Shown: positions 1-64,000 of the stretch, piece after piece
Layout of the letters: every line of letters begins with the position of its first letter
How positions within the stretch are numbered: the first letter of the stretch is position 1
From: Macrostomum hystrix
Lineage: Eukaryota > Animalia > Platyhelminthes
Reading direction: 5' to 3'
NCBI GenBank assembly: GCA_950097015.1
Contig: CATNEN010000008.1
Span: 4,154,001-4,218,000, forward strand
Length of the DNA stretch: 64,000 nt
Translations under genes and position numbers: made by a program
Notes under the pieces: generated by a model
Database searches by the model: none
Told to the model about the DNA's origin: nothing
The model's input: the letters and a program-made list of their open reading frames with translations, nothing else

Positions 1-380
1 CCCCAGATTACAAAGACACCCCAGATTACAAAGACACCCCAGATACCAAAAGACATCCAAGATACAAAAGACACCCTAGATACCGAAAGACACCCCAGAT
101 ACCAAAGACACCCCAGATATCAAAAGACACCCCATATACTAAAAGACACACCAGATACCAAAAGACACCCCAGATAACAAAGACACCCCAGATATCAAAA
201 GACACCCCATATACTAAAAGACACACCAGATACCAAAAGACACACCAGATACCAAAAGACACCACAGATACCAAATGATACCACAGATACTAGAAGACAA
301 CCCAGATATCAAAAGACACCCCAGATACTAAAAGACACCCCAGATAACAAAGACACCCCAGATACCAAAGACAACAGACA
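1..380. repeat. Minisatellite, ~20-bp unit AGACACCCCAGATACCAAA
   Basis: Degenerate tandem copies up to the window edge. Confidence 0.85.
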
Positions 381-479
381 CCTCAGAAAGACACGAGAAA
401 TGACAGGCAAGTCAGACAGTGACAAAAACCGAGACACCTCCCAGTCCCAGAGCCAGTCACCTGCAGCATCTAGGTTTAC

Positions 480-3400
480 CTGCAGGTTTGATGGCCAGGT
501 TCGCCAGTTCCAGTGGCAGCAGATGGGCTTCAGTTGTGAACACGTACGCGTCCAAATCAACCGGGATGTCTGCCTCGTTGGCAAACAGCAGGTAGAGGTA
601 TCTGTAAGAAAGAATAGTGAGTTTCAGCTTTGAGCAATATTCAAGATGAGAATCTACCTGAGGACCTAGGAGCTTTGGGATGAATCTACCTGAGAATCTA
701 GGAGCTTTGGGAAGAATCTACCTGAGGACCTAGGATCTTTGGGAAGAATCTACCTGAGGACCTAGAAGCTTTGGGAAGAATCTACCTGAGGACCTAGGAG
801 CTTTGGGAAGAATCTACCTGAGGACCTAGAAGCTTTGGGAAGAATCTACCTGAGGACCTAGGAGCTTTGGGAAGAATCTACCTGAGGATCTAGGAGCTTT
901 GGGAAGAATCTACCTGAGGACCTAGGATCTTTGGGATGAATCTACCTGAGAATCTAGGAGCTTTGGGAAGAATCTACCTGAGGACCTAGGATCTTTGGGA
1001 AGAATCTACCTGAGGATCTAGGAGCTTTGGGAAGAATCTACCTGAGGACCTAGGATCTTTGGGATGAATCTACCTGAGAATCTAGGAGCTTTGGGAAGAA
1101 TCTACCTGAGGACCTAGGATCTTTGGGAAGAATCTACCTGAGGACCTAGGATCTTTGGGAAGAATCTACCTGAGGACCTAGGATCTTTGGGAAGAATCTA
1201 CCTGAGGACCTAGGAGCTTTGGGAAGAATCTACCTGAGGACCTAGGATCTTTGGGAAGAATCTACCTGAGGACCTAGGATCTTTGGGAAGAATCTACCTG
1301 AGGATCTAGGAGCTTTGGGATGAATCTACCGGAGGATCTAGGAGCTTTGGGAAGAATCTACCTGAGGATCTAGGAGCTTTGGGAAGAATCTACCTGAGGA
1401 TCTAGGAGCTTTGGGAAGAATCTACCTGAGGACCTAGGAGCTTTGGGAAGAATCTACCTGAGGATCTAGGAGCTTTGGGAAGAATCTACCTGAGGATCTA
1501 GGAGCTTTGGGAAGAATCTACTTGAGGACCTAGGATCTTTGGGATGAATCTACCTGAGGACCTAGGATCTTTGGGAAGAATCTACCTGAGGATCTAGGAT
1601 CTTTGGAAAGAATCTACCTGAGGACCTAGGATCTTTGGGAAGAATCTACCTGAGGATCTAGGAGCTTTGGGAAGAATCTACCTGAGGACCTAGGAGCTTT
1701 GGGAAGAATCTACCTGAGGACCTAGGAGCTTTGGGAAGAATCTACCTGAGGATCTAGGAGCTTTGGGAAGAATCTACCTGAGGATCTAGGAGCTTTGGGA
1801 AGAATCTACTTGAGGACCTAGGATCTTTGGGATGAATCTACCTGAGGACCTAGGATCTTTGGGATGAATCTACCTGAGGACCTAGGATCTTTGGGAAGAA
1901 TCTACCTGAGGACCTAGGATCTTTGGGAAGAATCTACCTGAGGATCTAGGAGCTTTTGGATGAATCTAATGTAGCACGTATAGAAGCTAGAAATTTGTGA
2001 TGTGGGATCTTGGGATTATTAAGCTTGAGAAGAGTGCTTTTGCCAACTCACTTGAAAGTCTCGGCCAGCACGAAGCTGTCCAGCTGGTCGGATTTCTCCA
2101 TAGTCCGGACATCTGATATAGCAGCGTAGCCGCAGTCGGTGCGCGAGTACTTCTCCAAATTGTCGATGACCCGCTTGCCGACGTCCAGGTAGTGCGGATC
2201 CCGAGTCGCCTTGTACAGGAAGTAGGTGGACTCGATGAACTCCGGCCGCAACGGATGGTGGGCCCAGTGGACGTGAAAGTCCGGCGTGAACGCCTCCGGA
2301 ATGAAATTGTAGCGCTGAACCACCTGGCGGGCGTGGGGGACTCACGTGATCTTAGATCCCGTTTGTGAGCAGTTTCGACTCTAGCTAGTCCCTTATCTAG
2401 CTAGTCCCTTATCTAGCTAGTCCTTTATCTAGCTAGTCCCTTATCTAGCTAGTCCCTTATCTAGCTAGTCCAGAATCTAGCTAGTCCCTTATCTAGCTAG
2501 TCCAGAATCTAGCTAGTCCCTTATCTAGCTAGTCCCTTATCTAGCTAGTCCCTTATCTAGCTAGTCCCTTATCTAGCTAGTCCCTTATCTAGCTAGTCCC
2601 TTATCTAGCTAGTCCCTTATCTAGCTAGTCCCTTATCTAGCTAGTCCCTTATCTAGCTAGTCCCTTATCTAGCTAGTCCCTTATCTAGCTAGTCCCTTAT
2701 CTAGCTAGTCCCTTATCTATCAAGTCCCTTATCTAGCTAGTCCCTTATCTAGCTAGTCCAGAATCTAGCTAGTCCCTTATCTAGCTAGTCCCTTATCTAG
2801 CTAGTCCCTTATCTAGCTAGTCCCTTATCTAGCTAGTCCAGAATCTAGCTAGTCCCTTATCTAGCTAGTCCAGAATCTAGCTAGTCCCTTATCTAGCTAG
2901 TCCAGAATCTAGCTAGTCCCTTATCTAGCCAGTCCCCTTATCTAGCCAGTCCCTTATCTATCTAGTCCCTTATCTAGCTAGTCCCAGAACTAGTCCCGAA
3001 TTTAGCTAGTCCCAGAACTAGTCCCGAAATAGTCCGGAAAGAAATGAATAACGTTCTAAACCCATCCAAGCCCACCTGATACAGGATCTCGTGCAGTTCC
3101 ACAGCCGGTTTCAAATCACCGGCCATAACCTGCAGACCGGGCCAGAATGCAGCCAGTGCGTCCATGAAGTTGCGAGTTCGAGTCAGCGGCTGGTGCATAA
3201 GTACATCGGATAGCAGGGGCGTGCGACACAGCTGCAGGTAGTTCTGCACCGCTTCGTAGTGCTTGGAGAATCGATGCAGATAGACCTGGTAAACAATTTT
3301 TGCACGCTTTTTGCTTTTTTTTTGTCGAGTTTTTTCCTCCTGCTGTTTTCTTGTCTATTTTTCGTCAAAACGTTTCTCTGATTGGCTAGGGGATTCACAC

Positions 3401-4930
3401 ACACTGATCTCTGATTGGCTGGTTCCTTCCTCACTGATCCCTGATTGGCTGGTTCCTTCCTCACTAATCCCCGATTGGCTGGTTCCTTCCTCACTGATCC
3501 CTGATTGGCTGGTTCCTTCCTCACTGATCCCTGATTGGCTGGTTCCATCCTCACTGATCCCTGATTGGCTGGTTCCTTCCTCACTAATCCCCGATTGGCT
3601 GGTTCCTTCCTCACTGATCCCTGATTGGCTGGTTCCTTCCTCACTGATCCCTGATTGGCTGGTTCCTTCCTCACTGATCTCTGATTGGCTCGTTCCATCC
3701 TCCCACCTCTCAGACTCACCTCTTCGCCCAGCAGTACGTAGGCCTTGAACAGGTACTCGTAATAAGAGTCAATACCGGCGCCGATGCCGCTCTCCTTGCG
3801 CACCCAGTCGCCATTGTGAATATTGATGACGGTGCCAACCAGGTTGGAGTGCAAATTCCGCTGACTCCAGAGGGCGTCCAGGGCACGCCTGGCACGAAGT
3901 TCGAATTCGGGATTGCCGGAGAAGCGGGACAAAGCGGCGAATTCGAGCAGCATGCTGCCCGCGCAGGCGGTGCAGGTGTCTTGGTGCTGGTTTCTGGTGA
4001 ACCTGCGCTCCGTGTCCGGGGTACATTTCAAGGTCAAATGTCGGCACTCGACATTGAAACTTTGGATAGAGATACAAGGAAATCCCAGGGGAAATCTAGT
4101 ATGGGATCGGAATTCAGGGAAATCCATGGGGATAATTAAAATTTAATTGAAACTTAGGAAAATTCATGAGTCATTTAAAATGAGATCGGAATTCAGGAAA
4201 ACCCAGGGTTTTCTGAAATAGGATTATGATTCTGAGAAATTCCAGGAATCATTGAAAGGGATATCGAATTCGATGTATTTATCAAAACACATAGTTTTAA
4301 AGTCGATAGGTTATTAGACTCTCAGCGCTCCATAGCAACTCACTTATCTGGCACCCCGTGCCTCAAGTTGACCCTGGGATAGGGGATACCGGTGGTTGTA
4401 TTGAAAGCCGGCAGCAGGCGATTGCCCAGATCCACGGCCATGTCCAATAGCTGGCCATTGTACCAGGCCATTCTGTTGTACCGGTGCCGCAGCACCAGAG
4501 AGCCCACGTGACCGCCGAGAAGGCCGCCAATCACTCGAATATTGGCTTCGAACACTGACACAATGACGTCGGTGTCAAATTTGACATTGTCAACCACCAG
4601 GCGAACAGCGTACTCAAACTGTTCCGGCTCATTCAACAGTAGGAGCGTATCCAAGCTGTCAATCAGTGTCAAAGAATAATTGCCCAATGAATCGTCGATA
4701 TCGCCGCGAGACGGCTCTGAGCCGCGGAAGCGACCCCGGCAGCTGATGGGCATGAGCTCATCTGCTGGGTAGGCATTGGCCATGTAGTTACTGTAGGCAT
4801 GCTGGAACATGGCCTTGGCCTTGTCTCGCAGACGCAATCGTTCAGCATCCGGCATGGTGCGGCAGAATCGACAGGATAAGAGCAGTAGGAGAAGGATGAC
4901 GGACGCCTGGAGGCGCGATGGGAGAAGCAT
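480..4930 (-). CDS. EDEM3: ER degradation-enhancing alpha-mannosidase-like protein 3 (GH47); 5 exons seen, 3' part probably continues beyond the window start
   Basis: Exons 4930-4344, 4002-3720, 3285-3076, 2323-2052, 601-~480 join in frame across GT-AG introns. Signal peptide, then [75 protein letters not shown], all matching EDEM3 as I recall it. End of exon 5 is uncertain and the PA-domain exons are not seen. Confidence 0.88.
650..1965. repeat. Minisatellite, 32-bp unit AATCTACCTGAGGACCTAGGAGCTTTGGGAAG, ~41 copies (EDEM3 intron 4)
   Basis: Direct periodicity of 32. Confidence 0.95.
2378..3010. repeat. Minisatellite, 16-bp unit CTAGCTAGTCCCTTAT (EDEM3 intron 3)
   Basis: Direct periodicity of 16. 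Confidence 0.95.
3400..3700. repeat. Minisatellite, 30-bp unit CTGATTGGCTGGTTCCTTCCTCACTGATCC, ~10 copies (EDEM3 intron 2)
   Basis: Direct periodicity of 30. Confidence 0.95.
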
Positions 4931-5104
4931 AGTGGGCTTTCACGCTAATGGGATTTAACCTGATGAGATTTCTAGTGCTTTACTTCCGTCTCTGCTGCTG
5001 TTGCCTTTAAAGATAATTCTGCAATTTTCTTCACTTGGTCGTGACGACATGAAATGCTGCGGATAAAACGATAGGAAAATAATATTAATAGGTGTGATCA
5101 GTAA

Positions 5105-5400
5105 GGACATTGGGAAGATTATCTACCTGAGGATCAGCAAGGAAATTGGGAAGATTATCTACCTGAGGATCAGTAGGGAGATTAGGTAGATTGTCTACCT
5201 GAGGATCAGTAGGGACATAAGGTAGATTGTCTACCTGAGGATCAGAAAGGACATTGGGTAGATTGTCTACCAGAGGATCAGAAAGGACATTGGGTAGATT
5301 GTCTACCTGAGGATCAGAAAGGACATAAGGTAGATTGTCTACCTGAGGATCAGAAAGGACATTGGGTAGATTGTCTACCAGAGGATGAGTTGAGATAAAG
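5105..5400. repeat. Minisatellite, ~36-bp unit with TCTACCTGAGGATCAG core
   Basis: About 8 degenerate copies upstream of the EDEM3 start codon. Confidence 0.85.
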
Positions 5401-7269
5401 GGAATTTCGTCTATTAGAGGATTTGTGGGGATATTAGGAACGCCTGACTGTCTACCTGACCCTTGGCGACCTAGCGAAGATTAAATAAATATTCGAAGCG
5501 TACTTGAGTGTTCGAAAAAGGCAGAAAAATCACTATGTTCTGGTGCAAAGACACAGAAAAAAAATTGCTTAATCAGAAGTCTGTCAGGCAATAGAAACAC
5601 AAATAGAGATAAGAAGAACAAACGCGCCATTAAGGGGATCAAAAAGATTGGTGACATAGGCTGAATATCCTAATTTAATCGGACACATTCTGTGCCTCTT
5701 GCAAATAAAAAAAATAAAACTTGTGCTTGGGTACAAAGAATAGATCTACGTCAAATGTACAATAAGTCATCGAAGCAATTCTTACAAGTCACACTAACAC
5801 CATAAAAGAAGGATAACAGAGGTTTAAACAATTGATTGTGAGATTCTAATACGCCTCCATGTGTACAAAAAAATTACCTGTCTTTCTCCCTTTTAGAATG
5901 AAAAGCAATAAATTAAAATATCCCCATGTAGCACAAAGAAATAGCTCAGCATTCTAATAGACTCTGGTTTCCGAGTTTGCTCGGCGCAGAGAGTTGTTTT
6001 TCTACTGGTGAGAACTAGCCAATCATGGGGTGGAGCGGAGTTGGTGAGGACGAGTGTACACGGAGATGGAGTGAGGTTGGTGAAGAACAATGTACATTAA
6101 GAAGGAGTGAGGTTGGTGAAGAAGATTGTACATTGGGATGTAGTGTGGTTGATTGGTGAATCTACATTGGGGTTTCTTATTGGCACAGGAGCATGTACAC
6201 AAATACGGCTTGTTAATTAATAGTCATAACCTTTGTGCCACTTCACGTAAACATAGATAAAACAAGTGTCAGCAAAATATACGATTGTATTTAAAACGCA
6301 GCTAAAAATATTGATTGATTGGTTTGTTGATTGATTGATTGATTGATTACTGATCACTATTACGCAATCAATCTTTCAGAAAAAATCCAGAGGGTAAGCT
6401 GGATTCAAACTGACAGGAAAGAGCCCAAAAAAGGAAAAGCAAAAGGAAATCTCACTCTACAACTGATATATAGATAGTGCTAAGCACCTAGCTTGGGAAT
6501 GCTATAATGGGTAAAATGGGTAACAAGTTATGGACTTGAAACACGAATAAAATTAATTATTAACTGAACTGAAATGTGTCAAAAACATATCAGCGAGGTA
6601 GTGTAAAAAATTCTCTTTTCTTAGAGACAAAAAATAGAAAAATTAGACACCATTAGCTGAAGTTACTCCACCAGAGTTACATTTTCTGCCTAAGAACCAC
6701 TAAAATATAAATATAATTATGAAGATGATGAAAAATATGTTCACATCAAAGAATACGCCAAGCAAAATACAACAGGCCTGTGACAGTATGATTACAGTTA
6801 CACAGAGATAACATAGAGATTGCTGAACTTAAATCAATTGAAACACGGCTACATATAAAGAGCCTGATAAGGAGGAATAAAATCTGAGACAAAAACATGA
6901 CGAATACACACGATATCACACACAAAACATATTGAGCTGCAATTCTTACCCTGTCAGCTTATATGCCGCTATTAACAGTTATATTACAACAATAAGGATT
7001 ATAAATATTATAATTGTAAACTTCAAAATAGAATAAAAATTGATAAACAGCAGTTCAATTACGCTCGAAGAAGAAAAACAACAAAAAACAGCAACCTGAA
7101 TCTAGCAGAAATGTGATTTACCAACAACAGCTGGACACTAAATAAAAATCAAATCAATTGGAAACCATGTACATAGTGCACATTCGAATATGGATGGGGT
7201 GGTTAGAAATGTACGTAGCACGTGCAACATTGCATCGCACATAATATGTACATTGAGGTGGAGGTGGGG

Positions 7270-8045
7270 TCAGGTGGGTGAGGAATAGTGTACACTGAGA
7301 TGGAGTGGGGTTGGTGAGGAATAGTGTACACTGAGATGGAGTGGGGTTGGTAAGGAAAGAGTGTACACTGAGATGGAGTGGGGTTGGTGAGGAAAGAGTG
7401 TACACTGAGATGGAGTGGGGTTGTGTGAGGAAAGAGTGTACACTGAGATGGAGTGGGGTTGTGTGAGGAAAGAGTGTACACTGGGATGGAGTGGGGTTGG
7501 TGAGGAAGAGTGTACACTGAGATGGAGTGGGGTTGGTGAGGAAAGAGTGTACACTGAGATGGAGTGGGGTTGTGTGAGGAAAGAGTGTACACTGAGATGG
7601 AGTGGGTTGTGTGAGGAAAGAGTGTACGAGTGTACACCACGCACCACACTCTAGGAGTGGGATGGAGTGGGGTTGGTGAGGAAGAGTGTACACTGAGATG
7701 GAGTGGGGTTGGTGAGGAAAGAGTGTACACTGAGATGGAGTCGGGTTGGTGAGGAATAGTGTACACTGAGATGGAGTGGGGTTGGTGAGGAAGAGTGTAC
7801 ACTGAGATGGAGTGGGGTTGGTGAGGAATAGTGCACACTGAGATGGAGTGGGGTTGGTGAGGAAGAGTGTACACTGAGATGGAGTGGGGTTGGTGAGGAA
7901 GAGTGTACACTGAGATGGAGTGGGGTTGGTGAGGAATAGTGTACACTGAGATGGAGTCGGGTTGGTGAGGAAGAGTGTACACTGAGATGGAGTCGGGTAG
8001 GTGAGGAAGAGTGTACTCTGAGATGGAGTGGGGTTGGTGAGGAAG
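7270..8045. repeat. Minisatellite, 36-37-bp unit GTGTACACTGAGATGGAGTGGGGTTGGTGAGGAAGA
   Basis: About 21 copies; degenerate relatives at ~6030-6180 and ~56340-56550. Confidence 0.95.
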
Positions 8046-9003
8046 AGAGCACATTGAGCGCGATCGATCATGAAAACGACGTGATGCAATATCAATTCTG
8101 TGGAAATCACCAACAAAAAATATGATAAAAATCACATTCGAATAAAACCAGCTGAATCTGACGGATTAAGAAAGGTTCACTATGATATGAATAAAATCAA
8201 CAGAAATTGTGAGCCAACGAAAAATGCAGAGGCAATATAACAAAAAATGTACATTGTCAGAAATTATGAAACTGATTGCCTGGACAAAAAATGAAATCTA
8301 ATAATAGACAAACTTGTTAAAAATACGAAATCACAATGCAAGATTTCAAACAATTGGATTTAAGAAGCACAGCCACGATTAATTAATAGCCCTAACCAGA
8401 TATTTATTCGCAGTAAAAATAATTGTACATAAAGTAAAATTCGTTCCACCTAACGTAACATTGATAATAAACACCTGTGCAATTATCTAATTAGCTATTA
8501 GTTATCAGCTATTGGAAAGATAATTTAGATAATTGTCCTTTACGGCTTTAGCCCCATAAAACAGGCCGCATAAAACATTCATGTTTTATCTGTCACTAAT
8601 AGAAAAAAACTTAATTACTAGTTTATATTATAGAAGTTTAAAAGTTAGGCTCACTTTTCTTAGTGAGAAAATATATTCTTATTTATAAACAGGTGAACTT
8701 AACGCATTCCATTTGAGGACAGTGTTTATCCAGGACAGCCCTAGTTATAGAAGCCCGTAACTAATTCAAAGATACTGGTTTCTAGGAAACGCGAGTGTCT
8801 CAGCGTTTAATCGAAAGCAGAATCATAGCAATGCTTCAAAACCGTAGATTTACCTATATCTATTGAGCGAAAATGAATATTATTGCCAAAGAAGCAGATT
8901 GTAAGGGCGCTGTTTTTATAGAAAGACATGCACTGAAAACCTCAGTACCTACGACACCCGAACAGTATATCAGCTAGCATTATCCAGCAGACGACAAGGC
9001 CTC

Positions 9004-12000
9004 TTAAACCGCCGTAGTAACCATGGAGCCGCGGCGAGTCATCCCATTGCCAGCCGGAGCCGGCGATGCCGCAGTCGAAAAAGACGACGATGAAGACGAG
9101 GAGGAGCCGCCGCTGATCTGGGTGACGGGGCGCAGATACTGTCTATGGGCGTAGCCACGCTGGCCCCGCCCGTTCTCCACCAGCCAGTAGTTCTCGCTGT
9201 CCGTGTTGATGGCCAGCAGGAACTCGCCTCTGCGCAGCGAAAGCATCGCCGTGTCCTGGCTGACAAAGTCAACAACAGCTTCCAGGCCGTCAAGAGAGGG
9301 CGACTCTTCCTCTACGCTCATTCGCTGCTGCAGTAGCTGCTGCTGCTGTTGCTGCTGCTTCAACTGCTGCCTCTTGACCGCCTCCGCTTTCAGACTGGTG
9401 AAGTGCGACCAGAGGACCCGCTCGATTTCGGCAACCCAGAGCGCCTTCACCGCCCCATTCGCGGCCTGCAGCGTCAGCGGCGATGCCTGCTGCTTCAGGG
9501 TCACCTGGAATCTGCGCTTCTCAGAGGAGGACAGTCGGGCTGCGGGCTGCTGGTTGAGGCCCATTTCTGACACTCGAATGACTCGAACTGGGGTATATTT
9601 AATAAGCTGCTGCTGCTGCTGCTGCTGTTGCTGGCCGGAGAGTCGTTTGCAGATCAGCATGCCGCAGCTGAATAAGTAGACTCGGCGGGTCTTGTTGCTG
9701 GGTAGCAGCTTGCCATCTTCGATGATCTGAGGTGAGCGCCGAGGCGGAGTCACGGTAAATCGGAACTAGAGCAACGAGAGCTGGTGCAGGAGAATTTGAG
9801 ACAGGAAGGCCAGATAGAGAAGTGAAGCAGATGGGAAGTTGAGAAGGGTGAGGACTGAGGAGGAAAGGGGAGGAGGGAGGAGGAGAGAGAATGAGTAGGT
9901 ACGAGAAGAAAATGGAAGAGGATGGGGAGGCAAGAGGGAGAAGGGGAAGAAAATAGGGTAAAAGAGAAGAAAACGGGGGGAGAAGGGAGAGAAAAAGAGG
10001 AGAAGGGGAAGAAGCGGGGTAGAAGGGAAAGAAATGTGGGAAAGGCAAAAAAGAGGGAAAATGGGAGAACAGGTAATACAAAAGAATGGGGCAGCATTCA
10101 GTTGAGTCGCCAGTCTTTACCTGGAAATCGCCATGCAGCAGCAATCGGCCAAGATCATTGAGCACAGCCCGTTTGAGTCCCTCTACCTCGGTGAGGGCCA
10201 TGGAGTCGTTGAGCACAGACAGGGCAGCTAGCAGGCTCTGCACAGCCAGGCCGAGGGCTCCACGCTGCTCGGGGCAGGCCCGCTGCATCTCGGCCAGCAG
10301 CAGCTGGTACTTCTGCACTCGCTGCACCGGCTTGAGCAGGTAGGCGCCAAGGGGCAGCGGAGCCGAGCCGCCGGACGCATCGTCGCTCAGGTGCAGAAGG
10401 GTTTCGCAGCGCTCTGCGGTGATTGGGTGGGGATATGGGATGAAGGATGATGAAGGATGACTAGGGGATGAATGATTGTGAAATCGAGAGCGATAATTCT
10501 TGGGAATCGATTGGGGTGATTCTAGGGAACCGATTGGGATAATTCTAGGGAATCGATTGGGATGATTCTAGGGAATCGATTGGGGCGATTCTAGGGAATC
10601 GATTGGGATGATTCTAGGGAATCGATTGGGATGATTCTAGGGAATCGATTGGGATGATTCTAGGGAATCGATTGGGGTGATTCTAGGGAATCGATTGGGA
10701 TAATTCTAGGGAATCGATTGGGATGATTCTAGGGAATCGATTGGGAAAATTCTTGGGAATCGATTGGGATAATTCTTGGGAATCGATTGGGATGATTCTA
10801 GGGAATCGATTGGGATAATTCTTGGGAATCGATTGGGATGACCCTTTTAAAAAAGATAATTCTACGAAAGAAGTGGGGAGAATTGCCAGCCGTCCTGTGG
10901 AAGAAGGCAAACGGTTCTCACGCAGGAACGGGTGATTTCGTCCCAGGCGTGCCAGCAGTGAGTCAGCGGCCGGCTTGTTCAAGCAGTACTGCTGATAGAC
11001 CTGGAGCCCGTCGCAGTGCTTCTGGAAGCACTGGGCCACGTCGGCCTCAGACTCGGCAGCGAGCAGGTCCGGCAGCAGCTGGTCACGGTGAAATGCCAGC
11101 AGGTCCGGCCAGTTGGCCAGCAGCTCGCAGGCGTCACCGGCCAGCTCAGCCGGCGGCGACTCGTCCGATGACACCGCGTCCCAGACTCGCTGAAGGTCTT
11201 CAACGTAGCGACGCTCGGTCTCGATGAGCTCCTGTTCCAAAAGGGGATAAGGAAATTGGGATAATTCAAATTAAATTCTAGGGGGGATTTGGGATTTTTC
11301 TTTTCAGAGAACTTCAGATGACTTTGATGTGGAGTTTTTGGGGAGATTTTAAATGGGAAATTAGGGGAATAAGTGGGAGTGATTACTGTTGCCGATTTCC
11401 AGGTAGTTTAAACTAATACGAGATTACATTGGGACATTCTTGATGAGATAAAAAATAACTACAGGAGGACTGCGGGCGCTAGTCCTCAGTAGACCCGCAG
11501 CCAGCGAGGAGGCAACTCTGCCCATTTCCCTGACTCCCGAGCACACGCTCACACAGGTGTGTACATCTCTCCTGACTTTCTCATCGTCAGGCATTGTACA
11601 CTCTTACCGTGCCTTGGAGGTTGGCCATCAATAGGTGTAAATTGCACGATAAGCCCCCAAGCCTTCTCTCCGCGGCTGCGCTCTAAATAAATGTGGCCTC
11701 AGCGCGGAATCGAACTCGGGGATTTTTTTCATATTCGATTTTTAGTCAGTTGTGTAAAATATTATTATTAGAATAATTTTATTTTTAGATACTGGGATAG
11801 TTACAAATGGGATTTTAATTCTGAAATGATTGGGACATAACGGGATGATTAAAGTCAGCGATGTTGGGATAATAAAGACTAATAAGAGACTACGGAGATA
11901 ATCTTCATGAGATTCTTATACTGTTAAGAGGAATATTTTTTATGAAAAAAAGTTATTCGGTGATATTGGGATGATTCTTATGAAGTTACTCGTACAGATA

Positions 12001-15000
12001 GACAGATAATTCTACTGGCATTTGGGGTAAAAAGTACAAAGGTACTCTGAAGGGATATGGGATATTTTAAAACAGGTAACCGATCCCATCGCGTTGATAC
12101 CCGCAAAGCCGGATTCTGCTGTCGAGAGATGTCTTCAGTGGCGACCGCATCAGCGGCCAGCTCCGCCGCGTTGCCGATTGTTGACGAAGATTTTGTCATC
12201 GTCATCGACCTTGTGAGCGCCGTCGACGAAGCGTCGAAATTGTTGTCGTCTCCATCGACGTCGGCTTCGTTGCCTTCAGCGGCGGACTCTGCCGCGGCCA
12301 GCTGCATTCGGCAGCGCATCAGGTCGGCCCGCTGACGAGCCAGAGTGGCGCCCAGGGTCTGCGCCCTGCTGGCCAGGGTGGCGAGCTGCGTGCGCAGAGC
12401 CGGCGGCGCCATCAGGTCGCTCAGGGTGTCCAGGTTCGACACGCTCGGCTGCCTACACAGCAGGTCGTCCAGCTCGTCGATTCCTACGTCGCTGCGGCCG
12501 AGGATGTCCATGCCGATGCTGGCCCAGTCCTCGGTGCGGCGGGCTAGTTCGGCTAGTTCGGCATTGCGTCGATGCATCTGACGCCTGCGCTCGATGTCGG
12601 CTTCGGCCTGGCGGCACACTTCGCCAAGTTGGGAGGCCAGCTCCGGCCTGGGTGCGATGGGATATTGGTGGGGAATTAGCAAAGGTTCGAGTTGAAATTA
12701 GGAAGGAATTCCTATTGGGAAGAAGGTAGGGAATTACAAAATAAATTATCTCGCAGAAGGGCTGCTAGCAATGGCGCATCATTTGGTGACACTCGACATG
12801 CAGCCAGTTAAAGGGTAATTCTGCCCGTTCCGCTGGCTCCTGAGCACATACTTATACAGGTGTGTACTCTTTCACTGTGCCTTGGCGCTCAAGAGCATAA
12901 ATTGCACGACAAGCCCCCAAGCCTTCTCTCTGCGTAAGAAGGCTTGATCTTAGGAAATTATGAAATTCCCCAAAAATAGAGGAAAATTTAGGGAAAAAAT
13001 GGGAATTCCAAAAATGTGCGAATTTCCTAACAAAACAATGGGTTTTTCGTAGAAAAGTGATTGCACGGGAATTTCCGTATAAATCGAGACTCTGTCCAGG
13101 TACTCACCGTTCATTAGAAGTCGCCTTGCTAATGAGACTCTTTGCCTCTTTGAGCAGGCGCTCGGCTTCTTCAATATCCGCCTCTGGCGCGTCACCCATT
13201 CGTTCCTTCAGTGCGGCGGCCACCCGTGTTGCTTCCTCGGCTAGCATAACGGCGGCCAGTTGCCTAGCAACCGGACCCTGACGACGCTCCGTCCAGGCCG
13301 CATTGAAAGCCGATTCGGCGTCGGCTACGCGGCGAAGAACACGATTAACTGCGACGGCGTCTGAGAAACGATCGCCCTGAGTTCTGGCCCTGCGCTCGAT
13401 GCTGGCTATGAGGGTCTCACCGTGCTCCTGAGCGGTTGGGAAAGTGGGCGGGTAAGGCAATCTGGGATTTGAGAAGTCTAGGATTTGAGAAATCTAGGAT
13501 TTGAGAAATCTAGGATTTGAGAAATCTAGGATTTGAGAAGTCTAGGATTTGAGAAGTCTAGGATTTGAGAAATCTAGGATTTGAGAAATCTAGGATTTGA
13601 GAAATCTAGGATTTGAGAAATCTAGGATTTGAGAAATCTAGGATTTGAGAAATCTAGGATTTGAGAAGTCTAGGATTTGAGAAGTCTAGGATTTGAGAAA
13701 TCTAGGATTTGAGAAGTCTGGGATTTGAGAAGTCTAGGATTTGAGAAATCTAGGATTTGAGAAATCTAGGATTTGAGAAGTCTGGGATTTGAGAAGTCTA
13801 GGATTTGAGAAATCTAGGATTTGAGAAATCTAGGATTTGAGAAATCTAGGATTTGAGAAGTCTAGGATTTGAGAAATCTAGGATTTGAGAAATCTAGGAT
13901 TTGAGAAGTCTAGGATTTGAGAAGTCTAGGATTTGAGAAATCTACGATTTGAGAAATCTAGGATTTGAGAAGTCTGGGATTTGAGAAGTCTAGGATTTGA
14001 GAAATCTAGGATTTGAGAAATCTAGGATTTGAGAAATCTAGGATTTGAGAAATCTAGGATTTGAGAAATCTAGGATTTGAGAAGTCTAGGATTTGAGAAA
14101 TCTAGGATTTGAGAAATCTGTGATCTGATATTTGAGATTTTGATAATCTTAAATTTATAATTTAAGAAACTCGATAACGGATCGATTTTGATCTCGATCG
14201 TTCGGTGGTCGCGATACCAAACAAGGAACGTGAATGGCTGCAGAAACAGTCGCCTGTTTGCCAAATAATCATTTGAGACGCACATAAGTAATTATTAGTA
14301 GGAAATTTTAGAAACCTAAGTCGCGTGTCACGAAAAGCCCACAGAAATCCCAGTTTAATTGGTGTCACAAGCGTTAAGGACAGAGAGAAAAAATGACTGA
14401 AAGAGAGGCTTGAATGTATATACTAGAACTAAAGGGACCCCAACTAATTGCCGTTACTCCAACTGCATAGACCGAGCGGCTAGGCTTGAGTAGGCCGTGC
14501 AGAAGTACAAAAAGTGCGCCGGACAATGGACGGGACAATATAAATAGATTTCGTGCTCCTTACCTAGATAATGAAGTTATATAATAGATAACTGCGGTAT
14601 TAGCCAATCATTAACCATTTGTGGACTAACATATATATTTTTAGGAAACTTGGGATTAAACGGATAATTTAAAGGGTTGTGGAGTAGGAGGCTATATATT
14701 TGTCTAGATTAGGGATTTTTTCAATTCAGGATTGGGATACTATGAGGGATAATTATAATTGTCAGGGGTTGGGATTCTAAGGACTATTCAAATGGCTAGA
14801 TATTAGGATTCTAAGGACTATTCTAATGGCTAGAGATTGGGATTCTAATGACTATTCTAATGGCTAGAGATTGGGATTCTAAGGACTATTCTAATGGCTA
14901 GATATTGGGATTCTAAGGACTATTCTAATGGCTAGATATTGGGATTCTAAGGACTATTCTAATGGCTAGAGATTGGGATTCTAAGGACTATTCTAATGGC

Positions 15001-18000
15001 TAGATATTGGGATTCTAAGGACTATTCTAATGGCTAGATATTGGGATTCTAATGACTATTCTAATGGCTAGATATTGGGATTCTAAGGACTATTCTAAGG
15101 GCTAGATATTGGGATTCTAAGGACTATTCTAATGGCTAGATATTGGGATTCTAATGACTATTCTAATGGCTAGATATTGGGATTCTAAGGACTATTCTAA
15201 TGGCTAGATATTGGGATTCTAATGACTATTCTAATGGCTAGATATTGGGATTCTAATGACTATTCTAATGGCTAGATATTGGGATTCTAAGGACTATTCT
15301 AATGGCTAGATATTGGGATTCTAATGACTATTCTAATGGCTAGATATTAGGATTCTAAGGACTATTCTAATGGCTAGAGATTGGGATTCTAAGGACTATT
15401 CTAATGGCTAGATATTGGGATTCTAAGGACTATTCTAATGGCTAGATATTGGGATTCTAAGGACTATTCTAATGGCTAGATATTGGGATTCTAAGGACTA
15501 TTCTAATGGCTAGAGATTGGGATTCTAAGGACTATTCTAATGGCTAGATATTGGGATTCTAAGGACTATTCTAAGGGCTAGAGATTGGGATTCAATGGAT
15601 TATTTCAACGGCTAGGGCTAAGCACAAGTTGAATGACAGCTGAAGATAGGGATTTCAAACCAGTTGAGAAAGTGACAGATTGGTGACTGATAACTCACCT
15701 TGGCACTATGCAAGTCTGCCAGAATTTCATCTTTCAAAGCATCCTGTCGCCGAATCTGAGCCAGCAGGTCAGCCAGACTGTCAGACAGTGCCTCCTCGGC
15801 CAGACTGGCGATGCACTGGTCAGCCGCGGACACTATCGACCCGGCGTGCCTGGTGTAGGACTCGACCGCAGCCCGCCTCTCGATCCACTGATCGTGGCAA
15901 TAGTCAAGGCGACCGCCCAGGTCCGGGCAAAGATCCTCGGGCCCGGCAACAGGGGTCAGCTGATCAATATCCTCGCGGATGCTAGTTGATGGGCCAGTGA
16001 TTTTATCCATCGACTTGCCGCCCAGGAGATGAAGCAGCTTATTAACATAATGAGATCTGGTTAGGCCGGCCAGTACACCTGAAGGCCTGAGTACAATTAG
16101 GCCGCTTAGACTGCCAGCTGGAGCAAACGACGGGCCAAATCCGGCCAGGATTAACTCCATGCAGCTCAGCACCCGACTCCAGGTGGACTTCCGCCTGAGT
16201 GTTATTGGGTTTCAATCACTTACTGGTAAGATTGGCGGAGTTAAAATACCCATGGAAACTGCTCTAAAATACCCAGGGAAACTGCTTTAAAATACCCATG
16301 GAAACTGCTCTAAACTACCCATGGAAACTGCTCTAAAATACCCATGGAAACTGATCTAAACTACCCATGGAAACTGCTCTAAAATACCCATGGAAACTGA
16401 TCTAAAATACCCATGGAAACTGCCCTAAACTACCCATGGAAACTGCCCTAAACTACCCATGGAAACTGCCCTAAACTACCCAGGGAAACTGCTTTAAAAT
16501 ACCCATGGAAACTGCTCTAAACTACCCATGGAAACTGCTCTAAAATACCCATGGAAACTGCTCTAAAATACCCATGGAAACTGCTCTAAAATACCCATGG
16601 AAACTGTTCTAAACTACCCATGAAAACTGCTCTAAAATACCCATGGAAACTGTTCTAAACTACCCATGAAAACTGCTCTAAAATACCCATGGAAACTGTT
16701 CTAAACTACCCAGGGAAACTGCTCTAAAATACCCAGGGAAACTGCTTTAAAATACCCATGGAAACTGCTCTAAAATACCCATGGAAACTGTTCTAAACTA
16801 CCCAGGGAAACTGCTCTAAAATACCCAGGGAAACTGCTCTAAAATACCCATGGAAACTGCTCTAAAATACCCATGAAAACTGCTCTAAAATACCCAGGGA
16901 AACTGCTCTAAACTACCCATGGAAACTGCCCTAAACTACCCATGGAAACTGCCCTAAACTACCCATGGAAACTGCTCTAAACTACCCAGGGAAACTGCTC
17001 TAAAATACCCATGGAAACTGCCCTAAACTACCCAGGGAAACTGCTCTAAAAAATATCAAAATTGCTCTAAAATACCCAGGGAAACTGCTCTAAAATACCC
17101 ATGAAAACTGCTCTAAAATACCCAGGGAAACTGCTCTAAACTACCCATGGAAACTGTCCTAAAATACCCATGGAAACTGCTCTAAAATACCCATGGAAAC
17201 TGTTCTAAACTACCCAGGGAAACTGCTCTAAAATACCCAGGGAAACTGCTTTAAAATACCCATGGAAACTGCTCTAAAATACCCATGGAAACTGCCCTAA
17301 ACTACCCAGGGAAACTGCTCTAAAATACCCACGAATCTGCTCGAAATTACCCAGGGAAACTGCTCGAAATTACCCAGGGAAACAGCTCTAAAATACCCAT
17401 GGAAACTGCTTATAAGACCCATGGAAACTTCCCTAATAGACCCATGGAAACTGCTCAAAAGACTCATGGAAACTGTACTAAAAGATTCACGGTTACTGCC
17501 CTTAAAGAGAAAAATAACTGCCCCAGATTACATCTAAAAAAACCAAAGAACACAAAAATAGCGAATCAATTCTACTGAAAGATTTTAACAGCTCACCTGT
17601 CAATTAGAATTAGAAACTTTGGTTGCCCTGGCAACGATGTCGCTTCCCCATTCTCCGGTTGGTCCAGCTCGCCTCCATCAGCACTGGATGGCTTTGCCGC
17701 AGCTTCGTCAGCAGCAGCGGCGCAGGCCACTCGAATAAGGTACGCAGCCAGCTGGCAGAAGTGAGCCAAATCCGGGTCAGGCCGGCTGGTCTCCGGCAAA
17801 GTAATGAGCCAGCGACCCTGACGATCCCGACCGCCAGTCAGTAGAATGAATCGCTCCTGAAGAGCTTCGGCTACTTCAACTATGCCGATTGTGTCAGTTG
17901 ATTCTGATCTTTTAATCGCTGGAGCATCGTTGCCGTCAATCTGGATTGAATCACCCGGCACAGGAGACTCGGATTCTGCTGTCTCCGTCGTCAGAGTACC

Positions 18001-18108
18001 AGTTGATGACGATGAAAGCGAGTTGGATGCAGCCGCAGCATCCACTATTTCCATCGCTGATGGCAAGTCGCCTTCATTAATACTGTCAGTTTCGGCAGTG
18101 GTTTCCAT
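9004..18108 (-). CDS. MCF2L: Dbl-family Rho GEF, MCF2L/DBS type (Sec14-like, spectrin-like, DH, PH, SH3), 7 exons
   Basis: Exons 18108-17597, 16194-15699, 13427-13108, 12647-12101, 11231-10922, 10413-10121, 9726-9004 with compatible phases. Sec14-like: LTGGRDRQG, FLILIDRR, DLGGRLDYCHDQW. DH: ELIETERRYVEDL, YLLKPVQRVQKYQLLL. PH: RRVYLF...WVAEIERVL. SH3: YWLVENGRGQRGY. Domain order matches DBS; orthology versus MCF2/MCF2L2 is unresolved. Confidence 0.8.
10495..10838. repeat. Minisatellite, 23-bp unit CTAGGGAATCGATTGGGATGATT (RhoGEF intron 5)
   Basis: Direct periodicity of 23. Confidence 0.95.
11451..11721 (-). mobile_element. SINE copy, 5' truncated, in RhoGEF intron
   Basis: Reverse complement of the SINE body from the B-box to the tail. 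Confidence 0.75.
12740..12934 (-). mobile_element. SINE fragment in RhoGEF intron
   Basis: Degenerate reverse-complement match (AAGCCCCCAAGCCTTCTCTC, ATTTGGTGACACT, AATTCTGCCC). Confidence 0.65.
13465..14118. repeat. Minisatellite, 16-bp unit TCTAGGATTTGAGAAA (RhoGEF intron 2)
   Basis: About 40 copies starting just inside the intron. Confidence 0.95.
14770..15592. repeat. Minisatellite, 34-bp unit GGCTAGATATTGGGATTCTAAGGACTATTCTAAT (RhoGEF intron 2)
   Basis: About 24 copies. Confidence 0.95.
16246..17470. repeat. Minisatellite, 23-bp unit CCATGGAAACTGCTCTAAAATAC (RhoGEF intron 1)
   Basis: About 53 copies. Confidence 0.95.
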
Positions 18109-21094
18109 GGAGACGATAGCAATGGAATTTCCTAATAACTTTATAATTTACAGTGCCGTCTACTAATAGGAAATTATGGGTAGCCACAAACAGCCACAGC
18201 TGTGAATGGCATGGTTGCAACTGAAAATAGGGTTGCTTATTGTAATAGTTTAAATCTTAGCACATTCTAGGCCATGAGATTCGATAATTTTTTTACTATT
18301 CTAATATATTATTGTACCATGTTACTGTCACATTATCATGCAGCATCTTCAGCCTATTGAATTATTTTCTTAGAATTGTTTACTTTGTTTAACTGCACCA
18401 TTTTTGTTTTAATGCACCGATGCACCGAATTTATAAAAGTTTTAATGAAGTGGAGAAATTTGAGGAGAGACGCGAAAAACAGATACAAATAAGCATGTGT
18501 AAGGGAGTGGAAAGTCGACCTAGCATTACCTAACGTTTTTCGCTACTTTCGGAATAAGAAAGCTTGAATATTGAAGTGTTTGCCTTAAAGTTTTTTCTAG
18601 AAGACATTGAGAAAGAGAAGTGAATAAAGTGAAGGGAGAGCTGTAACCCTAGATCCACTGGTAATGCCCAAGACGGACTGAAGAGTAATTGAAGAGTAAT
18701 AAGATTTAGGAAATATTGATAAAGAGCAATAAAGAAGGATAAAGATGGATAAATAGTGATAAAGACTGATACAGAGTACTTACAAAAATAATACAGTAAA
18801 GTTATAATTGCAAGTAAATAGAAGGTATAAACTATAAATTTCGGCCATATTGAACGTATAACACTACCAGATTAAATACATAATGTGAATAACTAAAGAC
18901 ACTCATAAGTTTGCCATAAGACAATATATTCTTTAATATATGTTAGTATAACTGTGTGTTCTCAACTAACACTAGGCCCCCTAACTTATTCATGCAAAAA
19001 ATTATGGGGCAAAGAAAACTACTACAAAGACACTTTTGAAGTCCAAGCATTTTTGCATGTAGGGGCTTAATCAACATGCATGGTGTATACTTGCTACAAT
19101 TTAAATGCTTCAGCACAAAAATAATCATTAACTTTAAAAAATAATACATTTATGAACAAAAAATCTAATTTATTAAAAGCATAAACTGATTATACACTGA
19201 ATCAATTTTAATTTTACAGCATACATGTAGGCTACAAATCATGGAAAATAAGGTTAATTTAAAATAAGCTTAGCTGCTTTTGTAAATCTTATCCAGCCAG
19301 TCTCAAGGCAACTGAGCTTAGCTATTTGAAAAACTGCCCTCCTGCTGCAGTTATAAAGTGGTTAATGTGTAAATGCTCAACTTTATAAGTACAAATAAAA
19401 TGCACAAGTATAGATAGGATTATGCTCATGATTGAATGCCTGCAAATACTAATTCAAATAAGTTGTCCCTTAAGCAGAGGTGGACCCAATGGAGGCAAGG
19501 TCTGTATGTATCTAAGACAGTGATATACCCTCTACCTTAAATATGTATATGCAGTAGAAACCCAGTGTTTTAGTAAACTAACAAACCTAGTGCATCAGAT
19601 CATTGGTTATTGGCGATACATTTCAGAGTTGCAGGCAGTTTAATCCCTTAATGCCCGTAAATAATTAAACATGCAAAACTAGGAGATTGTTAAGTTTCAA
19701 GCTTATAATTATATTAGGCCTATTAAATATTATTCAATACAAGAAGCAGGTCTGAATTTGTGATATTCTGCAAACATTAGCAACATTAACTTTGTAACAC
19801 AGGACTCACTCAGCAAAAATACTCAGAACTTTAGAGCTACGTTAAAGCCATCCACAAATGTAAGAAATAAAAGTCAACTATGAATCGTCTTAATTGCTTG
19901 CTGAAATATTACCTAAAAGCTTTAAGTAAAAAGTAAACGTCTCATTCAAAAATTCGCTGAAAAAATATTTTTATATAGTAAAATCGCTGATTTTTGGAAA
20001 GGCATAAAAATACAATAACATAGGACTGTAGGACAAAAATTAAAAAGAAACAAAATAGTCGATAAATCTAGGAAAATGGAAAATTAAATTGGCTTAAAAT
20101 GCAAACGCACTATAACAAATCAATTTATGAAGCGGGATAACAGTGTACTTCCTTTTTAGTTCTTTTATATTTTTGCTGTTAAATTGCTCTAAGTTATGGA
20201 ATTATAGACAATAACCCGCTTTTCTATTGGCATCCCAAAAAATAGGGATGTTAAATATGTTAAACTTAACAGTAGACATACAAAAGGTAGGGGTTTTCCC
20301 CCTGGCAGTTTTTTGTACTGCACCCGAACGCAGCTTAACCACAGTACACCATCGCATAGTCTGTCAACCAATCAGTCACCACCCAATGCTGTTAGCATTC
20401 AGGCGCTGCCAAAAAATTTTCATGGCGGGAATTTCGCCCCACCCATTGCTATAAAATCGGGCGCAAAATGGCTTGGCAGTCATTTTTACCCACGCTAAAA
20501 CCTTTCGGCCTCGGCCTCCACGATAAAGACTTGATTGGTTAAACCGACAGGCAACTTATGGCTAATTAAGATTCATTCACGGCGCAATAACAGTTCGGCT
20601 GGTAGCATCATGGCCCAGATGATGACAAGGTTCTGACCCTGACCTGACCTGACAGAAATACATTCTTTAAAAGTCAAATTGACAGCTGAGAATGTGAGAC
20701 CCTTCGTTCGCTTCCAGATCCCACGTGAGTCATCTCGTGCGATACAGTTTCACTTCACTATCCTAATGTTTGAGTAGAGTTTTCCTTTGCTGTTCGGTTG
20801 CATCTTGAGCTTGGTTATTGGCAGGGACCCTCCGTGGCCCTTTGAACCGCTCACAATGCATGAAATTAGAGAGCATCTTTTCGATTCGTTTTAAGTCATT
20901 CAACTTCGTGTCGAGGTCGCATCTGTCGGAATGAAATTGTTCTGACAATTAACATCCTTCCATGGTCATATATATTTGAGTTCGAGTAATGCGATCCGAT
21001 TTTGATCGCATGCGCGTCCTGGCGCAAGACCTCGAGTTTTCACAAATAGCAATTCAACTAAATCTGCGTTCTGTTTATTGCTATCCTACTTAAG

Positions 21095-22243
21095 ATGAGC
21101 ATGTTAGTGAATATAGCAATTTTATCGTATATTCACTATTACATTGGTCGAGGTAAGACTCAATGTCCCATTATAGCTCTATTATACTGATTCATCTCTT
21201 CTGTCTGTATTAAAAATGTAATGCCAATTCGAATTCCAAATAATCTTCATGCAGGGCAAAACGTATCGTGCAACAGCTCCTTGATAGTGCCCTATGGACC
21301 ATATTCGAATTACTTCTGGACTCGCGACTATGTCGATCAACAGGTAAAAATTTCTCAATCGAAAAACGATCAACCCATTGAAGTGAGGCTTGAAGCGGCC
21401 TTGGATGGAACGCACGGATTTGTGTCATTTCGAGACAAATGGGGCTTCTATCTAACAATCTACACAAGTGGAACAAACATTGCCGCGACATTCAGAGCGA
21501 AGACCGCATTCGACTTCAACGCCGCAGCTGCAAGCTTCAATGTTGAACCATCAACAGAGTTCTGCAACCATTGGCGCATCAAGCCACTTTTGGTGCCGAA
21601 TACCCGACTAAGGCACACCAACTCTTACCTGACAGCTAGCGATTGGAATGCTGCGGATAATGTATTGGTATCCGACTCGGCCCTGTCATTCCATTGTGCA
21701 GAATGTAAGTTAAATTTATACGTAAGTAAGATAGTGCGCATAAGACCGAATAAGTTAAGGACTGTCTCAATTTTCATGCAGACAACAGCATGTGCCCATC
21801 GCAATCGCTGTTGATAAAGGACTCCACCGGCTCGATGTTGTCCTGTCAGCCTGGCAATCCGTGTGTCCTGTCAAACTCGCTGTCAGGTACAACCCTGCTC
21901 AGGGAACAAGCCGGCTTGAACGGAGATCCTGGCACCGTGTCCTTTCAGTCAGCTGACAACCCAGACTACTACCTGACTGTCTTCAGTAGCCATCTGTTGA
22001 CTGCACAGTATGTGCATTTGGAACAATCAAGCAGCACTCAATCGTTCAGAGACTGCTCAACATTCCGCTTGGCGCTGCCGGAACAGGGCCAAAACTGCAG
22101 CTGGCGACGAATTCTGGCGCCTGCCTGCGGCGGAGACAGCGTCCGAGTTCTGAGCAGGCAGACAAGCAATTATCTTGTTATCCTGTCCTGGGATCCAAAT
22201 AACTACATCACCTATTCGCTCTTTAACTTTGTCTGCCAGTCAG
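21095..22243 (+). CDS. Secreted tandem AbfB/CBM42-like beta-trefoil protein, unit A
   Basis: Exons 21095-21152 (MSMLVNIAILSYIHYYIGR, weak signal peptide), 21255-21704, 21782-22243, all phase-1 junctions. Motifs EQAGLNGDPGTVSFQSADNPDYYL and RLRH...SDSALSF. Most divergent copy; terminal exon not identified. Confidence 0.7.
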
Positions 22244-23024
22244 GTAAGTCAGTTTTTTGGTGTGCACTTTTGTGATTTCCGCGAAGCTGCACCCAGAAAG
22301 GTGAGTTGAAGTGGTAAGTAAATGCTGTAAGCTCTGTTTCATGCGCAATTTAACTGAAAACTGATCAAAACAACAAGATATTCCATTAGGTCGCATGAAT
22401 GTTGAAAATGTACCTTTCCCTTTGTTACTAAGTGTTACAATTTTCCTGAAGAACGATTTCCTTAGCACCCAGTGAAAACTGCTTCATCACAGAGCCTTTC
22501 GCACTAACAAGTACGAGCGTACCTGGTGATTTTGTTATTTTTGTCTTTTGTACGGTTGTAAAATCACCAATGCAACTCTGACGTTTTGAATTTACGATTC
22601 GAAGCTTGTATTTTTAATTGAATATCGAATGCTAAGCCTTATGACTTCGGAGTGACTTCGCTATCACATTGTACAGGGTCAACCAAAAAGTTATTTGTGT
22701 GGCGTACATGTACTATGACCACTGTACATTTTACACGCAAATTTGGTTTACACTAGTTTGTGCATTAAATTTAATTTGTATTTTTTCTACACTACTGACA
22801 TGCTAAGTAGGACGCATAACATATTTCTTACAAATGTATATTATTTGATTAAATTTAGTTTGCGTGAAACATAAGAATGAAATTAGATACATATCTCTAC
22901 ACAAGTAAGCTTTTTTCATATATTTCCAATTTAACATTAGAACTACCAATTGTGGGGGATTTGCCCCTCGGACATTTTATGTGCTGCACCCGAACGGAGA
23001 AACGCAAGCACACGGGCCAACTTT

Positions 23025-23158
23025 TTGTTGTGCATCTTCTGAACTTGTTGTGCATCTTCTGAACTTGTTGTGCATCTTCTGAACTTGTTGTGCATCTTCT
23101 GAACTTGTTTTGCATCTTCTGAACTTGTTGTGCATCTTCTGAACTTGTTGTGCATCTT
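23025..23158. repeat. Minisatellite, 20-bp unit GAACTTGTTGTGCATCTTCT
   Basis: About 7 copies, 3' of unit B. Confidence 0.9.
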
Positions 23159-23354
23159 TCGGGTGTCAACCAGGCTTTCATTTATAAACGCTGCTCAGAA
23201 CTTATGGGCAGTTGTATTTTTCAAAAGCACAAAAATACACTGACAAAGCGACAGCGGAAGAAATAATTGAAAACCTGCAGCTTACCTTTCATAAATACCT
23301 GAGTTCTTGTATCTCCAGCTTTTCTGAGACAAAAGAGTGAATGGAGAGACTCAC

Positions 23355-24502
23355 CAGCACTGCACGCAGGGCTGAACACAGTGTAGCCAGGGTATATGTA
23401 GGGATCCCACTCGATTTGGCTGATTTCGCATCCCCCGCTTTGGGTGCTCCAGTTCAGAACGGTCCCACTGACACCTGGCAGCAGCAGGCGACGGTCGCCG
23501 CAGTCGACACCCGACGCTGCGAAGGTCAGTCTCAGGGTGGCGCTGATGTTGAACGCTGAAGTGCCAGCTGATGGCATCAGCTTGAGGCACTGAGAGTCCA
23601 CGGACAGGTAGTAGCCGGGATAGTCGGAGGAGCGGAAGGACACGGAGCTCGGCAGGCTGCTCAGACCCGCCTGCTCAGTGAGCACTGTGGCGGTTGACTC
23701 TGATGCAGTCAGCTGGCACGAGCTTCCAGGTGAGCAGGACAGGTAGCTGCCACTGCCTGATCTGAGACGCAGCTGCTGAGACTGGCACAGGCGAGTGTCT
23801 GGAACGGAGCAATCGAACTCAGTATTTGCCTCATGGTTCGCGACGAGAATTAATTAGATAAGTTTTGGCCTTTTTGGAATTCTGAGTGACAATCGAACAG
23901 CGGTTCCCCATGACTCACAATCAACGCAGTGAAATGAAAGCGCCGAGTCAGAGTTCAGTAGAGAATCACTTGGATTGGGAGAGTCAGATCTCGTCAGATA
24001 AAAACTCTGGTGCCGGATGACCTGGCTCGGATACTGCACGGGACTGAGGCGCCAGTGATTGCAGAACTCTGTTGAGCGGATTCTGAAGCTGGCTGACTGC
24101 CTGAATGCGGCCGTGTTGTCTGTCCTTGACACGTAGAAACTTGTCCCAGACAGGCGAAAATAGTAGTCAGGTCTTTGAGCGTCTGCGATAGAGACGGCAC
24201 TCACCGTGCCATCAAGGGCTGCCTCCAGCCGCATCTGCAGCAGCGTGTTGCTCGTGGACTTGGAAATGAGAACTCGATTAGCCGAGTCGTAGGCGTAGAA
24301 ATAGTTAGAGTAGGGTCCATACGGTATGATCATGAAGTTGCCGCAGGTGATATTCTGGTCTGAAAGATGTGATTCGACGAGTTACAGTTCAACAGATGAT
24401 CAGGTGTCGATTATTAAATGAAATTGCATTTTTACCTGATGTTCGTGGAGCAGACAGCGCAAGACAGACTGCAGTCAGGACCAAGGGGAACAACTGCCGC
24501 AT
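23355..24502 (-). CDS. Secreted tandem AbfB/CBM42-like protein, unit B (inverted)
   Basis: Exons 24502-24436 (MRQLFPLVLTAVCLALSAPRTS), 24359-23919, 23798-23355. VSFRSSDYPGYYL...AFNISATL resembles the AbfB repeat VSFES.NYPGYYL...F..DATF. Confidence 0.75.
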
Positions 24503-25542
24503 GTCTTCAATGCGGAGTCGTTTCTTGTTTCGTTGTTTATTGGGAAGAGGGAAAACAGTTTCGGCAAAATCAGCTCTTCGTATTTCAGGTATTTCAGAGC
24601 ACGGAGCGGGCTCAATTATTTGAGACATGCAACTCTCAACAGAGCGCAAATACAAGGTCGCAAACTGCACCCGTTCCCAATATAAATGCTCGGAGTGGTT
24701 TTTCTTGATAAAGCTGTCAGTAAGTTTTCTTTCAAGATGCGCTCTAATTGTCAATAGAAACTGGTGAGTTGTTTAATAAACGCCAATTCAACTCAGTGTC
24801 TTTAAATGCATCGCTTCAAATGTTCTCACCGAGGCCTAGCCAAGCTCCACTTAAAGTCGAGTAGATGCTGGCTGAATTAAAAAACGGTATCTCATGGAAA
24901 GTTGCAGCTGCTAAGCTAGCGGTGCAGAACCTTCTAGAATAATTTTTTCACTCAGGTTCTCAGAGTTTACAGCAAGAAATTTGCACTGGCCCAAAATACG
25001 TCCCTTAGGAAAAATGTATGTGATAAAATAATTTTTTAACTCGTGGGCTGCTGAAAATTGTCGAGGAAGAGTTCCGTTTCGTTGAACTCGAGAGCCCTCA
25101 AATGTTTTAGCTGCGGCAGCCATTCCAAATATCATTGTCTAGCACAATTATTGCTTCGCATTGTCAGTAGCACTGAAAGTATAACAAATGATTCGCCATA
25201 AAAAGTAAAATTTTAATAAAGCACACAATGTGGACAAAAAGTGCATTGGCGCTCAATTTGAATTGTACATAAAAAAGACGAGAGCAACAATTATTTTCAC
25301 CTGATTGTCAATTCATTTCACATCAGTGAAACCTTACTTTTGATTGACAGCTGTCAAACTGGTGAAATCAATCAATATCGGAACAAATCGCAGCAGACGT
25401 TTTTTCGAAAGAGAAATATTTTTAGTGGTAGGTTGACTCTAGGTCTAGGAGAAATCATTCACCTATAAAGTCAAGGATTTCAGTACTGGAGGGTGCGAAC
25501 AGTCGAAAGCCTGTCTGAATTAGATTATAGATTCGTTCAAAA

Positions 25543-26952
25543 ATGTTCCAGTGGGCAGAGGTTCATCTAGGCCTCCTGCTGAACTTGCATGCACTATTCG
25601 CTGTCGGATCAGGTGACAAAACTATCTGTTTTATTTTTCACCGACAATTTTAGACAGAAATCCAGAATGAATTCATTTAACGTCTTTCAGGCCAGAATAT
25701 CACCTGCGGCACCTTCATCATCATACCGTATGGACCCTACTCAAACTACTTCTACGCCTACGACTCGGCTAATCGAGTTCTCATTTCCAAGTCCACGAGC
25801 AACACGCTGCTGCAGATGCGGCTGGAGGCAGCCCTTGATGGCACGGTGAATGCCGTCTCTATCGCAGACGCTCAAAGACCTGACTACTATTTTCGCCTGT
25901 CTGGGACTAGTTTCTACGTGTCCAGGACAGACAACACGGCCGCATTCAGGCAGTCAGCCAGCTTCAGAATCCGCTCAGCAGAGTTCTGCAACCACTGGCA
26001 CATCAGTCCCGTGCAGTATCCGAGCCAGATGATCTGGCCCTATGGTTATTACCTGACGAGATCTGAATATTCCGCTGATGATTCGAGCTGGTCCGACTCA
26101 GCACTCTCCTTCTCTTGCGTCACCTGTGAGTTATGTTGAATAACTCAAAGAGTACTAAGGAAAACTCATCATTGGGAGAACCCAGCGTTCTGGCAATCAG
26201 GTTGGGCCTCAGACTGCAGGACTGGCCTCACGATACGAAAGGCGGCTAAGGTGAACCAGCGGCGACACCGCACAACTTTACGGACGTCTGGCACCAGACC
26301 GCCAGGGTAGTCGAACTTCTGACGGCGCTGAGGCTCCGTTGCCTGCCATCATTCGTCACAAAATTACACCCGTACTCACTGGGGCAGTGTAGCTCGTACT
26401 CGAACACAAGACAGGCTACTGGCATCCATAGACAGGGATCAGGGGGGATTAGAGGTTGTCTTCCCTAAGCCCAGATTACATATTAGTGGGAATTCCAAAT
26501 GGCTGTTCCAGACACTCGCCTGTGCCAGTCTCAGCAGCTGCGTCTCAGATCGGGCAGTGGCAGCTACCTGTCCTGCTCACCTGGAAGCTCGTGCCAGCTG
26601 ACTGCATCAGAGTCAACCGCCACAGTGCTCACTGAGCAGGCGGGTCTGAGCAGCCTGCCGAGCTCCGTGTCCTTCCGCTCATCCGACTATCCCGACTACT
26701 ACCTGTCCGTGGACTCTCAGTGCCTCAAGCTGATGCCATCAGCTGGCACTTCAGCGTTCAACATCAGCGCCACCCTGAGACTGACCTTCGCAGCGTCGGG
26801 TGTCGACTGCAGCGACCGTCGCCTGCTGCCAGGTGTCAGTGGGACCGTTCTGAACTGGAGCACCAAAAGCGGGGGATGCGAAATCAGCCAAATCGAGTGG
26901 GATCCCTACATATACCCTGGCTACACTGTGTTCAGCCCTGCGTGCAGTGCTG
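25543..26952 (+). CDS. Secreted tandem AbfB/CBM42-like protein, unit C
   Basis: Exons 25543-25612 (MFQWAEVHLGLLLNLHALFAVGS), 25691-26125, 26512-26952. Exon 3 and its 3' flank are nearly identical to unit B in inverted orientation. Confidence 0.75.
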
Positions 26953-27159
26953 GTGAGTCTCTCCATTCACTCTTTTGTCTCAGAAAAGCTGGAGATACAA
27001 GAACTCAGGTATTTATGAAAGGTAAGCTGCAGGTTTTTAATTATTTCTGCTGCTGTCGCCTTGTCGGTGTATTTTTGTGCTTTTGAAAAAAACAACTGCC
27101 CATACGTTCTGAGCAGCGTTTGTAAATGAAAGCCTGGTTGACACCATGACTAAATACGG

Positions 27160-27878
27160 AGCATCTGTTGAGGAATCCATGGATTGCTAGTGTAGCATCT
27201 GTTGAGGAATCCATGGATTGCTAGTGTAGCATCTGTTGAGGACTCCATGGATTGCTAGTGTAGCATCTGTTGAGGACTCCATGGATTGCTAGTGTAGCAT
27301 CTGTTAAGGAATCCATGGATTGCTAGTGTAGCATCTGTTGAGGAATCCATGGATTGCTAGTGTAGCATCTGTTGAGGAATCCATGGATTGCTAGTGTAGC
27401 GTCTGTTGAGGAATCCATGGATTGCTAGTGTAGCGTCTGTTGAGGAATCCATGGATTGCTAGTGTAGCATCTGTTGAGGAATCCATGGATTGCTAGTGTA
27501 GCATCTGTTGAGGAATCCATGGATTGCTAGTGTAGCCTCTGTTGAGGAATCCATGGATTGCTAGTGTAGCATCTGTTGAGGAATCCATGGATTGCTAGTG
27601 TAGCATCTGTTGAGGAATCCATGGATTGCTAGTGTAGCATCTGTTGAGGAATCCATGGATTGCTAGTGTAGCATCTGTTGAGGAATCCATGGATTGCTAG
27701 TGTAGCATCTGTTGAGGAATCCATGGATTGCTAGTGTAGCATCTGTTGAGGAATCCATGGATTGCTAGTGTAGCATCTGTTGAGGAATCCATGGATTGCT
27801 AGTGTAGCATCTGTTGAGGAATCCATGGATTGCTAGTGTAGCATCTGTTGAGGAATCCATGGATTGCTAGTGTATCAT
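27160..27878. repeat. Minisatellite, 34-bp unit AGCATCTGTTGAGGAATCCATGGATTGCTAGTGT
   Basis: About 21 near-identical copies; palindromic core AATCCATGGATT. Confidence 0.95.
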
Positions 27879-29166
27879 CTTTTGTGGCATCTCTTGACAA
27901 TCTATTTTTGCATCAGCTTGTTAAGTGTCGAAAGATTATAAATACAATGCTTACTTTTAATTATAGTAAAATTCTTCAGAAGCCGGAGCATTCCATTCTT
28001 CCTTTTTGAGCATAATTTTACAAGCCGACTGGCTTGAGGCCGTCTACCATTGCACTTGCACTGAGGCCATTGAGCCCTACTAAATAAGTAAATTAGCATT
28101 CGATTAGCATTCCTTTAGTGCGCGCCTCATTGATATTCAGGCCACTGCGTGGGCAAATTAAGCCCCTACCTCCAGCAATGACCAGGTGCTAGGTAATGAG
28201 GCCTAGACTTACTCTGCACATAAGCCATACTTCAATTGGGGCATTGCTGCAGGCACAGGTAGCGCTCAACTAAGGAAAGTTGAATGTAGCAAAGTGAGGT
28301 TACTATGTATGGTTAACGATACGCTTGTAATCACTCTCGTTATTAGCTGTGTATGAATCATAACTTTTTATGCCCTCCATGGCATCAAAAAAAAATAAAT
28401 AAATAAATAATGGTTTAGAGATTGCATGCCGTTTATTTCATGGTGCTTTAGTTACTCTACGCCTGTGATATTTTTTTTATTGGAAGTTTTTTGCGAATCG
28501 AAAATATGCGCATGTACCACGCGTTCATGACGCAAAACCCCCAGACAAGGTCGCGTTGTGACTGACCCGTTGATTGACTTGATTGAGCAGGAACAATAGT
28601 CTTTGTTTAGTTAAGGGAGATTTTAGCCTATTAGTTAGATCTTTAGGGTTCTGAACGAGAGGTCGGGAGTTCGTACAGTTGTACACAGGCTTTGGAAGGG
28701 CCACGCCTTAGCTGCGACTTGAGCAGTCTGCACGAGCCACTAGTTGCCAAGGAGGGGGAGCGTCAAATCGCGGGTTTGAGCGAAAATTCTCTTGTTTTGG
28801 CGGGCTCAATAAATTTGTGACAGATTTCTTTTAATCAAAGACAAATAGTACATTAGCGCTGGCATTTGAAACTAATTGACTACTTCGTGAAAACCGGTGC
28901 TCTCCCATCCGAGAGATAAGCTACTAAAGCGATACGCAGGGGAGAAGTATACGAAGTATTGAAGCATTTAAAAAATAAGTTTTAAGATTTACGCACCAGT
29001 CGCGTTAATAAACTTGCCGCAGGTGATCACATAAAGCTACTCGCATAAAAAGCCTCGTTGCAAAGATTAGTAATAAAAAATAGCATGATAAAGCAAAGCA
29101 GGTCAGGCGATCGCGCAGTTTGCATGGTGCGTTCGGACAGCACAGCCTGGTCTCGTCATCTCTTGC

Positions 29167-31827
29167 TCAAACTTGAGTTGTAGTGCGAGGCGGACGGACT
29201 GGCTGACTGGCTGGCTCCATCGACTTATTGGGCAGCCCGGCAGCTCTTGGTGGCGCAGTTATTACCATGCCCGCATTCGGCCTTGCTGGAGAAGCCGATG
29301 TGCGCCTTGCTGAGTAAGTCGATGGTTTGTTTGGTAGAGAGCTCGCAGATGGGGCCGCGTACGGTTGAGTCGCAGCGTAAATTGGCGACGTTACTATCGT
29401 AACCCTTGGTGGCGAAGCTTCGGAAGGTCTCCCTCGAGAGGTTCGAGTTGGTGGTCCTGATGAAGCACTTGCAGAGTCTTGTGAAGGATAAGCTTCTGGA
29501 GGTCTCGACCTTGAGCTCTGAGCAAGCCTTGATGAAGCACTTGCAGGGTCTTGTGAAGGATTCTCTTCTGGAGGTCTCGACCTTGAGCTCTGAGCAAGCC
29601 TTGATGAGGCACTTGCAGCGTCTTGTGAAGGATAAGCTTCTGGAGGTCTCGACCTTGAGCTCTGAGCAGGCCTTGATGAGGCACTTGCAGCGTCTTGTGA
29701 AGGATAAGCTTCTGGAGTTCGTGACCGTGAGCTCTGAGCAGGCCTTGATGAAGCATTCGCCGCGTCTTGTGAAGGATAAGCTTCTGGAGGTCGCGACCTT
29801 GAGCTCTGAGCAAGCCTTGAAGAGGCACTTGCAGCGTCTTGTGACGGATAAGCTTCTGGAGGTCTCGACCTTGAGCTCTGAGCAAGCCTTGATGAGGCAC
29901 TTGCAGCGTCTTGTGAAGGATAAGCTTCTGGAGGTCTCGACCTTGAGCTCTGAGCAAGCCTTGATGAAGCACTTGCAGCGTCTTGTGAAGGATTCTCTTC
30001 TGGAGGTCTCGACCTTGAGCTCTGAGCAAGCCTTGATGAGGCACTTGCAGCGTCTTGTGAAGGATAAGCTTCTGGAGGTCGCGACCTTGAGCTCTGAGCA
30101 GGCCTTGATGAAGCATTCGCCGCGTCTTGTGAAGGATAAGCTTCTGGAGTTCGTGACCGTGAGCTCTGAGCAGGCCTTGATGAAGCATTCGCAGCGTCTT
30201 GTGAAGGATTCACTTCTGTAGGTCTCGACCTTGAGCTCTGAGCAGGCCGTGATGAAGTATTCGCAGCATCAAAAGCTGTTGAGGTCGGAGTCTGAGTAGG
30301 TCTTGCTGAGTTTTTCGCATCCTCCATTGGCGCAGCGGCTTCCGGTGATCGGGATGGCGATGCAGCTGCTAGCACTGGTCCAGAGTTTGCATGGTTTTGG
30401 GCGGGCCTTGAAGAATAACTTACTCTAGCCTTCGAAGGAGAAGCATACAGCGTTTCAGAGGCCTGTCGAGGCGCATTAGCTTCTGGTGCAAGCTGTCTGC
30501 TTACAATCGCAGCCTCTCTAAATTAGCCAAGAGAGAGGTCAGCAAGCATATTAACTAGGCCCTGAGGAAATAAAATTGCAATTTCCATAAAAATCTACAA
30601 ATTTTTTCAACGACACATTTTATACTCACATGGGCTGCCTTTGATTTGCCGAATGACTGGATGCCGAATGCCGAGCGGCTGTGCCAGAGCGATTTACACT
30701 TGCTCGGGATGACTAAAATGTTTAGACAACTAAAAATAGCTTGTTTTCTTTAGGGCTACATAAAAGCTCCACTGAGAGCAATGGAAAAACCTGATTTCCT
30801 GCCGTGGATTGGTGTTCACCGGAGGCCGGCTGAGTCGTCACAATGGCACCGTGCGGAGTGCGGGTCACTGCTTCGTCGGTAGAGGTGCCGCTGACAATGG
30901 CCTCACTGTGAAGTTGTAAAGCAGAATAATCTGACAGTCCAGGTTTCTCCACAAATGTTTAATTTATTTGACTAAATTAAGAAGTAACAAACCCGGGCTG
31001 CTTCCTTTGACTGACGCTCACAGTGCTGACCTGTACCATGTTGTCTCGAGTGGGTGCAAACTACGGAACAGGTGCAAAAACAGGGTGAGATCATTAGAGA
31101 AAGTCTGGAAAATATTGATTTTCAGGACTTCAATCACTAAAATGGTGGCACATACCTGCACCTTCCGTCGCTCCTGGTTGCTGATTGTGTAAGCGTCGAA
31201 GTAAAATTTGACAGCCGCGGCAAAGAATATCAGACCAATGACTAGCAGGATCGGTCCCGCAATCTCTCCCTTGTCTATTGTGAGCATTAGATTGTTGTGA
31301 AAGCGAAGTCCAAAGATAACGCCAGACACAATGATGAAGATTACGCCGACGATAGTCAGACAGATGGCGACCCGGTAGGGCCCCCTTCCTCTGCCGAAGT
31401 AGGGCGCCGATAGAAAGCCGCGCACCTTCTTGTCGTGATACTCCTGGTGGATGCTGGACTTGCCACTTCGCCTGCTCACTATCGAAGCCTTGGATCCGCC
31501 CAGACTAGTCGACTGCGAGTGCGTTGAATTGCTTCGTGCCCCACTCTGCATTGTGGAATTCCGACTGGCTGCGGCGACTGCGGAGCTCGGAGCATAGTAC
31601 AGCTGGCTCCGACCCGCTGAGTACACGACTGGGACGTGCCTGGTGGCATTTTGCTGGTACAGCTGCTGCTGCTGCTGTTGATGAGGTTGAGGCTGACGAC
31701 TGAGCATTGTGTTTCGACCGTGTGACTGCTGCTGCAGGGTTGACTGCTGCATCTGCTGCTGCTGCTGGATCACCACTGGCACAGTGGCATGCGAATGGTA
31801 CTGGTAGGCCTTATTAACGTAGGCCAT
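29167..31827 (-). CDS. Two-transmembrane protein with Gln-rich N-terminus and probable Ser/Arg/Pro-rich 24-aa repeat C-terminal exon
   Basis: ORF 31827-31156 ends at donor CAG|GTATGT and encodes two hydrophobic segments (VAICLTIVGVIFIIVSGVIFGL; IAGPILLVIGLIFFAAAV). Small candidate exons lie at ~31060-31031 and ~30947-30795, then an open frame from ~30515 to the stop at 29167. Linking the downstream exons is tentative; the first exon is firmer. Confidence 0.55.
29450..30250 (-). repeat. 72-bp tandem repeat (24 aa: SSRSRPPEAYPSQDAASASSRLAQ) inside an open frame
   Basis: About 11 copies with no length variation. Confidence 0.9.
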
Positions 31828-32674
31828 TATTTAGTTAGCAGAAAAATCCTACTTAATTCCAATTAGCTTTTCTATACCAACGCCTTACTCTGGCTGCAGT
31901 CTTATAGGTGAGGCTTCTTTCTTAGAATGTTTCGCAATTGAAATTGCGCCCTATCGCCTAACGCCGTTTACATTTTTTACTGCAAAATATTTTCACTGCG
32001 AAAATGGGCACAGTAATGGGCTGTGAGCTTTGCTGGCACTTGCACATTGGTCCTTGTATTGGCTGAAGTTTTACTGCCTAGTGAGTTTTTGGCCTAACTG
32101 ATAAGGATATTGCACTTGCCAACAGCAGGAAAAAAACGAGCGAGCAGCATTTTGCATAGTCATGAAGTTAGAAAAGCGAAATAGACTCGAGCTTATCTTA
32201 CCACAGATAGCAATGAAAGTTTAGAGACTTGTATTTGGGTAAATTAAATACTTCTGTTGCACATACTGGTTACTCTAAATACAACTGCTGCTGAATACAG
32301 GCGGCTCATTTCTAATAGGATTTGATTCAATAGAAAAAAATTATAGGATTTGCTCTAACTTTCCAAGTTGTCAATATTGCAGAGATATAAAATCAGGGTT
32401 ATTTGATATTTTTAATTATGAATCTTCAATCCCTCACAACCTTTATGAAAGGCCTAGTTGTAAGCCGAGCCGGTCGACGCTATCGAAATTAGAACAAAAT
32501 ATCGAAATTAGAACAAAAAGCTAAATGCGAGTACCAGAAAGTCAATATTTGCGGGTGAAAGTCTACTTCTAACTTAAAATCGATCGATAAATAATGGGGA
32601 AGAGAATAGTTTGGGCTAGACTGAAGGGGTTTAGCACAAAAGGGGCGAAAAAGTCGATAACAAATTGCGTGTAC

Positions 32675-33095
32675 GGGGCAGAGAACGCCATGTGGGGTGG
32701 GGGGAGAGAATATTTCGGGGTTGGCCTTAAGGCTTGTTGTTTTTTCATCGGATAGAGCGGAAGGGGGTTTGGCACGATGGGGGGACAAAAAATCGATAAT
32801 AAATGGCACAGACGGGGCAGAGAACGCCATGTGGGGTGGGGGGAAGAGAATATTTCGGGGTTGGTCTTTAGGCTTGTTGTTTTTTCATCGGATAGAGCGG
32901 AAGGGGGTTTAGCACGATGGGGGGACAAAAAAACGATAATAAATGGCACAGACGGGGCAGAGAACGCCATGTGGGGTGGGAAGAGAATATTTCGGGGTTG
33001 GTCTTTAGGCCTGTTGTTTTTTCATCAGATAGAGCGGAAGGGGGTTTGGCACGATGGGGGGGACAAAAAATCGATAATTGTCCCCCCCATCGTGC
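32675..33095. repeat. 139-140-bp tandem repeat (~3 copies) ending in an 18-bp perfect hairpin
   Basis: GGGGCAGAGAACGCCATGTGG recurs at 32675, 32814, 32954; hairpin arms at 33049-33066 and 33078-33095. Confidence 0.85.
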
Positions 33096-33100
33096 GCCAC

Positions 33101-33445
33101 AGGTCGATAAGTCCGAGCTCCCCCTGCCGTGCCGTGACCGCGCCACGCTAGCTCAGCTTCGCTCCGGCCACTGCAGGCTACTCCGTCGAGGCGCGTAGCG
33201 CAACCATCATTACCAAGCTAAGATCGACCCAAGCATCGACACCACCTGCCCAAGATGCAACGATGCTGAGGACACCGTCGCGCACCTCTTCACCTGCCGC
33301 GCCCACCCCACCGACCTGGCCTCCATCGACCTCTGGGCCAATCCTCGCAGCATCGGGGCCTGCTGCTTTCTGTCTTCCCCGGAGCCGGTAGCCGGCCCTG
33401 GACCTCCCTGACTGGCTAACACACACACACACACACAGCAGCAAC
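33101..33445 (+). mobile_element. 3' fragment of a non-LTR retrotransposon (C-terminal CCHC zinc knuckle), degenerate
   Basis: Reads DRATLAQLRSGHCRLL...*...YQAKIDPSIDTTCPRCNDAEDTVAHLFTC...DLW, typical of the ORF2 C-terminus of I-group-like LINEs; ends in an (AC)n tail. Confidence 0.7.
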
Positions 33446-34559
33446 TAGACCCTTAGATTCTCAGCATACCCCAGTGCATGATTGACAACAGAGTTATTTA
33501 TTACCAATCGATGGTTATCTCTTGACCTTAAGTGGTCTTAATATCGAGCCTGCAGCTCCACTTGCTGTTCTTGTACAAACTAAGATATTTGCATGAGGGA
33601 TCATTGCTCATACATTTTAATATTATAGTATAGTAATATGGTACACTAATCTGCCGTACAGCAGAGCGACTTGTGAGACAGCTTCTGTCAGCTGTCAATA
33701 TGTGGTTGGTCAGCTTCTCTGCCATTGTTCTGCCCCAATCACCACCTGTGTCTGCTGTCTCATTGTCTGATTCCACCCCAAACTGGTTCTCACCTCCCAA
33801 GCTGTTCCGATTGTAAGACAAAGCGTCTACAACGGCTCACTTGGGTCAAGCGTCTCAAATGGCTGTTGCTAGGCACGCCGAAGTTCATAATGGCTACAAG
33901 CATGCAACAGAGCTTAGCATGGCCCATGCATAATTCAGTTCTTGTCCAATTAATGTCTGGGAAATGTGTTTCCCAATGCTCCATGTCTCATTCCAGTTCT
34001 GACTTATAAAAGGGTTCTTTTTAATGGTGGTTAATTGCTATATTCAAGACATGCTGCCAAGTCTTCACCTCCTTCAGCCAGAGACTGCACCAGACATGCT
34101 GCTGCGGCTTCTGCTGGCGACAGTGTGCATTGCGGGTTAGTGTTTTCCTGCTACTTTGACACATCCTCGAGATTCCGAGATTTCGAGACACTCAGCTCGT
34201 CACATGGTCGCTTTGCTGTGAAAACATTTAGAAACGAAATGGTGAGTTTGATGGTGAGTAAACCCCAATGGATTCTGGGATTCATAGAATATTTCTTGAG
34301 GGCCAGGTTTATATCTTCTAAACAACCAAATCACTCAATAAGTCAGCGCATCATCGCGTCACTTTCGGCTTTGATCAAAACGTGGATAGCAGGGTACAAA
34401 GGATGAGCATCAGGATGACTACTGACACGGTATTTTATTATTTAATTCCTATTCAATTATTCAACAATTTTCATTTAAGGTATAGTGGGCTTTCAGCCAC
34501 GTATTCGAGTTGGTGTGCTTTGAGCAACTCATGGTTGACACACCATTATCCAACTATAA

Positions 34560-35608
34560 GCTAACCATCAACCATCAACCATCAACCATCAACCATCAAC
34601 CATCGACCATCAGCCATCAACCATCAACCATCGACCATCAGCCATCAACCATCAGCCATCAACCACCATCCACCAACCACCAACCGTCAGCTATCAACCA
34701 CAAAGCATCAACCACCAACCACCAACCATCAACCATCAACCATCGACCATCAGCCATCAACCATCAACCATCGACCATCAGCCATCAACCACCATCCACC
34801 AACCACCAACCGTCAGCTATCAACCACAAAGCATCAACCACCAACCATCAACCATCAACCATCGACCATCAGCCATCAACCATCAACCATCGACCATCAG
34901 CCATCAACCATCAGCCATCAACCACCATCCACTAACCACCAACCGTCAGCTATCAACCACAAAGCATCAACCACCAACCACCATCCACCAACCGCCAACC
35001 ATCAACCATCAACCATCAACCATCAGCCATCAACCATCAGGCATCAGTCACCAACCACCAACCACCAACAATCAACCATCAACCATCAACCATCGACCAT
35101 CGACCATCAGCCATCAACCATCAACCATCGACTATCAGCCATCAACCATCAGCCATCAACCATCAACCATCAGCCATCAACCATCAGGCATCAGTCACCA
35201 ACCATCAACTACCAACGATCAACCATCAGCCATCAACCACCAACCACCAACCACCAACAATCAACCATCAACCATCAACCATCGACCATCGACCATCAGC
35301 CATCAACCATCAACCATCGACTATCAGCCATCAACCATCAGCCATCAACCACCAACCACCAACCACCAACAATCAACCATCAACCATCGACTATCAGCCA
35401 TTAACCAACAACCATCAACCATCAGCCATCAACCACCAACCAACAACTACCAACAATCAACCATCAACCATCGACTATCAGCCATCAACCATCAGCCATC
35501 AACCATCAACCATCAGCCATCAACCACCAACCACCAACCACCAACAATCAACCATCAACCATCGACTATCAGCCATCAACCATCAACCATCAACCATCAA
35601 CCATCAAC
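34560..35608. repeat. Degenerate 7-mer satellite (CAACCAT)n
   Basis: Direct inspection. Confidence 0.95.
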
Positions 35609-36096
35609 TCCGCAATAAAGCCACAAAACTAGAAAATTACTTAAAAATCAAAGTTGACAATTTTAAAAAATTTAATAAAAATCTCCAAATGGATGTATCC
35701 GATTCTGCCCCTCCACTCGACATGAGTGACGCCTCAGTTTTCCTATAATTCCAGCTAGGAAGTATCAGTCTCATCAGTGACGCTTACGATTGGCTAGAGT
35801 AAATAAGCTGCTTATTACACTGAAGTGCAATGTAAGGAAACGAATGGCACAAGCCAGTCATGCAAGGCTGCTTTTCGCTTTGAAAAACGGTCATAAACTA
35901 ATCTCGAGTCGATTCCAGAACAACCCAGGGCTGGATTGGACTGTTCAGAGCTGTAAATGCGACGCAGAGGCATTGCGGAGTCGAAAGAGTCGAAGGAAAC
36001 GTCGCGAAAGAGTTCTCCTAGAAGCCTAATCTGAATCTAGTCCCATTTAGCTATTGTTGCAGGACAGACTGCGACAGTTTCAGTCTTCTGGCAAGG

Positions 36097-37254
36097 ATGC
36101 CACCGCTGCTCGAGCTAGCGGTCTTAGGATTCTACTTAGTTTCCATGCAGCTCATGCATGGGCCGCAAGGTGAGACCCCTGTTGTGAGGCTTATGACAAC
36201 CGTAGAACAGCTCGTTATGTTGCTTACGATGCATGATTTTGATATTTCAGGGCAAAACATCACATGCGACACCTTCATGATGATGGCCTACGGACCAGAC
36301 TCAAACCGATTCTTCTCATACAACTCGAACTCAAGAGTGATCATCTCACAGTTGTCAACCGACTCGCCGCTGCAGATGAGGCTCGAAGCCGCACTGGATG
36401 GAACTGTCACCTGCGTGTCCTTCGCCGACGCACTCAGGCCGAATTTCTACCTGTTCATGAATGGCCAGCAGCTGCACGTGTCGCAGACTGACAATTCGAC
36501 CTCATTCCGACGAGGCGCGAGCTTCAGCATTGAGACTGCGGAGTTTTGCAATCACTGGCGCATGAGCCCGCTGCTGTATCCGGGACAGCGGCTGCGACAT
36601 GCCAGCTTCGTCCTGACCAGTTCCGACTGGACGAATGAGGCACTTTTCAGGTCCGACTCAGCGTTCTCCTTTCACTGTGTCAACTGTGAGTCTGCGTCGA
36701 ATCTATTTGCATACTGCTAATTTTTACCCATCATACTGGCCTGCCACGATTTTATGTGCCAGTGCGCTCGGTTTAAATAAAGTTCAGGTCAAAATTAATT
36801 TTTTCAGACCACCCTTTGTGCCCGAGTCGGCGGTTGCGGCTCAGATCAAGCGACAGTGGCTACATCTGGTGCCAACCTGGCGGTCTGTGTCAGCTGGTGC
36901 CGAGAGATTCGAACGCGACGGTGCTCAGAGAGCTGGCAGGGTTGAGCAGCGCACCAAACTCTGTCTCCCTTGAGTCTGCCTCTGATACTGGCTTCTTTCT
37001 GTCAGTGGACGACCAACAGTGCCTTAAATTGAGCATTAAATACCCGAATCACGCTACGTTGAACACTAGGTCCACCTTAATGTTTACTTACGCCGCATCG
37101 GGAGTCAATTGCAACAACCGTCGCCTCCTTCTACCTGATAGTAGGGCTCTTGTGGTGAATAAAAGTTTGAATTCAATGTGTCACCTCAAATCGATCGTTT
37201 GGGAGCCGAGCAGCTTCGCCAGCGATTTGGTGTTGAGTCCGGTCTATCAACCAG
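36097..37254 (+). CDS. Secreted tandem AbfB/CBM42-like protein, unit D
   Basis: Exons 36097-36169 (MPPLLELAVLGFYLVSMQLMHGPQ), 36251-36685, 36808-37254; RLRHASF...LFRSDSAF; AGLSSAPNSVSLESASDTGFFL. Confidence 0.75.
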
Positions 37255-38194
37255 GTGAGTTGTGCTGCTGAGCATCTCCACCTCCGTATGGCAAGGAGAA
37301 CAGTATTGGTGAGTGCAGGTAAGTACGGTCGTCCTTTGAATTTCCATTTAATCATCAAAGCCCAGCATGTTCTACTTGCTCGCTAGTAGCATTGTACGAG
37401 TCCAACGTCAAATTATATTGTAAATATTTCGTCAAGATTAATCCAGAAAGAGATTTTTTATCAACATCTGACTTCATTTGATTTTTTTCATTTGTTTATC
37501 TAAGAACAATGACTGTTATTAATCACAGAAAATATGCAAATATATGGTTACTAACATTTTCCTATGTCTTAAGCAAGACATTAAAAAAAGAATTAAAATC
37601 GAATGTGAAAACAAAGCAAAAAAATTCAGGAAGCTGTACAGAGAGACAACAAACAGCGAATGAACATTGTCTGAATTAAAAAGACACAGATAAGAAAAAG
37701 CTGCAGTCTTTGATATGGCAATATGTTTCTGTCTGGTCCCAACTGTTCTGGTTTGAGCTGGGAAACGGATTTTTCAAACATCCGTTTTGTGGATTTTCCT
37801 GTACTACCAACCTTACCTGGCTTTGCAGGGAGATGACTTTATGCTTTAATTCATAGCCATCACAATCCCCCATGCTGATTTTCTTTGTAGCTGAAGCTGG
37901 ATGCTCTGACAGTTTGACAAAATCGATCCCAACGAAGAACATGAATTGAAAAGATGGTTGAAATAGGCAAATCTAGTTGTATTCCAGTGTAGATTCCGTT
38001 GTAGGCACGCCAACAATATTTCTTGCACCTACGAGCGTTGATAGAGATAGAGACTACACCTAGACCATTTGAGCACAGTGTACAACCAGAGTCGCAGCCT
38101 CATCTGTTGCGCAGCGCTTCCGAAGGCTGTGTACAGCTTGTTCAGTCCATGGAACAGGCCGCAACACCCACCCTAATTCTGATCCTACAGTATT

Positions 38195-39420
38195 CGAGGG
38201 CTGTCCCAAAAGTAAGTTTCGGTTATCGATAAAAGGTGAACAGTTTGAAGGAAAGTCTTAAAACTTTAACAGTAGTGAAAACTGGTCATAGTTACTCCAC
38301 AAATTTGCCGTCAAGGTCGACGCAATTTTACCAGCGCCGCACCCACGATTAAAAGGCAGCTTCGCAGCCGCCGGTTGCCAGATGCCCCAAAGCTGATGAA
38401 GCATTGTTGTTAATCTGCTCCACAGAGGCGAAGCGTTGACCGCGAAGGCTCTCCTTCATTCTGGGAAATATATAGAACTCCGCTGGAGCCAAATCAGATG
38501 AACAGCGTGGCTGTGCCAGGACCTCCCAGCTCCAGGACTCCAGGAGCTCCTCCACTCTTCTGGCGCGGTGCACAGGTGCGTTGTCGTGGTGAAAAATCAC
38601 GCCTTTCTCCAGCAAACCAGGCCGCATTTTCCTGATGGATGGCCTAAATTTTTGTTGCAGTACCCGTCGGTAATATTCTGCATTCACCTTGGTGCCGATT
38701 GGCACTGGCCAGTCCACCAGGACCTCATGGATATCAAAGAAGATGATGTGCATCACCTTCAAGGAGCTCTGCTTCCGTTGAACCTTCTAAGGACTCACTG
38801 ATCCCCTTGGAATCCACTGTGCTGACTGGCGCTTGAGCTCAGGATCCCACTCGTAGACCTCAGTCAGGAGATGAGGCACCCACTTTGCGAAGATCTTGTG
38901 CGTGTTCAGCTGCTCAGTAAGAAAGCGATGCACTGTGCTGTGAGGAATGTCCAGGAGGTCCTCGATCTCATTGCAAGTCAATCTGCTGTCAACAGTGACT
39001 GCATGTTTGACACGCTTGGCATTTGCATCAGTAGTGACTGTTATTGGCCTTTGTCTTAATCGACATCCTGCTTGAACTTCACGGACCCATTTCCGAACCG
39101 TTTGAATTGATGGACCATCTTCTTTCAGAACTTGTCCAAGCTCTTCATGAATCTCTGATGTTGATTTGCCAGCCAAAACTGAAAACTTGATGTTTCTGAC
39201 GTCGCATCTTGTGAACGAAGCCGTAGTGGCCATCTTTGCAAACAAAGCTGTGTTTAACTTGATGCCCTGCAGCTTTTGAGACTGAATTTGCTTTCAAATT
39301 TGTGGTGCTCTATGCCATGGATATATGCGAGCTAGATTCAGGAATAACGAACCGCGTTTGCCAAAAATTTGCCTAAGAAAATGCATACTAAAGCGAAACT
39401 TATTTTTGGGATAGCCCTAG
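38195..39420 (-). mobile_element. Mariner-family DNA transposon, defective
   Basis: Imperfect TIRs CGAGGGCTGTCCCAAAAGTAAGTTTCG / CGAAACTTATTTTTGGGATAGCCCTAG, right end followed by TA, length ~1.23 kb. Transposase is split (39245-38787, 38762-38349) with WVPHLL, HHDNAPVH and DLAPAEF motifs; the TGDETW (first catalytic D) segment is deleted. Confidence 0.9.
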
Positions 39421-39434
39421 TAAAGGTGGTACCT

Positions 39435-39793
39435 GGGGGTCGGTGGCAGAGCAGTCTAACGCGTTTGCCTCTCGCACCAAGGTCCCTAAGTTCGATTCCA
39501 CGGCGAGGCCACATTCATTTGGGGCGCAGCCGCGGAGAGAAGGCTTGGGGGCTTGTCGTGCAATTTACGCCCTTGTGGGCCAACCTCCAAGGCACAGTGA
39601 GAGTGTACACTGCCTGACGATGAGAAAGTCAGGGCAGATGTACACACCTGTGTGAGCGTGTGCCTGCGTACGGTATCTGTGTGCGTGTGTGCTCAGGAGT
39701 CAGCGAAATGGGCAGAATTGCCTCCTCGCTGGCTGCGGGTCTAGTGTCACCAAATTATGTGCCACTGCCCGCAGCCCTTCTGCAATTATTATT
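39435..39793 (+). mobile_element. tRNA-derived SINE, full length
   Basis: A-box TGGCAGAGCAG and B-box GTTCGATTCC in a tRNA-like head, (ATT)n tail, 12-bp target-site duplication AAGGTGGTACCT at 39423-39434 and 39794-39805. Confidence 0.85.
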
Positions 39794-40115
39794 AAGGTGG
39801 TACCTATTTTTCACTTGTTGGTACCCTTATGCTACCCTCTCGGCCAAATGTCGTAAGTTATAATCCCTTCCGCTAACGAGCATATGTGATATTCTGAGCA
39901 GTACAACAATGAACAGTTAAAGGTTGGTAAAAGCTATAAAACAAGACCGGATATAATGCGCCACCAGCCAATGGGAGTCGGACGAGCGACCAATAGGGCG
40001 CGGAGAAATCGCTGCTGCAGGTCTGATCCATTGTATTTTTTTCTAACCAAAATCTCCCAGCTTTATATTGCAGCACCAAGACGTCAAGCACTGAATGATT
40101 GGCTGCTCCCAGGCA

Positions 40116-41752
40116 ATGTCCACACTACTTCAGCTTCTGCTCATGGTGGGCCTCGCGTTCAGCCCCACTACAGTGCAATGTAAGAAAATGATAATTCATT
40201 GTAAAACAGCAATCATGCATGAAAGTCGATGTAATCAATTTGTTTAAATACTACAGGCCAGAACATCACCTGCATTAACTTTATAATCATTTTCTACGGA
40301 CCATTTTCTTACAACTTCTGGAAAATTGACGCCAATTCAAGAGTTCTTCACTCACGGTCAGCCGCCGACTCACCGCTACAGATGCGGTTGGAGGCAGCCC
40401 TTGATGGCACAGCGAACGCAGTGTCTTTTGCAGACGCACAGAGACGCGGCTACTATTTTCACCTGTCCGGTACGGCGTTGTACGTCACCCAGAATGACAA
40501 CACGATCGCTTTCAGGGAGTCAGCCAGCTTCAGAATTAGGGCGTCGGAGTTCTGCAATCACTGGCGCATCAGTCCCGTGCAGTATCCGAGCCAGGTGATC
40601 CGGCACCAGAACACTTACCTGACAAGATCCGAATGGTCCACAGATTCTCTACTACTCTCAGATTCTTCTTTATCCTTCCACTGTGTCAACTGTAAGTCAG
40701 ATTGCATACAGCAATACTTCATTGGTGCACGCTACAGATGTCTATGGACCAAAGTTATGGGGCAGTTTAGCTAGGCGGAGGGGGTCAGTGGCATTGGCAG
40801 TGGCATTGTTTGCTAAGGTTTAGAATTCTATGCAGAGCGGTCTAACACGTTTGCCTATCGCACCAAGGTCCCTGAGCTCGAATCCGCAGCGAGGCCACAT
40901 TAATTTGGGGCGCAGCAGCGGAGAGAAATTTGTCGTGCAATTTACGCCCTTGACGGGCAACCTCTAAGGCACAGTGAAAGCGCACACTGCCTAACGACGA
41001 GAAAGTCAGGGCAGATGTACACACCTGTGTGAGCATGTGCCTGCGTATGGTATCTGTGTGCGTGTGGGCTCAGGAGTCAATGAAATGGGCAGAATTGCCT
41101 CCTCGCTGGCAGCCGGTCTATTGTCACTAAACGATGTGCCATTGCTTGCAGCCCTCCTGAAATTGTTTTTATTAATAGCTAGGTAGATATATCATTTCGT
41201 GGCCATAGATATTCCAGGCCTTGATAGGTAGACACCAATATACCCCGCCAGAATAAAACCACAGCTTCGCAGTGTTTCCCACAGCTTGGGCTAGTTCTGC
41301 TCCTGTTTCAGACACCAGCATCTGCTCAGGCCAGCGACTGCTCCTGAAGGCGACAAGCAGCAACTCGTACATATCGTGCTCAGCTAATCTATCGTGTCTG
41401 CTAACGCCTTACGAATCAGAGGCAACAGTGCTCTATGATCAGGCGGGCCTGAGCAGCCTGCCGAGCTCTGTGTCCTTCCGCTCATCCGACTATCCCGGCT
41501 ACTACCTGTCCGTGGACTCTCAGTGCCTCAAGCTGATGCCATCAGCTGGCAGTTCAGCGTTCAACATCAGCGCCTCCCTGAGACTGACCTTCGCAGCGTC
41601 GGGCGTCGACTGCGGCGATCGTCGCCTCCTGCTGCCAGGGCTCAGCAGCAGCGTGCTGACTATTCCGGGCTATGGATGTGCGATCAACTCGGTCATCTGG
41701 AATTCTGAGAGCTACACTACCTACACGCAGTTTAATTTAGTCTGTTTGCCAG
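40116..41752 (+). CDS. Secreted tandem AbfB/CBM42-like protein, unit E
   Basis: Exons 40116-40179 (MSTLLQLLLMVGLAFSPTTVQ), 40257-40691, 41312-41752; SINE in intron 2. Confidence 0.75.
40780..41175 (+). mobile_element. tRNA-derived SINE copy in intron 2 of unit E
   Basis: Colinear with the 39435 copy; short insertion in the A-box; decayed TSD TAGCTAGG on both sides. Confidence 0.8.
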
Positions 41753-42737
41753 GTGAGACAGAGGTGTGCAAATTTTCTAATAATAAAAATCAAGACGCTT
41801 GCATGTAAGGTGCTACTAAAAGAGGTAAGTAAATGACGGTGAGGATACAAACATTACCTGTTCTGTTGTTTCTGCATTGAGAAAGCTTCCGTAAACGATG
41901 AAACAAAAAATCCTTGGCTGTCTATTGTGTGAATCTATTGTACAAGTACACATGTGCCTCATCATAATGAGACTGCATGCAATTAGACTTTTACGCTTGA
42001 ACTGTTAAGTCTTCTAACCAATTGGTTAATGCTTAACAGTATGAAACATCCGTCACTAAAAGCTAAAATGCTTCATTCTAATTCAAGCAGTCTACTAATT
42101 GTTCACGGTTGATGAAAGGCTTGTCGCAAAATGCGGCTACAAATTTATGCTTCAATACATAAATTAGAAAATTATATCAGTGTACGATTTTCCAAAACAT
42201 TTATCCATTTTCTCGATGATATTAACTTGACAGAATAAATAAACATCTCTCGTTTGACAATCAATTAACTCAATAATGATGGCATTTCGAGCGGTCCATT
42301 ACCGATTTGCCAACTTCATCAAGGCTTTTTATAAAAACGGCACGTGTTAAAATTCGATTTATTTGACAATGCGCAAGTTGTCGATGAGTACTGAAGTGGA
42401 GTGAGAACATTGCAGCAAACCATGAATTTGGAATGTTTAACAAACTTATTTCAACAAAGAAATTCTTTACCAAGGAGTACCGTTGCTTTTCATTTGTTTG
42501 ATGTCAAGCTTCATGAAAAATTCATGGCTTCTTTTCAAACCCACTGCCTCCAAAACTTCAAGCTTTGAAAAGACGTCCCGTTACAATGCCAAGGCGACTG
42601 TCCCACAACCAAATAGAAGCCAACAGCTGCTGGGATTCACACAGACCATCTGCCTCAGAGGAGAACGATAATGAGGAAATTTAAACTGCCTCTGGAATGA
42701 AAGCTACTCAAACTATTTCTCAGTCCATCTAGCCAGA

Positions 42738-43870
42738 ATGACTGAGTTATCCCTAGCTCGGCTTAGACAACTGCTCGTTGTCTGCGTAGCGCTGACAGCA
42801 CTTGGAGTTTCAGGTGAGGCTGAATTAACTCCCTGATCCCTGGTGTCATTTACTAGAAGTACTTGAAAAGTGTCATGCTTTGTAAAATAAAACAATTATT
42901 CATTCAGGACAAAACATCACATGCGACACCTTCATGATGATGGCCTACGGACCAGACTCAAACCGATTCTTCTCATACGACTCGAACTCAAGAGTGATCA
43001 TCTCACAGTTGTCAACCGACTCGCCGCTGCAGATGAGGCTCGAAGCCGCACTGGATGGAACTTCCACCGCTGTGTCCTTCGCCGACGCACTGAGGCCGAA
43101 TTTCTACCTTTTCATGAATGGCCAGCAGCTGCACGTGTCGCAGACTGACAATTCGACCTCATTCCGACGAGGCGCAAGCTTCAGCATTGAGACTGCGGAG
43201 TTTTGCAATCACTGGCGCATCAGCCCGCTGCTGTATCCGGGACAGCGGCTGCGACATGCCAGCTTCGTCCTGACCAGTTCCGACTGGTCGAATGGGGCAC
43301 TTTTCAGGTCCGACTCAGCGTTTTCGTTTCACTGCACCGACTGTGAGTAGACCAGCAAAGCTCTTTTATCGTAGAATACGGAATAAAAAAGTGTAAAAAG
43401 CCTGCGTTCCAAAAACACCGCAGACATTCCACTCTGCCCATCGAGAAGGCTTCGCATGTTGAATGTTAAAAGCTGGACCTACCTGGTGTGCTCAACCGCG
43501 AGCTGCGATCGGACGGCAGCCGCATCGAGTGCCACGGTGTTTATTGAGCAGGCGGGCCTGAGCCGCGCGCCAAACACAATGTCCTTCCAGTCGGCCAATC
43601 AGTCAAATCAATTTCTCTACTTATCCGGTCACTGCTTCTTGTTGGCACCATCGACAGGCAATTCGGCATTCAACAGCGGCGCCAGCCTGCGACCGGCCTA
43701 CGCTGCGGCTGGCTCCGAGTGCAGCGAGCGACGCCTCCTGCTGCCAATGATCAGCGGTGCCGTGCTGGACTTCGTGGCTGGCGCCAGCTGCAGAATCACT
43801 TACGCCACCTGGAATCGAGCTACGAGTATTTACTCGAATTATCCCACTATACAACTAGAGTGTGAACCAG
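42738..43870 (+). CDS. Secreted tandem AbfB/CBM42-like protein, unit F
   Basis: Exons 42738-42813 (MTELSLARLRQLLVVCVALTALGVS), 42908-43342, 43424-43870. Confidence 0.75.
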
Positions 43871-44511
43871 GTGAGTTGGCAATTCTTGTCAGTAGAAAAC
43901 CTCTGAACAATACATACGGCGCGTGCAGTTAGGAAGCTGAAAGGTAAGTTGAAGGGTAATTTATTATCATAAAAGTATCGGCATTTATTAGTGCCGTTTT
44001 CCTTCGATAATTTTGTTCCACGTCCTAATTGACTCACTACTAGCACAAGTAATATGCATGGCTTCGCGGTGGTTTTAATTACTTTTCCCGATAGAAAATG
44101 CCTGGCTAGAATATTGTGTTTGAGTAGGTGATGTACCTTCTGGCCAGGATGTCTGGGATTCGAGTCTCAGCCCAAAGGGGGGAAATGCGTCCTTAACAGT
44201 AGAAATACCACGGGGTATTTCAAATCGTTGCCTACTTCCCAATACCTGCCAAACCGAATGACCGATTTTCGTGAAAGTCCACCATATGGATTTAAATTTT
44301 CCGCCCTTTTCGATGAACTAAGTTTCCAAGCCGTCCGAAGTCAGCATCGGCGAGATATTCAGCGATTTTTGCCGAAGACTGGGTTTTTGACTGGGCTAGT
44401 GTCATTTCCATCGATAATTTATTAGCTATCTTTGTGATCCAGTCAAACTTTAAGGACCAATATAGTCTAGCCAGCTGCATCCAATAGACGATCGAAAGTG
44501 ACTGTCAATAA

Positions 44512-46555
44512 CCTTGTCTCCTTGTCACTCTCCTTGTCATTCTCCTTGTCACTCTCCTTGTAATTCTCCTTGTCACTCTCCTTGTCACTCTCCTTGTAAT
44601 TCTCCTTGTCACTCTCCTTGTCACTCTCTTTGTCACTTTCCTTGTCACTCTGCTTCTCACTTTACTTGTCACACTCCTTGTCACTCTCATTGCCACTCTC
44701 CTTGTCACTCTCCTTGTCACTCTCCTTGTAACTCTCCTTGTCACTCACCTTGTCACTCTCCTTGTCACTCTCATAGTCACTCTCCTTGTCGCTCTTCTTG
44801 TCTCTCTCCTTGTCACTCTCCTTGTCACTCTCCTTGTAACTCTCCTTGTCACTCACCTTGTCACTCTCCTTGTCACTCTCATAGTCACTCTCCTTGTCGC
44901 TCTTCTTGTCTCTCTCCTTGTCACTCTCCTTGTCACTCTCCTTGTAACTCTCCTTGTCACTCACCTTGTCACTCTCCTTGTCACTCTCATAGTCACTCTC
45001 CTTGTCGCTCTTCTTGTCTCTCTCCTTGTAACTCTCCTTGTCACTCACCTTGTCACTCTCCTTGTCACTCTCCTTGTCACTCTCTTTGTCACTTTCCTTG
45101 TCACTCTGCTTCTCGCTTTACTTGTCACACTCCTTGTCACTCTCCTTGTAATTCTCCTTGTCACTCTCCTTGTCACTCTCTTTGTCACTTTCCTTGTCAC
45201 TCTGCTTCTCACTTTACTTGTCACACTCCTTGTCACTCTCATTGCCACTCTCCTTGTCACTCTCCTTGTCACTCTCCTTGTCACTCACCTTGTCACTCTC
45301 CTTTTCACTCTCATAGTCACTCTCCTTGTCGCTCTTCTTGTCACTCTCCTTGTAACTCTCCTTGTCACTCACCTTGTCACTCTCCTTGTCACTCTCCTTG
45401 TCACTCTCTTTGTCACTTTCCTTGTCACTCTGCTTCTCGCTTTACTTGTAACTCCCCTTGTCACTCACTTTGTCACTCTCCTTGTCACTCTCATAGTCAC
45501 TCTCCTTGTCGCTCTTCTTGTCTCTCTCCTTGTAACTCTCCTTGTCACTCACCTTGTCACTCTCCTTGTCACTCTCCTTGTCACTCTCTTTGTCACTTTC
45601 CTTGTCACTCTGCTTCTCGCTTTACTTGTCACACTCCTTGTCACTCTCCTTGTAATTCTCCTTGTCACTCTCCTTGTCACTCTCTTTGCCACTCTCCTTG
45701 TCACTCTCCTTGTCACTCTCCTTGTCACTCACCTTGTCACTCTCCTTTTCACTCTCATAGTCACTCTCCTTGTCGCTCTTCTTGTCACTCTCCTTGTAAC
45801 TCTCCTTTTCACTCTCATAGTCACTCTCCTTGTCGCTCTTCTTGTCACTCTCCTTGTAACTCTCCTTGTCACTCACCTTGTCACTCTCCTTGTCACTCTC
45901 CTTGTCACTCTCTTTGTCACTTTCCTTGTCACTCTGCTTCTCGCTTTACTTGTAACTCCCCTTGTCACTCACTTTGTCACTCTCCTTGTCACTCTCATAG
46001 TCACTCTCCTTGTCGCTCTTCTTGTCTCTCTCCTTGTAACTCTCCTTGTCACTCACCTTGTCACTCTCCTTGTCACTCTCCTTGTCACTCTCTTTGTCAC
46101 TTTCCTTGTCACTCTGCTTCTCGCTTTACTTGTCACACTCCTTGTCAATCTCCTTGTAATTCTCCTTGTCACTCTCCTTGTCACTCTCTTTGTCACTTTC
46201 CTTGTCACTCTGCTTCTCACTTTACTTGTCACACTCCTTGTCACTCTCATTGCCACTCTCCTTGTCACTCTCCTTGTCACTCTCCTTGTCACTCACCTTG
46301 TCACTCTCCTTTTCACTCTCATAGTCACTCTCCTTGTCGCTCTTCTTGTCACTCTCCTTGTAACTCTCCTTGTCACTCACCTTGTCACTCTCCTTGTCAC
46401 TCTCCTTGTCACTCTCTTTGTCACTTTCCTTGTCACTCTGCTTCTCGCTTTACTTGTAACTTCCCTTGTCACTCACTTTGTCACTCTCCTTGTCACTCTC
46501 ATAGTCACTCTCCTTTTCACTCTCCTTTTCAATCTCCTTGTCACTCTCCTTATCA
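44512..46555. repeat. 12-mer satellite (CTCCTTGTCACT)n with higher-order blocks
   Basis: Variant units (TCATAGTCAC, GCTTCTCGCTTTAC) recur in blocks. Confidence 0.95.
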
Positions 46556-47740
46556 CTCTACATGCATACAAGCATGCTGCAATCTGATTCTGATTGGAGA
46601 TAAACACTGTCCAGGGATTTCATTGGAGTCAACACTGTCCAATCAGGTAGGCACCCACCATTGTCTAAAACTACCTGTGCGTGAATCGACCTAATATTCG
46701 GTTGCTCATGTCATATTCAAGTTGCAGAATCAAAAACATATTGCTAAGGCCGTAGGCAACATCACCGGCTAAACCAAATGGCTTTTAGCATACAATCAGG
46801 TGTCTTCTTGATGCTGATGCTTTCTGAAGTGTACTCAGGTGAGAGTCCAGGATTGCTCAAAGTCAGTGCCAGATGCTTTGTCATAGATCTTGCGCGAATA
46901 ACAATGAGAAAAATAGTTTCAGAACAAAGCTTCAACTGCAGCAGCAGCTTCATCTTCATGCCGTATGGACCCTACTTAAACTACTTCTACGCCTACGACT
47001 CGGCTAATCGAGTTCTCATTTCCAAGTCCACGAGCAACACGCTGCTGCAGATGCGGCTGGAGGCAGCTCTTGATGGCACGGTGAGTGCCGTCTCTATCGC
47101 AGACGCTCAAAGACCTGACTACTATTTTCGCCTGTCTGGGACTAGTTTCTACGTGTCTAGGACAGACAACACGGCCGCATTCAGGCAGTCAGCCAGCTTC
47201 AGAATCCGCTCAGCAGAGTTTTGCAATCACTGGCGCCTCAGTCCCGTGCAGTATCCGAGCCAGGTCATCCGGCACCAGAGTTATTACCTGACGAGATCTG
47301 AATGGTCCACCAATGCCCTGCTGATGTCAGACTCGGCCGTTTCCTGTCACTGCGTCGATTGTGAGTAGACACCTGACCACTTACAGCCACTTTGTACCCA
47401 ACAAATCGACAATGAAATCTCTAATCACTATAGCTCGCATTGGCCATGGCTAAAGGACAGGTGTAGTTTTAGTTTTCCACTCAAGCGGAAATGAGAACCT
47501 GTGGCCCGTCACTGTCTGGGGATTATCGCACAAAAGACATCCTCATCTGCTGCTGATCTGCCAAATCCGGCTAGCCTCGACAATGGCATGACCTGCTTGA
47601 CTCGGATCAGGCAGACAAGGCTCAGAGAATTCTAATTAATTCCAGGAATTCATGACAGAGAAAATTTTTAATATTTCCTTTCGATATGACTGCCTTCTGA
47701 CTTGGCTCTTGTACTTTTATAACTGTGAAAGAATGTTTGC

Positions 47741-47943
47741 AATAATAATAATTGCAGAATGGCTGTGGGAAATGGCATATCATTTGGTGACACTAGACCT
47801 ACTGCCAGCGAGGAGGCAATTCTGCCCATTTCGCTGACTCCTGAGCACACACGTACTCAAATGAATGTGGCCTTACCGAGGAATCGAGCTCAGGGACCTT
47901 GGTGGGAGAGGCAAACACGTTAATCGCTCTGTCACCGACCCCC
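47741..47943 (-). mobile_element. SINE copy with internal deletion, intron 2 of unit G
   Basis: Head and tail match the full copy; the central part is missing. Confidence 0.75.
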
Positions 47944-47949
47944 GTAAGA

Positions 47950-48110
47950 TGAGTAACGAACATTAGTAACGAACATTAGTAACGAACATTAGTAACGAAC
48001 ATTAGTAACGAACATTAGTAACGAACATTAGTAACGAACATTAGTAACGAACATTAGTAACGAACATTAGTAACGAACATTAGTAACGAACATTAGTAAC
48101 GAACATTAGT
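47950..48110. repeat. 13-bp tandem repeat AGTAACGAACATT
   Basis: About 12 perfect copies adjacent to the SINE 5' end. Confidence 0.95.
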
Positions 48111-50727
48111 ACGATGAGTAGCAGCATTAGCTGATGTGAAATTTGGAAAGTGGGTATTGCGCCGGCTGCTGCTTTTCTAGCTGTAAATCTGCTTTAGTTT
48201 CTTCTTATCGACTCTATTCATTACCTGATGTCGCTTATTAATCATGCTTGGGGGGGCTAAAATGTCGTCAAGCTCATTAAATTGTTTTATGAGGCCTGAT
48301 AGATAATAAAATTATTTATTCCTTATTGTTGTTCAAGATACCTTCAGCTCAACCTTAAATGATCAGCGCCCCAGTTACAAGATTGCAATCCTCGCACCTG
48401 TTGTCAGACACTCAGCTCTGTGCAACTCGCCAGTTGCAATTGAAGACAGTCTCTGGCGCAGGTGATCATGTTTACCTGCTCTGCACACCCAATGCCACCT
48501 GTCAGCTGACGAGAGATTCATCCGGCGCCACAGTGCTCACTGAGCAGGCGGGCCTGAGCAGCCTGCCGAGCTCCGAGCTACCTGTCCGTGGACTCTCAGT
48601 GCCTCATGATGAGGCCATCAGCTGGCACTTCAGCATTCAACATCAGCGCCACCCTGAGACTCATCTTCGCAGCGTCGGGCGTCGACTGCGGCGATCGTCG
48701 CCTCCTGCTGCCGGGGTTCAGCGGCGGCGTGCTGATCTTGGACGAATCACCAACCGCTGTCTGCCATGTTCGATTGGCCAACTGGAGTCCGAGTAGCTAC
48801 TCAACTTATGCGCTGTTTAGCTTCACATGTCAGCCAGGTGAGATTAATTTGCTAAAAATTCGCGCCATCTCGACAAAGGACCCCCAGGAGTGAAAGGACG
48901 GGAAACAGCGTTTCTTAGAAACATTTTTGGAGGCCATTTTGCCGAGAAATGCACTGCGCCGATAGGACATTTTTTTAATTTTTCTGCACAACTCTAGTGA
49001 CTGTACTTTGATTTGGTAGAAGGCTCAACTTTAGATATTAGGTTTTTTATTTCCAGCTTCATGTATTTCTGTCCAGCTTCATTTGTGAAAAACAGGATTT
49101 CATACTATTTTTCCCATTTCCTCTACATGCCCTCCCCTAAGTGCCAAAATGCATTAATTTGCTCCTGAAACAACGAAACCATTTATAAAATATACGAGTA
49201 ATAGTACAAACTTTTAGGAAGCTTAGTAAAATTCGTTGCAGCAGCATGTTTGGTAAGTTACATCAAAAGAAGAGCTTCGGATCTGCTTCCGATAAAAACG
49301 ATCAATATTTTAATAAGTTTAAAAAAAATGAAAATTTCCTCTTTCTCCGCAGTGTATTTTTGGCGAAAACCAGCCTCTTAAACTTTTCTAAGAAACGATT
49401 AATCCTGTCCTTGTCGATTTTATTCAGGGATAACTTCCATCGGGTAAGAACAGAGGTGAGGATATATTTCTTAGATTACACATGCCGAGCAGTACTGCTT
49501 TTGTTTGAATGCTTGTATCTTACGTTATCAGAACTTGCATGTACTAAATAAAAAGGCCCACGAGGCAAAAAATATTTTAAAACTTTTAGAATTGCACGAC
49601 GTCTGGCCCAACTGGGTGAAGTGTCATTTCTGTTCGATGTTGCATTTTTCTCTTGATCCTTAGTCGTCGGCCGCGTCGATTCGTAGCTCGAATTTAGAAA
49701 TCAGGACTCTCCGCTTAGGGAAACCCTGTCGCTAGTTCTTTTCATGACGTCAGCTTCTATTTTTAGAAAGTCACGTGAAGTTTCTATTTTTAGAAAGACA
49801 TCAGTTTCCTTTCTAGAAAATCATCAAATTCTATTTTTAGAAAGTGACGTGATATCTCCTGCGCCCATAGATTTTCCCATGGCTATATTTCAGATCATTC
49901 AATTCCACTCTCCTCAATAGCTCAACCAGATCCATTTAGAAGGAATCCGAAAGTCACCATAAATAGCAACTTTCTAAAAACTTGCTATAATGTCTTAGAA
50001 CAGACCTCCACCACCATCTGTTGGTTAAATAAAACTGCGCGACAGCAATTTTTTGTTGTGTCCACATCCTGTGCAGAACTTCCTGTGTCCGCTCAGCATA
50101 GTGGCTGAAATGAAATCTAAGAAGGAGATCTTTTGGAAAAAAAACTTCACTTTTTTAAGCTTTACTGTGTAATATATTATGAACTGAACTAAGCACACAG
50201 GCTACAGTGAACACGCAGCTAGATGCGTATTGTGTACTGACAAATAAACTTAAGCAGTTCTAAACTGCATTCTTTGTTCTCTCTTCCGAGTGGCCCTTAG
50301 TCATTAGAAGAGTACGTTAAGCTTAAGTACCCCTAGTCAGGTATTCAGACACCCAAGGTCTCTTGTTATACTCTACTATTAAGATTACCATAAGTATGTT
50401 CAACTTTAAAATGAATGCAAGCTAAAAGCAAAAGTATTTTTACGGACTATGAATAAAAAATGTAGCAAAAAACGGATCATGTTCTAACTGCTCAGTCAGA
50501 AACTGCCCAACTAAGCAAACTGCTCACTTAGAACATTTACAAAGTGAGCAAACACACATGGCCTGAAGTTGAGAAGGACTTAGTACATTGATGCATACAC
50601 CTTGCGAGACTGCCACTTAGATCTCGCTGAAAGACACTTAATAATAGCAGGTGATTATAAATTTAATTTGTCGAAATGACTAAGAAAAGGTCAGAGTGAT
50701 TCAAATAAATGCGATGCACGAGACGGA

Positions 50728-51095
50728 GAGGGTGGGCGCTGGGGCAGGGTGACACCCAAGACGGGGCAGAGAGAAAGGTGGGTGGCGGGGCTGACCAATC
50801 AAGCGCCGACCCAGCCACGCAAAACAGGGTTTGGGGGTTAGGGCAAAAGCCATGTGGACGGGGGAGGGTGGGCGCTGGGGCAGGGTGACACCCAAGACGG
50901 GGCAGAGAGAAAGGTGGGTGGCGGGGCTGGCCAATCAAGCGCCGACCCGGCCACGCAAAACAGGGTTTGGGGGTTAGGGCAAAAGCCATGTGGACGGGGG
51001 AGGGTGGGCGCTGGGGCAGGGTGACACCCAAGACGGGGCAGAGAGAAAGGTTGGGGGCGGGGCTGACCAATCAAGCGCCGACCCGGACACGCAAA
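50728..51095. repeat. 136-bp GC-rich tandem repeat (~2.7 copies)
   Basis: GAGGGTGGGCGCTGGGGCAGGG recurs at 50728, 50864, 51000. Confidence 0.9.
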
Positions 51096-51473
51096 ACCGG
51101 TTTGGGGGATTGGTTGGTGGACCAGATGGGTCGGGAGAGCACAATGCACTTTGGACGGGAAAAGGAAAGGGTGAAAAACCAAAACAAGGAATAGAGTACA
51201 GCTCACAACATATTTATATACTAACACATACCCCTTAAACATACCGAACACATATAGTAACGAGAGCATCACAATCCTCCACTTGATTAAGAATGTTTGA
51301 TCAATGATTAGTTGCTTGCCAAAAGGAATTTGCTAATCCGCTTTAAAAGACAAGCTTCATCAAGATATTACTATGCGATTAAGCAAGCTGAATTCCTGAA
51401 AAGCTTGCACATAGCCCTTGGAGGTGCGCTGTACATCCTGGGTGTACATACACTGGGTGTTGTTGGAAAAGGT

Positions 51474-51828
51474 AATAATAAAAAATAGTAATAATATCTG
51501 CTGGAGGGCTGCGAGCAAAAGCACATCATTTAGTGACACTAGACTTGCTGCCAGCGAGGAGGCAATTCTGCCCATTTCGCTGACTCCTGAGCACACACGC
51601 ACTCAGATACTGTACGCAGGCACACGCTCACACAGGTGTGTAATCTGCCCTGACTTTCTCATCGTCACTCTCGATGTGCCTGGGAGGTTGGCCCTAGAGG
51701 GCGTAAATTGCACATTAAGCCCCCAAGCCTTCTTACCGCGGCTGCGCCAGAAATGAATGTGGCGTCGCCCCGGAATCGAGCTCAGGGACCTTGGTGCGAG
51801 AGGCAAATGCGTTAGACCGCTCTGCCAC
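51474..51828 (-). mobile_element. SINE copy, near full length, upstream of unit H
   Basis: Reverse complement of head, body and (AAT)n tail. Confidence 0.8.
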
Positions 51829-52383
51829 TCATGGAAGGACAGAGCGGATTTCAAATTCCCGCTGCCTACTTCACCATGGCTCCCAAACCGATTATCGTGA
51901 AAGTCCACCATATGGATCTAAATTTTTTGCCCATGCTCTGCATTTTCATGGCGATTGGTCAAGCACTTTGGGAGATACAGAAAACTGAAAAATGTGGGTA
52001 ATTGAAATACCCCGTGGTCTCTGCTGCTAATGCATTTTTGACTTCAGTGTCTTCGTGTGCCACTAATTGAATGGGGCGTTTTATCTGTTTAGAGCGTGAA
52101 ATGGGGAAATTTCTGGGTGAAATTAAGCCTGGCATCACTATACCTAACATCCAATCGGAACTGGTCCCGACTCAGAATCTCGAACAGATTGCAAATTCTG
52201 TACAACATTAAAACCAATCAAGACCATCTCAAGGATTCCAAGAATCAGGAAAAATGAAATTTGCTCCGCCATCCAAGCCTGCTCAGCAAAGTTGCCTCCT
52301 AGTCATGTGAGTACTGCTGATGAAGCCGGCTGTATTAAAGGTAATCTCAGTCATTCAATCACTCAACTAATTTCTTTGCACAG

Positions 52384-54166
52384 GTCAAACCAGCTGCGAC
52401 ACCTTCATGATCATGGCCTATGGAGCTTACTCAAACCGATTCTTCTCATACAACTCGAACTCAAGAGTGATCATCTCACAGTTGTCAACCGACTCGCCGC
52501 TGCAGATGAGGCTCGAAGCCGCACTGGATGGAACTGTCACCTGCGTGTCCTTCACAGATGCGCTCAGGCCGAATTTCTACCTGTTCATGAATGGCCAGCA
52601 GCTGTACGTGTCGCAGACTGACAATTCGACCTCATTCCGACGAGGCGCGAGCTTCAGCATTGAGACTGCGGAGTTTTGCAATCACTGGCGCATCAGCCCG
52701 CTGCTGTATCCGGGACAGCGGCTGCGACATGCCAGCTTCGTCCTGACCAGTTCCGACTGGACGAATGAGGCACTTTTCAGGTCCGACTCAGCGTTTTCGT
52801 TTCACTGCACCGACTGTGAGTAGATCATTCGAATTGTCGTAGTTCAGTAATTGAGTAATCAACAAATCTGAGTAAGATTTTATGAGTTGGAAATCTCGGA
52901 AAAACTGGGATTTACAAGGACGCATTGCTTCTTGTTCCAGATAGACTGGGATTTACAAGGCCGCATTGCTTCTTGTTCCAAAAAGACTGGGATTTACAAG
53001 GCCGCATTGCTTCTTGTTCCAGATAGACTGGGATTTACAAGGCCGCATTGCTTCTTGTTCCAGATAGACTGGGATTTACAAGGCCGCATTGCTTCTTGTT
53101 CCAAAAAGACTGGGATTTACAAGGCCGCATTGCTTCTTGTTCCAAAAAGATTGGGATTTACAAGGCCGAATTGCTTCTTGTTCCAAAAAGACTGGGATTT
53201 ACAAGGCCGCATTGCTTCTTGTTCCAAAAAGATTGGGATTTACAAGGCCGAATTGCTTCTTGTTCCAGATAGACTGGGATTTACAAGGCCGCATTGCTTC
53301 TTGTTCCAGATAGACTGGGATTTACAAGGCCGCATTGCTTCTTGTTCCAGATAGACTGGGATTTACAAGGCCGCATTGCTTCTTGTTCCAAAAAGACTGG
53401 GATTTACAAGGCCGCATTGCTTCTTGTTCCAAAAAGATTGGGATTTACAAGGCCGAATTGCTTCTTGTTCCAGATAGACTGGGATTTACAAGGCCGCATT
53501 GCTTCTTGTTCCAGATAGACTGGGATTTACAAGGCCGCATTGCTTCTTGTTCCAGATAGACTGGGATTTACAAGGCCGCATTGCTTCTTGTTCCAAAAAG
53601 ACTGGGATTTACAAGGCCGCATTGCTTCTTGTTCCAGATAGACTGGGATTTACAAGGCCGCATTGCTTCTTGTTCCAGATAGACTGGGATTTACAAGGCC
53701 GCATTGCTTCTTGTTCCAGACAGCAAGTTATGGCCATCGCGACTGCTTCGTCTCCAGGATGCCTTCAGTGAGAAATTCCTGGCCTGTCCACTCTTGGGTT
53801 CTTGCACTTTACAGGCGGGCTACCAGAACGGCACATTGCTCACTGAGCAGGCGGGCCTGAGCAGCCTGCCGAGCTCCGTGTCCTTCCGCTCCTCCGACTA
53901 TCCCGGCTACTACCTGTCCGTAGACTCTCAGTGCCTCAAGCTGATGCCATCAGCTGGCACTTCAGCGTTCAACATCAGCGCCACCCTGAGACTGACCTTC
54001 GCAGCGTCGGGTGTCGACTGCGGCGACCGTCGCCTCCTGCTGCCGGGGTTAAACGACAGCGTGCTAAGCTACAGGGCCGGAGCGATCAATTGCGAAATCC
54101 AATCAACTGCCTGGACAGCCAGCTATAAGCCTGAATCCGACAAGTTTAGGCCAGTTTGTCTAACAG
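52384..54166 (+). pseudogene. Tandem AbfB/CBM42-like unit H; both domain exons open but no intact signal exon
   Basis: Exons 52384-52815 and 53720-54166 are open and in phase. A donor at 52307 lies the usual ~77 nt upstream but is preceded by an in-frame TAG with no in-frame ATG. The conserved LCP/LCQ Cys is Trp here. Could be a pseudogene or an internal module. Confidence 0.5.
52904..53719. repeat. 41-bp minisatellite containing the splice acceptor of unit H exon 3, ~20 copies
   Basis: Unit CTGGGATTTACAAGGCCGCATTGCTTCTTGTTCCAGATAGA. Confidence 0.95.
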
Positions 54167-54389
54167 GTAAACCAATCAACTGCTGCTTATTTATAGATAA
54201 CAAACAGTCCACTTGTTACTGCGAAAGTACAAGTTACCTGTAAATGCTCAATAAGCAAGCCTATCGGAGGTAAGTGATGGTAAGTTAATAATTATATTCT
54301 TAGTTATAACTATACTTCGCAATTTTTTACCAAGTAAACGTAAAGCCAATAATTGGACTTTGCCGATCAACCAAATGACAGCAAAAAAG

Positions 54390-54550
54390 CAGATGACAGA
54401 TAGCAGGTGACAGAAGGCAGGTGACAGATAGCAGGTGACGGATAGCAGGAGACGGATAGCAGCTGACAGAAGGCAGGTGACAGAAGGCAGGTGATGGATA
54501 GCAGGTGACGGATAGCAGGTGACAGATAGCAGGTGAGAGATGGCATGTGA
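54390..54550. repeat. Degenerate 14-bp tandem repeat GACAGATAGCAGGT
   Basis: Direct inspection. Confidence 0.85.
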
Positions 54551-55197
54551 CAGATGCAGTCCAAGAGAATGCATAGTGCCTAGATGCCTAGCGCATTAAG
54601 ACTCAAGTTGATGGTTGAAGCTGTTAATGGCTGTTAATGCTAGCCTGAATGCATCACCTGGTTTAGGACACAACCGCTGGTTGTGCCTATCGATCTAATG
54701 GCCATCTGATGCACTCTTTAGCGATGCATTTATCCCTGTGAATGCAGTGCAATAAAAATTCTCATTGTCAATCGTGACTAGAATTTAAAAATAAGCGAAG
54801 CTATTTCTCTATCCATACTTTCATGCCACAATCTTGCCTGTCCGACACGACAGCAAAAACGCTTATTACTCTACTAACACGAACGCGCTCAGTAGTATTT
54901 AATAAAAGTAACTGTAAATAAAAAGTAGAATGGAACTTTTATTAAGTTTAATGCTTGATAAGCACAAAATTTTCAGTAACCAAAAACAACAAATTAAGCA
55001 TAATCTAGATTATTGTATTGCAAATGTGATTCTTGACTTTGTTAAAGCTTCGGGCATTAGAAAATTCTGAATCGGAACAGCGATTTGGCGACGAATGCTC
55101 AGTGCAAAACTGGATAAACATGAATAATCAACACTTTACGAAAATGTTAAGACTGGGAAAAATAGAAAAAAATGACTCAGCGAGGAAATTTTCCAAC

Positions 55198-55708
55198 GTA
55201 TCTCATTCAGCTGTCATTAGCTGCATCTCTACCTCATTCAGCTGTCATTAGCTGCATCTCTACCTCATTCAGCTGTCATTAGCTGCATCTCTACCTCATT
55301 CAGCTGTCATTAGCTGCATCTCTACCTCATTCAGCTGTCATTAGCAGCATCTCTACCTCATTCAGCTGTCATTAGCTGCATCTCTACCTCATTCAGCTGT
55401 CATTAGCTGCATCTCTACCTCATTCAGCTGTCATTAGCTGCATCTCTACCTCATTCAGCTGTCATTAGCTGCATCTCTACCTCATTCAGCTGTCATTAGC
55501 TGCATCTCTACCTCATTCAGCTGTCATTAGCTGCATCTCTACCTCATTCAGCTGTCATTAGCTGCATCTCTACCTCATTCAGCTGTCATTAGCTGCATCT
55601 CTACCTCATTCAGCTGTCATTAGCTGCATCTCTACCTCATTCAGCTGTCATTAGCTGCATCTCTACCTCATTCAGTTGTCATTAGCTGCATCTCTACCTC
55701 ATTCAGTT
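55198..55708. repeat. 31-bp minisatellite TCTCTACCTCATTCAGCTGTCATTAGCTGCA, ~16 copies
   Basis: Direct periodicity of 31. Confidence 0.95.
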
Positions 55709-56339
55709 AAGAAATAGCAACGTCACTAGAAAATTACATTAAAAAGACATGATTTGGACAATTAATCTGGGAAATCTTTTGACAATAACAGTTTCTCTTT
55801 ACGCTACTAAATTTAATACTGCATTGAGAACTAAAAAATTGAGTACTTTAGTAGAAGTACTGCATTACAGGCAGCAACATGTATACTAGGATAAATATTT
55901 AAAGTATTTTCCTATAGTCCTGCATTTAATTAAATAGATTGTGTCACAAAAATATGTAATCGGGAAAGCTATAAAACAGCTCTATTATCTCAACGCAGAT
56001 TTAAAAATAGAATTGAAAATTTAACAGATAAATATTTGACATTGTCAATAGGAAAAAATAGTCTGCACAGCTTAAATGAGATATTTTCTACTGTTCGAAT
56101 ATTGAAATATTTCAGCTCGAGAAACAATTCTTCCAGTGTGCAGCGAATGAAGTCGATTATTGTGCAATGCTTCAAAAAATAGCAACACATGCACCCAAAG
56201 TTTGAAAAGTGCAAAGACAAAACGGGGCAGCAACAATAGCGAGCTCAGCGAGCTCTTCTCTTTTCACACAGCCTGAAACACTTGCAGAAAAGACATAAGG
56301 ATAGTCAATTGAGTTGGTTAACGTTCGAGTCTAAATTTA

Positions 56340-56550
56340 GAGTGGGGTGGTCGTACGTGGAAGAGAGTACATTGGGAGTGAGGTGGTCGTACGGGGACGA
56401 GTGTACATTGGGAGTGGAGTGGTCGTTCGTGGAAGAGAGTACATTGGGAGTGAGGTGGTCGAACGGGGACGAATGTACATTGGGAGTGAGGTGGTCGAAC
56501 GGGGACGAATGTACATTGGGAGTGAGGTGGTCTTACGGAGACGAATGTAG
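56340..56550. repeat. ~39-bp degenerate minisatellite related to the 7.3-8.0 kb array
   Basis: GTACATTGGGAGTGAGGTGG units. Confidence 0.75.
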
Positions 56551-56780
56551 GTAGGGAGTGACATGTTCGTACGTTCGTAGTGACGAATGTTTATTAGAAC
56601 TTAGGTTAACCGGGCGCAGCAGTAGACACTTTCTTTTAATAGAATTTGTGCCAAAACAACGAACACACAAAACCAACAGATGATCTGCTTCTATATTTAA
56701 GTGTGAATTATAAAAAAAAAGATCCACACAATATTGTCCGCCAGTACAGACGCACATCTCCAACTCAAGAACTGAAACAA

Positions 56781-59700
56781 TCAGCCGAAGCTTGGCGCAG
56801 TGTCGGGCTGGCAGCCGGTCAGCTCCACCCGGCACAGTGGGCAAGCGGCGAGCCGGCCCGGACAAACTGAGCACAGGCCGGAATGGCCGCATGGCATCAG
56901 CCGGACACCGCTGGGCCTGTCGGCGCAGACGAGACAGACTGGCGTCTTCGACATTGTCGACGCCAGGGTCGATGATGGCGGGGAAATTGACGACATCATC
57001 AGAGACAGCCGACGTTCGCGCATCGCCAACGGCCAGGGCAGGCCCAGTAGGCGCCGATCCTGCGCCGAGACTCCGCCGACGGACGAAGCGGCTTCCTCCA
57101 TTGACGAGGCCGTCGTGATGGCTGTCGATGCGGACGCAACTGACGCTGGAGTAGCCGAAGTACTCGTCGGTGGACGATAGCGAAACGGTTGTTCAACGCC
57201 GCCAAAGTTGAATCGAACCTGTACAAGTAAAAGCATGAGGATTATGTGCAGTCCTAATCATTGTCAAACCGATGATTGGGAGTGGGGATAATAGTTGATG
57301 ATTAGGAGTGGGGATAATAGTTCATGATTGGGAGTGGGGATAATAATGGATGATTAGGAGTGGGGATAAAAATTGATGATTGGGAGTGGGGATAAAAATG
57401 GATGATTGGGATAATAATGGATGATTAGGAGTGGGGATAATAATGGATGATTGGGATAATAATGGATGATTAGGAGTGGGGATAAAATGGATGATAGGGA
57501 TAATAATGGATGATTAGGAGTGGGGATAATAATGGAAGAATTGGAGTGGGGACAATAATGGATGATTAGGAGTGGGGATAAAATGGATGATTGGGATAAT
57601 AATGGATGATTAGGAGTGGGGATAAAATGGATGATTGGGATAATAATGGATGATTAGGAGTGGGGATAAAATGGATGATTGGGATAATCCCGGTTGCCAA
57701 ACCAAAGGGCTTTTTTCATGCAAGTATGGGCTTTTCAGTGGGCCAACAGTGGGCCAGTGCCTTTTAGCCCAATTTGCGGGCTTTTTGCCCAGTTTCGGCC
57801 CACATATAGATGGGCCAACAAGTGGCCCACATAGGCCCATTAAGAGCCCATTAATAATTGGCCCATATAACGAGCCGAATGTCCAATTCAGCCCACTTTC
57901 GGCCCACTATTGTGACCCAAGAATGCTGGCCCATATTGGCCCACATGCGCTGGCCCATATTGGCCCACATATGCTGACCCAGATTGGCTCACATATACTG
58001 GCCCATATTGGCCCACATATACTGGCCCATATACTGGCCCATATTGGCCCACATATACTGCCACATATACTGGCCCATATTGGCCCACATATACTGGCCC
58101 ATATTGGCCCACATATACTGCCACATATACTGGCCCATATTGGCCCACATATGCTGCCACATATACTGGCCCATATTGGCTCACATATACTGGCCCATAT
58201 TGGCCCACATATACTGGCCCATATTGGCCCACATATACTGGCCCATATTGGCCCACATATAGTGCCACATATACTGGCCCATATTGGCCCACATATACTG
58301 GCCCATATTGGCCCACATATACTGCCACATATACTGGCCCATATTGGCCCACATATACTGCCACATATACTGGCCCACATATACTGGCCCATATTGGCCC
58401 ACATATACTGGCCCATATTGGCTCACATATGCTGGCCCATATTGGCCCACATGCGCTGGCCCATATTGGCCCACATATACTGGCCCATATTGGCCCACAT
58501 ATACTGGCCCATATTGGCTCACATATGCTGGCCCATATTGGCCCACATATACTGGCCCATATTGGCCCACATATGCTGGCCCATATTGGCCCACATATAC
58601 TGGCCCATATTGGCCCACATATACTGGCCCATATTGGCCCACATATACTGGCCCATATTGGCCCACATACGCTGGCCCATATTGGCCCACATATACTGGC
58701 CCATATTGGCTCACATATACTGGCCCATATTGGCTCACATATGCTGGCCCATATTGGCCCACATATACTGGCCCATATTGGCCCACATATACTGGCCCAT
58801 ATTGGCCCACATATACTGGCCCATATTGGCCCACATACGCTGGCCCATATTGGCCCACATATACTGGCCCATATTGGCTCACATATGCTGGCCCATATTG
58901 GCCCACATATACTGGCCCATATTGGCCCACATATACTGGCCCATATTGGCCCACATATACTGGCCCATATTGGCCCACATACGCTGGCCCATATTGGCCC
59001 ACATATACTGGCCCATATTGGCCCACATATACTGGCCCATATTGGCCCACATATACTGGCCCATATTGGCCCACATACGCTGGCCCATATTGGCCCACAT
59101 ATACTGGCCCATATTGGCTCACATATACTGGCCCATATTGGCTCACATATGCTGGCCCATATTGGCCCACATATACTGGCCCATATTGGCCCACATATAC
59201 TGGCCCATATTGGCCCACATATACTGGCCCATATTGGCCCACATACGCTGGCCCATATTGGCCCACATATACTGGCCCATATTGGCCCACATATACTGGC
59301 CCATATTGGCCCACATATACTGGCCCATATTGGCCCACATACGCTGGCCCATATTGGCCCACATATACTGGCCCATATTGGCTCACATATGCTGGCCCAT
59401 ATTGGCCCACATATACTGGCCCATATTGGCTCACATATGCTGGCCCATATTGGCCCACATATACTGGCCCATATTGGCTCATGCAAAAGGATTTAAATAG
59501 CCAATGCGTATGCTTGTCAATGGCTAGATAAATGGATTGTTTTTTCACTAGCATTCGAATACGTTTTTTATGACTTTAAAGTCCAAGTTGCACAGCGCAA
59601 ATGATGTAACTTTGTTTAATATCACAATGAAATATAACCTGTCCATTCATTTTGCCGTGTTTATTGCCCAGTTTTGGGCAATCGAGATGCCCCCTACACC

Positions 59701-62700
59701 CCCTGAAGCGCCTATCGAAGCTATGAAGTCGTTGCCTCGTCGTAAGCGGCCATTGCGGGATCTGTCAGCTGCTGAAGCGAAGAAGAAAACCTAGACTATA
59801 GATGCAGCGGAGAGTATGTGGTTATGAAAACCAAATGTGTCCTACATGACTGAACCTTTCAGTCAACCAATCAATCCATGCGTTACAATCTTTCTATTAA
59901 TTTGTTTCCTACTTGTATCCTACACATGTTGCTGTGCAAGTTTTGCGCAATACAAGCATTGCTCATTCACAATCCATTCACAATTAGTTACATGGCAAGT
60001 AAATATTTAAGAGGCAAGCCGTATTAAAGAGAAATAGGTACTTGTTTTTTATAGTAATTAGTAATTACTTTGGCCCTATGCGCTATAATATATGGACCAG
60101 CCAATATGGGCCAGCGTATGTGGGCCAATATGGGCCAGTATATGTAGGCCAATATAGGCTGGGATATGTGGGCCAATATGGGCCAATATGGGTCAGTATA
60201 TGTGGGCCAATATAGGCTGGGATATGTGGGCCAATATGGGCCAATATGGGTCAGTATATGTGGGCCAATATGGGCCAGCATATGTGAGCCAATATGGGCC
60301 AGTATATGTGAGCCAATATGGGCCAGCATATGTGGGCCAATATGGGCCAGTATATGTGGGCCAATATGAACCAGCGTATGTGGGCCAATATGGGCCAGTA
60401 TATGTGGGCCAATATGGGCCAGCATATGTGGGCCAATATGGGCCAGTATATGTGGGCCAATATGAACCAGCGTATGTGGGCCAATATGGGCCAGTATATG
60501 TAGGCCAATATAGGCTGGGATATGTGGGCCAATATGGGCCAATATGGGTCAGTATATGTGGGCCAATATGGGCCAGCATATGTGAGCCAATATGGGCCAG
60601 TATATGTGAGCCAATATGGGCCAGCATATGTGGGCCAATATGGGCCAGTATATGTGGGCCAATATGAACCAGCGTATGTGGGCCAATATGGGCCAGTATA
60701 TGTGGGCCAATATGGGCCAGCATATGTGGGCCAATATGGGCCAGTATATGTGGGCCAATATGAACCAGCGTATGTGGGCCAATATGGGCCAGTATATGTG
60801 GGCCAATATGGGCCAGCATATGTGAGCCAATATGGGCCAGTATATGTGGCAGCATATGTGGGCCAATATGGGCCAGTATATGTGGCAGCATATGTGGGCC
60901 AATATGGGCCAGTATATGTGGGCCAATATGGGCCAGTATATGTGGCAGCATATGTGGGCCAATATGGGCCAGTATATGTGGGCCAATATGGGCCAGTATA
61001 TGGGTCAGTATATGTGGGCCAATATGGGCCAGTATATGTGGGCCAATATGGGCCAGTATATGTGGCAGCATATGTGGGCCAATATGGGCCAGTATATGTG
61101 GGCCAATATGGGCCAGTATATGGGTCAGTATATGTGGGCCAATATGGGCCAGTATATGTGGGCCAATATGGGCCAGTATATGTGAGCCAATATGGGCCAG
61201 CATATGTGGGCCAATATGGGCCAGTATATGTGGGCCAATATGAACCAGCGTATGTGGGCCAATATGGGCCAGTATATGTGGGCCAATATGGGCCAGCATA
61301 TGTGGGCCAATATGGGCCAGTATATGTGGGCCAATATGGGCCAGTATATGTGGCAGCATATGTGGGCCAATATGGGCCAGTATATGTGGGCCAATATGGG
61401 CCAGTATATGTGGCAGTATATGTGGGCCAATATGGGCCAGCATATGTGGGCCAATATGGGCCAGTATATGTGGGCCAATATGGGCCAGTATATGTGGCAG
61501 CATATGTGGGCCAATATGGGCCAGTATATGTGGGCCAATATGGGCCAGTATATGTGGCAGTATATGTGGGCCAATATGGGCCAGTATGTGTGGGCCAATG
61601 TGGGCCGGTATATGTGGCAGTATTTGTGGGCCAATATGGGCCATCAAGGGCCAGTGTATACAAGCCAAAATGGGCCGCCGTGTATGGGCCTGTATGGGCC
61701 GCCGTGTACGGGCCTGTATGGGCCGCCGTGTATGGGCCTGTAAGGGCCGCCGTTTATGGGCCTGTGTGGGCCGCCGTGTACGGGCCTGTACGGGCCTCCG
61801 TATGAGCCGCCGTGTGACCCGGTGTCTGCCATTAAACACTTTCTGGGTCAGCGTGGGTCAATGTGGGCTTTCTGTGGGCCGCTCAGAACCAAACTTTGGC
61901 CCACTAGTGGGCCAAAAAATGTGGCCCATTCAACTTTTTTTGGCAACCGGGAATAATGGATGATTAGGAGTGGGGATAATAATGGATGATTGGGATAATA
62001 ATGGATGATTAGGAGTGGGGATAATAATGGATGATTAGGAGTGGGGATAATAATGGATGATTATGAGTGGGGATAATAATAGAAGAATTGGAGTGGGGAT
62101 AATAATGGATGATTGGGATAATAATGGATGATTAGGAGTGGGGATAAAATGGATGATTGGGATAATAATGGATGATAAGGAGTGGGGATAAAATGGATGA
62201 TTGGGATAATAATGGATGATTAGGAGTGGGGATAATAATGGATGATTATGAGTGGGGATAATAATGGAAGAATTGGAGTGGGGATAATAATGGATGATTG
62301 GGATAATAATGGATGATAAGGAGTGGGGATAATAATGGATGATTGGGATAATAATGGATGATTAGGAGTGGGGATAAAATGGATGATTGGGATAATAATG
62401 GATGATTGGGATAATAATGGATGATTAGGAGTGGGGATAAAATGGATGATTGGGATAATAATTGATGATAAGGAGTGGGGATAATAATGGATGATTGGGA
62501 TAATAATGGATGATTAGGAGTGGGGATAAAATGGATGATTGGGATAATAATTGATGATAAGGAGTGGGGATAATAATGGATGATTGGGATAATAATGGAT
62601 GATTAGGAGTGGGGATAAAATGGATGATTGGGATAATAATGGATGATTAGGAGTGGGGATAATAATGGATGATTAGGAGTGGGGATAATAATGGATGATT

Positions 62701-63415
62701 GGGATAATAATGGATGATTAGGAGTGGGGATAAAATGGATGATTGGGATAATAATGGAGGATAAGGAGTGGGGATAAAATGGATGATTGGGATAATAATG
62801 GATGATTATGAGTGGGGATAATAATGGATGATTGGGAGTGGGGATAATAATGGATGATTGGGATAATAATGGATGATTGGGATAATAATGGATGATTAGG
62901 AGCGGGGAGAATAATGGATGATTGGGATAATAATGGATGATTAGGAGTGGGGATAATAATGGATGATTGGGATAATAATGGATGATTAGGAGTGGGGATA
63001 ATAATGGATGATTGGGATAATAATGGATGATTAGGAGTGGGGATAATAATGGATGATTGGGAGTGGGGAGGCGCACCTGCTGATTGGCCATGAGGCTGGC
63101 AGCAGGCCGATAGGTAACGCCGGTGGCTGGGAGGCGAATGGCCGAGCCGGAGCTGGACCAGGTGCCGTTGAGGCTGAACCTGGCCGAAGCCCAACCTCCG
63201 GCAACGCCTCCACCCGGATGCTGCGCTGAGAACTCTAGCAGGCAGCCGACAACGTCGCCAACGCGCCAGCGTCGCCAGCGATAGCGCCGACGATCCTGAC
63301 GACCTCGATGCCACAGGCAGCCTCGGCAACCGTCGATACCGACGCTGGCGGCGTCGTCGCCGACGCCGAGACCTTCGTCGCGCAGTAGCGGCGTGTCAGT
63401 AGAGGCCCAACCAAT
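56781..63415 (-). CDS. RSPRY1: RING finger and SPRY domain-containing protein 1, last two coding exons
   Basis: Exon 63415-63077 (not in the ORF track in this frame) reads IGWASTD...EGLGVGDD...DGCR...W...GDVVGCLL...FSLNG...AASLMANQQ. It joins in phase 0 to exon 57218-56781: VRFNFG..PFRY.PP...CLVCADRPSGVRLMPCGHSGLCSVCPGRLAACPLCR. This matches the RSPRY1 SPRY plus C-terminal RING as I recall it. Upstream exons not found in the window. Confidence 0.85.
57270..57688. repeat. GGATGATTAGGAGTGGGGATAATAAT-type minisatellite, left part (RSPRY1 intron)
   Basis: Same units resume after the foldback insertion. Confidence 0.9.
57689..61951. mobile_element. Foldback-type non-autonomous DNA element with inverted minisatellite arms
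   Basis: 13-bp TIR CCCGGTTGCCAAA / TTTGGCAACCGGG; apparent 3-bp AAT duplication in the host array. Left arm (~57930-59480) is TGGCCCATATTGGCCCACATATAC repeats, right arm (~60100-61650) is its reverse complement, with a ~600-bp unique spacer. Confidence 0.8.
61952..63065. repeat. GGATGATTAGGAGTGGGGATAATAAT-type minisatellite, right part (RSPRY1 intron)
   Basis: Alternating ~26-bp and ~19-bp units up to the exon boundary. Confidence 0.9.
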
Positions 63416-63487
63416 CTGCCGAATAGAGCGGTCAGAGGATTAGCGAACTAGTGACCACCGAGAAACAGGCTAAACAGTAGCAAAAAA

Positions 63488-63912
63488 CTAACTAAGAACT
63501 TTAACTGTTGCTGGGGGGCATTAGTTCTCTGCTGCTGGGGGGCATTAGTTCTCTGCTGCTGGGGGGCATTAGTTCTCTGCTGCTAGGGGCATTAGTTCTC
63601 TGCTGCTAGGGGCATTAGTTCTCTGCTGCTGGGGGGCATTAGTTCTCTGCTGCTGGGGGGCATTAGTTCTCTGCTGCTGGGGGGCATTAGTTCTCTGCTG
63701 CTAGGGGCATTAGTTCTCTGCTGCTAGGGGCATTAGTTCTCTGCTGCTGGGGGGCATTAGTTCTCTGCTGCTGGGGGGCATTAGTTCTCTGCTGCTGGGG
63801 GGCATTATTTCTCTGCTGCTAGGGGCATTAGTTCTCTGCTGCTGGGGGGCATTATTTCTCTGCTGCTAGGGGCATTAGTTCTCGACTGCTGGGGGGCATT
63901 CGTTCTCTGCTG
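63488..63912. repeat. ~24-bp minisatellite TTAGTTCTCTGCTGCTGGGGGGCA
   Basis: About 18 copies. Confidence 0.9.
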
Positions 63913-64000
63913 CTGATCGGATGCCATTGTTGAAGGTCTCAACAGTCTCGACCCCGATGCTCCAGACGGTGATGAAGAGAACCCTGGTGACTGGGAAGCT

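Follow-up and report, generated by a model that had tools for sequence, protein, structure and literature searches.

A Macrostomum-lineage variant of the tandem-AbfB architecture: a gene cluster that probably encodes lectin-like secreted proteins

Relationship of the cluster to known AbfB proteins

AbfB/CBM42 domains are present in GH43 and GH54 arabinofuranosidases (PDB 3kmv, 9nxh, 3akf, and 1wd3) and, in human, exclusively in matrix proteins (PMC4224354). Otogelin/OTOGL are animal proteins with extracellular AbfB, but the domain lies inside large VWD-type matrix proteins. The first-pass annotation of the locus studied here took otogelin to be the main setting of animal AbfB; this does not hold, because secreted stand-alone proteins with two to four AbfB domains are known from Hydra (XP_002159690 and XP_002167824), Hydractinia (XP_057315557), and Clavelina (CAK8691440), four-domain forms occur in Hydra and Clavelina, and Clytia possesses tandem-AbfB proteins. 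For two Hydra AbfB transcripts, enrichment in the basal disc, which is adhesive, has been reported (PMC5080974), and XP_002159690 falls in the cluster of match P0004. The Hydra PPOD (PMC3531485) is a functional analogue, being a secreted, lineage-restricted, and lectin-like protein with two tandem β-trefoils, but its trefoil is Fascin/FRG1-like with six similar repeats and is not AbfB. The literature searched gave no ligand for the AbfB domain of any animal protein, the Hydra basal-disc proteins and otogelin included.

The window (the whole 64-kb stretch of Macrostomum hystrix DNA that was analyzed) contains eight units, U1 to U8, each planned as a leader exon and two domain exons, D1 and then D2. 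Like the hydrozoan and tunicate proteins, the units encode a leader and only AbfB domains, with a putative tail exon, and this plan is shared by a Hydractinia protein of 303 aa. The architecture is therefore not new. However, the hydrozoan and tunicate proteins generally keep His/Asp in the β and γ pockets of each domain, have few cysteines, and carry near-equivalent domains, whereas D1 and D2 of the window are strongly differentiated, and the identity between the two sets is about 20 to 25%. Quick trees placed them on a separate branch and did not indicate shared descent as whole proteins. The CBM42 domains of GH43 and GH54 enzymes share the fold and detectable sequence homology with the window domains (identity about 20%), but the window proteins have no catalytic domain, are cysteine-rich, and have lost the canonical D1 β pocket and all canonical D2 pockets.

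The nearest tree group was the AbfB-AbfB-carbonic anhydrase proteins of Macrostomum lignano (A0A1I8HD97 and PAA56185; P0003 and P0112). All 15 window domains grouped with these modules with an SH-aLRT of 98 (89 in another quick tree), although long branches could pull the two together. The M. lignano protein likewise has a leader and two cysteine-flanked AbfB modules, with the β His lost, the γ His/Asp kept, and an ALDGT-type turn in domain 1; it differs in its carbonic anhydrase domain, an identity of about 15 to 26%, and fewer domain-2 cysteines. A search space of about 15 billion proteins contained no close relative of the subfamily. Neither U4 D1 nor U2 D2 gave a match in word-index protein searches, and a full HMMER search with a D1 profile gave nothing at E ≤ 1e-30; its 88 matches were mostly generic AbfB proteins and a few apparently low-complexity ones (e.g., P0015), and otogelin was missing from the named matches. 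Scanning prokaryote genomes and metagenomes with DNA patterns likewise detected no relative, so a recent bacterial transfer is not supported. Literature searches combining AbfB with Macrostomum or flatworms yielded nothing beyond papers that mention Hydra AbfB and papers on other subjects. The proposal of a new family is partly supported: the subfamily does look undescribed and lineage-restricted.

Exon structure and fold of the eight units

A tblastn search of the window placed all eight annotated units, and a profile search across the six reading frames added no ninth domain pair (Table 1). U2 lies on the minus strand and the remaining seven on the plus strand. Each of the 16 domain exons is bounded by AG and GT and has phase 1-1; the lengths are 143 to 149 aa for D1 and 146 to 153 aa for D2. 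In agreement with the annotated count of seven intact signal exons, hydropathy revealed, in seven units, a hydrophobic leader exon that starts at an ATG and has a phase-1 donor; at U8, there was neither read-through nor a readable leader exon upstream of D1. These features fit the proposed tandem expansion of free-standing proteins with a secretion signal, whose exons would be spliced as the anatomy suggests. Six units (U1-U6) are apparently intact and fully open, with canonical splice sites. By contrast, although all eight domain pairs are present as annotated, a 29-nt deletion at about 48578 breaks the frame of U7 D2, and the second donor is also gone; U7 is a probable pseudogene. An unrelated minus-strand gene (29170-31830) splits the array, an orphan leader exon occurs at 34096, and 0.6 to 1.1 kb of non-repeat DNA separates several units.

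Table 1 Features of the double-AbfB units (positions in the window)
Feature	Position	Strand	Basis
U1 leader, signal-peptide-like, phase-1 donor; weaker leader	21095..21152	+	hydropathy
U1 D1, most divergent D1; γ His/Asp retained	21255..21704	+	
U1 D2	21782..22243	+	
U2 leader	24436..24502	-	hydropathy
U2 D1	23919..24359	-	
U2 D2, β-trefoil by model	23355..23798	-	
U2 putative tail mini-exon: 11 codons, stop, then strong donor	23286..23323	-	splice signals only
U3 leader	25543..25612	+	hydropathy
U3 D1; Pro in place of γ His	25691..26125	+	
U3 D2; 99% identity with U2 D2	26512..26952	+	
U3 putative tail mini-exon	26984..27021	+	inferred
U4 leader	36097..36169	+	hydropathy
U4 D1; type common to U6 and U8; additional Cys	36251..36685	+	
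U4 D2; final Cys missing; no Pfam match, fits D2 profile	36808..37254	+	
U5 leader; other possible ATG at 40095	40116..40179	+	hydropathy
U5 D1	40257..40691	+	
U5 D2	41312..41752	+	
U6 leader	42738..42813	+	hydropathy
U6 D1, β-trefoil by model	42908..43342	+	
U6 D2	43424..43870	+	
U7 leader	46778..46838	+	hydropathy
U7 D1	46923..47360	+	
U7 D2; 29-nt deletion, frame broken, second donor lost	48408..48837	+	
U8 D1; additional Cys; leader exon unreadable upstream	52384..52815	+	
U8 D2; first Cys missing	53720..54166	+	
Homogenized D2 core, about 210 nt, U8 copy	53829..54047	+	
Homogenized D2 core, other copies	U2 23474-23692; U3 26618-26829; U5 41425-41657; U7 48526-48733		

Neither a glycosidase-like nor any other domain-sized coding exon was found downstream of any D2, which bears out the annotated lack of a catalytic domain and separates the genes from the GH43/GH54 type, with its catalytic domain in the same gene. 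The annotated plan of leader, D1, and D2 is present, but the genes appear to run further. A GT donor closes each D2 (8/8), and in seven units a second donor, G/GTRAG, follows 55 to 114 nt beyond D2 (chance about 1e-7, for a window picked post hoc). This conserved extra donor suggests a short tail exon, absent from the first-pass annotation, for which most units have an available stop.

Pfam AbfB (PF05270) was the top match for 13 of the 15 domain ORFs tested; 11 reached the curated cut-off (22.8 bits), two fell below it, and two had no match. Profile matches in the PDB at E < 0.001 were exclusively to CBM42. U6 D1 and U2 D2, modeled as single domains, gave pLDDT values of 94 and 89, and their best structural matches were CBM42 (TM about 0.8; Z 19, versus 16 for other trefoils); the modeling alignments were rich in canonical AbfB rows, which biases these models toward the AbfB fold. 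An alignment-free Atlas search also ranked AbfB first, with a weak signal. The window domains gave no PPOD-type or Fascin/FRG1 Pfam match, and fascin ranked well below CBM42 among structures similar to the window model. Pfam, PDB profiles, and models thus agree in supporting the proposed identity of both D1 and D2 as AbfB/CBM42-type β-trefoils. The VSFxSxxYPxYYL repeat, described earlier as three-fold in each domain, was not: VSFxS..YL..ATF was detectable in two subdomains of D1, the middle and the last, and in the middle one alone of D2. What is three-fold is the structure, not a sequence motif.

Sugar pockets, cysteines, and divergence of the copies

We mapped the pocket residues of a reference CBM42, H70/Y73/D89 and H118/N120/Y121/D136 (PMC12493170), onto the window domains by alignment. 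The arabinose-binding His and Asp of the γ pocket are kept in seven of the eight D1 domains, U3 being the exception with Pro for His. The β pocket of D1 lacks His/Tyr/Asp in all eight, and D2 lacks the canonical His/Asp at β, γ, and all other pocket positions, so that canonical residues are missing from five of the six possible pockets. Because the pair survives only in D1 γ, the proposed glycan binding is plausible for this pocket, a probable sugar site as predicted by alignment, and not for D1 β or D2. Exactly ten cysteines occur across D1 and D2 in all seven in-frame units, with an odd number in D1 in five of them, which probably corresponds to about five disulfides, at least one of them between domains.

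Between old pairs, dN/dS was 0.1 to 0.25 for D1, and it was below 1 in all computable pairs; D2 values were higher (0.2-0.65), and no subdomain tested exceeded 1. The copies are old and under purifying selection, with synonymous sites saturated. Identity in the D2 core tracts was 95 to 98% inside versus 44 to 52% outside (p ≤ 0.0005), and the copies are patchworked by exon-internal gene conversion. Since conversion homogenizes the central subdomains, the copies differ mainly in their outer subdomains; the α subdomain is the most variable among all eight D1. In the D1 of U2, U3, and U7, divergence was concentrated at the His/Asp subdomain (pS 0.38-0.56 and pN 0.14-0.30), whereas U4, U6, and U8 showed no such concentration. 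Because pS climbs alongside pN, this pattern does not demonstrate positive selection; it marks the end of a conversion tract. The history appears to be that of a phase 1-1 exon module that was amplified, differentiated into two kinds of domain, and shuffled by conversion.

Possible roles of the encoded proteins

We give a little better than an even chance to the cluster being a Macrostomum-lineage tandem family of independent genes for secreted, lectin-like double-AbfB proteins. Each gene would yield a secreted protein of about 320 to 340 aa, probably N-glycosylated, made of the leader, two AbfB/CBM42-fold β-trefoils, and a very short tail, and carrying about five disulfides. It would have no enzyme activity and would most likely act as a lectin-like binder in a secretion, whether of mucus, surface coat, or gut. 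The D1 γ His/Asp pair, used for arabinofuranose, would form its one probable sugar site, and D2, its canonical pockets lost, may serve as a scaffold, pair in a dimer, or bind some other ligand. The old copies would have diverged under purifying selection, with conversion inside exons homogenizing the central subdomains and coupling D1 types to different D2 types.

A possible but somewhat unlikely alternative is a structural cross-linker of an adhesive or surface coat, which would bind self glycans, such as sulfated glycosaminoglycans, via new surfaces in the manner of Hydra PPOD. The loss of most canonical pockets would suit this role, as would the basal-disc enrichment of Hydra AbfB-only proteins (PMC5080974) and the agglutination of cells by PPODs, which heparin and chondroitin block (PMC3531485). 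However, the D1 γ His/Asp is kept despite synonymous saturation, and the literature searched contains no link between AbfB and Macrostomum adhesion.

Under a further, unlikely reading, the bacterial/fungal-type furanose pocket would sense non-self glycans of algal food, fungi, or biofilm, with conversion providing a small repertoire of constant core and variable surface. Arabinofuranose is not known as an animal sugar, so its binding, if true, would point to recognition of food or microbes. 

For now, the cluster counts among the many lectin-like, secreted clusters that are specific to a lineage. Its products are small and single-purpose, with one predicted pocket and, in U3, a naturally occurring loss of the His, and the worm genus is tractable to RNAi, so the question of the animal AbfB ligand becomes testable.

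It is doubtful that the CBM42 fold serves as a disulfide-stabilized scaffold of a non-lectin secreted protein, such as a seminal-fluid, gland, or protein-binding trefoil. The lineage-restricted tandem expansion without a close homolog and the pocketless D2 with its higher dN/dS are consistent with this, and cytokines and protease inhibitors, which also appeared in the structural match lists, are β-trefoils too; but the γ residues are retained in seven of the eight D1, and dN/dS exceeds 1 in no subdomain tested.

The 1-1 phase of every exon allows the donor of one D2 to join the D1 acceptor of a later unit, and U4 to U8 on the plus strand could partly form one transcription unit giving four-domain or mixed proteins. 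Such proteins have precedents in the four-AbfB proteins of Hydra and Clavelina, all junctions are frame-compatible, and the arrangement would rescue U8, whose domain exons are intact and constrained yet leaderless. We consider it very unlikely, however, as seven of the units carry a leader exon and ATG of their own, a putative tail mini-exon offers a stop in most, U2 runs in the opposite direction, and the array is broken by another gene. Most improbable is that the units are mostly decaying duplicates without present function, since the U7 frameshift, the U8 leader loss, the U3 His loss, and the orphan leader exon stand against six fully open units with canonical splice sites, a cysteine count that does not vary, and dN/dS values far under 1 even though synonymous sites are saturated.

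Layout of the cluster

The window is animal DNA, with introns filled with minisatellites. A tblastn search with the domain ORFs recovered eight pairs of first and second domain exons (D1 and D2) between 21255 and 54166, in agreement with the eight gene units (U1–U8) of the first-pass annotation, and profiles of D1 and D2 found no further copies in the window. All units lie on the plus strand except U2, and every domain exon has AG/GT ends and phase 1-1. An ATG-started hydrophobic leader exon of 19 to 25 codons with a phase-1 donor was confirmed for seven units, as annotated; no leader exon reading through was found for U8. The frame of U7 D2 is broken by a 29-nt deletion, and the six units U1–U6 look intact from their sequence.

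A splice donor at the end of D2 in all units, together with a second strong donor 55–114 nt downstream of D2 in seven of the eight, implies a tail mini-exon, which the annotated plan of signal exon, D1 and D2, sound for those exons, had overlooked. The predicted mini-exon of U2 and U3 reaches a stop after 11 codons; in the remaining units, its acceptor is ambiguous and short stops are available. No domain-sized exon was found downstream of D2, which bears out the claim that no catalytic domain is attached. The stretch shared by U2 and U3 spans D2, the tail mini-exon, and ~190 bp beyond it. The orphan leader-like exon, with a TATA-like element near 34005, precedes U4 D1 by 2 kb, with a 7-bp minisatellite in between, and may be an alternative first exon of U4 or what remains of a ninth unit.

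Features in and around the cluster (window coordinates)
Feature	Position	Strand	Remarks
Flanking genes	3186-18147 and 56784-63439	-	GH47 mannosidase-like (EDEM-like), RhoGEF-PH-SH3, SPRY + RING exons
Inverted U2/U3 pair, head-to-head	23162-23805 and 26505-27145		644 bp shared at 97.5%
Unrelated gene within cluster	29170-31830	-	Gln-rich start; two hydrophobic stretches
Orphan leader-like exon	34051-34135	+	ATG at 34051 or 34096; strongly hydrophobic; phase-1 donor
Mariner/Mos1-type transposase remnant	38100-39300	-	Between U4 and U5; weak HTH_48 match
Dispersed ~350-bp repeat, four copies	39443-39794, 40832-41171, 47743-47943, 51489-51828		80-90% identical
U8 D1-D2 intron	52904-53720		41-bp minisatellite; last copy supplies D2 splice acceptor

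The flanking genes carry private minisatellites in many introns. The unrelated gene, which matches no Pfam family, contains eleven repeats of 72 bp, rich in Ser/Arg/Pro, in one long exon. The dispersed repeat is SINE-like, and ARAGORN found no tRNA in its copies; U5 and U7 each carry one copy in the intron between D1 and D2.

Domain identity and putative sugar pockets

Pfam AbfB was the top match for 13 of 15 domain ORFs, and at E<0.001 the D1 and D2 profiles matched only CBM42-containing chains in the PDB. Predicted structures of U6 D1 and U2 D2 were confident (pLDDT 94 and 89) and best matched CBM42 structures, depending partly on the profile evidence because the modelling alignments held canonical AbfB rows. 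An alignment-free Atlas search agreed weakly. The annotated identity of D1 and D2 as AbfB/CBM42 domains is nearly certain. The canonical repeat motif was detectable in one D2 and two D1 subdomains; therefore, the three-fold repeat ascribed to each domain holds for the fold, not for the sequence.

In AtAbf43C, H70/Y73/D89 serve the beta pocket, whereas H118/N120/Y121/D136 serve the gamma pocket (PMC12493170). Alignment to these positions showed that no D1 keeps either the beta His or the beta Asp, that seven of eight D1 keep the gamma His and Asp (Pro replaces His in U3), and that D2 has neither His nor Asp at the pocket positions. Each protein would thus have at most one canonical sugar site.

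Exon mosaicism and cysteines

Synonymous changes are close to saturation in the old pairs, where dN/dS is ~0.1-0.25 in D1 and 0.2-0.65 in D2. A 210-nt D2 core is 95-98% identical among U2, U3, U5, and U8, against 44-52% in the flanks (p<=0.0005), and the U7 core is of this type save for its deletion. Similarly, U2, U3, and U7 share 95-97% identity over ~340 nt of D1, against 55-67% outside (p<=0.0005). The D1 exons of U4, U6, and U8 are 94-96% identical, the similarity stopping at the exon borders, and their D2 exons are very different. Judged from the sequences, this patchy identity is exon-internal gene conversion, which yields mosaic D1/D2 pairs. At the diverged ends pN < pS, which does not demonstrate positive selection.

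D1 and D2 together contain exactly ten cysteines in all seven in-frame units, split 3+7 in five and 4+6 in U4 and U8. D2 has lost its last cysteine in U4 and its first in U8; both share an extra D1 cysteine missing from U6 despite its D1 identity. These offsetting changes, in two cases, suggest that D1 and D2 form a single protein with inter-domain disulfides.

Relatives and proposed function

Searches with spliced models, run exon by exon, found no close relative among representatives of ~15 billion proteins (best E 5e-25). Among the best matches are microbial AbfB proteins and, from Clavelina, Hydra, Hydractinia, and Clytia, stand-alone proteins with tandem AbfB domains; Hydractinia XP_057315557 (303 aa, leader plus two AbfB) has the same plan as the units. 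In Hydra, two transcripts for AbfB proteins (310 and 588 aa) are enriched in the basal disc (PMC5080974). Since these hydrozoan and tunicate proteins are in the databases, the architecture is already known, and the proposed new family stands only as a lineage-specific one; the cluster is real, and is a lineage-specific version of that architecture. No biochemical characterisation of the stand-alone tandem architecture was found in the literature searched.

On balance, we favour the reading that each gene encodes a secreted, disulfide-stapled, non-catalytic protein, in which the D1 gamma pocket would bind a glycan and D2 may serve as scaffold, dimeriser, or binder of something else. A protein that cross-links the coat or glue of the worm itself, resembling the secreted double beta-trefoil PPOD family of Hydra, is a possible but unlikely alternative. 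A gland protein that is not a lectin seems less probable still, splicing across several units is improbable, and decay of the copies is the most doubtful explanation.

In quick trees, subject to a long-branch caveat, the window's domains fall together with AbfB modules, flanked by cysteines, from a Macrostomum carbonic anhydrase (SH-aLRT 89 and 98); these are their nearest AbfB modules and have likewise lost the beta His. The carbonic anhydrase-AbfB fusion was checked in M. lignano. A transcript-like contig (L001, 105-2003) codes for a leader, two AbfB domains, and carbonic anhydrase (P0003), and its AbfB part shows 64% identity to a M. lignano protein.

Follow-up and report, generated by a model that had tools for sequence, protein, structure and literature searches.

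Mosaic domain exons in a tandem cluster of AbfB-like genes of Macrostomum hystrix point to repeated short-tract gene conversion

INTRODUCTION

How can neighboring genes be nearly identical in one part of an exon and strongly diverged in the next? This question is raised by a 64,000-nt stretch of the genome of the flatworm Macrostomum hystrix (contig CATNEN010000008.1, positions 4,154,001 to 4,218,000 of the forward strand; here, the window), in which eight tandem paralogues, A to H, occupy about 21 to 54 kb. A sequence-only reading of this DNA had described domain cores that are reassorted among the copies and had named mosaic gene conversion or exon shuffling as the source. The current study follows up both proposals.

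RESULTS

The analysis recovered the eight copies together with the exon boundaries that the sequence-only reading implied; the interval singled out there begins at 23355, the final base of exon 3 in B, and ends at 54166, the final base of exon 3 in H. Each copy consists of a signal-peptide exon followed by two symmetrical phase 1-1 exons, except that a convincing signal exon was looked for and not found in gene H. Exon 2 comprises 432-450 nt and exon 3 comprises 441-462 nt, all being multiples of three and of phase 1-1 apart from exon 3 of G (430 nt). Every phase 1-1 exon encodes one AbfB/CBM42-like beta-trefoil domain, i.e., two per gene. Exon 2 occurs in an alpha type (B, C, and G) and a beta type (D, F, and H), and the gene models are as follows.

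Gene A, 21095..22243, plus strand: exon 1 21095-21152 (signal), exon 2 21255-21704, exon 3 21782-22243
Gene B, 23355..24502, minus strand: exon 1 24436-24502, exon 2 23919-24359, exon 3 23355-23798
Gene C, 25543..26952, plus strand: exon 1 25543-25612, exon 2 25691-26125, exon 3 26512-26952
Gene D, 36097..37254, plus strand: exon 1 36097-36169, exon 2 36251-36685 (beta), exon 3 36808-37254 (unique)
Gene E, 40116..41752, plus strand: exon 1 40116-40179, exon 2 40257-40691, exon 3 41312-41752 (common core)
Gene F, 42738..43870, plus strand: exon 1 42738-42813, exon 2 42908-43342 (beta), exon 3 43424-43870 (unique)
Gene G, 46778..48837, plus strand: exon 1 46778-46838, exon 2 46923-47360, exon 3 48408-48837 (430 nt)
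Gene H, 52384..54166, plus strand: exon 2 52384-52815 (beta), exon 3 53720-54166 (alpha-associated core, private flanks)

Gene A is the most divergent copy, with 52-55% nucleotide identity to all others, and carries no converted tract. Gene B, which lies head to head with C, combines an alpha-type exon 2 with the common exon-3 core, and exon 2 of E represents a type of its own that shares ~71% identity with alpha and, in a patch at 40552-40641, ~90% identity with G. Seven of these genes have undisrupted reading frames; a 29-nt deletion in the exon-3 core of G causes a frameshift and stops, and this gene is probably a pseudogene. Searches, alignments, and fold prediction were run per exon, without joining the exons. 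Since tblastx detected no shared fourth exon among the regions downstream of the eight exons 3, the gene models are provisional at their 3' ends.

The domains belong to the Pfam family PF05270 (AbfB; gathering score of 22.8 bits). The exon-2 domains of B, D, and H score 40.6-42.7 bits (B, 40.6), and three of the four tested exon-3 domains exceed the gathering score (C and H, 25-27.6 bits), the exception being that of A with 18.4 bits. The exon-3 domain of H was modeled with AF2 at a pLDDT of 77, with low confidence in the C-terminal third, and the top Foldseek matches of this model are the CBM42 structures 3kmv and 9fnk (TM 0.65-0.73). The encoded proteins thus share the Pfam family and the predicted fold of the arabinose-binding CBM42/AbfB beta-trefoils (PF05270; PDB 3kmv, 9fnk, and 3akf), which suggests a putative glycan-binding function. 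They differ from these in being animal, secreted, and cysteine-rich, in having two domains in tandem and lacking a glycosidase module, in an identity of only 15-18% to the solved structures, and in a third sub-repeat of the exon-3 domain that lacks the family motif.

Proteins matching at an E value of ≤1e-30 were absent among 1.84 billion representatives, an exact look-up of ten window ORFs found none of them in the sequence collection, and neither the C exon-3 ORF nor D exon 2 gave a match in word searches. The literature search on AbfB lectins in invertebrates retrieved nothing relevant. Only distant relatives were found among animal multi-AbfB proteins (best E value of 7.5e-25), e.g., Hydractinia XP_057315557.1 (303 amino acids, two domains), Hydra XP_002159690.1, and Clavelina CAK8691440.1. 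These are likewise secreted, tandem AbfB-like, and uncharacterised, and their two-domain size class fits the gene models A to H.

The resemblances between the copies are confined to blocks, of which three are given here with their positions.

Alpha exon-2 core tract: B 23999..24317, minus strand; homologous to C 25733-26051 and G 46968-47286
Exon-3 core tract: B 23474..23692, minus strand; homologous to C 26618-26833, E 41421-41639, G 48526-48715, and H 53829-54047, plus strand
B-C inverted identity tract: 23162..23805, minus strand, with its partner at 26505-27145; 97.5% identity over 644 bp

The earlier proposal of an exon 2 that is near-identical in D, F, and H, and of an exon-2 core that is near-identical in B, C, and G, holds in detail. 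The beta exons are 94.4-95.6% identical among themselves, compared with 62-64% to those of B, C, G, and E, and their synonymous divergence (NG86) is 0.07-0.10 versus 0.71 for the pair B-H. The exons 2 of B, C, and G are 88-91% identical over their full length and ~97-100% identical over alignment columns 45-375, with 3 differences in 224 sites per pair in the core (columns 66-301).

A second core, of ~220 nt, lies in exon 3 and is 93-98% identical in B, C, E, G, and H, compared with 40-60% in the remainder of the exon. Relative to B, the core differs at 4 of 209 sites in H, 11 of 209 in E, and 12 of 180 in G, and the flanks of B and H differ at 60 of 106 sites on the 5' side and at 65 of 119 on the 3' side. 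The cores of A, D, and F are divergent, as had been noted (B-D, ~45-75% identity per 30-column window). The motif CTCACTGAGCAGGCGGG occurs four times exactly and twice with three mismatches, with 0.13 occurrences expected by chance. Gene H thus joins the beta exon 2 of D and F to the exon-3 core of B, C, and G, precisely the combination read from the sequence at the outset. Synonymous divergence (NG86) in the core is 0.136 for B-E, 0.110 for B-H, and 0.120 for E-H, and 0.59-0.76 in the flanks on both sides, where pN is also high (0.35-0.58). GC3 amounts to 0.76-0.81 in the converted cores, 0.54-0.68 in the flanks of the same copies, and 0.57-0.71 in the unconverted cores, a comparison of few tracts. 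There was no Rfam match in the window and therefore no support for an RNA element behind the conserved cores.

The B-C inverted tract begins 7 nt upstream of exon 3 and reaches 193 nt downstream of it, and each of its arms stops at a different minisatellite. Apart from these 193 nt and from transposon copies, a sensitive blastn search (word size of 7) found no intron or flank similarity between the paralogues; the signal exons differ between all copies and, like the introns, are unalignable, in agreement with the earlier impression that they show no obvious similarity.

Pairwise identity changes stepwise along the exons in sliding windows, and it breaks off abruptly inside them, as previously observed, at both edges of the exon-3 core and at two private segments, namely, the last 90 nt of exon 2 in C and the first 45 nt of exon 2 in G, which otherwise carries the alpha core. 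In D, F, and H, exon-2 identity stops ≤12 nt from both splice sites. The tract edges coincide with family-wide conservation peaks at the codons for PYGP, EFCNHW, EQAGLS, and RRLLLP.

The tracts were tested by a GENECONV-like column permutation (2000 permutations), the type of test suggested at the outset. In exon 3, none of the 2000 permutations reached the observed value in any of the nine pairs that cross lineages, these being B/C, E, G, and H (B-C, near-identical along the whole exon, gave a p of 0.61), and the same result of 0/2000 was obtained in exon 2 for BC, BG, CG, DH, and EG, i.e., for 14 pairs across both exons. Separate trees of the segments gave a divided answer: the exon-2 data reject a grouping of H with B, C, E, and G (AU p=0.013), but for the exon-3 core alone, a tree with H beside D and F is not rejected (AU p=0.14) because A, D, and F are on long branches, so the conflict lies in distances rather than in a resolved topology. 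Since the AU test is weak for this core, branch-length heterogeneity was tested instead, and a single tree whose branch lengths are scaled in proportion across the three partitions (exon 2, exon-3 core, and exon-3 flanks) was rejected in favor of unlinked lengths (2dlnL=704, df 24, p=3e-133).

DISCUSSION

The genes of this cluster are mosaic in ancestry, and the mosaics were very probably made by repeated interlocus gene conversion of short tracts (~220-640 bp) among ancient tandem paralogues. The view of the sequence-only reading that old duplicates exchange sequence through conversion tracts, with H as a new combination, is borne out by the permutation results, the rejection of a single history, and a synonymous divergence (pS) of 0.06-0.14 in the tracts versus saturated values of 0.59-0.80 outside. 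Nonallelic conversion would have copied pieces between subsets of the eight paralogues at different times (tract pS of 0.02-0.14), in at least four sets of events, namely, exon 2 of D, F, and H, the exon-2 core of B, C, and G, the exon-3 core of B, C, E, G, and H, and exon 3 plus the 3' flank of B and C. The tracts would end where homology runs out, either ≤12 nt from splice sites or at family-conserved islands inside the exons; the unalignable introns would account for the ends near splice sites. The outcome would be mosaic genes such as H, with its beta exon 2, alpha-associated exon-3 core, and private flanks.

We infer conversion, in preference to other routes of recombination, from this pattern. 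What counts against it, besides the AU result for the exon-3 core, is that the unconverted lineages are ~60-75% identical, which is low for starting homologous recombination. Donors may lie outside the window. Conversion templated by cDNA was considered and rejected, since all introns are retained and the two tracts that link B to C are separated by the exon-2 3' end and an intron, neither of which these genes have in common.

Four alternatives, all of them very improbable, are weighed here in descending order. The first is a dedicated diversification system, in which motif-anchored cassettes would be exchanged, the frameshifted G possibly serving as donor, and lectin variety would arise by analogy with Sp185/333, FREPs, or pseudogene-templated conversion. 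The recurrence of tract ends at the same conserved motifs, the retention of both shared cores in the broken copy G, and the secreted, lectin-like nature of the products are in line with such a system, but ordinary homology-limited conversion accounts for the same edges, and we regard the proposal as very unlikely; diversified invertebrate immune families of the Sp185/333 or FREP type, to which the genes have no sequence relationship, offer no more than an analogy. A somewhat broader reading is still unlikely, if less so: the nonrandom tract ends (splice sites and four motifs), with the trefoil sub-repeats as cassettes and G as a reservoir, might reflect germline combinatorial lectin diversification or, instead, a rate of short-tract, exon-bounded conversion that is unusually high across the genome of this species.

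Exon shuffling, i.e., the movement or swapping of whole phase 1-1 domain exons by intron recombination or unequal crossing-over, fits the symmetry of both domain exons and the end of D/F/H exon-2 identity so close to both splice sites. However, no intron sequence is carried with any block, the edges of the exon-3 core and those at the C 3' and G 5' segments fall within exons, and a crossover in intron 2 would have brought along the entire exon 3 together with what lies downstream, which H has in common with no copy. This half of the original proposal accordingly finds no support, and we give it little credence.

Even less probable is a recent origin of the duplicates, after which diversifying selection or local hypermutation would have altered the signal exons, introns, and exon flanks and left the cores unchanged. 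The variable segments are indeed the outer thirds of a binding-type domain, and the flank pN is high, but the flanks have reached saturation at synonymous sites (pS of 0.6-0.8) and introns are unalignable next to cores with a pS of ~0.1. Moreover, the distance ranks are reversed, H being nearest to D and F in exon 2 and nearest to B in the exon-3 core, so divergence from one ancestor cannot yield the pattern. The least credible of all is an assembly artefact in which paralogous reads were collapsed or joined into chimeras, for which the repeats and minisatellites of the locus might speak, given private substitutions within the blocks in every copy (2-6% divergence), block edges at homologous positions in five copies, and intact frames in seven of eight copies.

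Gene conversion, the favored explanation, is a well-known process; the animal gene family is uncharacterised, and the cluster is a clean new example. It constitutes a well-resolved natural case in which short tracts build new combinations of very old paralogues within one domain, and with it an uncharacterised family of animal proteins, secreted and built of tandem CBM42-like domains, is defined. For phylogenetics and dating it serves as a warning, as trees or dS estimates based on whole genes of the cluster would be incorrect. Should the entire genome of this flatworm show the pattern, this would have implications for the evolution of its gene families.

The Sp185/333 (SpTransformer) cluster of sea urchins (PMC5103432) likewise encodes small secreted proteins in repeat-rich DNA, with a leader exon and mosaics of shared and private blocks. 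It has no sequence or fold relationship to the genes described here; its genes have two exons, element mosaics, and a known immune expression. Minisatellites are equally frequent in the window outside the A to H cluster.

Conversion mosaics in tandem families have previously been reported, e.g., for GOT1 paralogues of the copepod Tigriopus (PMC3728101), for Caenorhabditis paralogues (PMC3966223), and for human segmental duplications (PMC3790853). In these systems, as in the current one, short nonreciprocal tracts homogenise parts of neighboring paralogues, islands of divergence remain, old sequence is recombined anew, and detection relies on GENECONV-type tests and contrasts in synonymous divergence. 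The M. hystrix cluster differs from them in comprising eight copies with at least four overlapping exchange groups, in tracts whose limits are splice sites or else short conserved motifs within a single domain exon, and in unconverted parts that are saturated, which makes these duplicates very old.

Organization of the cluster and encoded proteins

Eight tandem paralogues, A to H, each with two domain exons (exons 2 and 3), were located at 21-54 kb of the window by self-comparison and by tblastn with both domain exons. B, the only copy on the minus strand, is arranged head to head with C, and the other seven are on the plus strand. Unrelated genes of three kinds (GH47, RhoGEF-PH-SH3, and RING) flank the cluster. 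Splice sites were taken from alignments; for searches, alignments, and the fold model, each exon was handled separately and exons were never spliced together. Exons 2 (432-450 nt) and 3 (441-462 nt) are phase 1-1 and divisible by three. G exon 3 is the sole exception: it measures 430 nt and has lost 29 nt within the common core, which causes a frameshift and stops. In seven copies, exon 2 is preceded at a distance of 75-102 nt by a short exon that codes for a hydrophobic leader and has a phase-1 end. These leaders share no sequence relationship, just as the sequence-only reading had described them; for H, no exon of this kind could be identified convincingly. Since exon 3 ends with a phase-1 AG/GTRAG donor in all eight copies, at least one additional exon must, judging from this splice signal, follow in every gene. 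A tblastx comparison of the regions downstream of exon 3 with each other detected no common exon. In most copies, another GGTAAGT lies 60-90 nt past the exon-3 donor (e.g., window 22244-22330, 37255-37330, and 43871-43950), a possible sign of a micro-exon.

Exon-2 domains were tested for B, D, and H, and all three match Pfam AbfB (PF05270) with 40.6-42.7 bits at a cut-off of 22.8 bits. Among the three exon-3 domains tested, those of C and H reach 25-27.6 bits, with the match confined to the central part, and that of A remains under the cut-off with 18.4 bits. As modelled by AlphaFold2 (pLDDT 77, last third weaker), the exon-3 domain of H is closest to the CBM42 beta-trefoils 3kmv and 9fnk (TM 0.65-0.73). 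Among 1.84 billion representatives, a profile built from the exon-2 peptides of all eight copies retrieved 89 proteins at E ≤ 1e-3, of which not one reached E ≤ 1e-30; the top matches are uncharacterised tandem-AbfB proteins from a tunicate (Clavelina), Hydra, and Hydractinia, the last with two domains and 299-303 aa. Leader exons, AbfB matches, fold model, and relatives therefore identify the gene products as secreted, cysteine-rich, uncharacterised proteins with two CBM42-like domains each, for which the fold predicts glycan binding.

Domain cores shared between paralogues

Five copies share a near-identical core within exon 3, which is divergent in A, D, and F.

Exon-3 cores (window coordinates)
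B, 23474-23692, minus strand: near-identical block of ~220 nt
C, 26618-26833, plus strand: near-identical block of ~220 nt
E, 41421-41639, plus strand: near-identical block of ~220 nt
G, 48526-48715, plus strand: near-identical block with the 29-nt deletion
H, 53829-54047, plus strand: near-identical block of ~220 nt

The core of B differs from that of H at 4/209, from E at 11/209, and from G at 12/180 sites, whereas elsewhere in the exon B and H mismatch at 60/106 sites on the 5' side of the core and at 65/119 on its 3' side. Synonymous divergence (pS, Nei-Gojobori) among B, E, and H is 0.11-0.14 in the core versus 0.59-0.76 in both flanks. GC3 is higher in the converted core (0.76-0.81) than in the flanks (0.54-0.68), as biased conversion might produce. 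B and C share a longer tract, 97.5% identical over 644 bp from 7 nt before to 193 nt after exon 3, and are unalignable in exon 1, intron 1, the end of exon 2, and intron 2 (120 nt versus 386 nt). Its distal ends fall exactly at the starts of two unlike minisatellites, a 20-mer array by B (23025-23158) and a 34-mer array by C (27160-27891).

Exon 2 is distributed differently. Here D, F, and H are 94.4-95.6% identical to one another and 62-64% identical to B, C, G, and E (pS of 0.07-0.10 among D/F/H versus 0.71 for B-H), while B, C, and G differ at only 3/224 sites per pair in alignment columns 66-301, the first 45 nt of G and the last ~90 nt of C being private. The proposed sharing of both cores, the combination of a D/F-type exon 2 with a B-type exon-3 core in H, and the abrupt ends of identity inside exons (the exon-3 core edges, the 3' part of C exon 2, and the start of G exon 2) were thus all recovered. 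A weaker patch in E exon 2 (40552-40641) differs from G at 9/90 sites versus 98/295 upstream. The sites at which D, F, and H differ occur in clusters, and the odd one out changes from segment to segment (each copy once), which points to several events within this group. The last 13 nt of exon 2 are identical between D (36670-36685) and E (40676-40691), with 18/20 matches over the last 20 nt, where D differs from F/H at six positions; this may be a micro-tract, alone not significant (p=0.12).

Tests against chance, constraint, and a single history

In a GENECONV-like test, which permutes polymorphic columns 2000 times and accounts for site-specific conservation, the observed blocks were reached in 0/2000 permutations for all nine exon-3 pairs between the lineages B/C, E, G, and H and for five exon-2 pairs (BC, BG, CG, DH, and EG). 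B-C, near-identical throughout exon 3, gave p=0.61 there. When exon 2, exon-3 core, and exon-3 flanks were fitted to a single tree whose branch lengths may differ between segments only by a scaling factor, this model was rejected against unlinked lengths (2dlnL 704, 24 df, p=3e-133). By these sequence comparisons, block identity is greater than chance and mere constraint would produce. Incongruence of separate segment trees was only partly borne out by the AU topology test: exon 2 rejects a grouping of H with B/C/E/G (p=0.013), but a tree joining H to D/F could not be rejected from the exon-3 core (p=0.14), as long branches attach A, D, and F to a near-star. The conflict between segments is therefore one of distances.

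Origin of the mosaics

These alignments are most simply explained by interlocus gene conversion that acted repeatedly, in short tracts, on old tandem duplicates and generated mosaic genes. Tract pS spans 0.02 (B-C exon 3) to 0.14, hence conversion events at different times. Available homology would limit the tracts and set their ends at splice sites or conserved codons, and the observed positions fit: D/F/H exon-2 identity starts at most 5 nt from the acceptor and ends at most 12 nt from the donor, and tract ends inside exons coincide with peaks of family-wide nucleotide conservation (PYGP and EFCNHW codons in exon 2, EQAGLS and RRLLLP codons in exon 3).

Assembly chimerism seems unlikely given private substitutions in every copy and intact frames. 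Of the two mechanisms originally considered, conversion is upheld by the pS contrast, the permutations, and the rejected single history; exon shuffling through recombination in introns lacks support, given that the blocks brought no intron sequence along and that a number of their edges are exonic. The tract ends do not fit divergence islands kept by selection, because the neutral introns beside the tracts should then also be homogenised, and they are not. Saturation at synonymous sites excludes young duplicates with hypervariable flanks, as does the reversal of the distance ranks of H between segments.

Repeats in the window

Intron 2 of H contains a 41-bp minisatellite with ~20 copies (52904-53720), whose unit includes the polypyrimidine tract and AG of the exon-3 acceptor; the real acceptor (53719/53720) comes from the last copy, and the intron thus has ~20 decoy sites. 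Between F and G, 2 kb of minisatellite (44517-46559; 24/108-bp unit) produces a 726-codon ORF that is spurious. Minisatellites of such length occur equally often beyond the cluster (e.g., 649-1968, 16241-17506, and 57271-63069) and are therefore a property of the genome rather than of this family. A dispersed repeat with 80-90% identity, probably a non-autonomous transposon, is present in the second introns of E and G as well as upstream of the genes E and H, and had no match in Rfam.

Probable transposon copies and transposase ORFs
11487-11722, 39443-39794, 40832-41171, 47743-47862, and 51489-51828, both orientations: dispersed repeat of ~350 bp
38349-39245, minus strand: mariner/Tc1-type transposase between D and E, two broken ORFs (HTH_48, DDE_3)

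Comparison with known systems

A dedicated immune-type diversification system is improbable, and nothing in the analysis speaks for it; the likeness to the Sp185/333 block mosaics (PMC5103432) is one of layout only. The A-H cluster matches the conversion mosaics that are a familiar pattern in tandem families (PMC3728101, PMC3966223, PMC3790853).
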